Source: Mytilus edulis (Eukaryota). Taken from it: a stretch of DNA of 64,000 nucleotides. This document shows, piece by piece, positions 1-64,000 of this stretch (position 1 is the first letter of the stretch; the number at the start of each line of letters is the position of its first letter). The translations under genes were made by a program, and so were the position numbers. The notes below the pieces were generated by a model. It worked only from the letters and a program-made list of their open reading frames with translations, had not been told where the DNA came from and did no database searches. Location of the stretch: positions 20,894,001 to 20,958,000 of the forward strand of contig NC_092356.1 in assembly GCF_963676685.1 (NCBI RefSeq). Direction: 5' to 3'.

Positions 1-243
1 GTGCAGCAAGGAATACATTTCATTTCCAACGAAGAAACAAAATGTACATCATCAAATGTTAGAATGTTATAGCATATATAACTACTAATACTTAAAATGT
101 TTGTGTCAGTAGGACATGACAATTCATTGCGGAAAGACACATTTAACCGCTTCTTAGATTTATTTTGTAAATGTACAAATAGTTTATCCAAGCTACAAAA
201 AAAATATATTGGAATAACTTAATGAATAATAATTCATACTTAC

Positions 244-1931
244 TGTATTCACATATACTGCCGTAACGGTATGATGGAAGGTTGCAGGCGTAGTCATGCC
301 ATTTATATCCATCATCTTTGCGAATCACGGCGCAATCTTCAAATTGTCCACCTGAGAATAGAAAACCTCTGTTTACTGGTCCCTGTCCTCTCTCCCAGTT
401 ACTCCAGGTCATTTTTTGTCCTATAAAAATTTGTTTGGAGAATAATCCTTTAATGGATAGAAAACAAAATACTAGTACAGTCATTCACACAGATTTTTAT
501 AAGGTTTAAAATATAGTGAGACATAAGGATTTTTAGATAATGAAGAACATTGTAAATGTTACTATTTCATTTGCTTTAATACGAATAAACAATAGTTATG
601 TAGCTTTTCTAATATCTGCATCTAATTTTATAGAAGTATTAATCTGAAACCATACATTTTTTAGGTTTATAATGGATGCATATGCAAGTGTATTGACAAG
701 ACAATAATTACTTGTTGAATATAGCATATGTGTATTCTAAAGGACTGGCTACGAAACACAAATTCCGGTAAGAAAGTTTTTATTTAAACTTTTTTATAAA
801 TTATAACACTTGTTGTTTTATAACAGCCAAAAGCATGAGTTCTGTTATAATAAATTGTTTTTTTGTCAATTCGTAAATCTTTATAATTACAAATAATGAG
901 ATGATAAAATTCTTCTTTAGCGTTTTATTTTAAAACACATATTTGTAAATCAGATTGTCTAATGAATTCAATTGACATGACTTTATTTGAATGCACTGTA
1001 CATATAAGTGATCGAGCTTACCATTTACCCACTTCCAGTGTCCTTCCTTTTCTCTATCAGTGCCACCAATCCAGATGCTATTCTTAATCCAGCCTGATGT
1101 TTTTAAGGCATTCATGATAAATTGTTGTTTTGACATGTCTTGTATCACCACCAAGTCTCCGTGATGTTGTGTACAATATTGTCGTGCATCATTCCAGGAG
1201 TGTTCCTCACGTATCAGCTGAATACATGTATCATTGAGGGCATACAAGAATGTATCTCTTGGAATGCTCTGAGGGCACCGCTGAACATTTCCTATTGGGT
1301 AATGAATTTAAACAATGAAAAATATAAAAGTATTTTTAGTACACGATCGTCTTGCGTCATACCACGAGTGTTCGTCACGTATCAGCTGAATACATGTATC
1401 ATGGTATGCAAACAAGTAGTTATCTCTTGGAATGTTATGAGGGCATCGCAGAACATTTTCTTTTTGGAAGTTAAGAATTAAGCAAAATTATATTATATTT
1501 AAGAAAATTTATACGAGTATATGGAACGATATTAAAAAATTCACAAGTATTTTTACCTTCCTAGTCCAAATACTTATCATGATAATGACGGTCTTCAAAT
1601 GCTATTTTAAGTCGAAAGTTGTTCCAGAAATAAATGTCGCCCCAATTGAAAAGATGTTCTCTCGTTAATGTTAATGATTAGAATAGATTGATTAGAACGT
1701 ATGATAAAAAACTATTACAATTAAAATTGACTCTAAAAGTAAAACTGTAATTCGTGACCTGCCAGTACCTTAATATTTTTTGTGTACTAACTTGTAGATA
1801 GATTCGATGCAAGCTATAGATGATCTAGTAATAGTAATCTACCTACCATGCTCAAAAACCCCATCAAAAAACCATGGTTCACAAGGTTGCAAAAATAACA
1901 GCAGTATGATGAAAGTATATAATTTATCCAT
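244..1931 (-). CDS. C-type lectin gene A (5' part; continues beyond left edge)
   Basis: Exons 1931-1847 (MDKLYTFIILLLFLQPCEPWFFDGVFEH, signal peptide), 1291-1022 (GNVQRCPQ...CIQL...WNDARQYC...WIGGTD...WKWVN), 420-244 (GQKMTW...EDCAVI...WHDYAC...ICEY). All introns GT-AG, phase 1; exon sizes identical to gene B. Confidence 0.9.
1335..1459 (-). pseudogene. Relic 5' half of a diverged CTLD exon 2 inside gene A intron 1
   Basis: AG at 1461-1460 then ENVLRCPHNIPRDNYLFAYHDTCIQLIRDEHSWYDARRSCTK, homologous to exon 2, breaking off at ~1335 directly upstream of the functional exon 2. Confidence 0.85.
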
Positions 1932-4186
1932 GTTTATCAACAATAGAATTTATTTGGAAGTTTCGGTAAGTTATGTAGACAATCCGTATGCTATCAGCTA
2001 GACAAATATTACACGTAGATAGTCTAACACAGTACGATGACATATATATATATATATATATAGTTACATCTATCAACCAAAATAAAGTCATTACAACATT
2101 ATATTTACAATGAAAAGGGATCATTTGTTGGTTAACAAGCCCTTTAATATCATTTTTTTATTATCATGCCTGCTCTTATCACTATAAGGGTCTACGTAAC
2201 TTGAGTTTGGTTATTAGCTATGTCATTTACAGCGAAACGAGTTTATTAAACAATCTTTAACAAGAACACCCGAAGCTAGCACCATGAGATTTGAAATAAG
2301 GAAAATATTTTTTTATTCAGAATGAAGACAATTTTTAACAAATATGTTGTTCGGTGTGCCTTTCTGAATATGTTTTTGACATCGTTCTCTCGTATCTTCC
2401 ATTCACTCTGATGTTTAATTGAATGATTTTGGGGAATTTGATTTAATTCGTGCTTTCTCGAGAGATTAGCCTGCATGACAAATACAGTTTGTAGTCATAT
2501 TAAGAATCAGAAACGATGTAATATCTTCATCATTACCGTCAAGTATCTCACTGAAGGAAAACAAACCAGGCAATTGTAACAATGCTGAAAGAATCATTTC
2601 TGTTTCTCTTGTTTATGTCTTCTTCATCGTTCACAAAGGTTTCCGACTGGGTGTATCCCTTTTGCAGTGTATAATGGACATTGCTTGTGTCTTAATGCGT
2701 CTCTCCAGAATTGATCAAAAAAGTTATTTGCAATCCTGTGAAGCAGTGGGATAGGGAGACGCATGCGTTACACATTATTTTCATCTGACTTGCCTTAGTG
2801 ACGGGTGTGATTGCTAGGTATTGATCCATTGATGATTGTTTTCTCTTTTTAACAGTATACAACTGATTCCGTGAGGAATTTTCATTTTATTTTTGGTGTC
2901 CCTTTGATTATAGATTTGTAGAAAAAATCTCCTCTCGTGTGAAATTGAAAATGTATTTTTAATTTACTTTAATCTAAGGAGACAAAAAATACGTCCCAGC
3001 TTACATTTTTTTTTCAGTTTATATCAATCGTTTTAGTCTAGATGACTGAATAATTTATAAAACTTTATATCTCACATATATAAAAAGAAGTATACAGTAT
3101 TCATGTAGTGTAATGTTTGAATATAGTAGCAAACGAGCACAGTTTAGAATTAAATACTGGGTTACATAAAACTAGATCCTAAAAACAGCATCCATTTTCC
3201 AACAGAACTTTACAAACCGAGTTGTTAACACGTGTATCCCTCCTTAATAACGAGATGTTGTTTTTTACAAATTGTATGGACTTCTTCCTTTGAATTTGAT
3301 TAGAAGTTCCATATTTTGCTTGATACATTTATTTTTTGGTAAATGCAGTTTTCAGTTGTTACTTCCTGTATCTTTTGACATTGTTTAAGTAATTTTAGAC
3401 TTCAAAGTTGATAAATGGTATGTTTGATAATTTGAATTGGCAAAATGTTACCATAAAATACGTGACTACTGAATTTCTTTTTAAGAAAATCCTTTGGGTT
3501 CTCTAAATCTTCCAAAATGACAGGTTATTTGTTTTTAAAAAAATGTAACCCATTGGTGGCCTTTGGCTGTTGTCTGCTCTATGGTCGGGTTGTTGTCGAT
3601 TTGACACATTCCCCATTTCCTATCTCAATTTTATTTATAGTTATTGAATTTGTGTCTTTGCTTATACTATCTGACGTTAGTAATTCAACATCCACATAGC
3701 ACAAGTGCGACTGCAAAATTGTAATGAACGATCGAGTAAACAGACGTTGAAACAAAATATTATCAATCGATTCTAGCAAAAAACATATTTCCGGCAGTCT
3801 GTTTGTGCCAATTACTCTATTGCGATGTGTTGACTCTTAAGAAAGGAGTTATCAAATTTCCCAAAATATATAGTGTCAATTAAACAATCATATTAGTAAA
3901 AAAAAAAAGGCATACATGAACATAAAACATTTGTGTAAAAATATTATTTAAAGTCGTTTTTAATATATACAACAACAGCTACTGCGCTTTTACGTCATTA
4001 TTTACATACTTAAAACATATAACATAATACACAAACATATGTAAGACAAAGAAACAATAATTAATACATAAGAACGTAAAATATAAAACGAAACAAGCAT
4101 CTAAACATTAAATAACTTAGCACTCATATAAATTCAACTATTCATTTGTTTTTGCAGATCTAATTTTCATTGTTAAATTCAGATGA

Positions 4187-7100
4187 TTAAGACATGGATT
4201 CTCCATTCGCAAAATACTTCGTCGGTTCATACATATCATTTATCTGAATATCAGCACCTACGGGTGGTACTGATGCATCATCATACATGACACTATACAT
4301 AGGATTTTCTGCACCGTGTACTGTTCTGTTTGCATCATTTGAGGATAGCCTTCTCCTGTAATAGCAAATATTTATTCTATTTCAGAAATAGAAACAATTG
4401 TAACAAAAATACAGCACATATAGTTTTAATTTGACTTTTTTACGTAATGTTGTCATTTAAGCGGTATATTTAACATTGCCATAAAGCGCGGAAAATTGAC
4501 TATCCATACAACCAGGTTCAACCCAACATTTGTTCTTATAATGTCCTGCACCAAGTCATAAATGACTTTTATGGCAGTCGTTATCTAGTAGTTCGTTTCT
4601 ATGTCTGTTGCATTGTCGTTTGTTTTTTGTACCACTTCAGTGTTCTGTTGTTTCGTTTTCCTCTTATAGTTGAGGTGTTTCCCTCAGTTTTAGTTTGTAA
4701 CCCGGATTTGTTTTTTTCCTCAATCGATTTATGACTTTTGAACATCGGTATACTACTGTTGCCTTTATTTATGTCAGTACTTTTGTACTGCGTAAACATT
4801 AATTTTGCGTTTTCCATATCAAGAACATTTTAAATTTAACTCAAATCAAATTTATAAAGTAGAAGCTCATGTATTGACATTCAATCAGTAATTGGTTAAA
4901 AAACATTTACAACCTAATTTTACATGCTTTTATTATATAACATCAGTTGTAATGCCCCTGAAATATCAAGTTATATATAAGACATAATGAACTTAGTCCG
5001 GCTGAAGTAGTCTAAGAGTTAGAACAATAAACCATGAACCCTTAATCATCAATACATGATATTAACGACGATAAAACAAGACCAATTTCTTGAAAATAAC
5101 AAAAACAAATAATAGAAATAGATACCTCCTGATGACAAACACTGCCACAATGATACCTGCTACGACAACTGCCGCACAAACTCCTCCGATGATGTAACCT
5201 TAAAATACATCATTAATTATGTTATGCAATGTGAATTTATCCTAATGATTATCCTATAATTTTATCACGACTTACCATAAAAAAACATAATTCATTATTT
5301 TGTATTTCTCATGTACTCGACTTAATTAAAGTGCGCTCCAGAGTAACTGTTTTCCGGTAATAAGTTCTCGGGTACAGTATAAAAGGTAGGAATAAAAAGT
5401 TGTTATTCATAAATTTTGAACGTGTAAAGCGGCGGTTTGAAACGGAGTTTTTTCCTGCAGTGCACTTGTGCAGTACATTTTGTCGTATGTGTCCTTTAAT
5501 TGGTGAATGCACATAACCAGCTTCACATTTGGATGTGTTTAAACTTAAGGAGTAATACTTAAAAAAAAATGGCCGTGAACTTTTAAAGGTTTCAATACAT
5601 TATGAAATCAAACAACGTACAGTAATTAAAAAAAAGATTTTGATACAAGATTTTTCAGAACTAGTTGGTGGTATTGAAGGAAATGATACATCTATCCAAT
5701 TATGACAATAGCACTTTCAATTATTTGTTAGTCTGTATTTAGATGTAGGGATCAGGTGGTTTGTTGTACTTCAAAGAATATAAAGTATCTTTTTGTAACT
5801 TTATTGGGGTTTAAAAGTGTTGACCGTAGCACATTTTGTATTTTGTAAGTGCGGTGGAGCTTCTTTCTAGAAATTTTCGTGTGTGATTTAAAATATAAAC
5901 AAGTTACCTGTACTTGACTTGTTTGTTGGTTTATTTCCATTGTCACCTGTAATATTATTGAAAACAGATGAATAACAATCACTTCGCAAATAGTTTTTAA
6001 CCGTCGAATACTTTTGTCAGTTTTAAAATGTACAAATGCAGAAGTCTTTGTGAGTGTTTTTGTTTCTATCTTTCTATCTTTCAAGAACATAATCAATACA
6101 CCAAAAAAAAATAAAAACTAACCGACTAAATAGGAGTAATTTGTTTTTACCATACACGTAAATGTGCACAATTCACGTCAAAATAGTGAGAGAAACAAAA
6201 TCCTATTGAGTAATATTTGGATATTTTGTTTTTTCTATGTTTATAATGGTTCTTACTGCGTCTTAAGAGGCCGCCTTGATTATTGACTAGCTGTGTAGGT
6301 AGTGGATTTTCTGGGCTAGTCGTCGTTTCCTTTATTTCTTGAGTAGTTGTGGGAGCAGCTTTCGTCACTTTCATTGTTGGAATAGGTGTCGAAAACAAAG
6401 TTGACTTAGCTTTCGTTGTTCGCAATATTTGCGTTTTTAATGGCGTTCGTGAGGTCGTTACCAAGTTAATGGTTTGAGCAGGTGGTTTTGTTGACTTAGT
6501 AGTTGGTATTGTTGTCGTCGATATTTGAGTAGTTGGTACAGGTGTTGTTGATTTCTGAGTAGTTGCCAATGTTGTTGCCAATGGTTGAGTAGTTGGCAAT
6601 TTTGATGTCGGTATTTGAGTACTTAGTACAGGTTTTGTCGATGAACGAGTAGTTGGTGCAGGTTTTGTCGTTGTCTGAGTAGTTGGTTCAGGTGTTGTCG
6701 ATGACTGAGTCGTTGGTGCAGGTGTTGTCGTTGACTTAGTAGTTGGTGCAGGTGTTGTCGATGACTGAGTCGTTGGTGCAGGTGTTGTTGATGACTGAGT
6801 AGTTGGTGCAGGTGTGGTCGATGTCTGAGTCGTTGGTGCAGGTGTTGTCGTTGACTGAGTAGTTGGTGCAGGTGTGGTCGATGTCTGAGTCGTTGGTGCA
6901 GGTGTTGTCGTTGACTGAGTCGTTGGTGCAGGTGTTGTCGATGACTGAGTAGTTGGTGCAGGTGTTGTCGTTGACTGAGTCATTGGTGCAGGTGTTGTCG
7001 ATGACTGAGTAGTTGGTGCAGGTGTTGTCGTTGACTGACTCATTGGTGAGGGTGTTGTTGATGACTGAGTCGTTGGTGCAGGTGTGGTCGATGTTTGAGT

Positions 7101-10044
7101 AGTTGGTCTATGAGTTGTGGTTGGTATAAAATCTGTTAAATAAATAAAAATAACTTCAATTGATATAAAAGTTGTAGCACAAATAGTTTTGTGTAAACAA
7201 AATTCGTTGTCTCTGTAAATACTCAAATAATTATCCTCAAATGTGAATATATGCTTCATGTGTTTCATTAAAAAATACATAACTGCTACTGCCCACAAAC
7301 AAAAGCTATGATTAGTATGATGTAAGTTTACGTAACGAAGATGCAACTGTATAAAGAAATATTTGGCAAATTATGTGTTTTATTTAAGATTCTCTTTTAC
7401 AAATAAAATCCTTGTTGCACTCTGTGTAGGAGTAAGCAAATATTTTAGAATATATCAAATTTTCAAGGAAGAATCAAACAACTGATCTGCATTGTAGTAT
7501 ATCACAAATTACTACCATTTCTTAAAAAGGATTACGTTATTTTGAGTAAGAAGGGAACAACATCAGTCAATAACAGGCTAAGATCTATTATGTGAATAGT
7601 GTTAAGACTACAGTAACAAATATTATGCTTAAGGTGGTATGGATGTCTTTCACCGTCTTGGATTGTAAAAGACAGAGAATCTAAGGTCTAGAATTTCAAT
7701 CAATTTAGCAAAATTTGATGCAGAAATGCAGATAATTAATGTGAGTTTGCATTTTAAAGAACAAATTTATAAGATTATAACTTATAAATATTAATATTTG
7801 TACAAGTGTTGATTAGTTCTGCTTGAACTTTAAAATTTTTAAATTGGCATTTTAAGGGGAGGTAACTCTGAAAAAGTGCATTTTCTGAAGGAATCTACAT
7901 GGCTATTTCGTATTTTAGCTAAACAAAAAAGCACGGTGACCCTATCTTTTTTTTATGATATTCTCAAAGCATTTTAAAAAAGCTATCTTCTCGTATTTTA
8001 TTTTACAATTTTATCATTTAGTTTAGCTTCTAATCAAATAATGGTGATATTTCATGTATAATCCATCCAAATGTGTCATTTTATCACGACCTATAGCTTG
8101 AGAAAATGCACGGTGACCTATCAATTTTATGATATTTTTTAACATCTATCAATAGATACTACGTTTTGGCAAAGTATGAACTAATTCTGTCATTTTTAAT
8201 TTAGACTCCCATACCATACCACCTTAAGTAAAAGATTATACTTACTGTATTCGCATATACTGCCGAAATGGTATGATGGAAGGTTGCAAGCGTAGTCATG
8301 CCATTTATATCCATCATCTCTGCGAATCACAGTGCAATCTTCCCACCGTCCACTAGAGAAAAGAAACCCACTGTTTCCTGGTCCTTGTCCTTTTTCCCAG
8401 TTGCCCCATGTCATTTTTTGTCCTATAGTTTTAAACACACATTTTTAATAAACCACCAACAGATATAGGCGTTTTCACTGATTTTCAAAAAATTTTACAT
8501 AAATTTATTCAAATTTCATACGAGACATTAATTTTACTATTTTATTTTCTTTAATTGTAGTAAACAAACATATGTATATTTTGAATCCTAGAATTGTATG
8601 GATTAAAAATATCTTTAAACTTTTTAGCAGTATTATGTTTGCGCTGTAACTTTTTTTTGCAAGACTTAAAAAAAGAAAAGGTGTGTATCAGCAATCATTA
8701 TGTCTTAAACACGTTCGAAAAAAGTGCCACTGGCTTTTTTTTGAAAGATGTATGCCCCTTTTGTAAGCACCTATGTACATTTTGTAAAACTATCATAAAA
8801 TATATATACATTTTGTAAAAGGTTACCCGTATGTTAGCAATGTCTTGGTGATTTCTAAAATCAGCGCTCAACTATTATTTTTACAGGCGTTATGTCACTT
8901 TGAAAGATAAATTAGATTGAACTTTGCACTATAAGCAGCCTCACACCTATATTTCTTGTCATAGTTTTATGAAGTGTATGCCGAAGTCTTTCAAAAAGGT
9001 TTACAAAACTGTGATACAAGTTGAATTATATTGAAAATTGCCTTATCAACGATCTCATGCATTAAATTATAATATCTTGTGATTGTGTCTTTCGCTGAAG
9101 TTAATTGGATCTGGGTTTTTTGTTATGCTTTTTTTAACATTTACTCGATAATTGTTAATTATAGATATGTAAAATAACGAATATGGAAAAAAATCTTCTT
9201 CGGAGTTTTCTTTTATTACACGATTTTACCATATGGATATTTTACATTGATTTATTTGGTATCCAACATACCATTAACCCACTTCCAGTGTCCTTCCCTT
9301 TCTCTATCAGTGCCACCAATCCAGATGCCGTTTTTAACCCAGCCAGATGTTTTTAAGGCATTCATGATATATTGTTGCTTTGCCATGTCTTGTATCACCA
9401 CCAAGTCTCCGTGATGTTTTGTACAATAGCGTCTTGCATCATTCCAGGAGTGTTCCTCACGTATCAGCTGAATACATGTATCATTGAGGGCATACAAGAA
9501 GTTATCTCTTGGAATGCTCTGAGGGCACCGCTGAACATTTCCTATTGGGTAATGAATTTAAACAATGAAAAATATCAAAGTATTGTTGTACATGTATCTG
9601 CATTGTAATAAAATGTGTACAGATTATCTATTTTAATTCAATTGATCATATTCTGTTTTTCTCTCTCAGCCAAATGTTTTTTTCATATTTAAGAATTTTT
9701 ATTTGATGCAAATACAAAATGTTAATGAAGTACATACTAAGTAATTGATTGTTTATGACAGGAATGACCATTCTCAGCTTAAATCTTAAAATATCAGGTC
9801 ACATTTCACACAAAAACATGTACTCATATGAGAAAAATCATGGTTTTTTAAAATATGAGACATCAGTGCATGTATTTCATTAGCAGTGCACAAAAACCTT
9901 TGCAAGTCAACTGCTCGTACCTCACACCGTAGACCACAGATTACTTATAATTTACTTACCATGATCTAAAACCCCGTCAAAAAACCATGGTTCACAATAG
10001 GACAAAAGTGTCACAAATATAATAAAAGTAAGTAATCTATCCAT
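4187..10044 (-). CDS. C-type lectin gene B: type I membrane CTLD-mucin receptor (~562 aa)
   Basis: Exons 10044-9960 (signal MDRLLTFIIFVTLLSYCEP), 9541-9272 and 8422-8246 (CTLD), 7132-6257 (PTS mucin), 5946-5908 (39-nt linker), 5198-5126 (TM GYIIGGVCAAVVVAGIIVAVFVIRR), 4355-4187 (tail with NPMY, stop TAA). GT-AG throughout; total 1689 nt, in frame. Confidence 0.85.
6540..7110 (-). repeat. 30-bp coding tandem repeat (PAPTTQS[S/T]TT) forming mucin stalk of gene B
   Basis: 30-nt period visible, e.g. ggtgttgtcgttgactgagtagttggtgca; roughly 19 units, degenerate towards the 3' end of the gene. Confidence 0.95.
7633..8223. mobile_element. Non-autonomous DNA transposon/MITE, TTAA TSD (Kolobok-like)
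   Basis: TTAA|GGTGGTATGG ... CCATACCACC|TTAA; inserted about 20 nt from the gene B exon 3 donor. Confidence 0.75.
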
Positions 10045-10708
10045 GTTTGACAACAAATTAAATGATGATGCAGTTTAAGGTAGCTTAAAGTTATATGTTT
10101 ACAATCATTATGATATCAGCTTGTCCAAACTAACATGTAGACAGTCCAGCATCGTACGATGAGAGATAATTATATATTTATATCAATAATCAAAATAAAA
10201 GTCATTATTTACATTAAATTGATAATGGAAAGGGATGATTTGTTGACTGACAAGCCTTACCTTGATTTTATTATTGTGAGAATTATATGTATACCGTTTG
10301 TTATCAAAATTAAAAGAAATATATATCATTCGTCTTTTCGGGAGATTGTCAGGGATAAGAAATTCGTACAGAAACTACATCTCTCGTTATATTTAATCGG
10401 GGTTTTTTTTTTTTTGTTATCCGCGGAATGCATTTAAACTATTATATATACATGTACATGTACATGTACGTACAAACAATTTTATGTAATCTCGGTCGTT
10501 TTCTGGTGAGATTCTTGCACGAATAAAAGTTTTAGTTAGTAAACTCGAAACAAAATGCATTGGATTCAAAATTTGTAAAATATTAATGAGTTTAGCATTA
10601 GAATGAAAAGTGACGCATGCAAAATCCGCCAAAAATCTTCAAGTTCAAAATAAATCAAATGAGTTTCGCCTTTTGCCCTTGAAGAAATAAACAAAGTTGA
10701 CTAATTTC

Positions 10709-10816
10709 AACAATTAAACACATTTTAGAAAATCTCTTGTCCTTCTTTTTTTCAGCACTTTTTAACAATTAAACACATTTTAGAAAATCTCTTGTCCTTC
10801 CTTTGTTCAGCACTTT
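10709..10816. repeat. Tandem duplication ~55 bp x2
   Basis: aacaattaaacacattttagaaaatctcttgtccttc...cagcacttt repeated twice. Confidence 0.85.
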
Positions 10817-11241
10817 CCAAAATATATAACGCAGGTGTATTTCTCATACATATATTTTTTTTTCAAATGGGGTTAAAGATTTCAATTGTTTAAAGTCTAT
10901 TATATTTAATTACTATGCTTTTATACAGAGTTATAATTCAAATACTAAACTAAATCACAGGAGCTGAATTTTTACTACTTAATAAATAAGTTTTTAAAAT
11001 ATTTATAGATAATATAACCCACCTGAACTGGAAAGATTATCTTCATGTCGATCACGGTCAAAATGAAACCGATCTTTTTATTACTGCATGGATAAGATTA
11101 ATTAATACCTATACACCGCTGCTAACGGACTGCTACATGTAACACTTCAAAGTATCAGCAACTCAGTAATCAATACTTCTGTGCTGTTGTGATATGTGTC
11201 AAGAGATGAGACGCCCTTTTGTGTAATTGCGCGTCAGTTAA

Positions 11242-11857
11242 GGGCATACGATACAGATACAGAGGAAGTAATGAAGTTGCTAAACGTAAATTTTTATTTT
11301 CGCGACGTCAAACAGTGACTTACCGGAAAAAGATGCAGTTTTCGGCTGATTTTTATCATTCAAACTGATTTAACTTGAAAACGAGTTCATGGACCGCTCT
11401 TTTTTAAAATGACATTTGGTTTGATTACATGTACGTAAGAAGGTTATGTGTACCAGTTTTCATGAAAACGTAAATAGTGCATTTTTTTTTAATTTGATTA
11501 ATATACAGCAAAAGATGACGGTTTTTTCCTACATTCATGATCATTTGATAAATTTGAGTTATTTGTAAAAATAAATTTTATGCAATATTTATAAAACACA
11601 TAAATTACAAATAATTTAACAAAAAAGCAGATGTGTGTTTATCTTTTAAAACAAAAAAGTTATGTATTTCTATCGAAAGGGAAAATACGTCCACAAATTC
11701 GTATTTTCAGGAAATATCTGAAATTTGAACCTTAATTTACTCAAAAAGAAGCACATGAAGGTATATTTTTTATTACATAGTTAATTTAATCAGGTCAAAA
11801 ATAGCCTACATGCAAACTTTTATCAAATTTTAAATACGGGAACTGTATCGTATGCCC
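11242..11857. mobile_element. MITE with 15-bp perfect TIR and TTAA TSD (Kolobok-like)
   Basis: TTAA|GGGCATACGATACAG ... CTGTATCGTATGCCC|TTAA. Confidence 0.85.
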
Positions 11858-14075
11858 TTAATAGAATCGAGAATACAAATTTTAGTTTGTATTTCTGCTA
11901 TGGCCTTGAAATGCTTGAGTTTAAGCGTTCGTGATGCAGTTAAACCAAAACAGTCATTTCGGATGCACCAAATCTAGAAAATTTTATAAAAAATTAGAAA
12001 ATCTGGTTTGCATGCAAATACCACCAAATTTTAGATGAAGTGAATGTAAGCAATTATAGACATCCGTTCAACTTCAAAATTGTAAAAAAAAAACATACTG
12101 TATAGTCGGTTATAAAAAGCCCCAACATGAAACGATTCAATTGAGAAAACTAACGGCCATTTTTAAAACAAAACAATTTACGAAAAAATAAATATGGCAA
12201 ACATGAACCAACGACAACTACTGAACTACAGACTTGAGACAGGCACATACAAAATGTTGCGGTGTTAAACGTGTTTGAAGACATAATCCATCCCCTAACC
12301 TGGTACAGGCTGATATTCCCAAAAAAACATCACAAACAACAAAAATACGAAAACTACGCATTACATGCTTCTGACTCGGGATAGGAACATATAGAATGTG
12401 GTGGTGTGGAACATGTTTGAAAGCGCCAACACTCCCATAACCTTGGACAGTGATGTAACAATGCAACACGAGAACAGTCACATTATAAATAAAAATAAAA
12501 AAAAATTTAAAAACAAGTTGGTTTTTTTTTTGAGAGAATTTAAAAACATTATATAAAAGGAACGAAATGATACGAAAGAAGAAGTATACATGCAATGTAC
12601 AGTTGTCATTAAAATAGTCCATTAAAAATAAACTTATAACAGTTACTACTCTTTAATGTGAACACAATTTTAACCCCGCCACATTATTTATGTATGTGCC
12701 TGCCCCAAGCCAGGAGCCTGTAATTCAGTGGTTGTCGTTTGTTTATGTTACATATTTATTTTCGTTCGTGGATAGTTGGCAATCATACCACATCTTCTTT
12801 TTTATACAATTACACATTTTAGAATTATTATTTCTGTTTAAAAACAAATAGTGTATAAAAATGTATAATATACATGTAGTTGTTATCTTGTTTGTGTACA
12901 TACTTCGATTACTGATTTCACACTGATACATGTTTGTGTTTAAATGACCTTTCAAGGTCAAATTTTTTACATGTTTGGAAATAAAAAATGTTTCGAAATT
13001 AAGCAAAGAAATTCTATTGAAATTTTTTTGTTTTTGTTTTAAAAAATATCTTTTTATAAAAAAATTTAGAAGTTCACTCTAGATGAAGGAAACCCTTTTT
13101 TGTAATTCTCATCACTCCTTATTGATTGTTCACCAAGCGGGTGAGACATCTGCTGTTTCGAAATGGTATGCTGTTAGAAATACCACTTGCAATCATCGCT
13201 GATTTTGTGACAATTTGTAACTTGTTCAAGTGTTTGTATCTTACTCTGTGGGATATTACACCCTGACACATAAAACCGCGACCGTAATCGGTGACCTAAA
13301 GGTATAGTACAATCGCTGATAATGAACGGATTGTTTATTTACATTTCATATTCAAAATCATGCTGTACATGTATTCATGTCAGAAATGGCAGGAGATCAT
13401 TGGCTCAGGTTCATTCATATCGTTCATATCGTACCATATAAAATTTCCTTTCTTTTCTAATCAGATTGATTGATTAACATTTGTCATTCATCTAGTGGCA
13501 AACATTTCATGCATGTTTAGGACGCGAACAAATTCATAAAAAATACATTTGTACAGTACATACAATACGTAGATCTTGTAGTAAGGGCTAACCAATATGA
13601 TAGTACGGGAATTATGAAAGGTACTAGAAAAAAGACTTCACTACAAATTAGCCTTGCAACATGGCTGTGTATTTATACATTCTGAAACCAAACGGACACC
13701 AAACGGAAACCCTAGGTTGACATTACTTTGATTGATGTGTTCTTGCTTTTGATTTCACCATTTGCTTAGGGACTTTCTGTAGGGAATTTTTGGCGGAATT
13801 TTTTTTAATTTATTTATTTGACTTTTCTTTTTACTGTCTTTTGTAAAATGTTCAAAAGTACCTAATTCTATTCCCAAGTCTTGGCGTATTTCAAATTAAA
13901 TGACATTTTCAATGTTGTTTTGAAGACCAAGGACAGACAAACTTATAGCTGCAACCAACAAATATGTCATTAGACAACCTCATTATTGCCTGTGCTGTTA
14001 ATTACCTTACTTATCTATAAAAATCTAGTCGTTAACTTTGATTATGAAAGATATCAAAAGAAAATTGCGTCTTCT

Positions 14076-14215
14076 TGAAATGTCCCTTTGGACAGCATTC
14101 TTTTGTAATTTAAAACTAGTCTGAATTGTCCCTGTGGACAGCATTCTTTTGTGATTTAAAACTAGTCTTAAATGTCCCTGTGGACAGCATTCTTTTGTAA
14201 TTTAAAACTAGTCTG
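14076..14215. repeat. 46-bp tandem repeat x3
   Basis: tgtccct(t/g)tggacagcattcttttgt(a/g)atttaaaactagtct at 14081, 14127, 14173. Confidence 0.9.
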
Positions 14216-16269
14216 ACAGACAGCAACATTTAAATTGGTGTATTCGTTCTCATCACTCTTAATCTAGGATTTTATCATACATTTTATATTTTATTTAGGT
14301 ATTAATTGATTTCAAAAGTTCAATAGAGGTTTTTTTATAAAGCAATACAAAGACGAATATTTATAGATGTATAATAAATTGGAAGAGTCACGAGGATATT
14401 ATTCTTACAAAAATAAACTTCAGATTGTATTTCACAAGCATTGATTAAAAATCAGTTACACGTATTGGGGACAGGTGAGATACTAGGGGACATGAAAACT
14501 CATAAGTCGAAAATAAAGTGACAACGCCATGGATGATAAATACAAATCTAACAAGACTGAGCAACACGAACCAAGCAAAAACTTAGGTGTGATCTCTGTA
14601 GCTCATATGGCACCCAAAAGTTTGCTCATGTTAGTACAAACCCGGTAAAAAATCTATTTTATAACAATACTCGAAATTCAAGTATTATAGATATGGCCCA
14701 ACAAAAATCACTTGATAAAATGCTATTAACTTAAGACAGGCACATAAATAACACAACACCACAAGAACAAACTGTAAAAATCAGTTACAAAAAGTCTTAA
14801 CTCAATGTCTCAGTACAAAGCTCTACCACGATAAACAAAAAAATATGTCAAATAAAGCACCCCAAAACAAGTACTCGCGCTTATTGAATGCTACTCTCGA
14901 GAAAGATATACACCAAAAAAAACATAAACAAATCAAATTAAGTAAACAAATAAAGAAATATAACAAAACGAAATGACACAAAAGCATCAAATACATGTTT
15001 TTGGAAGACAAAACCACATATGGGACCGGATCTAAACAAGAAATTATTTGGATTGCATAAGCTAAGTTTTTTTCAACTTTCATTCTCATTCGGTACATGT
15101 ATAAAAGACAAATGCAGGTTCATTAAGGACTTAACAATCCCCTATGACTATCTATACCAGGAAACCAACGAAGAATGGTGGACATATAAATAATATTTAT
15201 TTAACTCCGGGGTGCCATTTTTTTTAAGTTATGTTTCAATTTATATTGTTTGATGTTTATGTTGGTGGGGAATAAAATTACATAATTGTTTATATATAAC
15301 TATCGAAATGTTCATAGAAACAAAGGTACATTAAATCTAATGAATTCTTTCTGATTACAATGGTAAATATTTGGTTGAATTGTCTGGTAGTTCAAATTTG
15401 AGATGAGAACGAGAGGTTTGAAGGTAAGAGTTACGCACAATTTTGGTTTGGTTTGAATAAATAAATATAGACTTTAGACAATTTAGTTTTTAAAATATCT
15501 TTGAACAATTTATATATCGGAATGCCGGATTTCCTTTATTTTCTTTTTTTTGTCAATGGTGGTTGCTGTCTCATTGACATATAAACCGCACCTATTTTAC
15601 CCTGGTATCAAACAGTTAAACTGCACTGTACTGAAAGTAGTTGTATGCAATAGAACCAAATACTATATATTTGATAAAAGATCAATAGTCGAATTGATTT
15701 TGCACAGCACGGTTTCAATAGATGTATCATAAATACACACACTTCGAAGAAATATATCCCAGCTTCTTTTCAGTTCTGAATTTTCAATCTGAATGAATTA
15801 TAAATTCTAGTTTAGAAAAGTTTACATCTAAATTACCGTTTAAGAACAATACATACAGAAGTATTTACTTTCTCGGAAGAGTCTTACAAAATGTAGCACT
15901 AATTTTCATATCCAGAAACGAAGAATGGAGTAATCCTCAAATTATCGTAAATGTAAAGCTCATAGACATTTATGGTGGAAATAACCGCTATTAATATTTC
16001 TAAAAAAAAATTCATGTTCTCTATCTAATGATTCATTTACATTCACTGTGTTCAATGTTCGGACATTCGATGACCGATAAGAGCACGTACGAGTGGTCAG
16101 GATATCGAATGTTGTTATTGTACAATTTAACAAAATTCGAACAAAGACAGTCATCCTTACCGAATGTCATTGTATACATGGTTCGTTGTGGTAGTTATCT
16201 ACAAATGCCGTTATTCCATCGGTCATTGTTTATCTACATGTCTATGTTGATAAGGTACACAACTAAATG

Positions 16270-16277
16270 TATATAAA
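16270..16277 (+). promoter_or_regulatory. Candidate TATA box of gene C
   Basis: TATATAAA 44 nt upstream of the gene C ATG (16314). Confidence 0.45.
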
Positions 16278-16313
16278 GTGAATGTGCATGTGAAAAATTA
16301 GAATAACTCAAAC

Positions 16314-19300
16314 ATGGAAACAGTACTTTTATTCTTAAGCTTTTTAGTCGTACTTTTAGAGGCAAATGTCATCTTTAACAAAGGTAAGCCAGTATGTTGT
16401 ACAGAATAAATTGATTGAATGATTGATTGGTGTTTAAAGCACGTTTCAGCATTATTGTGCTTTTTCGTGGCCGTCAGTTTTTTTTTTTTATTGGAGGAAT
16501 ATACGATGTGGGTCATATAAAATTATAATGGTACTGAATGACAATATGGAAAGACTTCTATTGGTCAACAAAGTGAACATTGTATTTGTTCCTTTTAATC
16601 AGTATGCATGTTTTGGATTGTCTTGAGTTCTTGTAATAAAGTTCTATGGAAGTGTAACCCTATTTTTTAAATATAAAAAGTCTGCTACAATATTTATTCT
16701 CACCAACTGCTTGTATATTTATGGCTAAGGATATTGAAGAACTTGTATGAATTTGTCCATCATGCATATGATTGTTTATTTATTCATGTTTACTCATTAC
16801 AGATGATTTAACACGATGTCCTCCAATTCTACCTAGGAACTCAAACTTATTTGCCTACATAGACACGTGTTTTGAAATAGTTCACGACGAACATTCCTGG
16901 AATGATGCGAGAGGACACTGTCAACAACATGGTGGAGATTTGGTTGTCATCAAAGACCTTACAAAGCAACAGTTTGTAATGAATGCTTTAAAATACCTTC
17001 GTTGGGATAAAAAGGGAGTTTGGATCGGCGGAACAGACGGAGACCATGAAGGCGAATGGAAATGGGTCACAGGTAAATACCAAGCGTCATTTATTGGGAC
17101 ATGTTTTACTAAAGCACACATATTCCTCTTTACCGACTACACGGTCATAAACACTGTTAGTTGTATTTCTTTTTTTATAATAAGTTACTAGTAATCAACT
17201 CTTAATTGTTGTTAATTAGTAAATACTCAAAAAGCATAAGTGGTAAAAGACATATCTGTTAAACATTAAACTAATTTTAAAAGATATATATAATTGAGAA
17301 TGAAAAAGGGGAATGTCAAAGAGACAACAACCCGCCCAAAGCGCAGATAACAACCGAAGGGAAGAGATACGTTTGCGCCAATAATGCGTCCTTTTGCGCC
17401 ACAACTTTTTTCTCTAATGGTACGTTTGCGTCACATATTTTAAAATTGCATGGTATCGTTTGCGCTAAAAATAAAACATACGATTGCGCCAATTAGAAGT
17501 AAAATTACTTCCCTACTACTTTATTTTGACTTGGAACCGGCAGGTTACACGGCAAATGTTTCCTTTTCTGAAATATATCTTCTTAGCTGCTGCATGGGTA
17601 CTGTCCAATTTAATGTATATAGTAGCTTGTATAACTTCACTTTATTGTCCAAAAACACAAATATTAGAGGTTGAAATGCACAAAACAGTTCATAATAATA
17701 CCTAATAATAATAAAGCCCATACGCATGGTGGGAACACAGCACTGTGTCATTAACATATGTAGCTAAAATATAATCAGCAAAACCTAAACTTCTATTTTC
17801 TTCTATTTTGGCATATCTTTATTAAATATTCAGCAAAGCAATAAGTTCTATTCTCTCTCTGCACATTGACTGTCTAATGCGTCTTAAGTAATTTCTCTCC
17901 AGATGATCATCTTCATGGTGAAATTTCTCCGAACATGTGATACTTTTAAAGTAAAACAAAATTTGGCGCAAATAATACCCATGAAAAACAGTAATTGGCG
18001 AAAAAGGACTGCTGCCAACCGATGGCCACCAATATGGGTCTTCAATAATATTTATAGAAAATCTTGAAAGAGAATTGTTAAATTTGAAAATATAGGACAC
18101 GAAAAATAGAATTTCTATCTAGACTTTTTTTTAATATGTCTCATGTTTCTAAATTGAAATAAAGAAATCTTCTTTTTTAATCAGGAGAAAAGATGACTTG
18201 GGGTTACTGGCAACATGGTCAAGGAGTGACTCAAACTGGGTTCCTATTTGCAAAGGGGACTTTTGAAGATTGTGCTCAGATCCGTGTAGATGATTCCTAC
18301 AAATGGCATGATTTTCCATGCAGAGGTGGACCTGCTTATCACTATTCCAGTATTTGTGAATATAGTGAGTAGTAATAGTAATATTAAGCAGATTTTAAAA
18401 GGATAAATACATACATGTTCATGTATATACAAGTGTTGGTACATGTACACTGAAGCAATCTTTGGACAACTGTGTTTTGACACGTCATAAAGTCGTTAAT
18501 ACATGTACCTGTGAATATAGAAGTCAACGAATAAAATTGAGAATGGAAATGGGGAATGTGTCAAAGAGACAACAACCCGACCAAATAAAAAACAACAGCA
18601 GAGGGTCACCAACAGGTCTTCAATATAGCGAGAAATACCCGCACCCGGAGGCGTCCTTCAGCTGGCCCCTAAACAAATATATACTAGTCCAGTGAATTTA
18701 CTAAATTTTATCATCGGTATAAAGACATCATTCGTAAATATAGCTCAACATGCAGACTTCTAATACTTTCAGGTATTTCACATCCAATTTTTTATGGAAA
18801 TATTCTTTATAAAGCACAAAGGTGTCAGTATTCACCTCAGAAACTTACAAAACCTTTGAATAGACTTATTAAGAAGGGATATAATTACGATACTGTTGTC
18901 AAATCATTAAAGATTGCATATTTTGGCGTTAATATTGAGTCACTGATAAGGTCTTTGCATCGGAACTAAACACATTTATTCTAAAAACAGTTGTTGGCAT
19001 GACACGGGTTATGTTCTTCTCATATATGTTATGATGGTATGATACTAAACCCCTAACGGGAAGGATTGTGCCTGATGTTCATATGATGAAATCATAATCT
19101 TTCAGTCAGTTTAATTGAAGTCTGGAGCTGGCATGTCAGTTAACTGCTAGTAGTCTGTTGTTATTCATGTATTATTGTCATTTTGTTTATTTTCTTTGGT
19201 TACATATTCTGACATCAGACTCGGACTTCTCTTGAACTGAATTTTAATGTACGTATTGTTATGCGTTTACTTTTCTACATTGGTTAGAGGTATAGGGGGA

Positions 19301-20113
19301 GGGTTGAGATCTCACAAACATGTTTAACCCCGCCGCATTTTTGCGCCTGTCCCAAGTCAGGAGCCTCTGGCCTTTGTTAGTCTTGTATTATTATAATTTT
19401 AGTTTCTTGTGTACAATTTGGAAATTAGTATGGCGTTCATTATCACTGGACTAGTATATATTTGTTTAGGGGCCAGCTGAAGGACGCCTCCGGGTGCGGG
19501 AATTTCTCGCTACATTGAAGACCTGTTGGTGACCCTCTGCTGTTGTTTTTTTATTTGGTCGGGTTGTTGTCTCTTTGACACATTCCCCATTTCCATTCTC
19601 AATTTTATATATATGGAAGAGAGAAACGAATACAATATATGCAATATTGTTTGCATCATATTTTTCACACCATAAAATATCATTTATGTAAAGACAAGAT
19701 AAAATTGTTTCAGAACTGTGTTTGTATACAGCTTTTGTAAGGTGCAAATATAATTGTGTAAATCATCATATTTTTTAGAAATGCCTAAAATGTTGACATC
19801 TTCTACAACCTTTACGAACGTTGAAACACCTGTACCAACAACTAAGCATAATACTGAAACACCAGCTGCAACCACTTTAGCAAAGATTGAAACACCAGCA
19901 CCGACAGTTTTGCCAAATGTTGAAACACCAGCGCCAACAGTTTTGCCAAACGTTGAAACGCCAGCACCGACAGTTTTGCCAAACGTTGAAACACCGGCCC
20001 CTACTTTACCAAATGTTGAAACACCGGCGCCTAATAAAGACACATCCACCAGAATGTATTCAAACACTCAAGGTGTTGGTATAGTAAACAAGGAAACCGT
20101 CGTTATTGGCTGA
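16314..20113 (+). CDS. C-type lectin gene C: secreted CTLD + ETPAP mucin tail (~284 aa)
   Basis: Exons 16314-16383 (METVLLFLSFLVVLLEANVIFNK), 16803-17072, 18185-18364 (GEKMTWGYWQHGQGVTQTGFLFAKGTFEDC...WHDFPC...ICEY), 19779-20113 (ETPAP repeats, ends VVIG*). Phase-1 GT-AG introns; AATAAA at 20242-20247. Confidence 0.88.
17361..18016. mobile_element. Putative Mutator-like non-autonomous element nested in a short repeat
   Basis: Interrupts a common repeat and is flanked by a 9-bp near-duplication aaccgaagg/aaccgatgg; subterminal tttgcgcc repeats at the left end and ggcgcaaa/ggcgaaa at the right end; TIRs weak. Confidence 0.5.
18531..19608 (+). mobile_element. 5'-truncated Penelope-like retroelement with inverted pLTR copy
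   Basis: 18531-18695 is the reverse complement of 19443-19608. Between them is an open 90-codon frame 18697-18969 (FTKFYHRYKDIIRKY...GISHPIFYGNILYK...KKGYNYD) resembling the C-terminus of Penelope-like (Naiad-type) RT ORFs. Confidence 0.7.
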
Positions 20114-20560
20114 GGAAAAGGATATGATTTTTGGAATTTAAATTCCAATTACTGTTTGAATTACCTGTGCATAATATATATAAAGTGAATCATAGTAACG
20201 CCTGTCCTATATGGGTATTTTTTATTTTGTTTTTATTTGTAAATAAAAGTTTGTTTTGTTTATCAATGTTATCATTTTGCCTCACAAATGTCTAATAGGT
20301 CAAAGTACGGTCTTCAACACGGAGCCTTAGCTCACACCGAACAGCACTTGCGATGGACTACACTGTGTAAGTTTAAGCAATTTTTGTTTGAATTAGAGGC
20401 GTGGCTTCATAGCCTCGTCTTGAGATGTATCATTTTAGGCACATTTGTTCTATGGGTTGATATGAATCAAAAAGTGTACGTAAGGTGATAATTCGTCTAA
20501 TAACCAAAAGTAATGTTAATACAAAAGGACGTGTGTATGTCGATCAACACAGAGACACAT

Positions 20561-20998
20561 GGTCCGAGTACACAGTTATCGTTGTCCACGAATATAGTCC
20601 CTAGTGTGGACAGTGTGTTACTTGCCAATTTTTGTTATACCCCTTCCAAATTTATTTCTCCATGTTTTATGCCTCATATAGCAAGTTGAGGGGCGAAATG
20701 ACACTGTAAAAAAATTTGGGTCATAAATATTAATGTAAAGTAGTGATTAGGTCCAGCTGATAAAGGTAAAAAAATTAGCACTTCGGAAGCTGTCAAAAGA
20801 TTTCAAGACCCCCTAAACATAAAATTGTCCATATTTTGAGTTAGAGCTGATGAAGTTTTCTATGATTTTGATATAATTTGTCCTAAAAGTAGTACAACAC
20901 ACTGTAAAAATATTATTGAGAAAGCGCAGGTGGGATTTTTTAAATTTTCATTTATTGTCTAAAAGAAATGCACTACGAAATAACTGTGTACTCGGACA
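20561..20998. mobile_element. MITE with 18-bp TIR
   Basis: gtccgagtacacagttat (20562) / ataactgtgtactcggac (20980). Confidence 0.75.
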
Positions 20999-23614
20999 AC
21001 ATGCAGCTGTCTATAGCATGTATAAGGAAATAGTCTAGACATTTCAACATCATTATCAGATGACAAACGCAAGATGTAGAGCTTAAGGTTACAATAAACC
21101 ATTAGATTTTATTGACGCAGCCATTTTTACATGAAGGTAACATGTAACATAGTATTTAGAATTAAGAGTATGGCTGATCCTGATTTGTTGATATGTGCGC
21201 CCGTTATTTTTCATCCTGAGAGACTAGCTCTGCATTATACCAAAGGCAAAATGCAAAATAAATCATTTTCCTTAGCCTTAACGAAACACAGATGTCGTTT
21301 CAACTCTAGGATAAGACACGTGTTTTTACGCCCAACATTGATAGGCATGGAAGAAAAGTACAGTACATATTACGTTAAGAAAAGCCACAGGAACCTATAT
21401 TTGTTTAACCACAAAATACTACTAGAGTGTCCGAAAAAATTTACTTAACTCTAGCAAGGTTTTGTTAAAATCAATCTTCTAAAGTCTGCATCTCGAAAAA
21501 GACTATCTAAAAATAAGATCATCGTAAGTATCAGTGGAACAGAGAACACCCCAAGAAGGGCTTGACGTCAAAATATTTGCCTTTTAAAAATGAATACAAC
21601 ATTATTTAAAACATGTATAATAGGGCCAGTACTCGCATAACATGGGTCAACAGTTTAGAAAAGGGAAGTAACAAACACAATATATTCGAACTTAACATTC
21701 TACACATGTTTACAACTGATTTAATGGAAAACAATAAACGAATTGCATCTAGAGGAAAACAAAAAACCTAACAGTAAGGAACACTTATGTTGCATATATT
21801 TTGCAAGATATAATAAAACAGTATAGCGTTTACTTAATCACTAAATATCAATTGATAGAGAACACAGATTATAAGAACAATAAATTAATGCACTTTATTT
21901 CATTTTTATATATTTCTTATTTATCATGTTAATCTTGTAACGTGAACAACATTGCACTTTTATCAAGATGACATTGACATTACTTTCATCGCTTTTATTT
22001 CATTTCGAGCATGTGTGTCACGTACTATTTATGTAGAATAGTTGCATAACAAGTCTTATCTTTCAGTGGTCGATTAAAACACAAATCTCTCATATATTGC
22101 CCGAGAACACAGTTTCTTCGTAGTGCAATCCTTCAATAAATTCGAATTAAAAAATCGCAAATGCTCTGTCTCAAAAAGATTTTTACAGTGGGAAAGAGTA
22201 TGAAAAACATTGGCAACTTATACATGTACATTGTTTACACTCAAAGGGATGGGGTTAAATGATTAAAGAATAATGCCCTTAAAAATGAAGATTAGAGAAT
22301 AACGGGCAAAAAAATGAAGATTAGAGAAATGCGTGGTCTAATATTTTGAAGATTAGAGAAAAAAGGTGTTAATTTTTTGAAGATTAGAGAAAAAAGGGGT
22401 GAACATTAAATGTTTACAGAATAACAGAACCCCCCCCCCCCCCCCCCCCATTCCAGACCCTCTTTTAAGGTCTATTGATTGTTTGGTACACATTAGATTT
22501 TTTAACATGTAATCACGGAGCTCTATAGAGTTTTTCCATCCATACCAAAAACTGGGGTGGTTTCAAGTGCTCCGGAAGGATAAGCAGAGCCTGCGACACA
22601 TGTAGCACCAGTCGTGTTGCTCATGTTATTACAAAGCCGGTAAATCGGTAGGTCACATTTGTGAAAAGGGAACGGGATTGAAGTTACGACATGAGGAACA
22701 TATCCGATATAAAGATTCATTCAAAGTTACCACCATACTTTGAATTTTGCAACGTTTTCTTTAAAGTGAAGCTGAATGATAAAGCAGGCTCCGATTCATA
22801 TTTTCTGATAGGCAATTAGACATAGTGCGTTTCATATCAATGAATCTTAAAGTAACGTTACCATAGATAAAAAAAAAATCATTAGGAGAGTCAACTATCT
22901 ATAATTGAAAACAAGTCAATCAAACCAAACGCACACATTAGTACATTTACTAGTATGTCACTTAAACGATCGGGTATCTTTATTAATATATAAAAATATT
23001 AAGATGTGGTATTATTGCCAATCACCAACTGAATTAGAAGTTAACAACGATAGGTTACCCCTACGGCCTTCCACAATGAGCAAAACCAACACCGCTTAGT
23101 AAGTTATTAAAAGCCTTAAAATGACAAATGTAAATCAAAGTACTGAAGTACTGAAGTACTAAACATCGGATTACTGCAAGTTCTTGTGGATGGTCACATG
23201 CACTTGTCTCAGAAAATATCACACCTCTGTACCGGAAAGTAAGTTTAATGTACCTATGTCAAAGGAAAAGTCTGAGAGAAGTTCGTGCGAGGATGATAAA
23301 TAAATAACAGGGAATTCAACCTTATCGTAATAACTATTATATTGATACAAATCAGTATCCTCTGGTTTATTGTTATACATGTATATTATAATAATATTTG
23401 TATATTACAGTTACATGTATAATATATAATTTTCCTCCATTTTTATATCATTATGCTCTACTATATTAATAATAGTGCAGTGCATGTGCATGGTAGACAC
23501 TCTTCTGTAATACTTCGATTTTTCTAATAGAATTATTAGATTAAAATATTCTCCCGCATGCGTAAACACACTTTTTCTTTACGTGTGCATACATATTAAA
23601 GGTTTTTGACTTAA

Positions 23615-23886
23615 GGTGGTACCCAACACTTTAACTAAAATTAATTTGGCTCGTTTAATTTTCTTAAAATTTTGACAAAGTATTTACTGTAACCCTTTTA
23701 CAAAAATGTAAAAATTCAAAAAAATTAAACCAACCGTTTTATCAGAAAAGTTATACTGGTTATATAGCAGTTTGACAAACACTTATTTTGATTATTGAGA
23801 AGCTTGATATTCCCTTAACAACACAACGTAATTAAAACGTTAAGCTGATTTTACAGAGTTATCTCCCTGTAGTGTTAGGTACCACC
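23615..23886. mobile_element. 272-bp MITE, TTAA TSD (Kolobok-like)
   Basis: TTAA|GGTGGTACCCAACACT ... AGTGTTAGGTACCACC|TTAA. Confidence 0.85.
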
Positions 23887-24671
23887 TTAATATAGTATAT
23901 ATAATTCAAACGACAAAACATTTTCATATCATTAATTTATGTTCTAGAAAATATATTTTTAGGAGTATCTATTGAAAACTGAATTTATAACAAGCGATAA
24001 GGAATGTTATTTTGTTCGATAATGTCCGTGCATTTATCATGTTTATAGATCGGTTACAAAGTTATTAAAATCTAAGCAATAGCAATACACCGGAATGCCC
24101 TCATGGTCATCCGATGTAAAAATTCAAACGAGAAAACAAACGGCCTGATTTATCATGTACAAAATAATGAACGAAAAATAAATCAGATACATTGTATATA
24201 GCAAGAAATAACAACGACAGGCTAAATATTTGTTCGAAAGTACTTTAAATGATACAAGAAACTTGAATGTTTTTAGGGGGTATGTGAAACAAACTTTTAC
24301 CATTTCTGGTATCAAAAAGTTAATGCCGTAAAAATACTTTGGAGATTTTATTTGGTAGATTTATAATTCTGTAATATATTCAAATTCAAATGCCATTAGA
24401 TTTTTTATGCCACATTATATATCCTCATAAATTGTTAGATATGTAAATAGATTCATAGCTTGTGAAGAACAAAATGGTTAGAATGTATTCGACAATTATA
24501 ACAATTATTCATTTTTTTAATATTTTGACTGCTATGACGATATCATTGCGCTATTCAATTTTGACACATAATCAACATACGTAATATAGTCAATGGCTAT
24601 GGCATTATCATTTCAATTGTTTTGTTCGTAATAATCAATAATTAAAGATAACTGGTAGATAAAAAGAGTTT

Positions 24672-27600
24672 TCATCGGCGCCTCCTGCGACCAATTATAG
24701 CCGTTGGTGGAGGAAGGGTGGCGGCAGGAGTTTCTTTGTTTGGTTGAGCTGTTGTCGGCGCAGGCGTTTCAATATTAGGTAAATGTGTTGTTGGTGCTGG
24801 GGTTTCCACATTAGCCATGGTAGTCGTTGGTGCTGGCGTTTCAGCTTTTGGCATTGTTGTTGGCGCCGGGGTTTCCACATTAGCCATTGTAGTCGTTGGT
24901 GCTGGCGTTTCAGCTTTTGGCATTGTTGTAGGCGCTGGAGTTTCAACATTTGCCATGGTAGTTGTTGGTGCTGGCGTTTCAGCTTTTGGCATTGTTGTTG
25001 GTGCTGGGGTTTCAACATTAGCCATGGTTGTCGTTGGCACTGTTTTAAAAGACGACATCGTCTTCATTGTTGATGATGACATGGTGATCATAGGCTCCAG
25101 TGTTGTAGCCATTTTAATTTTTGCTACAAAAGAAAAAAATAACAATTCGCCTGTTAGATCTAATGTTTTAAACATTCAATTTGATGGTGATAATATTACA
25201 TGGCAAAAAAAAAGGCTGTTTTAAGTATTTTTAGTAATTTCAATACCTGTTGATATGCGATTCTTAATCACAAAGTACTACTGCAGCACTATGCAGAATA
25301 CACATACTGTGTGTTATAAAGCACTCGCTTTTATTGTAATCATTTTTATACATAGTGTCTATGTTGTCAATTCTATCTATAATGAAAACATATCTTAATA
25401 CTTATGTGCTATAAGTATTATTAATATCACATCTAGTGTATGCGGCATAAGTATTACACATCGTACATGTTTACTGTAATAACTGTAACACATAAATAGT
25501 GCCATTACTGAAAATCCTAAACATTAAGGTCCAAATTAAACTATTTATTTTTTACCGTTTATTTTTTTTTTTTTTTGCTTCCAAGCTATAACACATAAAT
25601 ATTGGTTAAAACGGGGGAAAAACAAGCAGATCCAACTGAAGCTTAATTTGTTTTAGATCAAACATTTTGATATCCGGATACTTCGTCCTCGGTTAGTATA
25701 ATCTGAACAGGTCAACATATAACGTATTGATCTTGTCAAAATTTCATAATTGATAAATGTATGTGTATTGCTCTATGTTGAAGGTCATACTGTGCATGCC
25801 CCAACTAGACATACAGAGATAGTGCATGGTTAACCATCGACAAGAAACAAATTACTTCGGTGTAATCAACTATTATATGCAAATTTACAACAGTCAACAA
25901 TAAGCATTTCATTAATTAAAAAATCAGTACTACTACCAAATTTTCATATGCAGATGTCAGTAATTCAAGAACCAAACCTTTGCTTAAGTTTGTTAATACA
26001 TTTAATTTTCAATATGTATATATCGATGTATAGTCTTTATTTTTTTAAATGAACACACGACTAATTTGAATTAAAAGCTGGCTTCGCTTACAATGAATTT
26101 GGAATGTTCTCTTCTGTTTTCAATACCGTTTTGGGGTCCTCATGTTTTGACGTTATGGTATACAACTTCACTCTTTAAAAAGTATATTCATTTGTTCACC
26201 AAGTTAATAGAATTGTGAACTTTTCATTTCTATATAGCAACATTCCAGCAGCGCCTGAATACGGAGTATGTATCTCCCAAATGATACGATATTCCCGCGC
26301 TTGTATTTCTTATCATGATTTCCTTGATAGAGGATTGCTACAAGAGTTCCAAATGGTGAATTTTAAATCATCAAGAAAAATTAAAAGGAGGGCTAACGCA
26401 TTTTTTTTTTTTTATCAGAGTGAATATACTATATTTATATCTTACGGAATTCACAGGCATACGAATATGTATAGCCAAAAGCTCCAAATATTGGTTGACA
26501 TGGATAATCGTGCCAGTGACCGCCATCATCCCGTCTGATCAGTGCGCAATCTTCATTGCCGCCATTTGCAAACAGAAATCCTGAGTTGTGATTATTTCCT
26601 TGTCCATCTGCGAATCGGCTATAAGAAATCTTGCTTCCTACATAAATAAAAAAGATGATGTATGTTGATTTAATAAATTGACATACTAAGATAAATGAAG
26701 AGTTTAAAACTAAGGATTTTCTTATCCCAGGAATAGATTACTTTAGCCGTATTTGGCACAACTTTTTTGGAATTTTGGACCCCAATGCTCTTCAACTTCG
26801 TACTTATTTGGCTTTATAAATATTTTGATATGAGCGTCACTGATGAGTCTTATCATATGTAGACGAAACGCGCGTCTGACGTACTAAATTATAATCCTGG
26901 TATCTTGGATAACTATTTGCTTGGTTTTTTTTTGTTTTTTTTCTTTGTTGATATTAGCTGTCTCATTTTGATATACATTATAATAAAGTTAACGGAATAT
27001 TATCTCCAATTTAAAGATAATTCAGGATATTAGGCACTTTTTATGTTTGAGTTTTTGGCAGTACAAGTTTCAATCGGTACGAATTTGCAGAGGTACGAGT
27101 TGACACGGTACGAGTTATCTTGCCATTGACATTCCTGAGTGGTGTGTCACGAATTATATAACACCATTTTGTATCATTTCCCTGTTAATATTTTAGACGC
27201 AAGTTTAGTTTATATGTACCTTGTTTTTACAGATAATGTTTACAGTCACGGTGTTGTAATAACTTGATCGGGAATGCGAAATGCATATATGAATATTTGA
27301 ATGGAGTTTTCAGAATATATAGTAATACACTTACAACAAAATGTCAACAAAATGAAGAAAAGATAAAAATAACCCTAAATAATGAAGCAAAGGGGACAAG
27401 GGTGAGTAAGTACAAAGAATAAGAGAATAATGGACAACTTAAATAAGAAAATAAGAAAAATGGCATAAATTTGTTTTTAAAATCCCACTGAAATGAAAGT
27501 TCTCCGATCCAGATCCTGATATATATTCAAGAAATACCATGAGAATAAAAAAAAAAAAAAAGATTTTGAATACCAAATTACTATCAAGAATTAGATTAAC

Positions 27601-30600
27601 TCGTTTGTCAGCTAGTCAACGGTTTTATAAGTTTTGGGTATTTTCAAATCTTTTTGGCATGAAGATCATCACTGAGGAAATATCATTTGTCGAAGTGTAT
27701 AAATTTGTTCAGTAAAATTGTTCCTGTTATACTGTTAAGGATTTCGTACTCTATAATTGATAAATAATAAATTAAAAGAATGGTCAAAATATGGATGTTC
27801 AGTGGAGAGTATTATAATTTTAAAATGACTATATTCAAGAAAAAAATATGCTATAAATATAAAAAGATGTGGTATAATTGCCAATGATACAACTCTCTAC
27901 AAGAGACGTGACACAGAAATTTACAACTATATGTCGCCGTACAGCATTCAACAATGAGTAAAACCTTTACCGCAATTCAGCTATAAAAGGCCTAGAACGA
28001 ATCTTTATACTGACAAAATATATTATTATGAAGTATTCTTCCTATGAATTGGTCTTATACTGTAACTCAATATTTAGCCCTATATTTCTGTATGTGCTTA
28101 TACACGTTAAGTTATACTTTTACAGTAAATAGTCAAACGTTATATGTATCTATGATTGAAATTATACATACCATCAATCCAGCGCCAGTCCCCTTCTCTC
28201 TGTTGATCAGTGGCACCTATCCATATATTATCAGTATCCCAGTGATCGATACGTAGATAATTCAGTAGAACAGCTTGTTTACTGGCATCCTTAACCATTA
28301 CCAAATCTCCTCCAAGTCTTCTACAATTAGCTCGGCCATCTGTCCAGGATTTCTTGTCTCGGACAAAAAGTATACAACTGTCGAGATATTCATGGACATA
28401 TCTAAGAGACCGTATTCTGGACGGACAGTGTGAGAGATCTGGAAATTTGAAATAGATTACATAGTTTATTTCAAATCAAAAGCAATACAGCTTATAGATA
28501 TATCATAAATATGTACATGATCATAACAGAACATTTTAAATACAATCGGAGGCAAGATTACATAGTATAAATCATTCAGAAGATTGTCATAAAAATGTTT
28601 ATATCTGTGGCGTATTTCAGATATTTTCCTAAATTAGAAAATTCCGATACATTCTTTGTTGACAATAATTGAACTAATTTAAAAACAGATGCATTTGTAT
28701 AATAATACCTTTTTATATACATTTTTCTAATATTGTCATATTATGGACATTTTAAAATAAAATGAAACTCATCCTCGATGTCACCCTGTCACATAATATT
28801 AAAATTTACAAAATGTACAATATATGAGCTGTATCGGACAGAAATCGAACTTAGTATGCAAATGAATATCAAATTATCAATGCGTTTTTATTTACCCATT
28901 TTGATTAATTTTTTTTATAGATAAGACTTCATAATTATGATTTACTCGTTTCTAATTCATTTTTCAAATAAAATATGTTAAAACTGATTCATTATTTAAC
29001 CTTTCTTGGGTTGAGAAAATATCTATGGAAAGTATAGAACTGTTTGAAAATTTGGTTGTAACAAGAACCCTACAACACAGACCAACAGTCATCTTTCTTT
29101 TGTAACACAACACCTGGTTATTTGGAACAGTAGTTTATTAAGCCGGTCTGGACCAGTGTCCATAACGGACGGTCTCCTCATAACAGCGCAAGCAATAGTT
29201 TATATATAATATTTATTTGAATATAACTTATTATCAAAATTTCCATTACTTGACAATAATAGTTTTTATTCTAAAGATACACAGATGAATATCTATCAAG
29301 CTGACTTGTTTTTACCAATCTTTACAATTTATAGTTGTAGAATATGCGTATGTCCAGTTCTTTAATTAATTGTTATAATACCATGTCAGCATATGGCCTT
29401 AATGTCCACATGTACATGTACTTATATTTACATGTAGTTTTAACCTTGAATTAAAACCATTAGTCTTAAAATCATTTGTATAATTTACTTGATAGATATT
29501 TCCTTGTGTTATTTTATTCAATGAATTTTATTAAACATATTAAGAATATAGATATGTATATATGAATATATTTATATTTTGAAGCCCATCATATTGTCAC
29601 ACTTTGACTTCGTATTTAAATGTTATTACATCAATAGGGCTCTTCACGGTTAGTTCGGCCATATTGGATAGGGGCAGATTTTCATAATGGAGGTAAAAAT
29701 AGTGTGAAAAATACGGGAAAACATCATGAAAACAGAGCAGTTGCTTGGAAACACACATAGGGCTTCCCATACTTTCATACTATTTCCACCTCTTTCTAAA
29801 AAATCTCCCCCATATATCCAATATGGCCGGACTAACCGTGAAGAGCCCTATAATAAAGTCTCCCGCATGTACATGCAAGTATACGTACACTTGCATACAC
29901 TGTATGTCTATTTCTATCCGACACAGCTCATATCTTAATCATAACTGGTTGTAATGTACTAAGATCGTATTTTTGAAAGATTAATATAAAAAAGATGTGG
30001 TATGATTGCCAATCAAACAACTCACCACAAGAGACCAAAATGACACAGAAATTAACAACTATATGTCACCGTACGGCCTTCAACAATAAGCAAAGCCCAT
30101 AACGCATAGTCAGCTATAAAAGGCACCGAAATTTAAATGTAAAACAATTCAAACGAGAAATTTTCATCAATAAAAAAATATATTTTCAATCTTTCTTTCT
30201 TCTTTTCTGATTTTACGAAAAACGAATGGATCAACATTTTCACAATCAAATAACAAATGTATCCATATTTGGTGTCTTGGGGAATTAGGATAAACAGAAA
30301 GACGAGTATTAATTAAACTGCATTTAATATGTGGAAAATAAAAAAAAACACGGACGTAATGCGAAGACATATTTTTTTCCAGCTACATGTAGTAAGCAGC
30401 TGAAGATTTTTTTTAAGGATACACTTCCTAAATTGTATGAAAAAACCGATCTTCTCAGGGTTTGTCCATGCATAAAACAAGTTTTAAAATGCTTTTACTC
30501 AATAATTTGTATGAAGAACCTTCAATAATCAAATTTGAGATACATGTTTGAGTCACTCTAGTATGTAAAGCAGGTTTTTTTTGCGTTTTTTGTTTCAACT

Positions 30601-30841
30601 TATTGGCTTGAACAATACAAAAATAATGAGGTTGTTATGTTCTTATCTTATTTATCGGATTTACATGATTTCTCTTTTAAATTGAGTTTTCGCTGATTAG
30701 GCTATCTTTTTTCCCTGTTTTTATTTAAGTCATTTAATATTTCTATGTTCCTAAATATATCCAAAAAAATAAATACATACCGGCACTGTAAACTGCTTGC
30801 TGTACGAAACCAAACAGAAAAAACACAAAAACTAGAATCAT
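24672..30841 (-). CDS. C-type lectin gene D: secreted CTLD + ETPAP mucin tail (~323 aa)
   Basis: Exons 30841-30781 (MILVFVFFLFGFVQQAVYSA), 28438-28172 (DLSHCPSR...SCIL...WTDGRANC...WIGATD...WRWID), 26637-26446 (GQGNNHNSGFLFANGGNEDC...WHDYPC...ACEF), 25123-24672 (ends AIIGRRRRR*). Phase-1 GT-AG. Confidence 0.87.
26215..26380 (+). mobile_element. Penelope-like RT fragment
   Basis: NFSFLYSNIPAAPEYGVCISQMIRYSRACISYHDFLDRG motif; related fragments at 53690-53880 (+) and 59550-59670 (-). Confidence 0.7.
26834..26882 (+). ncRNA. Type I hammerhead ribozyme (retrozyme fragment ~26711-26918)
   Basis: GCGTCA-CTGATGA-GTCT(tatcatatgt)AGAC-GAAA-CGCGCG-TC^TGACGT: core CUGAUGA/GAAA, stem I GCGUCA/UGACGU, cleavage after GUC at 26876. 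Confidence 0.85.
29635..29850. mobile_element. MITE with ~35-bp TIR
   Basis: tagggctcttcacggttagttcggccatattggata ... tatccaatatggccggactaaccgtgaagagcccta. Confidence 0.85.
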
Positions 30842-32051
30842 CTTGAATCAAATGAACTTAGAAAGACACCGGTTAGAAAGACTTGGTGTTAGATACCTGT
30901 TGGTTCTTTAACCCTTGTATTTGAACTATCTTACACTTTAGAATCTTCCTTGTATTCCTAAGCAAATATTCATATCTCAAAGTTAAAAGGCTTTGTGAAC
31001 AACATTCTGCTCTTGTGTATCAAACAGAAGATTGTCAAGTATTTCAACCTTTTAAGTTGTTGACACTAAGTGATAATATTGTTTGTTTTATCTTAGTGAG
31101 AAAGTTGAACTTCAAGTTGTCAATTTGCGTTACCTATATTTTGTATAACTCTTGTGTCAGTTTTTATTGCTAACTTCATGTGTTTCAATGGTACATTTTT
31201 TTTTAACTTAAAAGTACGGTCTGATATGCATGATATACATCTGAACACTGGATACAATTTATGTGTGCTGGTATTTGTTTCATATGCTAAGCGAACATGC
31301 TACATATTACGCTATCGCTGACAATTTTAGAATAAAAAGTCTTTTTGAGTGATAAACTTATCAAATATAGTTGAAATATCACAAAATAAATGGTTATCAG
31401 GAAAACGTCAACTGAACGCGAATCGTTGGTCCATTAAATGAGGCTATTTTAGACACCCGTGTAGAATGTAAGAATAACTTACAATCTAAAAGAAGTTGAA
31501 GTGTCATATGAAAATAAGAATTGTCACCAAGACAGCTCTCCACCAAAGACCAAAATATATAGAAGTTAACAACTATAATAGGTCACAGTACGGCCTTCAA
31601 CAATGAGACAACCCAATACCGAATAGTCAGCCTTTAAAAAGCACCGACATGACAAATGTAAAACAATTTAAACGAGCTTCGAGAAAATTGAATGCCTGAA
31701 TTATGTACAAAACAATGAACCAGGTGAGCCAAAATGACTTTGTAAAAGTTTTGTAAGTGGAAGAAATTTTAATTTTTTTTTTTCTCGAGAAAATCAATTA
31801 TTTGTTGAAGTAACAAGGGCTTTAAAGAATTGTCTTTGGTTTATTAGATTTCAATAACAGTATGAAAATGCAATCTACAAAAAAATGTACGTTAGTCAAC
31901 AAACTGTCTAAAAAGTATCTAAAAATCGTTCGCTAAAAATAGATTTAGATTAAAATTGAAATTGAAAAGGTTCATTTCTTTAATATCGTAGTAAAGATCA
32001 AATTGAACAACATTTTCTTTAGGTTTCAGTAAACTTATAAGAATACAAAAA

Positions 32052-35000
32052 TTAGAGTCTTCGTTTTTTGCCAATGATGTTTGACATTGTTGCGGCTGGA
32101 GTTTCCGAATTGGGCAGAGTTGTTGGTGCTGGTGTTTCAATATTTGCCATCGTTGTTGGCGCTGGCGTCTCTACGTTAGGCATAGCTGTTGTTGGCGCTG
32201 GCGTCTCTATGTTAGGATTAGCTGTTGACGGTGCCATCGTTTCAATAGTACTCGTTATCGGCGCCATTGAACTCGTGTGATTTGAAATATCAGTTGAACC
32301 TGTTTGGTTTGTCGGACCAATTGTTGTACCATATCCACTTCTAGCTAAAAGTTATAATCAAACAAGAACTTTTATGACAAATCTCACATACATATCTTAA
32401 AATTACTTCATTTCAATAATGTTCTCAACAGAAATATATATATTTTCTATGAAAATAATACTGTTTTTAAATGAGTGAAGAAGACAGTGTTGTCGTTATT
32501 TTTGTCACATATATAGTGCCACAATTCAATTATATTAGCGAACGACCTTCAACAATGAGAAAAATCAATACCGAATAGCAAGCTACTTACTGAATTCACA
32601 GGCATAAGTGTAATGGTATCCTAAACTCCCTAAACCTAAAGCACACGGATAATCATGCCATAGGCCACCATCACTTCGTCTGATCAGAGCGCAATCTTCG
32701 TTTGAACCATCAGAAAATATAAATCTTCTTGTGTTGTGGTTATTACCTTGTCCGTTCGCAAAATTTCCGTATGTTACTTGACTTCCTGAAAGTAAACGAA
32801 TTCAGTTAAACAATACAAACTAAAGTGTATCCCGTCAAACAAATTGACTTTCTTATTTTGGAAAAGATAATTATAAATATAAATGTGATTTTCAAAGATT
32901 TACAAAGGAAAATATGTTTGTACCAAAAAAGTTTTCTTATTTGACCATGTTGACATTCAATAAACAGTTAATGAGAAATGTGTGCATGGGCATCTTCTAC
33001 TCAATATCTCCTAACGATTTCAAATAAAAAAGTTTTCATAAGAGTTCCGAAGATATTTGAAAATTGGCAAACCGGAATCTAAGATTGGCTCAGGGGGACG
33101 TGTTTTTCATCAAATCGATTATGGTTATACAATTTTGTAAAATATTTTCCATACGTCAATTTTTCCAATTGTGGTTAAAGTGACGAAGTATTACAAATGC
33201 ATGTAGGCTTACAACAACAACAAAAAACCAAATCAACAACAAAAATAAGATTTTCATAGGGTTCTAATAAAATTACTATTTGTAACTTTGCGCCACAAAT
33301 AGTGCTACCATACGGTATATCATATAGTTATTTTCGTTTATTGTTATGTACATAAGTAAGGCCATTCGTTTTCTTGCTTGGATGTTTTTACAAGTGTCAT
33401 TCTTGGGATTTTTCGAGCTTGCTATGTGTTAAAGGGTTAGCTCATTGTTGATAAAGGCCGTACAGTGACCTTTGATTAATAACCTTCTGCGTTTGTGGTA
33501 TCTGGTAAAAGACTGAGTTGTCTCATTGTCATTTATACCACGCCTTTTTATATATTGACTCAGCAGACCTGAACGGAGCACCCAAGAAAGACAAAAGACC
33601 AAAGTCGCAGACCTCAGACAATCATAAAAATCAAACAAATCAGGTTTTCTTTACTGACACACCTTAGGAATCAATTGTCAGTGCTTTAAAATTATCATGT
33701 GGTATCTGTGACGTCACAAATCACACAATTTGAAATGGTTTCCTGCTTTTACTGCTACTCGAAGTGAATAGTGACTTACTTTTGATGGGCGCAGAAAGCT
33801 GCTTTTTGAATTTGTTCAAAAACTTAATATTTTTCATTAAATCATCCGTCGTAGATGTGTATCAGCTTAAAACATTAAACATATATATATATGTCATATA
33901 CATGTATTTATACATTAAAGTTACCATGGATTACAACCAATGTATACATACTTAAGTGGCCATCAAGTTTCCTTAAAACACTCAATTGTAATTTTTTTTG
34001 GAAATTCTAAAACAAATTAGAAAATAATCTAAAAGTTAGTTGTTCTCTTTTAAGGTACAAAAAATGAGTCTGGTGAAGAGTTAAAACACAAACAAATAAA
34101 TAAAAGACTTAAAACTAATACCGTCTATCCAGCGCCAGTCGCCTTCTTTAGTCTTGTCTGTAGCACCGATCCATATATTTTGTGTATTCCAATGTTCGAA
34201 TATCAGAGAATCCAAAATGAACTTTTGTTTTGCGCTATCTTTTATCATTACTAAATCTCCTCCAAAGCTCCTGCAGCTTTTACGAGCATCGTCCCATGAC
34301 ACTTTATGTTCGACAAACAGTAAGCATGCATCTGTATAGACACGTACGTGTTGCAGTTGCTGAATTCTTGATGGACATGATGATAAATCTTCAACAAAAA
34401 AAATACGTATATTATATATCTGTATTACTGTACAAGAACTGTTTAAAACCAAACGTTACAGCATTCATTTAACTCGGTTTTTGCATGATTTTTTATGTTG
34501 TGATTTGCATTCTATTGTTTGTTGTTTGTCGCTTTTCTTTTTTTGCCCTGTTATTTTGTCATTAAGTTTGAATCTTACTTCGAATATTTACAAATGTTGA
34601 ATGCTTCCCGTCTAAAAACATATAGGTTTCTTACAACATGATTTCATGTCATAGAATAATTTCTAAAATGAGCACAAATTCGGTTATTCCTTTTTGAAAT
34701 GTGCTGTATTTTAGGACACAGATAGGGTTTTTTTCGCCAAGTTTTGTCATTCTTAATAATCTTGATGACATCGTTCGAATTTCCATACAATACAAAATAC
34801 TATTGGTACCAATAAAGTTTGAATAATCAAAACATATCGCTAACTTTTTCTTTAAACATATCAAAAATGATGTTTCCGCGCAAATATGGATAATGCACGC
34901 AAATCTAATGCATTGACCAAAATAGCGTGCCATATTCTATTTGAAAAGTAGATTAAGATTCACTTAAATTATTGTCTTAATACCGCAGTCCCACTAGGCC

Positions 35001-37496
35001 ACGATCGCACTACGATCTGTGAAAAATGCAAATTTTGATGATCGTAGTTACAATACAAAGTTTTTTTATTGTCAATTATGACGCCCAATAATTTGAGCAG
35101 TACAATTAAGTTCAGTTTCATGCAAGTGATTACATATTGATTACATTGATATCTTCAAGATCGTGATGAGCGTGGCCAACTTTGAACATGTTCAAAACAA
35201 TCGTGGTGCGGTCGTGGCGAAATCAGGTCGTAGTAGAAGCGTAGTGAGAGCGTACTAAGGTCGTAGTAAGATCGCAAAAGTCGCTGTGCCATCGTAGCGA
35301 GAGCGTAGCGAAAGCGTGATTCTATTCGGAGAGACCGCGCTACGATCTCACAGCGACGTTATTACGACCTCACTACGACCATCACGTTCTCACCCAACTA
35401 CGCTTCCACTACGACTATACCACGTCTACACCACGATATGCAAGACCATAGTACGATTCTATATCGCCCTTGACGTCCTCATCACGCTCTTCTCGCGACC
35501 TGACTACGTTCATACTACAACCATCATTCTCATTTCACATAAAATATATCAAATCTCTCCAGGTTTTGTTTGTCTGTATGTTATTAGGACTTCTTATCCG
35601 TTTTCTCTGACGGCTCATCCATGCTTCTCGTTTTTATATTGATCAGACCGTTGGTTTTCCCGTTTTACACTAGTAATTTTGGGGGCCCTTTATAGCTTGC
35701 TGTTCGGTGTGAGCCAAGGTTCCGTGTTGAAGGCCGTTCCTTGACCTGTAATGGTTTACTTTTATAAATTGTTACTTGGATGGAGAGTTGTCTCATTGGC
35801 ACTCATACCACACATTCCTATATCTATTGACACATCTGTGTCCTCTCTGCTATCGTTCACTAAAATATCGTTATTTGAGCTTTATGGACCAGCAATAGGT
35901 TGTAACTTAGGTTGGATTGGTCGGTCCGACATTTCTTGATCATGATTCGTTACTATCAGAGCTCCCTCTGCCTCTATATCAACCCACCACACCACGCCCA
36001 CGTGTTCTAGTATCTTTTGGTGGCATGCCTGTTTTGTTTCCGCGAAATCTACGTATTAATCAGAAATAGAAGGAATGGAATTGTATTAATATGGAACACG
36101 ATATTGACGTTATTGCTGAAAACGTAGTAAGATCGCGGTACGACCGTAGTATAATCGTGGTAAGAACGTGCTATAATCGCAGTAGAAGCGTGGTAAGATC
36201 GTGTTGCAATCGGATAACTCGTGGTATGGTCGTGGTGAGAACGTGATGAGCGAAGAAAGATCTTAATAAGCGTAGTGAGGTCGCAGAATAAGCGCGGTGA
36301 GAATGTGGTGTAATCGTAGCGGGATCGTTGTAGAATCATAATGAGGACGTAGTAGCATCGTGAAAGCAACGGAAATTTAAATTGTCATGCCGCTCATACC
36401 GCGACCTCACCACGATCTGAATTTATTTTAGATCGCGATGAGCGTGGTGCGATCGTGGTCTAGTAGGACTCGGGCTTAACACAAATTGGTGAGCGTTTTG
36501 ATAGACATATCAATATGGTCCGTGATGATAGAAATTATTACTAGTCCCTAAACACACACACACATAAACAACATATTCACTATTCCCTAGACGCACACAC
36601 ATGAACAACGTTTTCACTAGTCCTTGAACACACACACATAAACAATGTATTCTCTAGTCTCTCAACAAACACATGAACACCGTTTTCACTTGTCCCTAGA
36701 CACACCCACACATTAACAACGTTTTCACTAGTCCCTCCTCAACACACACACATGAACAACGTATTCACTAGTCCCTAGACACACACACATGAACAACGTA
36801 TTCACTAGTCCCTCAACACACATACAGGAACAACGTATTCACAAGTCCCTCAACACACACATGAACAACGTATTCACTAGTCCCTCAACACACACACACA
36901 TGAACAACGTTTTCACTAGTCCATAGACACACACACATGAACACCGTTTTCACTAGTCCCTCTGCACACACACATGAACAACGTATTCACTAGTCCATAT
37001 ATAGACACACACACATGAACAACGTTTTCACTAGTCCCTCAACACACATGCAGCTGAGGAACAACGTTTTCACAAGTCCCTCAACACACACATGAACAAT
37101 GTATTCACTTGTCCATAGACACACACACATGAACAACGTTTTCACAAGATCCTCAACACACACACATGAACAACGTTTTCACAAGATCCTCAACACACAC
37201 AACATGAACAACGTTTTCACTAGTCCCTAGACACACACACACACACACATTAACAACGTTTTCACTAGTCCCTCTACACACACACATTAACAACGTATTC
37301 ACTAGTCCATAGACACACACACACACATAAACAACGTTTTCACAAGTTCCTCAACACACACACACACATGAACAAGTATTCATTATACAATGTAACTGAC
37401 AAAATTTTAGACAGTATATCAATTAGTGTTACCTGCTTGGCAGTAGACTTGATGAACAATGGCAATTATAACAGGTACAATTCTAAACGACGTCAT
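32052..37496 (-). CDS. C-type lectin gene E: secreted CTLD + ETPAP mucin tail (~272 aa)
   Basis: Exons 37496-37433 (MTSFRIVPVIIAIVHQVYCQA), 34388-34122, 32785-32591 (GQGNNHNTRRFIFSDGSNEDC...WHDYPC...ACEF), 32344-32052 (ends NIIGKKRRL*). Phase-1 GT-AG. Confidence 0.87.
34981..36475. mobile_element. Non-autonomous PIF/Harbinger-like DNA transposon
   Basis: TIR agtcccactaggccacgatcgcac / gtgcgatcgtggtctagtaggact; TTAA flanks at both ends; dense subterminal cgtagt/actacg/cacgat repeats; internal palindrome ttgaacatgttcaa; nested short repeat at ~35640-35825. Confidence 0.7.
36540..37381. repeat. Minisatellite, ~22 units of ~36-46 bp with variable (CA)n
   Basis: Unit actagtccct(c/ag)a(ca)n tgaacaacgt(t/a)ttc. 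Confidence 0.95.
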
Positions 37497-40400
37497 CCTA
37501 GTACAAACGAATTCAATACAATGTATTATATAATGCATTATCAAAATCTAATGTCGTTAAGATCGTGCATGACACATCTTTACACTTGTATACGCAAGAT
37601 TACTATCGTTTAGATAAAAAGTACTATACATTTCGTACTTCCCGATACTACATGATGACCCCACAAATCCAGCTTTTGAATACGAACAGAAACAGATTTG
37701 ATAGATAATGATGATTAGGTCTTTACAGAAATATTTTTGAAAAAAATTTTTTTTAGTAAGTTTCTATAAAATATCATCATGAAGATGTTCATTGAATATA
37801 AATTCCAACACTGCATCGAGTGTGATACGATATTTATCCACTCGAGACAGTAAAGTTTTCAAATTTAAAACGTTTTAAATATTTAAAATTTAACTATCGA
37901 GAGTGGATAAATACGCGTACTACACGAGATTTGGTGGTGAAATTTGTTTCTCTCATGATTTTCAAACAATACGCAGTCAAGTTATTCTTTTCGAATGATC
38001 TCGAAAAGATGTGTTCTTTCTATGTGACGTCATTAGGCATGGTCGCCTATTTTCATGCCGTCGCAATAGGAAATTCAGAGAAAAGCAAGAAAATTGGACG
38101 TCTTAATCGGATTTTAACCAATGAAGTACTGAGATCAAAAGAACCACACTTTGATTAAATGTTTTTATACAATGGGTGCAGCAAGGGATGGACGAAAAAA
38201 TTGAGAAATCAAAATATATTCTCTTTCGTATACTAAATCATTAGGCAACAGTACAGGTAAAGGTTTGCATACCCCAAACACACATTGTTTTGGCTGTTTA
38301 GGGTAAGGCTTTATGGTGTGGCGTGATGCAACGAGATAAGATACCTTCCTGTTTCTGTAATGATGCCGCACAACAGTACTGCTCCTCTCCTGTAAAAATT
38401 GTTTCCTCAATTATAACAATGTATTGAGTTAAGTCATTCCAATTGATATTTTATAGTCTGTGTCTTTCTATGTTGTGATGTTATACTACTGTTTCAGAAT
38501 AGGGAGAAGGTTTGGTACCATTAAATCCCATCCCGCTGCAATTGTTTGCACCTGTCCTACATGTAAGTCAAGAATCTGATGATCAGTGGTTGTAGTTTGT
38601 TTATGTGGTTCATAAGTGTTTCTCGTTTTTCATATAGATTAGACCGTTGTTTTTCCCGTTTGAATGGTTTTACACTAGTAATTTTTGCGGCCCTATATAG
38701 CTTACTGTTTGGTGTGATCCTAGGCTCCGTATTGAATATCGTACCTTGCCCTATCATGGTTTACTTTTATAAATTGTGACTTGGATGGAAGTTTGTCTAA
38801 TTGGCACTCATACCACATCTTCCTTTACAAATGTATCTATTGCCGTATGGGAATGATTGTCCATGTGCCTTAATTAATTCCAATTTCAATGTTCTATATT
38901 TAGCCATGGATGCCTCCTTTGCTGACTGACAAAACACCTAAATATAAAAAAGCAGATGTAGTATGATTGCCAATGAGACAACTCTTCACAAGAGACCAAC
39001 GAGACACAGAAATTAACAACTATAGGTCATCGTCCGGCTTTCAACAATGAACAAAGCCCATACCGCATAGTCAGCTATAAAATGCCCCGAAATGATAAAT
39101 GTAAAACAATTCAAACGGGTAAACTAACGGCCTCATTAATGAACGAAAAAAAATATATGTTAGACATCAACAAACGACAACCACTGAACTACAGGCTCCT
39201 GACTCCTGTTAGGCACATACACACAGAATGTTGGGGTTAAACATGTTAGCGGGATCCCAACCCTCCACTTACCTGGGACAGTGGGGGGGGGGGGGGGGGG
39301 GGAATAATGAACTCCGAGGAAAATAAAAAACGGATAAAATCTGTTGAAAAAGGCTCAATTCATCATAGGGATACACATGGAAATTTTACATACATGTATC
39401 ACAAAAAACACAGAGTGGACGTGGCCGGGTACTTGTGTATCCCTTTAGGTGTAATACCACCAAATCATGGTACGTCACACTACGAAAGTAGGTCGAAAAA
39501 AATATTCCCTTGAATTTGACAGTTGTAGGTAATTAATCCTACCGTTTATTGCAGTAAAAACATTTATGTGTCATAAACATAAGAAACAGGACTCTACCAT
39601 GAATATTCAGTTGACAGAACAAACCATACTAAGTTTGTTTTTTTTGGGGGGGGGGGGAGGGTTCTCCTTATTTCTTATATTCTGCTATGATAGAACATTT
39701 TTCCTAGGAAATACTTACATAAATATATAATTATGAGTAGATGAAATTATTTTTAATGCTGTAACGACAAATTATTCACTAAAGCCTTTAATATCCCTCT
39801 CTGGAACGCGGCGTAAATTTATTTTTTACTTAAGGACTTATTGAAACCTCCTTTGAGACACTACACTTTTATATGGATTGTTCATTCTGCTAAAATGCTT
39901 CAATTACTCATTTTTTTATAACATTTCTACCACAAATGAGTGAAACCAGTTACCCCAATATTTTTATTTATTGGCCTGAAAAGTTGAAATTTTGAGGAAA
40001 TGAGAGGTATAAAGTGACCAAAAGAGACCTTATAAAGAAGACAAAGAGGTGCATTAGAGGTATTTATCTTCCTAAAATCATCTTGTATATCATATTCAAC
40101 TGTTTGTAGACAGATAAGATATATATTTGATCATTAATTTTATTGGTCCACACTCTATTCTATCTTGATGTGGCTTGGTTTGAATTCGTAGAAGAAATTT
40201 TGCTCGAATCGCTGTAGATGTCGTCTTTCATTATACTAGATTTTTCTCTAACTATTGAACTGATTATGACAAAACTTGACAGAAATAACCAGTATTGCAA
40301 CGGAAAAAAGTCCCATTCAGTTTATTGAACAATAATGTCTTCTTTACAACAAAACACCACTAAGTCTTTGGTAAAAAAGAAATTATAATAATAATTCTTA

Positions 40401-40570
40401 TTTTTGGAAACCAATTATTTGCTGAAATATGATTGTCTAAACTTTATTAGTTTTCAATAGCTGTGTAAAAATACAATGTAAGCAGCATACATATTAAATA
40501 TTTTTGACAATGTTTTGTTTCGGGAAGATTCAGTTTGATTTCCCATTTATCCTTAGGACTAGTTATATTA

Positions 40571-40809
40571 GTTTATTAACGCCACTTTTAAGCGCCACTT
40601 TTGAGCTATTTCGTGGCGGGAAGTTTTTATTGGTGGAGGAAGCAGGAGTGCCCGTAGAAAACCACCAACCTTCAATAGAAAAACTAACAATCATAGTCAA
40701 TTAAGATTAAGGTTGAGTGCACCTGCGGGGTTCGAACTCACAACCTCAGTGTTGACTGGCTAGAGATAACAGTAGTATAACTACTTAGACTACTTGGCCA
40801 TCGAGGCCG
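40571..40809 (-). mobile_element. tRNA-derived SINE (V-SINE-like core)
   Basis: Minus strand: A-box-like TGGCCAAGTAG, B-box GAGTTCGAACCC, core TTTTCTACGGGCACTCCTGCTTCCTCC, AT-rich tail. Confidence 0.7.
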
Positions 40810-40907
40810 TCCTAGTTATATCAATGTGATGGTGGTCTTTTAATTGCAGAAAAGCAAATCATTTAAAAAAAAAAAGAGAGTTTTACCCTTGATGTATATA
40901 TACAATG

Positions 40908-41979
40908 TATGTCGTGTACAAGTTGCAATATTGTACATATTATAATTTGTACAACACAAACATACAAGTTATAACATGTACAAAAGTACTTTGTACATGT
41001 TATAATCTGTACAAAATACTGCTTAAAAATGGTTTTAACCTGTACAAAATTTGAAAATGAATTTAAATAAAGCAAAATATACGTGCATAAATAAAATTTA
41101 TTACAAAACAAAGAACTGGCTATGTGGATGACGTGGTCTACCATGAACAATTTTAAGATCAGGCTATAATGACTTAGTAAGCTCAGTAATTATGTTAGAA
41201 TGAACGACCATTATCACTCTGTAGTATCATTGGAGCACCTAATATGAGATAAATTCCAAGAAGATTGAATGCTACCTGTGCCGCAAAATACTGAACTTGG
41301 AAAGTGATCTTCGCAATGTAATGTAACATCCACTTATAGCCACTGTCTGGGACTTCACGGCTTATGTTGGCATAGTGCGTTTTTTGTATGTTTTATGCAG
41401 TCCATCATTGCCGTAAGTCCTGGTGTCTATGATGAGTTTATCTACAGCAGACTGATTTTGCTTAACAAAAGCATGCATTTCCTCAATGGCCACTAAGTCG
41501 AAAATTGGTTTCACTGAAATTTTAAGAACAGCCTTAAAATTATAAATTATACACCCCCTCTTTTTATACATGCAAAACTGAAAGGAAGGCCGCCTAAGCA
41601 TACTCTATAAAAGCCAGAGAGAGTTTGGACCAAAATTAATTATAGTAATTTTATTTGATCTTGTTTTTCAACATTTTTGGCCTTAATATAAAAAAGAAGA
41701 TGTGGTATGATAGCCAATGAGACAACTGTCCACAAGAGACCAAAATGACACAGAAATTAACAACAGTACTATATGTCACCGTACGGCCTTCAACAATGAG
41801 CAAAGCACATACCGCAGAGTAAATCAATTTTTAAATTTTGTACAGGTTAAACCCATTTTTTAGCCCTTTTACTTTTGTACATTTTATAACTTGTATTTTT
41901 GTGTTGTACAAATTATAACATGTACAATATTGGTGTACATGTTATAACCTGTACAAAATCGCAACTTGTACATGACATA
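40908..41979. mobile_element. Fold-back/MITE-like element with long (~150 bp) imperfect TIRs
   Basis: tatgtcgtgtacaagttgc...tgtacaaaatttgaaaatg is mirrored by ...taaattttgtacagg...gcaacttgtacatgacata. Confidence 0.7.
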
Positions 41980-42345
41980 TATATATATGTTAAATAACAA
42001 AAACTAGCATGTATCCATCATCAAAGTACGTTTATTATGTGAAGAAAAACAACAAAATTGCTGTATTGTTGGTGTATAAGGTGGTAGAAAACCAACCACC
42101 AAAACAAATTGTCTTATATTTTTTTTTAATTTTTCCTTATGAATGAAAGGATATTTTGGATAAGGTAACCAGACGTAACAAAAAACTCAACATACGGAAT
42201 TCAACAATATTTAAAAGAATCTAAACTGCTCGCTAAAAATGGGTATAAATTAAATTGAAAAGTTTCATTAAGTTTTATTATCGTAATGCATATCAAATTG
42301 AACAGCATTTTATTTAGGTTTCAGTAAACTAATAAGAATGACAAT

Positions 42346-45300
42346 TTAGAGTCTTCGTTTTTTACCAATGATAACAGTATTGTTGCCAACAATGATATTA
42401 TTGGTTGCTGTTGGTAACGGAGTCTCAATGTTTGGCATTGTTGCGGCAGGAGTTTCGACATTGGGCAGAGTAGTTGGTGCTGGTGTTTCTATATTCGCCA
42501 TCGTTGTTGGTGCTGGCGTCTCTACGTTTGGCATTGATGTTGTTGGTGCTGGCGTCTCTATGTTAGGATTAGATGTTGTTGGTGCTGGCGTCTCTACGTT
42601 AGGGTTATATGTTGTTGGCGCTGGTGTCTCTATATTAGGATTAGCTGTTGATGGTGCCATCGTTTCAATAGTAGTCGATGTCGTCGCCATGGTAGTCGTT
42701 GTCGGCGCCATAGTAGTCGTTGTCGGTGCCATAGTAATCGTACTCGGCGCCATAGTACTCTTGGCTGATAGTGGTTTGAAACAAGAATATTTATAATAAA
42801 TCATGTACAATCTTAATGATAGTCATAACAGTTTAAATTTAATCATTTACATTATAATCATTTCCTAGACAGAAATATATTATAAAAGCTGAATTCGTGT
42901 CAGGCCTTTAGATTAAAATTAGTTGAATTTCACTATATTTCTGTGTTTTTAATAATAAGATGTAAAAAAAATTTGATTCATTATATTCCTATCCTGGTAT
43001 GTTCTTCATTTTGCACCGTTTTATCTCTTGATATATATTGTTTCGTGTAAATGTTAATGCTTATTTGAAAGTGAATAATGAATGTGTACTACCTATATCT
43101 TACATTTCTTTTATTTCTATCAAAATGATAAGTTTCTGAATTATAGAAAAAGACGTTGTTTCCGTAAATTTTGTTTTGGTTCATTCCAACATAAGTGTAA
43201 CTTTAAAAAATATTTAATATCTCACTATGAACATTACACTATAAAAATAAGAAGATGTGGTATAATTGCCAATGAAACATCTCTCATTCAGAGTCCAATT
43301 GACATATGAATATTGAAAGTCAGCAACTGAAGATAACCGTAAGGCCTTCAACAATGTATAAAACCGTACTACCGAATAGCAACCTTATAAAAGACTACTT
43401 ACGGAATTCACAGGCATAAGTGTAATGATATCCTAAGTTCCCTACGATTGGATTACATGGGTAATCATGCCACAAACCACCATCACTACGTCTAATCAAA
43501 GCACAGTCTTCATTTGAACCACCAGCAAATAAAAATCCTGTGTTGTGGTTATTACCTTGACCTTTCGCAAAATGCCCGTATGCTACACGACTTCCTGAAA
43601 AGAAACGCAATCAATTGAATAAATAAGAAGTAACATAAAAGTCAATCTGTCAAAATAAAATTGACTTTTTAATTTCGTAAAAAAAATCATAAATCAGATG
43701 TTTTAAAAAGTTTAAATGGGGAAAATATACATGTACTTCAAATGTGTTGCCAGCACTTGCCTATTATTGTACTTTCGTAAGATCTATTTTTAAATTGGCC
43801 AATCAGAATAAAATATTTCCCCCGGTGTACATCCGATCGAACTGATAATTTGTAGAAAAATATTAGGACTCGTAGCAAGACATATTTTTCAGAATGTTGC
43901 AATATAATGTGATATGAAGTGATTTTTTATTACTTATGAGTTGGAATGTCCATTTGCTACAAATGAATCTTACGCCTCTCTTGGACAATCTGTATGATAG
44001 GTAGGCTCTTCACAGCATATACAGCATCTTAACCAGTGGAAAATTTACATGACTGGTATTATTAACAGTGGTTTTCTATATAAAGGAAACCGATTTGACT
44101 TGCAACAGGTCACATGCAAACTTCTCACAATGTGTTGTAAGTGTGCTTTACTTGCGTAGAGCTGGAACTTTTCATACATGAGCATTTAATTAAGGTCCCC
44201 ATTCCAACCGGACGAAAAAGCGTTTATAAATATATATATATATATATATTGCAACTATCGAATGCATATCTTTTGGTTACACTTGCGAATACAAGGGCCA
44301 AGTGACCATTAGAGGGCAAAGAAGGGGAAACATATCATGCGTTTTCATGACGAGAACACGTTAACAAGTAAAATAGGTTAGTCATGTAAAAGAAGCCGTC
44401 TAGGATGAAGGTAGGGAACATTCGGACTGCCACTGGAAAGTATGAGTATATTGGATAGGGACAGACATTCTGCCTTGCAATAGACCAAATACGGCCCTCT
44501 TAGAGAGTTTTGGCACTCTCCACGCGAGACATAGGATTACACATCCCAATTCTGCATTACTGGACGTGGCTGCGTATTTGGGCATGGGTTGTACTGCCGA
44601 TAGGATATTTACTGCATTGCATCAAATATAAACATGCGTTGACTTTTAGTAATAGATAAAGTTGGGAAGTAGGTTGTTTCAGTGAGAGAGAACCATACTC
44701 CAGAAATTATATAGTGTGGATTTCCAAAACAGATAAAACTCGGGGTTATAAGAAGGAATACGTTTTATTTAACACTTTAAAAATAAAAAGATATGAATGC
44801 AAAAAGAACAACCAAGTTCAATTTGATGAGACAATTATCCTTCAGAGTTCAAATAAAGTGGATGCAAATAATAATCATAGTCAACCATTCAGCCTTCAAC
44901 AATAAGAAAAACATATACCGTACAGTCGGTTTTACAAAGCCCCGATATAGCTTCGTTGTTCTTAATATACATCTATAATACTAAAATTACGAGGTCCAAT
45001 TTGCCAGCCGTCATCGGGTAAAAACGACAAATCAAAGAATTCAACTCTATATATAACTAATATAGGACAATGGTGTAGATTAAAAATTACACCACTCCAG
45101 ACCCTTTTGTTTTCAGCATAATTAATATTGCCAATAATTAACAAGTCCCGGGTCGAATCCGATACCGATACAAATAGTATATTCAGCTATTACCTTATCT
45201 GTACGTTCCCCATTTGACAGGCACACCACCAAACGGTGTAGTTTAGGATTTTGCTATATACACGGGTCATAATCAAAGGACTGACACTACTAAATTCAAT

Positions 45301-48020
45301 CATTGTCAAATTGTTCCCTATTGTAGTTTTATTCAGCAATCAGCAAGACTTTCTAAGATAACTAATATAGGACAATGCTGTTAATTAAAAAATTACTCCA
45401 TTCCTGGATAGCCAGGACCTTTTGTTTTCCAAATAATTAATATTTCCAATAACTGATAAGTTCCAGGTCGACGGGTTCAAACAGAAAGATTTGAAAGCAG
45501 AGAAAAATGTGTATCTTAATTATAATCGACATGACTTATCAGATGACAATACCAATTACTAAAATAAGGCTTAGGCATAGTTATATACTTTAATTCAGTC
45601 ACGGACCCGCGATATCACGGGTGTGTACTTGTATCCTTAAGATAAGTCCCTGCACGATTTGCAATGTTTGCAGTTTGTTATTATCAGTACAAGGAAACTT
45701 TATGAAAATAAATTTAAGTATGCATATGTTCTAATCACCCAATGAAATAGATTGGTTTAACAAACTAGAAATATCAACTTATTTTTTTGTTAGAAGCAAA
45801 GGAATATTTTGCATAAAGGTAATATAACAAGCAAGCATGTTTAACACGACATGTACCACATGTGGAGCAGGATCTTCTTACCCTTACGGAGCAAATGAGA
45901 TTACCCCTAATTTTCTGGGGTTCTTGTTGCTTACTAGTCTTTATTTTTCTATGTTGTGTCTTGTGTACTATTAGTTGTCTGTTTGTCTTTTACTTTTTTT
46001 AGCAATGTCGTTGTCAGTTTATTTTCTATTTATGAGTTTGAATGTCCCTCTGGTAACTTTCACCCCTCTTTTTGAACAAAACATATGAAACTAATACCAT
46101 CTATCCACCGCCAGTCCCCTTCCTTTGCCCTGTCTGTTAAACCAATCCACACATTTGCTGCATTCCAATGCTCCAATCTTAAGGAATCCAAAATGAATTT
46201 TTCTTTTCCACTATCTTTCACCGTTACTAAATCTCCTCCAAGGCTCCTGCAGCTTTTGCGAGCATCATCCCATGACAATTCATGTTCGACAAACAACAAG
46301 CATGCATCTGTATACACGCGCACGTGTTTCAAAGTCCTAATTCGTGTTGGACATGCTGATAAATCTACAGAAAAAAAGCGTCAAAGAATTTTATAATATT
46401 ATAAGAAAACTTCAAAACTTAATGTTTACAGCATTCATTTAATGGGGCTTCGCATGATTTGCATAACATGACAAAACCTTTTTTCGCATAAAATAATAGC
46501 AAAACTTCTTATAGTGTCAAAATAATAATGATACGAGCGTTCGTAAACAATTCAATTTGAAAGAACTGCCATAACAAAAACCTACTAGTATTGTCGTAAA
46601 AACACATTGTTTTCCTTTAATACATGTAGGTAGGAGGTCGACCAAACTCTAATGAGATTCGATCAAATCGATTATGATGATTACGAAATTAGAAATTCAA
46701 CACGATAGAAGCAAACAATCATAATTGATTTGTATACTACATGTATCAATGCAGTGATTCAAAATGTGTGGACTACAATTATATTAATTAGTCCCCGTTT
46801 ACTCCATCATTTTCTTCTTAAAACGCATGTAGTTGTTGGTAATTCATTTGATGTGTTTGAGCGTTTGAATTTAAATATATAAGGTACATAATGCAGAGAT
46901 TTAATATTTTATAATTGTTGGTATTTAGTATAAAGACAGTATTTAACTATTAAAATGACATGTTGGACTTAAAGTGCAAGTGATATTTCTATTTGACTAG
47001 GGACGTTCGGTTTTGAATTGTCATCGGAGTTTAGTTTTACAGTGCGTATTGATACATGTATATGTTTTTCTTTATTCTACATTAGACAGAGGTATAAGGA
47101 GAGGGTTGAGATCTCACAAAACATGTTTACCCGCCGCATTTTTGCTCCTGTCCCAAGTCATGAGCCTCTCGACTTTGTTAGTCTTGTAGGTTTTATTTAA
47201 TTTTAGTTCATTTATATGTTTTAGATAAAATTGAGAATAGAAATGGGGAATATGTCAAAGAGACAACAATTCGACCAAAGAGCAGATAACAACAGAAGGC
47301 CACCAATGGGTCTTCAATGCAGCGAGAAACTCCGCATCCGGTGTCGTGCTTCAGCTGGAGTTTAGTATGACGTCCATTTTAACTGAACTATAGTACACAT
47401 TGGTACAATGTATATGTGGGCGAGCTGAGGACCACCTCCGGGTGCGGGAGTCGAAGACCCATATTGATGACCTTCAGCTGTTAACTGCTCTTGTCGGGTT
47501 GTCGTTTCTCTGACATATTCCCCATTTTATTTCTCTATTTTATTTATAGCTCTTTAACTGTTTAGCTTCTTATTCATCATTGACCTTGACAATATTATGT
47601 GTAAAGCAGCACTGTTTATTTTAATCCAGTAAAGTGTTTCAAATGCAAACAGTTTTTGAAGGGTCGTTTTAATTTTTATAAATAATATATCATGGCAAAT
47701 AAACATTATATATATATTTTATATGAAAAAAATATTATTAAGAAATTAATTGAAAGCTTGAGCGTTTGTATGGTTTTTTTTTCGGAATTATTAATATGAT
47801 CATAATTATTACTTTTAAACATACATTGAATTGTACATGTGGACAACGTTTTTGAAATTGAAGGAATAAGAATAATTTGTAATAAAACGCAAGCAACGAA
47901 TTAGGGGTAAAGAAGAAAAAAAAATGTTCAAATTAGGGAAATACAAAAAATGTTACCTGATTGGCAGAAGACTGGATTACAAAGGCCAAGTACAATGGTC
48001 AAAACTATGAACAACGACAT
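42346..48020 (-). CDS. C-type lectin gene F: secreted CTLD + ETPAP mucin tail (~313 aa)
   Basis: Exons 48020-47957 (MSLFIVLTIVLGLCNPVFCQS), 46364-46098, 43594-43403 (GQGNNHNTGFLFAGGSNEDC...WHDYPC...ACEF), 42764-42346 (ends VIIGKKRRL*). Phase-1 GT-AG. Confidence 0.88.
44972..45631 (+). mobile_element. Non-autonomous Helitron-like element
   Basis: A|TCTATAATACTAAA 5' end; 3' hairpin acccgcgatatcacgggt followed by CTTG|T (CTAG variant). Confidence 0.6.
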
Positions 48021-48772
48021 CTGAATACGTAAGAACTAAATACAATAATCTAAAAGTAGATAATGCAGTAGCACGATTTCAAGTCATTAAGTGCATTCAT
48101 GACGCCATTGTACACATATATAAATATATATACATGCAAGATTATTATCTTAAAGATCTACTTTTCGCACTTTAAGATAAATGAAAATTTCAGATTGACA
48201 TGAACTTAAAATTAAGTGACAGAAAACGACGATTCAATTCAGGTCTTTAACCAAAATATTGTTCGAATTCAAATTTTTCTTCTACTAAGTTTTTATAAAT
48301 TTAATCATGAACTGAAGATATTTCAAAATAAAATACTTATTTATTTCCATAACATAAAGGCAAACATGCAAACTTTACAGAAAAAATATACTCTTGTTGT
48401 TATTGTTTCAATTTCGAGGACGCTCGAGTGCGGCGTGATGATGTTTTCACGATTATTTTTTTTCGATCAGGAAGCCGAACATATATTGCTATCCTCTGAT
48501 AAACATGTGTACACATTATTTGTTGTATAATCAGTGCCATATATGTGTATTGCATTGGCACATAACGTTTCATATATATGTATTCACAATCTTTTTTAAT
48601 CACAGAGCATCAATTCCGATATAGATGCAGAAACTCCGCCATGTGTCGTGTATAAAACGGAGTCACCACAAAAGACCAACGCGTATAATCCCGGGTTATA
48701 GAAATGGACCATGTTCATCCTACGAGGATGTTAATAAACTTATCATAGATATCAGGACTAAATTTTGTATAT

Positions 48773-48816
48773 ACGCCAGACGCGCGTTTCGTCTACAAAA
48801 GACTCATCAGTGACGC
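48773..48816 (-). ncRNA. Type I hammerhead ribozyme (retrozyme fragment ~48733-48871)
   Basis: Reverse complement GCGTCA CTGATGA GTCT tttgt AGAC GAAA CGCGCG TC^TGGCGT. Confidence 0.85.
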
Positions 48817-50735
48817 TCGAATCCAAAAAAGTTAAAAAGGCCAAATAAAGTACGAAGTTGAAGAGCATTGAATCCACTTTAAGTATCGTCTTTTGCTATA
48901 CGGATTCTTTTAACACGCAACCACCTCGATTATGGGAATGGCCACGCTAAATTCGATACCTCTTGAACTGAAAGTTAAGGAATATTGGTAGCAATATTTG
49001 AGGATTACTAAGTTTGGCCATTAATCTTCTACTCTTATCTAACATCAAACGTACTACGCTCTTGTTCCTTTTGCTGTCTATTTATCGGCCTGTTTCCCAG
49101 TGCATAACACATTTGATTTAGTCTTGTTAATTTGTAATCGTCATCAGAATGTCTGAAATATTTGCCACTGGACTTAGTAACCAACAAGCAATCATGCAAT
49201 TAACAATCACATTGTTGAGGAACATAAATTATTAACATTAATTAAGGGTTTACGGAATTTACAAACATAAATTTAAAAAGTCGAGGCTAAAAGTAGCGAG
49301 AACTTTTAAAATATAGTTTGTTTTTATCCTGCTTTTGTAAAAGGTTACCAACATGTTTTTTCTTCTTTATTGTTGCTTTTCGTGGACCAGAATGAAAGGG
49401 GGACATCTACATGAAATGTGACGAAATCCGTGATATGATTTTTTTACTGGAAGTGCGTAATTCGAGATAAAGTAAGTTAACGTTCTACTTTATTTAAGGA
49501 ATGATTGCAATATTTTTTCTGTCTATGAAGAAATAACATAAAAATGTGGTGCATACTGAATAACGCGCGTAGCCAATGTGGTGCACACTTAAAAAACGAC
49601 GTCAGCCAATCAGAAGACGCGTTACATCCAAAATTAAATAATTTACAAAATGATGAAATAAAAACGAAACAAATATGATAAGCAACAACAAACAACTACC
49701 ACTGTTTAACAAGATCCTGAGTTGAGGTACGTGTATATAATGAACAACGACCAAGCAAGTACATGTATACCTCAACACGTTCCATATTTTCTGAATAGGC
49801 TGGGCTACACTCCAACGACCATAGCAAAGAATACAGAGGGCCACGAGATGCTGGATCGATTTGACATTCAATCAGTATACTGAAAATGTGAGATGAAGCG
49901 TTGAAAAAATCAATGAGAAGAGTGAGTAAACTCGATCGATTCCGTTCCTAAGGAGTGTCGATTGATTTAAGTGTTTATGATATATAAGTGATTCAAATAA
50001 AGGCAACAGTAGTATACCGCTATTCGAAAATCATAAATCGATTGAAAGAAAACAAAATCGGGTTACAAACCAAAACTGAGGGAAACACATCAACTATAAT
50101 AGGAAAGCAGCGAAACAGAAGACAGTATTTGCGCCTTTTCTAAGTCAGGAACCACTGGCCTTTGTTTGTCTTGTATATATTTTAATTCTAGTTCATTTAT
50201 GTGTTTTGGAGTTTAGTGTGACGTCCATTTTCACTTAACTAGAACACAATTTTATTAAGGGGCCACCTCCGGGTGCGGGATGTTCTCACTGAGTTGAAGA
50301 CCCATTGGTAGCCTTCGGCTGTTGTCTGCTCTTTGGTCGGGATGTTGTTTCTTTGACATATTTCCTATTTCAATTCTCACTTTTATTAAATACAAAGATG
50401 TGGCATGATTGCCAATTAATGAGACATATCTTCACAAGAGACCAAAAATGACAGAAATTTAAAATAACTAAAGGTCAACGTACGACCGTCAACAATGAGC
50501 AAAGCCCATACCGCAAAGTCAGCTGTAAAAGGCAACAAAACTACAATGTAAAACATTTCAACCGAGAATAACTGAGTAGTAATTAGTATCTGAGTTTGAT
50601 TATAGAAAATAATTAATTTATTGTATGTATGAATGCAAAGCCATGCCATTTGCACAGACAAATCAATGACAGAAATGTTGCTTTAATTGATTTTAAATAA
50701 ACTCATCATAGATACCAGGACTAAATTTAGTGTAT

Positions 50736-50779
50736 ATGCCAGACGCGCGTTTCGTCTACAAAAGACTCATCAGTGACGC
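50736..50779 (-). ncRNA. Type I hammerhead ribozyme (GUC site)
   Basis: GCGTCA CTGATGA GTCT tttgt AGAC GAAA CGCGCG TC^TGGCAT; one stem-I mismatch. Confidence 0.8.
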
Positions 50780-51103
50780 ACGAATCCAAAAAAGTTATAA
50801 AAAAAAACAAATAAAGTACGAAGTTGAAAAGCATTGAGGACCAAAATTCCTAATAGTATTGCCAAATACAGTTAAGGTAATCTATGCATGAGGTAGAAAA
50901 GCCTTAGTATTTCAAAAAATTCAAAAATTTGTAAAAAGTAAATTTATAAATATAATCATATCAATGACAATTCATGTCAGCACAAAAAGTGCTGACTACT
51001 GGGCTTGTGAAACTCTCGGGCAAATAAATCTCCACAAGCAGTGGCATCGACCTAGTGGTTGTAAATAAACTCATCATAGATACAAGGACTAAATTTAGTA
51101 TAT

Positions 51104-51147
51104 ACGCCATACGCGCGTTTCGTCTACAAAAGACTCATCAGTGACGC
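51104..51147 (-). ncRNA. Type I hammerhead ribozyme (GUA site)
   Basis: GCGTCA CTGATGA GTCT tttgt AGAC GAAA CGCGCG TA^TGGCGT; GUA satisfies the NUH rule. Confidence 0.8.
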
Positions 51148-51300
51148 TCGAATCCAAAAAAGTTAAAAAGGCCAAATAAAGTACGAAGTTGAAGAGCATT
51201 GAGGACCAACATTCAAAATGTTCTACTTAATGTAATATTTACAAATGCAAAGAAAAAAATCTACATTTCTAAAGATTTTTATATCCAATAATCTAAGGTT

Positions 51301-51598
51301 TTAATATACATGTAATGAAAATCCTTGAGACTGATAAGTACCGTTGTACGTCATACTACATGTATAGTGACCTTCGTCATACTTTGTTACGAAACTTAAA
51401 TACAGGTTGTATTCTCCTAGTGCATGATCACCAACAACAGCAATAGTCGATAGCCTTGGATTGGTTACTGTGTGCCACTAGCGTATAATGTTCTGGAATC
51501 TGGTGGCCCATACCATTCAATAATTCCATCAACACGTGTAATTGGACAACTAAATGTTACATTCCTTCCTGTTTTTACAAGTTTTGTCAGTATAAAGA
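51301..51598 (-). pseudogene. Immunoglobulin (V/I-set-like) domain exon with 1-nt deletion
   Basis: VFILTKLVKTGRNVTFSCPITRVDGIIEWYGPPDSRTLYASGT/fs/VTNPRLSTIAVVGDHALGEYNLYLSFVTKYDEGHYTCSMTYNGTYQSQGFSLHVY*: B-strand Cys, C-strand Trp, YNL, DxGxYxC. The exon is one base short of being in frame. Confidence 0.85.
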
Positions 51599-53689
51599 CT
51601 ACAAAACAATACACGAAGTTTTGTGTGAAAAAGTCATTAATACAGTTATTAAAATAGCTAATATCTTCGTTTTTTTCAATGACTTGAATTGCCTCCCATT
51701 GTACGCAATTGACAACTAATAGTGTTTGGCGAAAGGGGCTTTATTATAATAATGCATTCAAATATTTCATTGAATCAATAAGCTACAATGAACAAAGTGT
51801 CAATATAAAGCACCTAAACCCAAACGAAGTCGTCAAACAGGAAACAAAAAAGAAGGGAAACATATGTGTAATAATGACCCTGTCCACTAGGATGCTACTT
51901 ATAAAAGCTTCACCACATCAATCAGAAAGTACTGAAAACCGACAATCATGAAATTCAATGCGCAAAATACAGATCGACATTGAACATAATAATAATTTCG
52001 TAAACCAAGCCAACTTGAAGGACAAATATCTAATACTAAAAATGCATCAACAACATAAAAATTCATGTGTAATTCATGTAATTATTATCTTTGACAACAG
52101 TGTCAAAATCAGTGCTACATGATGCATAATAAGGCATTCAATGAATATGGATCATTTCAGTCATAAAGAGACACCCTTGTAAATACAGGGGAGACTTGCA
52201 TTACACAATCATAGGCATTAATGATCACAATTAAACACAACTACTACTAGGTGAACTTAATTCGCTTATAAATGCAAGGAACAAAAAAATAATATATAAC
52301 TCGCTTATCGCTTATATTTTCTCCCTTTTATTTGTACTGTAGTCCTGTCATGTTATGTTGTCATTTAAATGTTATAATTAACATTGCCATTAAAGCGGGA
52401 GGTTAGGCAAGCCACACAACCAGGTTCAACCCACCATTTTTTTCTTAAAATGCCCTGTACCAAGTCAGCAAAATGGTCATTTATATATAGTCGTTTCTGT
52501 GTGTGTTGCATTTTAATTCTGTGTTTCCGTAGTTCTCTTATATTTGATACGTTTCATTCAGTTTTAGTTTGTAACTCGGCTTTGTATTTTCTCTATCGAT
52601 TTAGGTGAATTTTGAACAGGGTATAGTACTGTTGCCTTTATTGAAAATATAAAATCACTTCGAAAAATGCAAAAAAAAATGTAATTTTTATGATTATAAT
52701 CTTAATCAAGTTTGTTGTAAATAAAAAAGAAACGATGCTTATGATATGTATTTAGGTCAGATAACGAACTTGAAATGTTGAAGGTATTTGACTGCGCAAT
52801 CTAAGACTTAAATGTTTTCGTAAACTTCCTAATACATAAACTTCATATGCTCTTCTAGCTCTATAACTGTACCTTTAGCTGTTGTCGACTGTGTTGATAC
52901 TGTTGTGGTAGTAGTATTATAAGGATTGGTGTTTTGTGGAATGAATGTAGTAGTTGATCCTACTTGTACAAGCTTATCAGTCCTGGCTAAAACAAGAAGA
53001 AAATGACTACAAATTAAATTCTGTTTAATAAATTCATGCTTTCCGAGAAAATAACAGCTCTTACAACAATGCACGCGCATTGCAGTCAATAGTGTCCCGC
53101 GGAATTAATGTATAAATACGTCCGACTGGGGACTTTTTACTAATTTGGAATAGATAAGGAATAGGCATGACTTTTAGTATACAATAGGAAGGTATAGTGC
53201 GCTGTTAGATTATATTTCTTAGAACATCATCATGGACATACTTGAAAAAAGTAATACTAAAACACATGATCATACAAAACTATCATAGTTATACTCTCTT
53301 ACAATTGAGGAACACATTGATTAGAGGTCAACCTACTTTTTGACCCCTATGTTTGACGCCGTTTGCTTCTAATCGACATTAAAAGAGAGCTTCTGATTTA
53401 ATAAGATATGTGGTGTCCGTCATTTTATCTTCACATACTGTTATAAAAAAAAAATGGAGTTGTATGCGATTGTCTTACAAGTAAAATGTTCATTCACCAA
53501 TTTTCTACCCAAGGAAATGTCTGTACCAAGTAAGGACCATTGTTTTTTACATACTTAAATGATGTCCTTTAACTAAATAATTCATAGGGTGGTGATAAAA
53601 CTTAACACAATAAAGCTACAGTTTAGCCTACCTTTTGCTTCTTGAATTACATTTCGAAAATGAAGGGGGATTGGTTGAGATCAAATCTT

Positions 53690-53880
53690 AATGAAAAAAA
53701 CAGAAGAGTTAAACTTCCCAAATGTAAACTTTCGATTTAAATGTGGCAATAGTCCAGTTACACCTGCCTATGTCGTATATTTCTCCCAGTTGAAACGGTA
53801 TACCTTAAATATCGTGTCCTATCATTGCGTCCTTTTGAGAGGGTTACTGCTTACAAGGAAGCTGTTGAACAAGGAGGTAG
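53690..53880 (+). mobile_element. Degenerate Penelope-like RT fragment
   Basis: LNFPNVNFRFKCGNSPVTPAYVVYFSQLKRY, homologous to the 26215 fragment. Confidence 0.6.
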
Positions 53881-54439
53881 AAAAAAGTAAAAAAACAAAA
53901 ATAATGACTACTCTAAGTGGTTGAAGTAGATGTACCCAATTTGACGATTTTCACGCCATCTCAAGGAAAGGATTGTTGTGGATAATCTGTGTCACAGATA
54001 ACCATGGATCTGTTCCAATTGTGGCCGAAATTAAGTCCTTGCTTTTTTGAAGGTGACAAAATCGACTTTGTAAAACCTTTAGTTTTTTATGTTTTTGGTT
54101 TGTGCACTATTATTGGTCTGTTAGTATTTTTTATGTTTGCATTTGAGTTGTCAGTTAGTTTAAACATATTTTATTTACTCAAAGTAAAATGGATTGGACA
54201 GAAGTAAGCCATACTTATGAAGTCCGCTCCGAATGACAATAATTTACAATACAATATTAATATAAGCATGCAATATCAAAATAAACAATATTTTACGAGT
54301 CTATCAATTGAGAAAAAAAATGAAACAGAAATAAATGTAAACATTGAAAACGATGATGATGATGATAAAGATGACGTGGATGTACCGTAAATACATTTTC
54401 TACATAACAAGAAATCTCTCAGACCTTTTGATAAATTCG

Positions 54440-55260
54440 AATACGTGTTTGAATATATTCACGTTTTGTTCATACGAGAGATTCGGATTACCAGATGTAA
54501 GTAACTTAACATTCCTGTATAAGGTCATCAGGAAGCCATCTTAGATTGTTCATCAGAATTTCTCTCTGGTGTGTATATAAAGAGCAGTCGAAAAGGAAAT
54601 GAGGTACAGTCTCAATGTTACATTTACAAAAGCAAGATGGATCAACAATTATATTGACTCTAAACAAGTCATAGTTCAAGAAAGATGAGTATCATCTGAA
54701 TTGTGTTAGAGTCATATTTAGTTTCCTCGGTCCATATAGATAGTGCTTAGGTACATCTTTATTTTTGGTATTTAACCTGAAGTTTTTAATTGATTTTAAA
54801 CTTTGATATAGAGTCTGATATTCGAAGGGACAATCCGGTATGATTCCATAGGTTAATAGTTGATGGTCTAAAAGATTCTTTAGTAAGAGATAATCTAAAA
54901 AAAAAGGAATAATGATGTCAGTGCCATTTCCCAAGGATATGTAGTTGTGCTCTGTACACTAGGTGGAACAAGTTTGCATATATAATCCGGAGCTTGGTTA
55001 TATTGAGTTTTATAAAACATTTGTAATTTTCGTCTTTTCCTCCTGTAAGCTAAAGTTTCCCACCCAATTTCCTCATACAGAATTTCAGATTTTGTAAATA
55101 AATATAGGCAAACCAGTAACTATTCTAGCAGCTTCTGGCTGCAAACTTTCAAGTTTATTAATGTTTTAAGCCATCGGCCCATATGGGCGTAAAGTGCTTT
55201 TCAATAAAGTATTAACATATCCTTTTACATAAGTTTTTCCTACAAAGTTGATACTTGAGT
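54440..55260 (-). mobile_element. Decayed 3' end of a CR1/L2-type LINE ORF2
   Basis: Minus-strand translation ...KLESLQPEAARIVTG...LYEEIGWETL...RRKRRKLQMFYK...YLYGPRKLN...DPSCFC...ETVPHFLFDC, with stops and frameshifts. Confidence 0.7.
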
Positions 55261-55580
55261 TTTCTCAGGATATTTAAATGTTTCGTAACACTGCTAATCA
55301 GTTATCAGTTGCTGGTGGCGTACGAGTTTGTATGTCACTTTGGTATCTTTCGCCTATTATGTACTTACAATGAGGAACACGATTGCCGCCGCATGTGCAA
55401 CAGAAACTACACCCACCTATTGATCACCTAAGACCACTTTTTTTTTTATTAGTTCATGTTTTTCAGTCTTTGGCCTTTTTGTGATTGTTAGACTGTTGTT
55501 TGTCTTGTCTTGTCATCTGTATTTTTTCGTTCTGTTATTGATTAGGAGTTTTGATTATTTTTTTACATTACTAATATTAA

Positions 55581-56271
55581 AGGGGCACTAGCTACGAGAT
55601 GTATAAAAAATCTGAATGTGATTTTATTTGGTTCAATCATTGTTGAAAGTGAAAGAGTGAAATAATAAATAGGTTTTAGCAGCTAGTGTGGTTCAATTTT
55701 GTCCAAATAAGCTAAGAAACTTTGATGACGAATTGTTCACTTGCAGGAATAATTCGACATAAACAAAATCTGTGTTCATGTGAACTTCAATTTTACACCT
55801 TAGCTAGAGATGGATAACGCATGAATTGTGCGTGTTACGGTATTTAAAGGAAAAGAATTTTAACAGTTAAATTGATACAATGGTAAATGATTTGATTGAC
55901 TGCTTCGATCCACAAAAAAAATAGTTCTTATACAGGTAAAAACGATGATAAATATTTATTTTCAATCTATAATATGAGATTAAACTGACCTAGGAAAATT
56001 CAATTGCACTAGTCTGCATTCAATTTATATCAATTTATGTTTATATCGCTTTTATGACCATCGGATGTCTTCGGCTGTCAACTTAATAGTTAATTAGATG
56101 GCGTCTAGACTAAAGTACACACGAAACGAAGCTACATATTATCGGGCTCATGACTTGTAAACTGTTTATTTAAGACTTTCAATAATTTGGATAACTGTTT
56201 TACATTGTTATAAATCAATTATGAGAATTTGAGTCAAATCGGTGAACATAAATTTGACAGCTAGTGTCCCT
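55581..56271. mobile_element. MITE, TTAA-type TSD
   Basis: TTAA|AGGGGCACTAGCT ... AGCTAGTGTCCCT|TCAA. Confidence 0.7.
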
Positions 56272-57353
56272 TCAAACTATTATTTTACTAGCAATATATA
56301 CTTACGAAATTCACAGGCATAAGTGTAATGATATCCCATGTTCCCTACGATTGGATGACATGGATAATCATGCCATAGGCCCCCATCACTACGTCTTATC
56401 AGTGCGCAGTCTTCGTTTGAACCACCAGCAAACAAAAATCCTGTGTCGTGGTTATTACCTTGTCCGTTCGCAAAATGTCTGTATGTTACTTGACTCCCTG
56501 AAAGTAATGTATTCTGTTAAGAAATAAGGTTATACGGTACGTAAATTAATTTAATCAATTAGTATGTTTTTAGCTTGATAAAGTCATCGCCTTGCGTTAA
56601 ACGAGGCGAACAAAATATATACGGTGATTCAAACACAATCAGTGACAAAAAAGAGAATCGTACCGCCTTGAAGGTAAATATATCTAGAAAGGTAGTACAG
56701 AATGAAGTTATCAATAAACTTTTTTCAAAAATAAATGATGCACTGATGCAATAGTTCTATTGGCTAACCGATGAACGGACCATGAAGATCATAAGTATTG
56801 GGTCCTCTCATTATCAATTTTACAACGTCTCAATAGATACCCCCTAGTAGTTTCACAGAACAATAAGATTTTAAAATCAAAGAATGTCTCTGTCCAGTCA
56901 TGTTTGTAATCATGATGTGTTGAATAACTCCCATGCTTTGAGTTTGTAAAGTATGATTGGAATGGTTGAGTTTGATTCATAGAAAAATGCGAAACATGAT
57001 TTCAATAGGTATTCAATATTTCTTTTATTTGGAGCTATCTGTCAACAATACTGCTGATATTTCGCAGACAAAACAAAAAGTGATGATCGTGATTGTGTAG
57101 ATGATTGCCAATCAACAATTCCATTAATTTCACTCGACTGAAACAAAATGAGGAATGTTATAACGCAACTATAAACACTTGTCGTTTAATTTGAAGCTTT
57201 TGCTACTAGTTGATATAATGCCAGCTTTAACCCACCATTTTCTTTGGAAAAGGCCACTACAGGGCAGTATTAAACATGGTAGTTCTTGTCCATGTGTTCC
57301 GTTCATTGATGAAGTAAAGCGTTTGGTTTTGTCAGATTTTATGAACTTTTCCC

Positions 57354-57530
57354 TTTTTAGCTCACCTGGCCCACAGGGCCAAGTGAGCTTTTCTCATCTC
57401 TTGTCGTCCGTCGTCTTCCGTCGTTGTAAACTTTTACAAAAATCTTCTCCTCTGAAACTACTGAAAATTTAACCAAACTTGGCCACAACCATCATTTGGG
57501 ATATTTAGTTTAACTGTGTCCGGTGACCCA
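57354..57530 (+). mobile_element. Helentron/HINE-like repeat fragment
   Basis: ttttagctcacctggccc acagggccaagtgagct hairpin followed by gtcgtccgtcgtc microsatellite-like tract. Confidence 0.5.
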
Positions 57531-57756
57531 GCCAATTATTGTGTAAATATTTGACTTTAATTTGATTTGACGTAGCTTGAGTTTCTTGTGGCTTTGTCAT
57601 ATCATTTAAATCACCAGAGGTAACAAAACATCGCCTTTGTAGAAGTTATTGGAGCAAGTTAAAATAATTCTATTTTTCTTTTATTTTCAGTTACAGCAAA
57701 TGTATCCAATAACAAACAAACATGAAAGACCACTTTTCTTGACAAATACAAAATAC

Positions 57757-57846
57757 CGTCTATCCACCGCCAGTCCCCTTCTTTTGGCCTTGTCTGTAGC
57801 TCCAATCCATAAGTTTTGTGCATTCTGGCAATGTTCAAAGGTTAAA
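57757..57846 (-). pseudogene. Relic 3' part of the original gene G exon 2
   Basis: LTFEHCQNAQNLWIGATDKAK(+1)EGDWRWID|GT; diverged from the upstream F-like copy and frameshifted. Confidence 0.8.
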
Positions 57847-59189
57847 CATTGTTGTCTCTTTAACATGTTCCCCATTTCCATTTTCTATTTTATTGAACAA
57901 AACATAATACTACATGTACAAATGTAATACTACATTTTCTATTTTATTGAACAAAACATAATACTACATGTAATACCGTCTATCCACCGCCAGTCCCCTT
58001 CCTTTGCCCTGTCTGTTGCACCAATCCACACATTTGCTGCATTCCAATGCTCCAATCTTAAGGAATCCAAAATGAATTTTTCTTTTGCACTATCTTTCAC
58101 CGTGACCAAATCCCCACCTAGGCTCCTGCAGCTTTTGCGAGCATCATCCCATGACAATTCATGTTCGACAAACAACAAGCATGCATCTGTATACACGCGC
58201 ACGTGTTTCAAAGTCCTAATTCGTGAGACCAAAAAAATATCATAGACATCTTAATGTATATGTTTGGCAATAAAGACCTACCATGCTTGATGTACATATA
58301 GGAATTAAAATATTTCGCATAACAGGACGAAATAAGCTCCACTAAATGATGAACATTTATCCATAGATCCAATTTTTATTCAAATCTCCTCCATAGAAAG
58401 TTTTAAAATGCAGCAAATGATGATTGGTTGATTGTCTAATCAGACGCTGACATATCACATGATTTGATAAAAGGTGTCCTACTGAAAGTCTTTCCTCATC
58501 TGGTTTGTTTATATAAAGATATTCAATAAAAAATCTCAATAACTTAAGAATATTCTTCTTTCTCCCTTTTTTTTTTGTTGTCATAATTTACCTTTAGCTA
58601 CAGCGACTCTAAAAGTTAATTCAATGTATCTAAGAAAAAATGAAAAAGTCGATCGTGTATGTCAATGAGTATGAAACATGTGATATATCGGACACTAAAT
58701 GCAGCAAATGCTAGTATGTGTATTGCTGTACAGTTGTGTTCCTGCTTCTGGTCCATATTTATATGTTTTCATTAAACAAGATCATCATGCATTCATGTGA
58801 CTGTTCCAAGTTTGGAATTTCTTTAACATGTATGTCATATGTTTTGTTTTGTTTATTGTTTTACTGGATAAATCATGTGGTTGGTTTTCTGGTGTGAATT
58901 AATGAAATGTTTGCAACGTAGGGGGATCAAATAAATCGCAGTACCGTATGTATTCTGCATACTGTTGAAGCACATACGGTGTCCTGTATACTAAACACCA
59001 AAAGAAACGCACCACCTCCAATCAGATATTTAATTTCTTTAAAATGAACAATTAAAAAGAGTTAAAAATCGATATTCCAACAGAATAAAACAATTTAACT
59101 AAGTTAGTTAATTAGGGCAATACTTTTATTTTAAAGACATTTTTTATTGGATCCAATCAAATGAAGATAAAGAAGCGAACGATACGAAA

Positions 59190-59670
59190 GGTTCATTTAT
59201 ACTCATAATTCGAAAATAAACTGACAAGACATTGCTAAAAAAACAAAAAGACAAACAGACAAATAATACATGTAGTACACAAACACAAAGTAGAAAAATA
59301 ACGACTGAGCAACACAAACCCCACCAACACTTTGGGTTATCTCAGGTGCTTCAGAGTCTGCTTCACATGTGGCACTTGTCGTGATCCTAATGTTAGTACA
59401 AACCCGGCAATGAGCATAAATCAATAGGTCACCTTTTTGGAAAGGGGACGGCATTGTAGGCACATATCCGCTAGTTTAAGTGAAACGGGCATATGATAAC
59501 TGTCAACCAACACTTGATGGTATCACCACTTAGGACTTTTGAATTGATAGCTTCTTAGTGAGCAGCTGTCCTATATCAACGACATCATGGTATGAAATAC
59601 AAGCCCTGGAATATCGTATCAACTGGGAGGTATATATTCCGTATGCAAGTGCTGCTGGAATTTTGCAACA
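59190..59670 (-). mobile_element. Penelope-like element 3' fragment
   Basis: Minus strand IPAALAYGIYTSQLIRYSRACISYHD..., followed by a 3' region also seen at ~14500, ~22540 and ~45840. Confidence 0.6.
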
Positions 59671-61161
59671 TAAGAAATTAAAAGGTCACACTAAGGCAGC
59701 TGAAATAATCTCGGAGTCTGTTCTCGTATATATAGTTTAGCATTCATCCGATCCTATTTGTCAATTTATAGAAGTAAGTCAAGACATGAGGCAGACTTGA
59801 ACGTATCTGTTGTATCCTTTGACTCAAGGTCGATGCGATATATTCTGTAAAGGATATAAGCCGATAACAATCCATTCTGAAAAATATTGGACAGGTCTTA
59901 GGCCGCATCTGTCCGGTTTTGATAGCTGATTCAATTGATGTCAATGATTTCGAAAAAGGACGTTTTTCAATTAAAAGAAAACTAAAAAACCAGGTTCAAT
60001 CCACCATTTTTGAAAATGCCTTTACCAAGTCAGGAATATGACATTTGTTATCCAGTCGTTTGATGGTTTTTTTTTTCATTTGATTTTGCCATTTGATTAG
60101 GGACTTTCCGATTTGAATTTTTTCACTGGAGTTTAGTATTTTTGTGATTTTACTGCTTTTTTGGTGGGGGGCGGGGGTATGCGCGCGTTGTTCTGTGACA
60201 AAGCAACAACACACAGCGTACATTTTTTTATGATTAATTAATATTCACATGATGAGAATGCAGTTTAGTTTTATTATTATGCATGCCGTGATTGTATTAT
60301 TAATGTCAATTGTTCTTTACCGTTTTCGAGCATTCAAAACACTTTACTTGTATCAAACATTAATAACAAACAAGTTTCATGCCAACCACAAATATTGAAG
60401 TACATTAACACAAAGCAATTCTACCAGACTAAACAGCAACCTTTACCTCTAATACGATATTATACATACCAGACTGAGTGTTAACAACGTGACTTACAAA
60501 CAAAGAGGAAAATACAAATTGAAATATTTTTCTCGTCATTTCCTTAAGATATATCTATTCACATTTTAGCCTACATAAAATGAGGACAGATTAGTTGGAA
60601 AAGATAAGACATGCATTTACCGTAAACATAACAGTGTTGGTAGAAAATAAATTTTTCTTGGAAAAAAAATTCTTCAGGAAACACGTTTGTGCTGGGTTTT
60701 GAATATTTTTAAAGCACAACATATTTATTTTTTAAATACGTATTATCAGAATCAAGGATTGAAGACCAACAACTACACACAATAGAAAACGATCGTATAC
60801 ATGTACAGTATGTTCTTATCTTGCTAGTGATTGACCTATTAGTTGAATCAGAAAATCAAACAGCTTTCTAAACCAATTTTGTTTTAACATTTTTACCTTA
60901 AAAATAGAATGTTTATTTTCGAAAAATTAAGAACCGAGTTCAGTTAAGAAACTTCGCCTTCTTTCTATAACGTCCTGTTATTATATTTAATTCTTTATTG
61001 TCACGTAAGTAAAATGAATTCATACTTGTGACATAAACAAAAATAACAACAACAAAATATAACTGAGTTGAACACCCTCAAATATATATATATATACAAG
61101 AAAAAATAACTAAGAGTCCCCTGTCATCAGCTCTAAAGACTACTAGCTTTTAATTCAATTG

Positions 61162-63156
61162 TCACACTATACGAGTAAATATCGGAAGTTCGTCAAGTTT
61201 CACACTAATATTACGCAAATATTCAGGGCCATTAATAACAAGTCCATCTATTGACGCCCTCCATCTGCCAAGGGGTAAATATATGTCTCTTGAACTTGCT
61301 CCCTGTTCTAACACAGGTGCTACAAGTGTGTTATTTCCAAGCAAAAATTCGGAGTCAATTTTTTGACATTCTTTATCCAGCGGAGATATCCACCACAAAG
61401 GGCGAATAATAGGAGCCCCTGTCCGAACGGACTCTTCGGCCAGCTCAATTATAAGATCGGAATATTCTTCGTGCAACTGCACAAACTTTCGAGATATATT
61501 GACAACTTCATCGTCGTATTGCCAAGGTACAATAGAAAACTGCATTGCCGGAAGTAGTGCAGTAGCCTCTAACCATCTAATAAATAATTCACGGTCTGGC
61601 TTATTCCCTTCATATGCATTTCCGCCAATCATATCAGGCAATACGAATGGATATCCGAGTAAACCGAATGTCAATGCAGTGTTGATCAGCGTTTTCAATC
61701 CATTTTTATTTTCCCAGTTCGAATTTTTATCAAGCATGCGTACAAACACTGGTAAATGCTGTGTGCTGACACCAACTCGAACTTCTTGATGTCGAACATC
61801 AGTATCAGAGGCATAAGCTAACTCCGCCCATTTAGTTGGATAGAAATTTGGACTGTCGTAAGCGGTTTCGAAAATATTTGGCAACCAGTTTGTTTCACCT
61901 GCATCAAATTTGAATGAGCTTATATTGTATGTTTTCTGTAAATATTGCAATTTATGTAAAAACCAATGCACTGCATCCTTATTCGAAACATCTAAAATCC
62001 CCGCTGCATTCCCATCCCACCATGAAACAAGGGCCGGCACTTGTGAATCATATTGTCTTACAAGAAAGAATCTAGATGCCGCATCTTGAAATGTTAATGA
62101 ATCAATATTGAAGAATGGATGGACCCAAATAGTTACTCTAAATCCCATTGCATTTAGTTGTTTAACCATTTCAGTTGCATTAGGAAATTTGTTGACATTA
62201 AAAACCATATCACCATATTTTGGTGTCCAGTCATCGTCTATTTCTACTTGTGAATGTGAAAAGTTATATTTTAAAATATTTGAAGCAAACTCTATTACAG
62301 TTGTTTGATTTATATCTTTATGGTATTGAGCCCATGTTGACCAAATCGGATACTTAAATAATTTTCTATCTGGAATATCTGATGGCTTGGAAAATGACGC
62401 CGACATGAAATCATGAATCTTCCGAACGTTATCAGCGATGCAAATTGTGTAATTCAAATGAGGGTACCCTCCTTTGATATTCGTATATGGATACTTTTCA
62501 TATTTAGCCATAAGGCAGATTTGTTTATCGGACGTTTGGTTGATGCTAATATAAAGCGGAACATCGCTACTAATGTTTATCCCTACTCCTTGTGAATTGA
62601 TGAAATAACGTTCCTGTACACCTCCAATACGTCTAGCGTATGAATCATTAGCAACAAAAGCAGAGAGGTTCATTGTCGTCTGCTCCAAAGGCCAGAACTG
62701 GTTCCAATCCTCGTAACCACCATACCAGTGAGCATTATCTAAATCAAAACAATCTAACAAAATTTGATCAGAGCAAGAATGTGTTCTCCAATATATATCA
62801 TAGCACTCGACAGATGCATATTTATTATAAGATATAAGTAGATCTTTTGTACCAATCCAGTCCAGACAAAGAACATTATCGGAACTCCCACAGTCCTCAG
62901 CAACTATTTTTGTACTTCCGGTATTTGATAATTGTCCGGATAGACGAACATCTGTATCTGAATTTTTTATTTTAAAATTCCAGGTATATTTTTCCAGGTG
63001 TAAATTCCCAACAACATACTCGTCTTCAATCTCAGGTTCCTCGTTATTATTTCGTCCAACTTGCCAGGCAATTATTCCAACAATTGCGCTCAGCAATATC
63101 AATGAAAGCAAGGCGAGACCAACTTTCATTCTTCCATTAATTTTGTGCCCAGACAT
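61162..63156 (-). CDS. MYORG: Glycoside hydrolase family 31, myogenesis-regulating glycosidase-like (type II membrane)
   Basis: 664-aa single-exon ORF; N-terminal TM anchor (VGLALLSLILLSAIVGIIAW); PIWSTW, EIDDDW, FKFDAGE (nucleophile), RMLDKNS (acid/base), LPDMIGGN, MQFS, PIIRPLWW motifs typical of MYORG/KIAA1161. Acceptor AG at 63166-63165 suggests an upstream exon. Confidence 0.92.
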   Translation of the reverse strand: MSGHKINGRMKVGLALLSLILLSAIVGIIAWQVGRNNNEEPEIEDEYVVGNLHLEKYTWNFKIKNSDTDVRLSGQLSNTGSTKIVAEDCGSSDNVLCLDWIGTKDLLISYNKYASVECYDIYWRTHSCSDQILLDCFDLDNAHWYGGYEDWNQFWPLEQTTMNLSAFVANDSYARRIGGVQERYFINSQGVGINISSDVPLYISINQTSDKQICLMAKYEKYPYTNIKGGYPHLNYTICIADNVRKIHDFMSASFSKPSDIPDRKLFKYPIWSTWAQYHKDINQTTVIEFASNILKYNFSHSQVEIDDDWTPKYGDMVFNVNKFPNATEMVKQLNAMGFRVTIWVHPFFNIDSLTFQDAASRFFLVRQYDSQVPALVSWWDGNAAGILDVSNKDAVHWFLHKLQYLQKTYNISSFKFDAGETNWLPNIFETAYDSPNFYPTKWAELAYASDTDVRHQEVRVGVSTQHLPVFVRMLDKNSNWENKNGLKTLINTALTFGLLGYPFVLPDMIGGNAYEGNKPDRELFIRWLEATALLPAMQFSIVPWQYDDEVVNISRKFVQLHEEYSDLIIELAEESVRTGAPIIRPLWWISPLDKECQKIDSEFLLGNNTLVAPVLEQGASSRDIYLPLGRWRASIDGLVINGPEYLRNISVKLDELPIFTRIV

Positions 63157-64000
63157 AAAAACTTCTGAAATGTTTGAATGATATGTTATTACTACAATTA
63201 AATTGACACAAAATACGTAAATCCTAATAAATAAATGGACAAAACGTGTCTAAATATCGGGGGAAAGTTTATAAACAGTAAATCTACTTTAATTACTAAA
63301 AGTAGAAATTGCAAGACAAATATTGAACCGATTTCGCTTCTGTCCAATTTTACCTTAGAATTAATCAAAAATGAACTTTTTTTGTTTGACGTGGTTAAAA
63401 GATTTATCCCTCCTGTTTTTTTTCTCAGTCGAATAAAAAACAATTACTACGTGGTGTACATATTAGGACGTGCAGCATGTACAGATATGAGACTCCTCTC
63501 AGTTGCAAAAGGGACGTTATTTTGGGATTTCATGCAAGCTCTCTGCCCTAACAAACATACCTTAATTTTCTAATGGTAGTACCCTTCCTTTAGTATATCT
63601 TCAGAACCTATCTATAGTATTATGTAATATTATTATTGTTAATTTATTCTCGTCATGAATGTGCATGAAATATTTGCCACTACGCGTACGTAAAGCAAGC
63701 AACACTCAATCTGTTAATTGTTTAGAACTGAATAAGTGTAATGATGAGCGGATGTACTACCTGGCAAAAAACAAAATCATTTCCATTAGTTTTTTAAAAA
63801 CCCTTTTTCGTTCGCAACCGGATGTGACGTACTATGGTTTGGTGGTATTTCACCTTAGCACCTGTTTGAAAATTTCAAATTTGCACCCTATATGCAAAAA
63901 AGTCAATCTAAAGTCATTTTTGGGGATAAAAATATAAAAATAAGTTCTAAAACTAGATACAAAAGATATTTTTCTATAAATAAGTCGTTTTTGTTGTGCT

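What the first reader, a model, noticed from the sequence alone, without database searches (positions are those of the whole stretch)
244..58225. Modular lectin locus: one atypical CTLD head, three interchangeable tails
Seen in sequence: seven paralogs share the CTLD exons, and A-F also have a signal exon. The introns joining head and tail modules are phase 1. After exon 3 they splice to different modules: mucin-TM-Tyr tail (B), ETPAP mucin + Ile-Gly-basic end (C-F), or Thr linker + Ig domain (G). Inference: an exon-shuffled recognition system with a membrane receptor plus a panel of secreted, stalked counterparts. It may act in mucosal particle sorting or immunity. Phase compatibility among same-strand genes D-G would also allow inter-gene chimeric splicing.
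Basis: partly seen in the sequence, partly recalled or inferred. Interest (0 to 1): 0.8.

Follow-up and report, generated by a model that had tools for sequence, protein, structure and literature searches.

The report
Mussel lectin genes with swapped tails
Seven neighbouring blue-mussel C-type lectin genes share one unusual lectin head but carry three kinds of tail (membrane anchor, secreted mucin stalk, immunoglobulin domain); the genes are real and at least three are already annotated, so this is a clear case of exon shuffling, not a new kind of system.

Summary
The window is Mytilus edulis, contig C13, 20.894-20.958 Mb. [quoted passage not shown] A-F also have a signal-peptide exon. After CTLD exon 3 a phase-1 intron leads to different 3' modules.

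- **B:** Thr/Pro mucin, 39-nt mini exon, transmembrane exon, NPxY tail. This matches RefSeq XP_071145870.1 exactly.
- **C-F:** ETPAP-repeat mucin ending in Ile-Gly with or without a basic run. F matches a RefSeq protein exactly.
- **G:** Thr linker plus an Ig-like exon.

Spliced contigs from three studies join exon 3 to the linker and the linker to the Ig exon. They also lack 2 nt that break the Ig frame in this assembly. The head tree and the tail types disagree (C), conversion between exons is uneven (F/G), partial exon copies exist, and database proteins are mosaics. Together these support DNA-level module exchange.

The head defines a small subfamily seen only in lophotrochozoans (140 of 1.84 billion representatives). 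Both the membrane and the Ile-Gly-ended forms predate this locus. Function (mucosal sorting, immunity) and inter-gene chimeric splicing are untested. G has no signal exon and a 5'-truncated head in this haplotype. Interest is moderate.

The parts
1847..1931 (-). Gene A signal-peptide exon (ends in phase 1)
   Evidence: ATG, hydrophobic core, G|gtaggt donor. 73% DNA identity to B's exon region.
1022..1291 (-). Gene A CTLD exon 2 (270 nt, phase 1-1)
   Evidence: Pfam Lectin_C E 2.4e-13.
244..420 (-). Gene A CTLD exon 3 (177 nt, phase 1-1). The tail lies left of the window.
   Evidence: Mucin exon found in L001.
1332..1484 (-). Partial duplicate of the 5' part of exon 2, upstream of A's exon 2
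   Evidence: tblastn 45% over 51 aa, E 1.5e-11. 84% DNA identity to B 9414-9549.
9960..10044 (-). Gene B signal-peptide exon
   Evidence: Exact match to RefSeq protein P0008 residues 1-29.
9272..9541 (-). Gene B CTLD exon 2
   Evidence: Exact match to P0008 30-119..
8246..8422 (-). Gene B CTLD exon 3
   Evidence: Exact match to P0008 120-177..
6257..7132 (-). Gene B Thr/Pro/Ser mucin exon (876 nt, phase 1-1) with 30/60-nt tandem repeats
   Evidence: Exact match to P0008 179-470. TRF 60-nt unit, 10.5 copies.
5908..5946 (-).
   Evidence: Exact match to P0008 471-483..
5126..5198 (-). Gene B transmembrane exon (phase 1 to 2)
   Evidence: Exact match to P0008 484-507..
4187..4355 (-). Gene B cytoplasmic exon with NPMY and NDMY motifs, and stop codon
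   Evidence: Exact match to P0008 508-562. NxxY count.
16314..16383 (+). Gene C predicted signal-peptide exon
   Evidence: Prediction only: ATG, hydrophobic core, G|gtaagc donor.
16803..17072 (+). Gene C CTLD exon 2
   Evidence: Pfam Lectin_C E 6.4e-12.
18185..18364 (+). Gene C CTLD exon 3
19779..20113 (+). Gene C tail: ETPAP-repeat mucin ending Val-Val-Ile-Gly-stop
   Evidence: Phase-1 acceptor. The same exon 3-to-tail junction is in database protein P0047. TRF 33/66-nt repeats.
30781..30841 (-). Gene D signal-peptide exon
   Evidence: Partly exact match to M. trossulus RefSeq P0151.
28172..28438 (-). Gene D CTLD exon 2
26446..26637 (-). Gene D CTLD exon 3
24672..25123 (-). Gene D tail: ETPAP mucin ending Ile-Ile-Gly-Arg5-stop
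   Evidence: Phase-1 acceptor. The junction is the same as in P0151. 69-nt repeat, 3.7 copies.
37433..37496 (-). Gene E signal-peptide exon
   Evidence: 90% identity to the N-terminus of M. trossulus P0154. G|gtaaca donor.
34122..34388 (-). Gene E CTLD exon 2
32591..32785 (-). Gene E CTLD exon 3
   Evidence: Exact match to P0147 80-143..
32052..32344 (-). Gene E tail: Thr-rich/ETPAP mucin ending Ile-Ile-Gly-KKRRL-stop
   Evidence: Exact match to P0147 145-240..
47957..48020 (-). Gene F signal-peptide exon
   Evidence: Exact match to RefSeq-source protein P0146 1-21.
46098..46364 (-). Gene F CTLD exon 2
   Evidence: Exact match to P0146 22-111.
43403..43594 (-). Gene F CTLD exon 3
   Evidence: Exact match to P0146 112-174.
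42346..42764 (-). Gene F tail: ETPAP mucin ending Ile-Ile-Gly-KKRRL-stop
   Evidence: Exact match to P0146 176-313. 36/72-nt and 21-nt repeats.
58732..58756 (-). Gene G first coding exon as annotated (no signal peptide)
   Evidence: Exact match to P0152 1-8. Weak donor T|gtacag.
57977..58249 (-). Gene G CTLD exon 2, 5'-truncated (lacks the Asp-Leu-Ser-x-Cys-Pro start)
   Evidence: Homology to F starts at 58225.
57752..57845 (-). Partial duplicate of the 3' end of exon 2, inside G intron 2
   Evidence: 84% identity to E and 79% to F.
56306..56497 (-). Gene G CTLD exon 3
   Evidence: Exact match to P0152 101-163. RNA contigs reach it.
52873..52986 (-). Gene G Thr-rich linker exon (114 nt, phase 1-1)
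   Evidence: Joints 52986|56308 and 51597|52873 in contigs of X1, X2 and X4. P0152.
51301..51598 (-). Gene G Ig-like exon, terminal. Two extra nt at 51469-51470 break the frame in this assembly.
   Evidence: The 2 nt are absent from contigs of 3 runs (table 4). Ig matches in Pfam and PDB.

Best explanation
**What it is**
The locus is a tandem array of seven paralogous genes in Mytilus edulis. [quoted passage not shown]

**The head**
- It is encoded by two symmetric phase 1-1 exons.
- It keeps the CTLD cysteine framework and the WIGxTD core.
- It has Gly-Gln-Gly-(Asn/Pro) where canonical lectins have EPN/QPD, and WHD for WND. Classical Ca2+-dependent sugar binding is therefore doubtful. This last step is inference.

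**The tails**
Behind the head, a phase-1 intron joins one of three 3' modules.
1. **B:** a long O-glycosylatable Thr/Pro stalk, a transmembrane helix and a short cytoplasmic tail with NPxY/YxxΦ motifs. This makes a type I surface receptor, most likely endocytic or phagocytic (function inferred).
2. **C-F:** a shorter ETPAP-repeat stalk ending in a conserved Ile-Ile-Gly followed by a stop or a basic run. These are secreted, stalked lectins (inferred).
3. **G:** a Thr linker plus one V/I-type Ig-like domain. This makes a soluble two-domain protein.

**How it arose**
The array arose by tandem duplication. Later, unequal recombination and gene conversion inside the phase-compatible introns exchanged heads and tails at the DNA level. 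It remains polymorphic and mosaic among Mytilus individuals and species.

**Shown versus inferred**
- Shown: exon anatomy, splice junctions (B, F, G, and by orthologues or alleles C, D, E), transcription of the exon 3-linker-Ig form, family distribution, head/tail incongruence.
- Inferred: secretion, glycosylation, endocytic signalling, ligand, any cooperation between members.
For: **Anatomy and splice junctions**
- Seven head pairs are present.
- All splice sites are AG/GT, with phase 1-1 symmetric exons.
- Exact residue-for-residue mapping of P0008 (XP_071145870.1, M. edulis), P0146 and P0152, all from the window's own 75,045,669-bp contig.
- The E, D and C junctions appear in P0147, P0151 and P0047.

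**Transcripts of G**
- Contigs of X1, X2 and X4 (3 studies) join 56308|52986 and 52873|51597.
- X1's contig runs on to 51262, past the stop codon.
- All three lack 2 nt at 51469, which restores the Ig frame as in the M. galloprovincialis protein P0145.

**Domain identity**
- Head: Pfam Lectin_C E 1e-16 to 2e-18 on full proteins. Exon 3 alone gave 0 of 4 Pfam hits.
- The exon-3 profile finds only 140 of 1,835,955,588 representatives. It finds 7 strong copies in the genome, plus 3 on a duplicate contig.
- Ig: sub-threshold hits to five Ig families. All 60 PDB matches listed (of 146 at E <= 1) are Ig-superfamily domains, best SYG-1 at E 1e-3. There are 42 Ig-like exon matches in the genome.

**Module exchange**
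- Exon-2 tree: ((A,B)100/100,C)89/85 and (D,(E,(F,G)))100/98.
- C's tail is 68-75% DNA-identical to the D and F tails, while C's head gives no blastn hit to the D or F heads.
- F-G exon 2 is 94% identical and exon 3 is 86%.
- Mosaic proteins P0004, P0006 and P0148.

**Tail motifs**
- NxxY is present in 27 of 30 TM members, against 10.7 expected.
- An Ile-Gly-type end occurs in 18 of 173 stored proteins, from 5 Mytilus species and 2 oyster genera.
Against: - No tissue, ligand or protein-level data could be reached.
- X24, the only raw-read RNA run laid, gave almost no depth on G's exons: 44 reads, 43 only partly fitting, mostly on a repeat at 55450-55649.
- X1, X2 and X4 are 'RNA?' by guess. 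Their RNA nature rests on the intron-skipping joints themselves.
- The contigs carry only 25-30 nt of exon 3. That stretch is conserved among E, F and G, so which head is attached to the Ig tail in those animals is unknown.
- In this haplotype G has no signal exon, a truncated exon 2 and a frameshifted Ig exon. The reference copy may be a null allele.
- C's signal exon is a prediction only. P0047 reads through C's stop codon.
- The C+(A,B) branch has 89/85 support, not starred, on 91 columns.
- Tail similarity lies in repeats, which can inflate identity.
- Three ab initio models (P0145, P0149, P0118) splice the Ig exon onward into the next head.
Confidence: 0.75

Rival explanations
1. The seven genes form one coordinated recognition system. 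Phase-compatible introns are also used at the RNA level, so that read-through transcripts splice a head of one gene to the tail of a downstream gene and give combinatorial products.
For: - All head-to-tail introns are phase 1, and D-G lie head-to-tail on one strand.
- The M. galloprovincialis RefSeq 'isoform X2' (P0004) has an F-type exon 2 (75 residues exact), an F/G-type exon 3 and an E-type tail (74 residues exact).
- Ab initio models P0145, P0149 and P0118 run from the Ig exon into the next head, using a phase-1 GT at about 51343.
Against: - No inter-gene joint was seen. X1's contig reads through the internal donor and past the stop.
- The X1 loose end at 56307 carries an E-type tail. It is explained by an E-like transcript aligning to the conserved 3' end of exon 3, so it is not evidence for a chimera.
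- P0004 could equally come from a deletion or conversion allele.
- Ab initio models often fuse tandem genes (my knowledge).
Confidence: 0.15
2. Gene G is a decaying partial duplicate. The linker and Ig exons belong to another unit, either a remnant Ig gene or 5' exons of gene F (Ig-to-CTLD order, as in snail CREPs). On this reading there are only two real tail classes.
For: - In the reference G lacks a signal exon and the first ~20 nt of exon 2.
- It carries a pseudo-exon fragment.
- Its Ig exon has a 2-nt excess.
- M. coruscus model P0149 reads Ig, then CTLD, then mucin.
Against: - Three runs from three studies hold contigs joining exon 3 to the linker to the Ig exon. They have an intact Ig frame and continue into the 3' UTR.
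- RefSeq models G the same way.
- F has its own signal exon, used in RefSeq P0146.
- The linker exon is phase 1-1 and fits the exon-3 donor.
Confidence: 0.1
3. There was no exchange of modules. This is an ordinary tandem array whose C-terminal low-complexity regions diverged in place. The likeness between C and D-F tails is retained ancestry or convergence of repeats, and A/B and G each replaced their tail once.
For: - Both tail types are old. Oysters have Ile-Gly ends; scallops, gastropods and Lingula have TM+NxxY. An ancestral Ile-Gly tail with later changes is therefore possible.
- Introns share almost no similarity, so the events are old.
- The tails are tandem repeats.
Against: - This still needs at least two tail replacements on the head tree, which are themselves exon-shuffling events.
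- F-G exon 2 at 94% against exon 3 at 86%, together with partial exon copies, shows ongoing non-reciprocal exchange.
- Mosaics P0006 (D head, C-type end) and P0148 (E/F mosaic) exist in other genomes.
Confidence: 0.15

Closest known systems
Expanded bivalve C-type lectin repertoires and 'CTLD-containing proteins' with extra domains (Saco et al. 2023, PMC10140915; passages and section 2.2 read)
   Same: - CTLD genes in Mytilus, some with signal peptide or TM.
- Lineage-specific architectures, including immunoglobulin domains.
- Some subfamilies conserved across molluscs.
   Different: - In the parts of that paper I read, this locus, its phase-1 exon plan, the Ile-Gly end and the NxxY tail are not described.
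They may place these genes in a lettered subfamily and give tissue expression.
Vertebrate CTLD group 14 (thrombomodulin, CD93, CLEC14A, CD248) (PMC6852297; search listing and start of abstract only)
   Same: Type I membrane glycoproteins with an N-terminal CTLD, a mucin-like stalk, a TM helix and a short cytoplasmic tail, as in gene B.
   Different: Group 14 proteins carry EGF (and sushi) domains, from my recollection and that abstract. Pfam finds only Lectin_C in P0008. No orthology was shown.
Ig + CTLD immune lectins: Biomphalaria CREPs and crayfish PcLec3 (PMC4944128 and others; search listing and abstract starts only)
   Same: One Ig-like domain combined with one CTLD in a secreted invertebrate protein.
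   Different: There the Ig domain is N-terminal to the CTLD. In gene G the order is CTLD, linker, Ig, as the spliced contigs show.
Layilin / chondrolectin (recalled, not tested)
   Same: Type I membrane proteins with a single N-terminal CTLD and a cytoplasmic tail that binds PTB-like domains through Asn-x-x-Tyr-like motifs.
   Different: All 25 named family representatives I looked up are lophotrochozoan.
NPxY endocytic/phagocytic receptors (LDLR, CED-1/Draper class) (recalled)
   Same: A short cytoplasmic tail with NPxY plus YxxΦ, as in B (NPMY, YSVM).
   Different: The ectodomains are unrelated. The motif's function in B is inferred only.

Membership tests
C-type lectin-like domain (Pfam PF00059) | Profile match above the curated cut-off | tested here: met
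   Exon 2 alone scored 46.6-51.7 bits against a cut-off of 22.6, in 4 of 4 tested. Full proteins P0146, P0008 and P0152 scored 61.7-67.7 bits.
C-type lectin-like domain (Pfam PF00059) | Long-form cysteine framework (six Cys) and WIGxTD core | tested here: met
   Invariant columns are C22, C39 and W73-I74-G75-x-T77-D78 in exon 2, and C31, C47 and C62 in exon 3. The first Cys (Cys-Pro) is present in 6 of 7 and absent in G.
Ca2+-dependent carbohydrate-binding C-type lectins | EPN or QPD triplet and WND motif at Ca2+ site 2 | tested here: not met
   All seven have Gly-Gln-Gly followed by Asn or Pro, and all have Trp-His-Asp. Assigning these positions to EPN and WND rests on my recollection of the CTLD consensus and on the Pfam register.
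Immunoglobulin superfamily domain | Profile match above the curated cut-off | tested here: inconclusive
   Ig_3, ig, Ig_2, V-set and I-set all match in the same register but below their cut-offs. The best scores are 21.3 against 30 bits, and 20.3 against 21.8.
Immunoglobulin superfamily domain | Cys...Trp...Tyr-x-Cys pattern and likeness to solved Ig domains | tested here: met
   The pattern Phe-Ser-Cys, Trp-Tyr, and Gly-His-Tyr-Thr-Cys was read. All 60 PDB matches listed are Ig-superfamily domains (SYG-1, neurotrimin, DIP, Kirrel, SIRP, antibody V).
Mucin-like (PTS) stalk | Tandem repeats rich in Thr/Ser/Pro | tested here: met
   TRF arrays lie inside the tail exons of B, C, D, E and F. S+T+P is 41% of P0008. 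O-glycosylation itself cannot be tested here.
Type I membrane receptor | Signal peptide, one TM helix, cytoplasmic tail | tested here: met
   B has a hydrophobic N-terminus, a 24-residue TM exon and a 57-residue tail. This rests on sequence inspection and a simple hydrophobicity rule, not on a dedicated predictor.
CTLD group 14 (CD93/thrombomodulin) | EGF-like repeats between CTLD and mucin stalk | tested here: not met
   Pfam finds no EGF or sushi domain in P0008 at E <= 0.1.
CREP (Ig-CTLD lectins of snails) | IgSF domain(s) N-terminal to the CTLD | tested here: not met
   The spliced contigs place the Ig exon 3' of the CTLD exon and the linker.
Layilin/chondrolectin | Orthology of CTLD and cytoplasmic talin-binding motif | not tested

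The most novel reading that the evidence does not exclude
The invariant C-terminal hydrophobic-Ile-Gly, followed by nothing or by 1-6 basic residues, is a processing signal: convertase or carboxypeptidase trimming followed by Gly-directed alpha-amidation. The secreted stalked lectins would then end in an amidated Ile.

The motif is kept in Mytilus C-F, in a distant M. edulis paralogue, and in two oyster genera, even though the stalks in front of it vary freely.

This would be a neuropeptide-type modification on ~200-390-residue mucin-like lectins. It could govern their sorting, half-life or anchoring in mucus.

An alternative of similar novelty is that the motif is the stump of the transmembrane exon. 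B reads Ile-Ile-Gly, then the hydrophobic core, then Arg4-Leu. E and F read Ile-Ile-Gly-Lys-Lys-Arg-Arg-Leu. That would record how a receptor was turned into secreted decoys.
Probability: 0.25. Interest if true: 0.6.

Novelty: new variant of a known kind. Interest (0 to 1): 0.4.

Why it matters
Bivalves have very large C-type lectin repertoires, and how that diversity is generated is mostly unknown. This locus shows within 58 kb a complete, transcript-supported example of exon shuffling among extracellular modules joined by phase-1 introns. One head is paired with a receptor tail, secreted stalks and an Ig domain, and heads and tails are recombined differently in other individuals and species.

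It also defines a small, uncharacterised, lophotrochozoan-wide CTLD subfamily with two conserved tail signatures: a cytoplasmic NxxY motif and a C-terminal Ile-Gly(+basic) end. Both can be tested directly.

The result is useful for annotation as well. G's Ig frame is intact in transcripts but broken in the assembly, and contig C1037 is an unpolished duplicate. It is not a new class of system.

Tried and rejected
**1. Locus of the M. galloprovincialis isoform.** I tried look-up of encoding contigs for P0004 to see its locus.

**2. TM or cytoplasmic exon for gene A.** I searched 18.5 kb left of the window with tblastn using B's tail and with two hydrophobicity scans. Nothing was found. A may end after its mucin exon, or continue further away.

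**3. Contig C1037 as a second haplotype.** It is 99.5% identical to window 8896-37913. Of 132 differences, 119 are 1-nt indels. It is an unpolished duplicate and says nothing about presence/absence variation.

**4. X1 loose end at 56307.** It carries an E-type tail on a 'G' exon 3 and first looked like a chimera. I rejected this because the last ~30 nt of exon 3 encode the same residues in E, F and G, so an E-like transcript would align there.

**5. X24 raw RNA reads.** They gave almost no depth on G's exons. That means no evidence for expression in that sample. It is not evidence of absence, since only 19% of the run was read.

**7. Literature.** I made three searches and read one paper in part. 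I found no description of this locus, of the Ile-Gly end, or of a CTLD-then-Ig order in bivalves. These searches are narrow, and supplements were closed.

Full report
**Where the window comes from**

The window is G000:C13:20894001-20958000 of a 1.37-Gb assembly. Protein P0008, which its gene B encodes exactly, is XP_071145870.1 'mucin-2-like [Mytilus edulis]', on a contig of 75,045,669 bp. That is the length of C13. GC is 29-38% and there are no N.

**Checking the observation**

tblastn with exon translations taken from the window finds seven exon-2 copies and seven exon-3 copies, in pairs and in gene order. With A's exons as queries, E runs from 7e-70 to 1e-19 for exon 2 and from 3e-75 to 6e-14 for exon 3. 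There are also two partial exon-2 copies, at 1484-1332 and 57845-57752.

I read every boundary base by base.
- All exons are flanked by AG and GT.
- Exon 2 is 267-273 nt and exon 3 is 177-195 nt.
- B's mucin exon is 876 nt, B's mini exon 39 nt and G's linker exon 114 nt.
- All these lengths are multiples of 3, and all these exons start and end in phase 1.
- Signal exons end in phase 1.
- The terminal tail exons of C, D, E and F have length mod 3 = 2, as expected for a phase-1 start through a stop codon.
- G's Ig exon has mod 3 = 1, which is 2 nt too many.

The uniform phases are weaker evidence than they look. The heads are paralogs, so their phases are inherited. A tail acceptor must match the donor in any working gene. 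What is informative is that the internal modules are symmetric 1-1 exons. From my knowledge of Patthy's work, that is the class typical of shuffled extracellular modules.

**Independent support for the splice junctions**

Full-length comparisons used database proteins that the tools returned.
- **B, F and G:** three proteins from the window's own contig map exon by exon without a mismatch.
  - P0146 (F) has 4 exons.
  - P0152 (G) has 5 exons and ends at the frameshift stop.
- **E:** exon 3 and the tail are exact in P0147, from an older M. edulis assembly.
- **D:** the signal exon, head and tail start match the M. trossulus RefSeq protein P0151.
- **C:** the exon 3-to-tail junction (Cys-Glu-Tyr, Lys, Met-Pro-Lys-Met-Leu-Thr) is in P0047, a protein of unnamed source.
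- **Signal exons:** E's signal exon (37496-37433) was found through the M. trossulus protein P0154. C's signal exon is a prediction only.
- **A:** the tail lies outside the window. In the 10 kb to the left there is a 271-codon open Thr/Ser/Pro-rich stretch with a phase-1 acceptor and a phase-1 donor. It is 35% identical to B's mucin. No TM or cytoplasmic exon was found within 18.5 kb.

**RNA evidence for the least certain tail (G)**

- Logan contigs of X1, X2 and X4, from three studies of the organism that also supplies the best DNA holders, skip 51598-52872 and 52987-56307. These are exactly the two predicted introns.
- One 479-nt contig (X1) carries 25 nt of exon 3, the whole linker exon, and the Ig exon down to 51262, which is beyond the stop codon.
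- The three runs are labelled RNA only by guess, but precise intron removal shows they are cDNA.
- All three contigs lack 2 nt at 51469. That removes the stop at 51467-51465 and gives ...Ala-Ser-Gly-Thr-Val-Thr-Asn-Pro-Arg-Leu..., the reading found in the M. galloprovincialis protein P0145.
- The frameshift is therefore a rare allele or an assembly error. The assembly does contain an indel-ridden duplicate contig.

There are limits to this evidence.
- The exon-3 part of the contigs is short and conserved among E, F and G, so the head attached in those animals is not identified.
- Another X1 contig has an exon-2 end that reads like E's, not G's (table 7, compared).
- The raw-read RNA run X24 gave almost nothing on the exons.

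**What the modules are: the head**

- Exon 2 matches Pfam Lectin_C positions 2-60 of 107, in 4 of 4 tested.
- Exon 3 alone matches nothing at E <= 0.01, in 0 of 4. Whole proteins match to position 98-102 at E 1e-16 to 2e-18.
- The alignments show the six-Cys long-form framework and WIGxTD.
- They also show Gly-Gln-Gly-(Asn/Pro) and Trp-His-Asp where I recall EPN/QPD and WND. The head is thus a true but atypical CTLD.
- PDB relatives are generic CTLDs of the mannose-receptor family.

**What the modules are: the tails**

- **B:** 292 codons of Thr/Pro/Ser repeats (60-nt unit, 10.5 copies), a 13-residue spacer, a TM helix and a 57-residue tail with NPMY, YSVM and NDMY.
- **C-F:** the tails hold 33-72-nt repeats encoding ...Asn-Val-Glu-Thr-Pro-Ala-Pro-Thr-Thr.... 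They end in Val-Val-Ile-Gly-stop (C), Ile-Ile-Gly-Arg5-stop (D) or Ile-Ile-Gly-Lys-Lys-Arg-Arg-Leu-stop (E, F).
- **G's Ig exon:**
  - It matches five Pfam Ig families in one register, all below their cut-offs.
  - All 60 PDB hits listed, of 146 at E <= 1, are Ig-superfamily domains. The best is SYG-1 D1 at E 1e-3.
  - It has 42 matches to Ig-like single exons across the genome. Only the window's own copy is above 40% identity, and it is split into two frames.

**Family and distribution**

A profile of the seven exon-3 peptides finds 16 places in the genome at E <= 1e-5.
- Seven are in the window (E 1e-36 to 1e-29).
- Three are on duplicate contig C1037.
- Six are weaker (E 4e-11 to 7e-7), on C13 near 46.65 and 49.5 Mb and on C9.

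Against 1,835,955,588 representatives the same profile finds 140 proteins at E <= 1e-3, 51 at <= 1e-10 and 4 at <= 1e-30. I used this large search because Pfam left exon 3 open.

I looked up 30 of the 140. Twenty-five carry names and all are lophotrochozoan:
- 17 bivalve entries (Mytilus spp., Mizuhopecten, Ylistrum, Pecten, Crassostrea, Saccostrea, Ostrea, Pinctada, Potamilus, Mercenaria);
- 6 gastropods;
- Lingula;
- the annelid Owenia.

Five are unnamed transcript assemblies. The names given are generic ('uncharacterized', 'mucin-2-like', 'lithostathine-1-like', 'perlucin-like', 'brevican', 'mannose receptor-like').

Of the 73 representatives of at least 190 residues, 30 have a TM segment by my rule. 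Twenty-seven of those 30 have Asn-x-x-Tyr in the cytoplasmic part, against 10.7 expected from shuffles.

An Ile-Gly-type end occurs in 18 of the 173 proteins stored. They come from five Mytilus species, Crassostrea virginica and Saccostrea cucullata. They include a distant M. edulis paralogue on the same chromosome (XP_071146545.1...Ala-Thr-Ile-Ile-Gly-Lys). Both tail types are therefore much older than this locus.

**Evidence for exchange of modules**

1. The exon-2 tree gives (A,B) 100/100, with C as sister at 89/85, and (D,(E,(F,G))) at 100/98 (33 rows, 91 columns, LG+G4; exon 3 not included). C also shares the A/B-type deletions in exon 3.
2. C's tail is nevertheless the ETPAP type. It is 68-75% DNA-identical to the D and F tails, whereas C's head gives no blastn match to the D or F heads. 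At protein level C's tail is 57-62% identical to D- and F-type tails.
3. F and G are 94% identical over exon 2 but 86% over exon 3. The homology starts only at 58225, inside G's exon 2. This is a conversion tract or a partial duplication.
4. Partial exon-2 copies lie beside A and inside G.
5. Proteins from other genomes are mosaics of this window's modules.
   - P0004 (M. galloprovincialis RefSeq isoform X2) has an F-type exon 2, an F/G-type exon 3 and an E-type tail.
   - P0006 (M. trossulus RefSeq) has a D head, a D-type tail start and a C-type end.
   - P0148 (M. edulis, other assembly) is an E/F mosaic in both head and tail.
   - P0145 (M. galloprovincialis) has an E-like head followed by the linker and Ig.

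Introns share almost nothing, so most events are old. On the head tree at least two TM/Ile-Gly changes plus the Ig gain are needed.

**How it most likely works**

- **B** is a type I surface protein that holds an atypical CTLD about 300 residues out on a stiff, probably O-glycosylated stalk. It couples to PTB or AP-2 adaptors through NPxY/YxxΦ. That would make it an endocytic or phagocytic receptor. This is inferred from motifs conserved in 27 of 30 TM relatives.
- **C-F** are secreted versions of the same kind of head on shorter stalks. They could work as soluble binders, opsonins or mucus components. That is inference only.
- **G** adds an Ig-like domain, giving a bivalent soluble adaptor.
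- The ligand is unknown. Loss of the EPN/WND residues argues against classical Ca2+-sugar binding.
- Whether the members cooperate is unknown.

**The conserved C-terminus**

The stalks vary in length and repeat number between orthologues, yet the last residues do not vary (one search list). Gly followed by a stop or by a basic run is what an amidation signal looks like (my knowledge). A different reading comes from B, which reads Ile-Ile-Gly, then 18 hydrophobic residues, then Arg-Arg-Arg-Arg-Leu. With the core removed, that is nearly the E/F ending. The Ile-Gly end may therefore be a stump of the TM exon. P0047 reads through C's stop, which weakens a strict rule. Neither reading was testable here.

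**Comparison with what is known**

- Saco et al. 2023 (PMC10140915; passages and section 2.2 read) describe the expansion of bivalve CTLs, subfamilies conserved across molluscs, and bivalve-specific CTLD proteins with added domains including immunoglobulins. I saw nothing on this locus in those parts. The supplements were closed and may hold subfamily labels and expression for the M. galloprovincialis orthologues.
- Vertebrate group-14 CTLD proteins share B's overall layout but have EGF domains (PMC6852297, listing only). B has none.
- Ig+CTLD lectins are known in snails (CREPs) and crayfish (PcLec3; PMC4944128, abstract start), in the opposite order.
- Layilin and chondrolectin are recalled analogues that were not tested.

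**Verdict**

At least B, F and G are already annotated, as uncharacterised or generically named proteins. The novelty lies in three things: the locus-level picture, the CTLD-then-Ig order with transcript support, and the two conserved tail signatures of an uncharacterised lophotrochozoan CTLD subfamily. The case is moderately interesting.

Noticed in passing
window 61162-63156 (-): An uninterrupted 664-codon ORF with a hydrophobic N-terminal segment. It matches glycoside hydrolase family 31 (PF01055 E 8e-28, PF21365 E 7e-18). It looks like an intronless gene just upstream of lectin gene G.
   Followed up: partly
window 50736-50779 (-); related ORF-like repeats at 48758-48877, 50727-50834 and about 51100-51230: A type I hammerhead ribozyme match just at Rfam's gathering score (34.5 against 34 bits). 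It sits in a short repeat that recurs near G's 3' end and between F and G. This fits the retrozyme noted as s1-832545.
   Followed up: partly
window 51469-51470: Two nucleotides present in the assembly are absent from the contigs of all three runs that cover the place (table 4). Two of those runs also show a 3-nt in-frame insertion behind 51419. This is either an assembly error or a null allele of G's Ig exon.
   Followed up: yes
G000 contig C1037 (L004-L006), equal to window 8896-37913: A 29,025-bp contig that is 99.5% identical and collinear to the window. Of its 132 differences, 119 are single-base indels, several inside exons. It is an unpolished duplicate, not a second haplotype, and it inflates copy counts.
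   Followed up: yes
window 55450-55649 and 56050-56249 (G intron 3): Very high summed contig depth (up to 410 and 1024 in X2), with many loose ends on both sides. The raw RNA reads of X24 land almost only at 55450-55649. These look like expressed repeats. ORF fragments at 54506-55020 (-) look to me like the end of a non-LTR retrotransposon ORF. That is recalled likeness and was not tested.
   Followed up: no
window 36540-37364: A 37-nt tandem array of 21.6 copies (78% matches) in E's first intron, just downstream of E's signal exon.
   Followed up: no
database protein P0051 (unnamed source): A C-type head (84% identical to C's exon 2) preceded by about 145 residues that look like a signal anchor plus a coiled-coil neck, with no tail after the CTLD. 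This is a possible fourth, N-terminal module for this head family.
   Followed up: no
database protein P0047 (unnamed source), compared with window 20111-20113: In this close relative of gene C the stop codon after the Ile/Thr-Gly end is read as Trp, and the protein continues for 24 residues. Those residues match the window's in-frame sequence after the stop.
   Followed up: partly
L001 about 9300-8490 (-), left of the window: Gene A's mucin exon ends at a phase-1 GT donor. If the donor is not used, the frame stops two codons later, giving ...Lys-Val-Gly-Lys-stop. That is another Gly-plus-basic end.
   Followed up: partly

What the first reader, a model, noticed from the sequence alone, without database searches (positions are those of the whole stretch)
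51301..56497. Cryptic CTLD-linker-immunoglobulin architecture (reverse of CREP/FREP order)
Seen in sequence: exon 3 (phase 1) can splice to a 114-nt Thr-rich exon (52986-52873) and then to an exon at 51598 encoding a clear Ig fold (VTFSC...EWYG...GEYNL...DEGHYTC, ~62 residues between cysteines). It ends in a stop with no TM. A single missing base at ~51470 creates a premature TAA (51465-51467), which hides it from ORF finders. Established: gastropod FREPs/CREPs place Ig domains N-terminal to the lectin domain. Inference: a soluble lectin-Ig hybrid with the opposite order, made by exon shuffling; possibly intact in other haplotypes or species.
Basis: partly seen in the sequence, partly recalled or inferred. 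Interest (0 to 1): 0.8.

Follow-up and report, generated by a model that had tools for sequence, protein, structure and literature searches.

The report
Broken mussel lectin–Ig chimeric gene
A duplicated mussel sugar-binding (C-type lectin) gene has had its tail cut short and spliced to a borrowed antibody-like (Ig) exon; the new tail is transcribed in other mussels, but the copy in this assembly is broken in two places.

Summary
The sequence features are real. On the minus strand, a 114-nt Thr-rich exon (52986-52873) is spliced exactly as predicted to a terminal exon (51598-51301). RNA-derived contigs from two runs of two studies carry that joint and run past the stop.

The terminal exon encodes one V-type Ig domain of a large mussel exon family. 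The frame is broken at ACACA, 51473-51469. An intact relative aligns without a gap if the window has two extra bases. One RNA contig is exactly two letters shorter over this exon.

The Thr-rich exon is the truncated start of the mucin-tail exon that two paralogues in the window still have whole. That places it by descent in lectin copy "G".

Three points weaken the reading:
- No read shows CTLD exon 3 joined to the Thr exon.
- G's exon 2 has lost about 20 nt, including its old acceptor and first Cys codon.
- No orthologous protein was found.

CTLD-then-Ig order is already known from Botryllus BSCLT, and Ig-bearing bivalve CTLD proteins are catalogued. Verdict: a real exon-shuffled chimera, probably a null allele here, of moderate interest.

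The parts
60470..60539 (-). Candidate exon 1 of lectin copy G. It encodes the signal-peptide-like MTRKIFQFVFSSLFVSHVVNTQS, followed by G|gtatgt (phase 1).
   Evidence: Found by a script scan for ATG plus a hydrophobic core plus a donor; sequence read. It has the same length, phase and ...Q-S/A + G|GTA ending as the paralogues' exon 1, but no DNA similarity to them. Inferred, not shown by reads.
57977..58224 (-). Exon 2 of G: the N-terminal half of the C-type lectin domain (TLKHVRVYTDACLLFVEHELSWDDARKSC...WIGATDRAKEGDWRWID). About 20 nt at its old 5' end are missing.
   Evidence: Pfam Lectin_C at 47.7 bits (cut-off 22.6), E=2.9e-12. Alignment with paralogues p43 and p32 shows loss of the ancestral acceptor (tgtag|) and of the codons for ..LSACP... 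The remaining strong acceptor ttag|G is out of frame with a phase-1 exon 1 (read).
57752..57845 (-). Degenerate partial duplicate of the 3' end of exon 2, lying in intron 2, with a frame-breaking extra base.
   Evidence: Self-BLAST gives 82% identity to 57972-58061; sequence read.
56307..56497 (-). Exon 3 of G: the C-terminal half of the CTLD (…GQGNN…EDCALIRRSDGGLWHDYPC…YACEF), with a phase-1 donor C|GTAAG.
   Evidence: Translation. The donor GTAAG is invariant in 4 of 4 paralogous copies in the window. An RNA contig of a close copy is spliced at exactly 56307 (loose end). No Pfam hit when scanned alone.
52873..52986 (-). Exon 4 of G: a Thr-rich linker (RTDKLVQVGSTTTFIPQNTNPYNTTTTTVSTQSTTAK). 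It is the truncated start of the family's mucin-tail exon.
   Evidence: RNA contigs X1 record 3 and X2 record 19 cover it end to end with no gaps. Homology to exon 4 of p43 and p32 ends at the GT donor. It is unique in the genome, 1 of 1 match.
51301..51598 (-). Terminal exon: one V-type Ig domain plus the stop TAA (51303-51301). It is frame-broken in this assembly.
   Evidence: RNA contigs are joined to it from 52873. Family profile hits. tblastn of the intact relatives P0024, P0068, P0028 and P0014. Profile of alignment A5 against PDB: polymeric Ig receptor V domains, E=6.3e-28. Pfam V-set in 15 of 17 members of A5.
51469..51473 (-). Site of the frame break: ACACA, where relatives have one Thr codon. 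It creates the premature TAA at 51467-51465.
   Evidence: The two tblastn frames overlap here. X2's contig has 2 letters fewer over 51293-51597. The position of that indel inside the exon was not shown.
52352..52642 (.). Dispersed repeat inside intron 4.
   Evidence: 73-81% similar copies at 4444-4769 and 49996-50102. Very high DNA word depth.
54500..55120 (-). Decayed retroelement tail inside the 3.3-kb intron 3. It has open pieces such as ...ETVPHFLFDCSLYTHQREIL...; calling this a LINE tail is recalled, not tested.
   Evidence: Open stretches; high repeat depth.
50736..50779 (-). Hammerhead type I ribozyme of the retrozyme-like repeat that directly follows the Ig exon's stop.
   Evidence: Rfam RF00163 at 34.5 bits (gathering 34), E=1.2e-5. 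Repeat copies at 50688-50849, 51056-51214 and 48726-48871.

Best explanation
The interval holds the 3' half of a lineage-specific chimeric gene.

The window carries a tandem cluster of secreted lectin genes built as signal peptide, C-type lectin domain, then a Thr/Pro-rich mucin tail. All exons are in phase 1. In copy G a rearrangement cut the mucin-tail exon after 114 nt. The new flank supplies a GT donor, and the shortened Thr-rich exon is now spliced to a terminal exon 1.27 kb downstream. That exon is a captured member of the mussel V-type Ig exon family (motif VG-D/N-H-x-x-GEYNL ... D-x-G-x-Y-x-C), and its old donor position is now a stop.

The intended product is a secreted signal peptide-CTLD-Thr linker-V-Ig protein with no membrane anchor. 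It would have two recognition modules on one chain. The lectin head has non-canonical QGN and WHD in place of EPN/QPD and WND.

In the haplotype assembled here the gene is most likely a null or decaying allele. Two extra bases break the Ig frame, and because the stop lies in the last exon the message would probably escape nonsense-mediated decay. About 20 nt, including the ancestral acceptor and first Cys codon of exon 2, are also gone.

Other individuals transcribe the Thr-Ig part, with contig lengths that fit an intact frame.

Shown: the Thr-to-Ig splice, the Ig identity, the break, and the exon-4 homology. Inferred: the exon 3 to exon 4 joint, exon 1, secretion, and any binding function.
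For: - Splice 52873|51598 is carried by contigs of two runs from two studies, at depths 16.3 and 14.9. The bin depths (9.37 and 8.36) equal exon-only coverage, so there is no read-through to the stop at 52829.
- Paralogues p43 and p32 have exon 3 followed by a T/P-rich exon 4 that ends GKKRRL*.
- G's Thr exon shares their pre-acceptor TTCTTGTTT, their CCAGGA/CCAAGA start and their ...TCAACAGCTAA stretch. Similarity stops at G's donor.
- The donor GTAAG after ACEF is invariant in 4 of 4 copies. A close copy is seen spliced at 56307.
- The Ig pieces match one family profile back to back. V-set is found in 15 of 17 aligned members, and the profile hits pIgR V domains at E=6.3e-28.
- Relatives' exons end in A|GTAAG or G|GTAAG, phase 1 (read).
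- The break is at ACACA. X2's contig is 2 letters shorter and X1's a net 1 longer.
- dN/dS of G against p43 is 0.15 for exon 2 and 0.11 for exon 3, so the lectin head was under constraint until recently.
- Both Thr-Ig contigs stop 27 and 32 letters into the unknown upstream exon. That is what a 31-mer graph would do at an exon end shared with paralogous transcripts (my inference).
- X1 also has low-depth contigs on the single-copy intron directly upstream of the Thr exon, 52988-53793. This fits transcription starting further upstream.
Against: - No read or contig shown to me joins exon 3 to the Thr exon. The 27 and 32 upstream letters were not placed on the stretch.
- X2 has depth 0 on 56373-56571 although it expresses Thr-Ig. 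The raw RNA run X24 has a little depth on exon 3 and none on the Thr or Ig exons. The tool warns that holes prove nothing.
- The exon-3-like contig in X1 belongs to a copy with a different exon 4 that this assembly lacks.
- G's exon 2 acceptor is lost, and the candidate exon 1 is unsupported by homology or reads.
- No protein with this Ig exon was found among 1.84 billion representatives; the best identity was 54%. None was found in the word search. So there is no sign of a conserved, annotated orthologue.
- The positions of the contigs' indels are unknown, so frame restoration is inferred from lengths only.
Confidence: 0.55

Rival explanations
1. The Thr-Ig transcript is independent of the lectin exons. 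The CTLD exons 2-3 of G would be dead relics of a partial duplication. The expressed RNA would start at another promoter or repeat-derived exon, and encode at most a small Thr-rich plus Ig peptide, or nothing.
For: - X2 has the Thr-Ig contig at depth 14.9 but depth 0 on 56373-56571. X24 shows the reverse pattern.
- Exon 2's acceptor is deleted, and there is no homologous exon 1.
- A unitig break about 30 nt into the upstream exon fits a repeat as well as it fits a paralogous exon.
Against: - The Thr exon is exon 4 of this gene family by descent. It sits in the right order, strand and phase behind G's exon 3.
- No signal-peptide-like first exon with a phase-1 donor was found between 52987 and 56306; the 4 candidates in 52987-61160 are all poor.
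- The low dN/dS of G's CTLD exons argues against a long-dead relic.
- A hole in contig depth is no finding, according to the tool's own text.
Confidence: 0.3
2. The gene is intact in the sequenced animal too. On this reading the two extra bases at 51469-51473, and perhaps the 20-nt gap at exon 2, are assembly or polishing errors.
For: RNA contigs from two other animals differ in length from the window in a frame-restoring way. A CA/ACACA step is a plausible slip site (my inference).
Against: - No indel at this site was among the rows shown for the DNA run X17, though 23 rows were hidden.
- Two independent lesions in one copy suggest real decay.
- Mussel genomes are known for null and presence/absence alleles (recalled).
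- The raw reads of the assembled animal were not examined.
Confidence: 0.1
3. There is no real feature: a chance open frame with Ig-like motifs next to a lectin gene.
For: The Pfam scores of the pieces alone are below the curated cut-offs.
Against: There are spliced RNA contigs in two studies. The family profile scores 61.9 and 23.6 bits. tblastn of intact relatives gives E=5e-19.
Confidence: 0.02

Closest known systems
The window's own paralogues p43 (exon 4 at 42764-42346) and p32 (exon 4 at 32344-32052): signal peptide-CTLD-mucin-tail lectins
   Same: Same exon order and phases. The CTLD exons are 84-97% identical in DNA. The same donor follows ACEF. G's Thr exon is homologous to the first 115-130 nt or so of their exon 4.
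   Different: They keep a long (N)IETPAPTT-type repeat tail that ends GKKRRL*. G lost that tail and gained an Ig exon. G also lost the start of exon 2.
BSCLT of the tunicate Botryllus schlosseri (as described in a passage of PMC4944128)
   Same: A CTLD at the N-terminus and a single Ig domain at the C-terminus, which is the same domain order as the model here.
   Different: It is from a different phylum and there is no evidence of common descent. I saw only one sentence about it and compared no sequence. The mussel model has a Thr-rich linker, and its full reading frame is unproven.
Gastropod CREPs / BgSel of Biomphalaria glabrata (passage of PMC4944128; search listing)
   Same: Mollusc proteins that combine IgSF and C-type lectin domains in one secreted chain.
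   Different: They have Ig N-terminal and CTLD C-terminal, whereas the order here is reversed. The Ig exon here comes from the mussel GEYNL-type V-set family. Relatedness to CREP IgSF domains was not tested.
Bivalve CTLD-containing proteins with extra domains (Saco et al. 2023, PMC10140915; passages read)
   Same: That survey reports bivalve-specific CTLD architectures whose added domains include immunoglobulins. The general kind is therefore already catalogued, including in Mytilus.
   Different: The passages do not give domain order or this gene.
Mussel multi-Ig proteins of the GEYNL family, e.g. Mytilus californianus 'junctional adhesion molecule-like' XP_052062733.1 (P0007)
   Same: The same V-type Ig exon type, with the motif GEYNL...D-x-G-x-Y-x-C. 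Each domain is one phase-1 exon.
   Different: Those proteins are arrays of 3-14 such domains without a lectin head. G's Ig domain is at most 54% identical to any of them.
PcLec3 of the crayfish Procambarus clarkii (abstract of PMC4944128)
   Same: A small secreted protein with one Ig and one CTLD. Its functional data show that both domains can bind carbohydrates and microbes, which gives a working model for such hybrids.
   Different: It is an arthropod protein. The abstract lists Ig first and then CTLD. No homology was tested.

Membership tests
C-type lectin-like domain (Pfam PF00059) | Profile match above the curated cut-off | tested here: met
   Exon 2 alone scores 47.7 bits against a cut-off of 22.6, E=2.9e-12, on profile positions 3-59 of 107. 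Exon 3 alone gave no hit. The joined exons were not scanned, by rule.
C-type lectin-like domain (Pfam PF00059) | Core Cys framework and the WIG motif; for the long form, the extra N-terminal Cys pair | tested here: inconclusive
   Read...ARKSC, WIGATD, EDCALI, YPC and YACEF are all present. The first Cys of the N-terminal pair (ACP in p43 and p32) is deleted in G, while its partner (DAC) remains.
C-type lectin-like domain (Pfam PF00059) | Canonical Ca2+/sugar site (EPN or QPD, plus WND) | tested here: not met
   G and its paralogues read GQGNN and WHD at these places. The canonical motifs are recalled knowledge. Sugar binding therefore cannot be assumed.
Immunoglobulin V-set domain | Profile match | tested here: inconclusive
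   On the pieces: igC gives V-set at 17.7 bits (cut-off 26) and I-set at 16.8 (cut-off 23.7); igN gives none. Relatives pass: L011 V-set at 35.1, L004 I-set at 31.5. V-set at E<=0.01 is found in 15 of 17 members of A5. The read-through peptide was not scanned, by rule.
Immunoglobulin V-set domain | Cys...Trp...D-x-G-x-Y-x-C core, and similarity to solved Ig domains | tested here: met
   VTFSC, EWYG and DEGHYTC are present. The profile of A5, which contains both pieces, hits polymeric Ig receptor V domains at E=6.3e-28 and JAML at 4.3e-18.
Mussel GEYNL-type Ig exon family | Single phase-1/phase-1 exon with VG-D/N-H-x-x-GEYNL and D-x-G-x-Y-x-C | tested here: met
   The family profile scores 61.9 bits (igC) and 23.6 bits (igN) on adjoining positions. 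There are 71 other matches in the genome at E<=10, of which 11 were inspected and all 11 were open. Difference: G's exon ends in a stop where relatives have the donor.
CREP / VIgL-type Ig-lectin proteins of gastropods | IgSF domain(s) N-terminal, lectin domain C-terminal | tested here: not met
   In the model the lectin exons (58224-56307) precede the Ig exon (51598-51301) on the coding strand.
Expressed, intact protein-coding gene | Spliced transcript covering all exons | tested here: inconclusive
   The exon 4-exon 5 joint is seen in 2 of 3 RNA or RNA-like runs laid (X1 and X2, not X24). The exon 3-exon 4 joint is seen in 0 of 3.
Expressed, intact protein-coding gene | Uninterrupted reading frame in this assembly | tested here: not met
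   There is a premature TAA at 51467-51465 after the ACACA break. The ancestral exon 2 acceptor is deleted, and the remaining strong acceptor is out of frame.

The most novel reading that the evidence does not exclude
In other mussel haplotypes this locus would make an intact secreted CTLD-mucin linker-V-Ig protein. That would be a segregating (functional versus null) chimeric immune lectin born by truncation of a mucin exon and capture of an Ig exon. It would be the first mollusc example with the lectin head N-terminal to the Ig domain, opposite to CREPs, caught together with its unshuffled paralogues in the same cluster.
Probability: 0.35. Interest if true: 0.5.

Novelty: new variant of a known kind. 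Interest (0 to 1): 0.35.

Why it matters
Bivalve immune-gene families (C-type lectins, Ig-domain proteins) are hugely expanded, and new domain combinations are thought to arise by exon shuffling. Here both the parent architecture (CTLD plus mucin tail, two copies) and the derived one (CTLD, short Thr linker, Ig) lie in one 30-kb cluster. The breakpoint sits exactly at the new splice donor, and RNA shows that the new joint is used.

That makes it a clean, datable case of domain gain, and possibly a functional-versus-null polymorphism of the kind that mussel pan-genome work describes.

It does not change what is known about lectin-Ig hybrids in general. The domain pair and both domain orders are already on record elsewhere.

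Tried and rejected
Searches that found nothing:
- The word search for proteins carrying the N-terminal Ig half found no candidate.
- The search of 1.84 billion representatives with the C-terminal Ig half gave 67 hits at E<=0.001. Nearly all were multi-Ig proteins and none was more than 54% identical, so no orthologue and no CTLD-Ig protein surfaced.
- The three closest hits (P0024, P0028, P0014) are single exons from contigs of about 1 kb from Logan/ENA/JGI, without context. P0028 looks like a palindromic contig artefact.
- Two exact-pattern scans of metagenome contigs found nothing.

Exon 1:
- A homologue of the paralogues' signal-peptide exon upstream of G was not found.
- A non-homologous candidate was found.
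- A scan for an alternative signal-peptide first exon between the Thr exon and exon 3 gave nothing convincing.

Considered and rejected:
- That G ends at the read-through stop after exon 3 (ACEFRKYILLVK*). The donor is conserved in 4 of 4 copies, and the paralogues have a downstream exon 4.
- That G ends at 52829. The depth fits the spliced exon only.
- That the Ig exon splices onward to a TM exon. The contigs run collinear past the stop.
- That the exon-3-like contig in X1 is G itself. Its exon 2 end, exon 3 start and exon 4 differ, and its exon 4 is absent from the assembly.

Not done:
- The broken Ig exon was searched as two pieces.
- Supplementary tables of PMC10140915 were not seen. They may list this gene or architecture.

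Full report
**Setting.** The window is AT-rich eukaryotic DNA (GC about 0.30-0.38). It comes from a 1.37-Gb assembly whose largest pieces number 14. Earlier notes of this scan call it the blue mussel Mytilus edulis; I did not test that.

On the minus strand the window holds a tandem cluster of C-type lectin genes. Self-BLAST finds exon 2 and exon 3 of the copy in question ("G", 58224-57977 and 56497-56307) repeated in three places:
- 46346-46069 and 43627-43396 (copy p43);
- 34355-34116 and 32815-32584 (copy p32);
- more weakly near 26.4-26.6 kb.

**Observation.**
- Exon 3 ends ...YACEF followed by C|GTAAG.
- The Thr-rich exon is 52986-52873, flanked by ttttag| and |gtacag.
- The last exon starts at 51598 after tgtag|.
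- It reads ...GRNVTFSCPITRVDGIIEWYGPPDSRTLYASGTQ, then TAA (51467-51465).
- In another frame it continues TNPRLSTIAVVGDHALGEYNLYLSFVTKYDEGHYTCSMTYNGTYQSQGFSLHVY, then TAA (51303-51301).

**Transcript evidence (the single read-laying run).** I laid three RNA or RNA-like runs (X1, X2, X24) and one DNA run (X17) on 51000-56950.

A 479-letter contig of X1 (depth 16.3) and a 450-letter contig of X2 (depth 14.9, a different study) each lie on 52873-52986 and then directly on 51597 downward. One unaligned letter sits at the joint. This is the predicted splice.
- The contigs continue 39 nt and 8 nt past the stop at 51303-51301, so this is a terminal exon with no onward splice to a TM exon.
- The bin depths over 52791-52989 (9.37 and 8.36) equal what the 114-nt exon alone would give. 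There is therefore no read-through to the stop at 52829.
- The raw RNA run X24 (19% of it read) has no reads on either exon.

**Ig identity.** Pfam on the four exon pieces gives Ig hits for only one: the C-terminal Ig piece, V-set E=0.0043, 17.7 bits, below the cut-off. The relatives make the case.
- The genome holds 71 other matches to this piece at E<=10. The best is 51% identical.
- All 11 that I inspected are single open exons of 102-174 codons with the pattern ...C-P...W...VG-D/N-H-x-x-GEYNL...D-x-G-x-Y-x-C. They end in read-through of A|GTAAG or G|GTAAG, which means phase 1.
- A profile of 12 intact relatives matches the two window pieces back to back: positions 20-57 at 23.6 bits and 60-114 at 61.9 bits.
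- Two relatives pass Pfam's own cut-offs: L011 V-set at 35.1 bits and L004 I-set at 31.5 bits.
- V-set is found in 15 of 17 members of alignment A5.
- The A5 profile hits V domains of the polymeric Ig receptor at E=6.3e-28.

**The break.** The closest intact relative, P0024 (106 aa, from contigs of about 1 kb), aligns to frame -3 up to 51471 and to frame -2 from 51471. One Thr is shared between the two alignments and there is no gap. Relatives read ...NGT-V/E-VNPRL. The window reads ...SGT and then VTNPRL, with ACACA where one ACA is expected.
- The simplest reading is therefore two extra bases, not one missing base.
- Over 51293-51597, X2's contig has 303 letters against the window's 305, with 2 gap letters.
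- Over 51262-51597, X1's contig has 337 letters against 336, with 5 gap letters.
- Both differences restore the frame modulo 3. The rows that would place these indels were among the 23 not shown, so this remains an inference.

**Where the Thr exon comes from.** The paralogues have a fourth exon in phase 1 after the same donor.
- p43: 42764-42346, 139 codons.
- p32: 32344-32052, 97 codons.
- Both are Thr/Pro-rich with (N)IETPAPTT-like repeats, and both end GKKRRL*.
- GTAAG after ACEF is invariant in 4 of 4 copies.
- A contig in X1 shows a close copy spliced exactly at 56307 to a p32-like exon 4.

G's Thr exon shares with them the TTCTTGTTT before the acceptor, the CCAGGA/CCAAGA/CTAGAA start, the T-rich body and a ...TCAACAGCTAA stretch. 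Similarity ends at G's GT donor. The Thr exon is thus the truncated exon 4 of this lectin family, lying in order behind G's exons 2 and 3. The breakpoint created, or coincides with, the donor that now feeds the Ig exon. Both the Thr exon and the Ig exon are unique in the genome.

**What is not shown.** No contig shown to me joins exon 3 to the Thr exon. The 27 and 32 letters upstream of the Thr exon in the two contigs were not placed.
- X2 has no depth on 56373-56571.
- The only exon-3-like contig (X1) has a different exon 2 end, exon 3 start and exon 4. Its exon 4 is absent from this assembly, where only p32 and its haplotig match, each with 3 mismatches. The genome has no exon 3 copy between 88% and 100% identity: 6 places were found in all.
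- In favour of the joint: both contigs stop about 30 letters into the upstream exon. A 31-mer graph would do that at an exon end shared with more abundant paralogous messages.
- Also in favour: X1 has low-depth contigs on the single-copy intron just upstream of the Thr exon. That suggests transcription entering from further upstream. Both points are my inference.

**State of G's 5' half.**
- Exon 2 scores 47.7 bits on Lectin_C.
- dN/dS against p43 is 0.15 for exon 2 and 0.11 for exon 3, which does not look like an old pseudogene.
- But G lacks about 20 nt that in p43 and p32 hold the acceptor tgtag| and the codons ..LSACP... The strong acceptor that remains (ttag|G at 58224) is out of frame with a phase-1 first exon.
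- No homologue of the paralogues' signal exon lies between exon 2 and the next gene at 61165.
- A non-homologous candidate of the same build lies at 60539-60470: MTRKIFQFVFSSLFVSHVVNTQS + G|gtatgt.
- A degenerate partial copy of exon 2 sits in intron 2.

**Mechanism proposed.** A tandem duplicate of a signal peptide-CTLD-mucin lectin lost most of its mucin exon and acquired a V-type Ig exon as its new last exon. All exons are in phase 1, so the frame is kept. The product would be a secreted two-module recognition protein. Its lectin site is non-canonical: QGN and WHD where I recall EPN/QPD and WND.

The allele assembled here carries two lesions and is probably null. Its premature stop lies in the last exon, so the message may persist. 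Other animals appear to carry and transcribe a version with an open Ig frame. I give the whole picture 0.55. The main rival, a Thr-Ig RNA unconnected with the lectin exons, gets 0.3.

**Comparison with what is known.**
- A passage of PMC4944128 states that Botryllus BSCLT has the CTLD N-terminal and Ig C-terminal. It also states that Biomphalaria BgSel and CREPs have the reverse order, and that a Drosophila CTL carries several Ig and FN3 domains.
- Passages of PMC10140915 state that bivalve-specific CTLD architectures include immunoglobulin domains. Its supplements were closed.

So neither the domain pair nor the order is new in principle. What is new here is a mollusc instance of the CTLD-first order with its origin legible in the cluster. 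No orthologous protein was found and no metagenome contig.

**Verdict.** A real, transcribed exon-shuffling product, broken in this haplotype, with its link to the lectin head still to be shown. Interest 0.35. It is a new variant of a known kind.

Noticed in passing
window 42346-48020 and 32052-37496 (minus strand): Two complete-looking paralogous genes. Each has a signal-peptide exon (MSLFIVLTIVLGLCNPVFCQS / MTSFRIVPVIIAIVHQVYCQA), two CTLD exons and a Thr/Pro-rich exon with (N)IETPAPTT-like repeats that ends in the basic tail GKKRRL*. This is a secreted lectin-mucin family with a conserved C-terminal motif of unknown role.
   Followed up: partly
runs X1, mapped at window 56307-56489: An expressed lectin copy at least 92% like G's exon 3, but with a p32-like exon 4. 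It is absent from this assembly. It could be a presence/absence gene or a very divergent allele.
   Followed up: partly
window 50688-50849, 51056-51214, 48726-48871; hammerhead at 50736-50779 (minus): Retrozyme-like repeat copies start right after the Ig exon's stop. Rfam finds one type I hammerhead just at the gathering score. RNA depth on the repeat is enormous in all three RNA runs.
   Followed up: partly
window 61165-63249 (minus strand): A single 695-codon open frame with a membrane-anchor-like start (…MKVGLALLSLILLSAIVGIIAW…), apparently intronless. It resembles a glycoside hydrolase family 31-type enzyme by eye (recalled, not scanned).
   Followed up: no
window 57752-57845 (minus strand): A decayed partial duplicate of the 3' end of G's exon 2, with its donor GACG|gt kept. 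It is a sign of local rearrangement in intron 2.
   Followed up: partly
window 59206-59475 and 45777-45999: Copies of a dispersed element whose translation gives Cys/Phe-rich strings (…GGVCVAQSLFFYFVFV… / …WGSCCLLVFIFLCCV…). They mimic signal peptides in ORF scans.
   Followed up: no
protein P0028 (JGI/IMG contig): Its second half is the antisense translation of the same Ig exon's first half. The source contig is probably a palindromic assembly artefact.
   Followed up: partly
window 57978-58223 versus 56307-56495 compared with p43: Synonymous divergence between G and p43 is 0.11 in exon 2 but 0.50 in exon 3. This hints at gene conversion of exon 2 between the copies.
   Followed up: no
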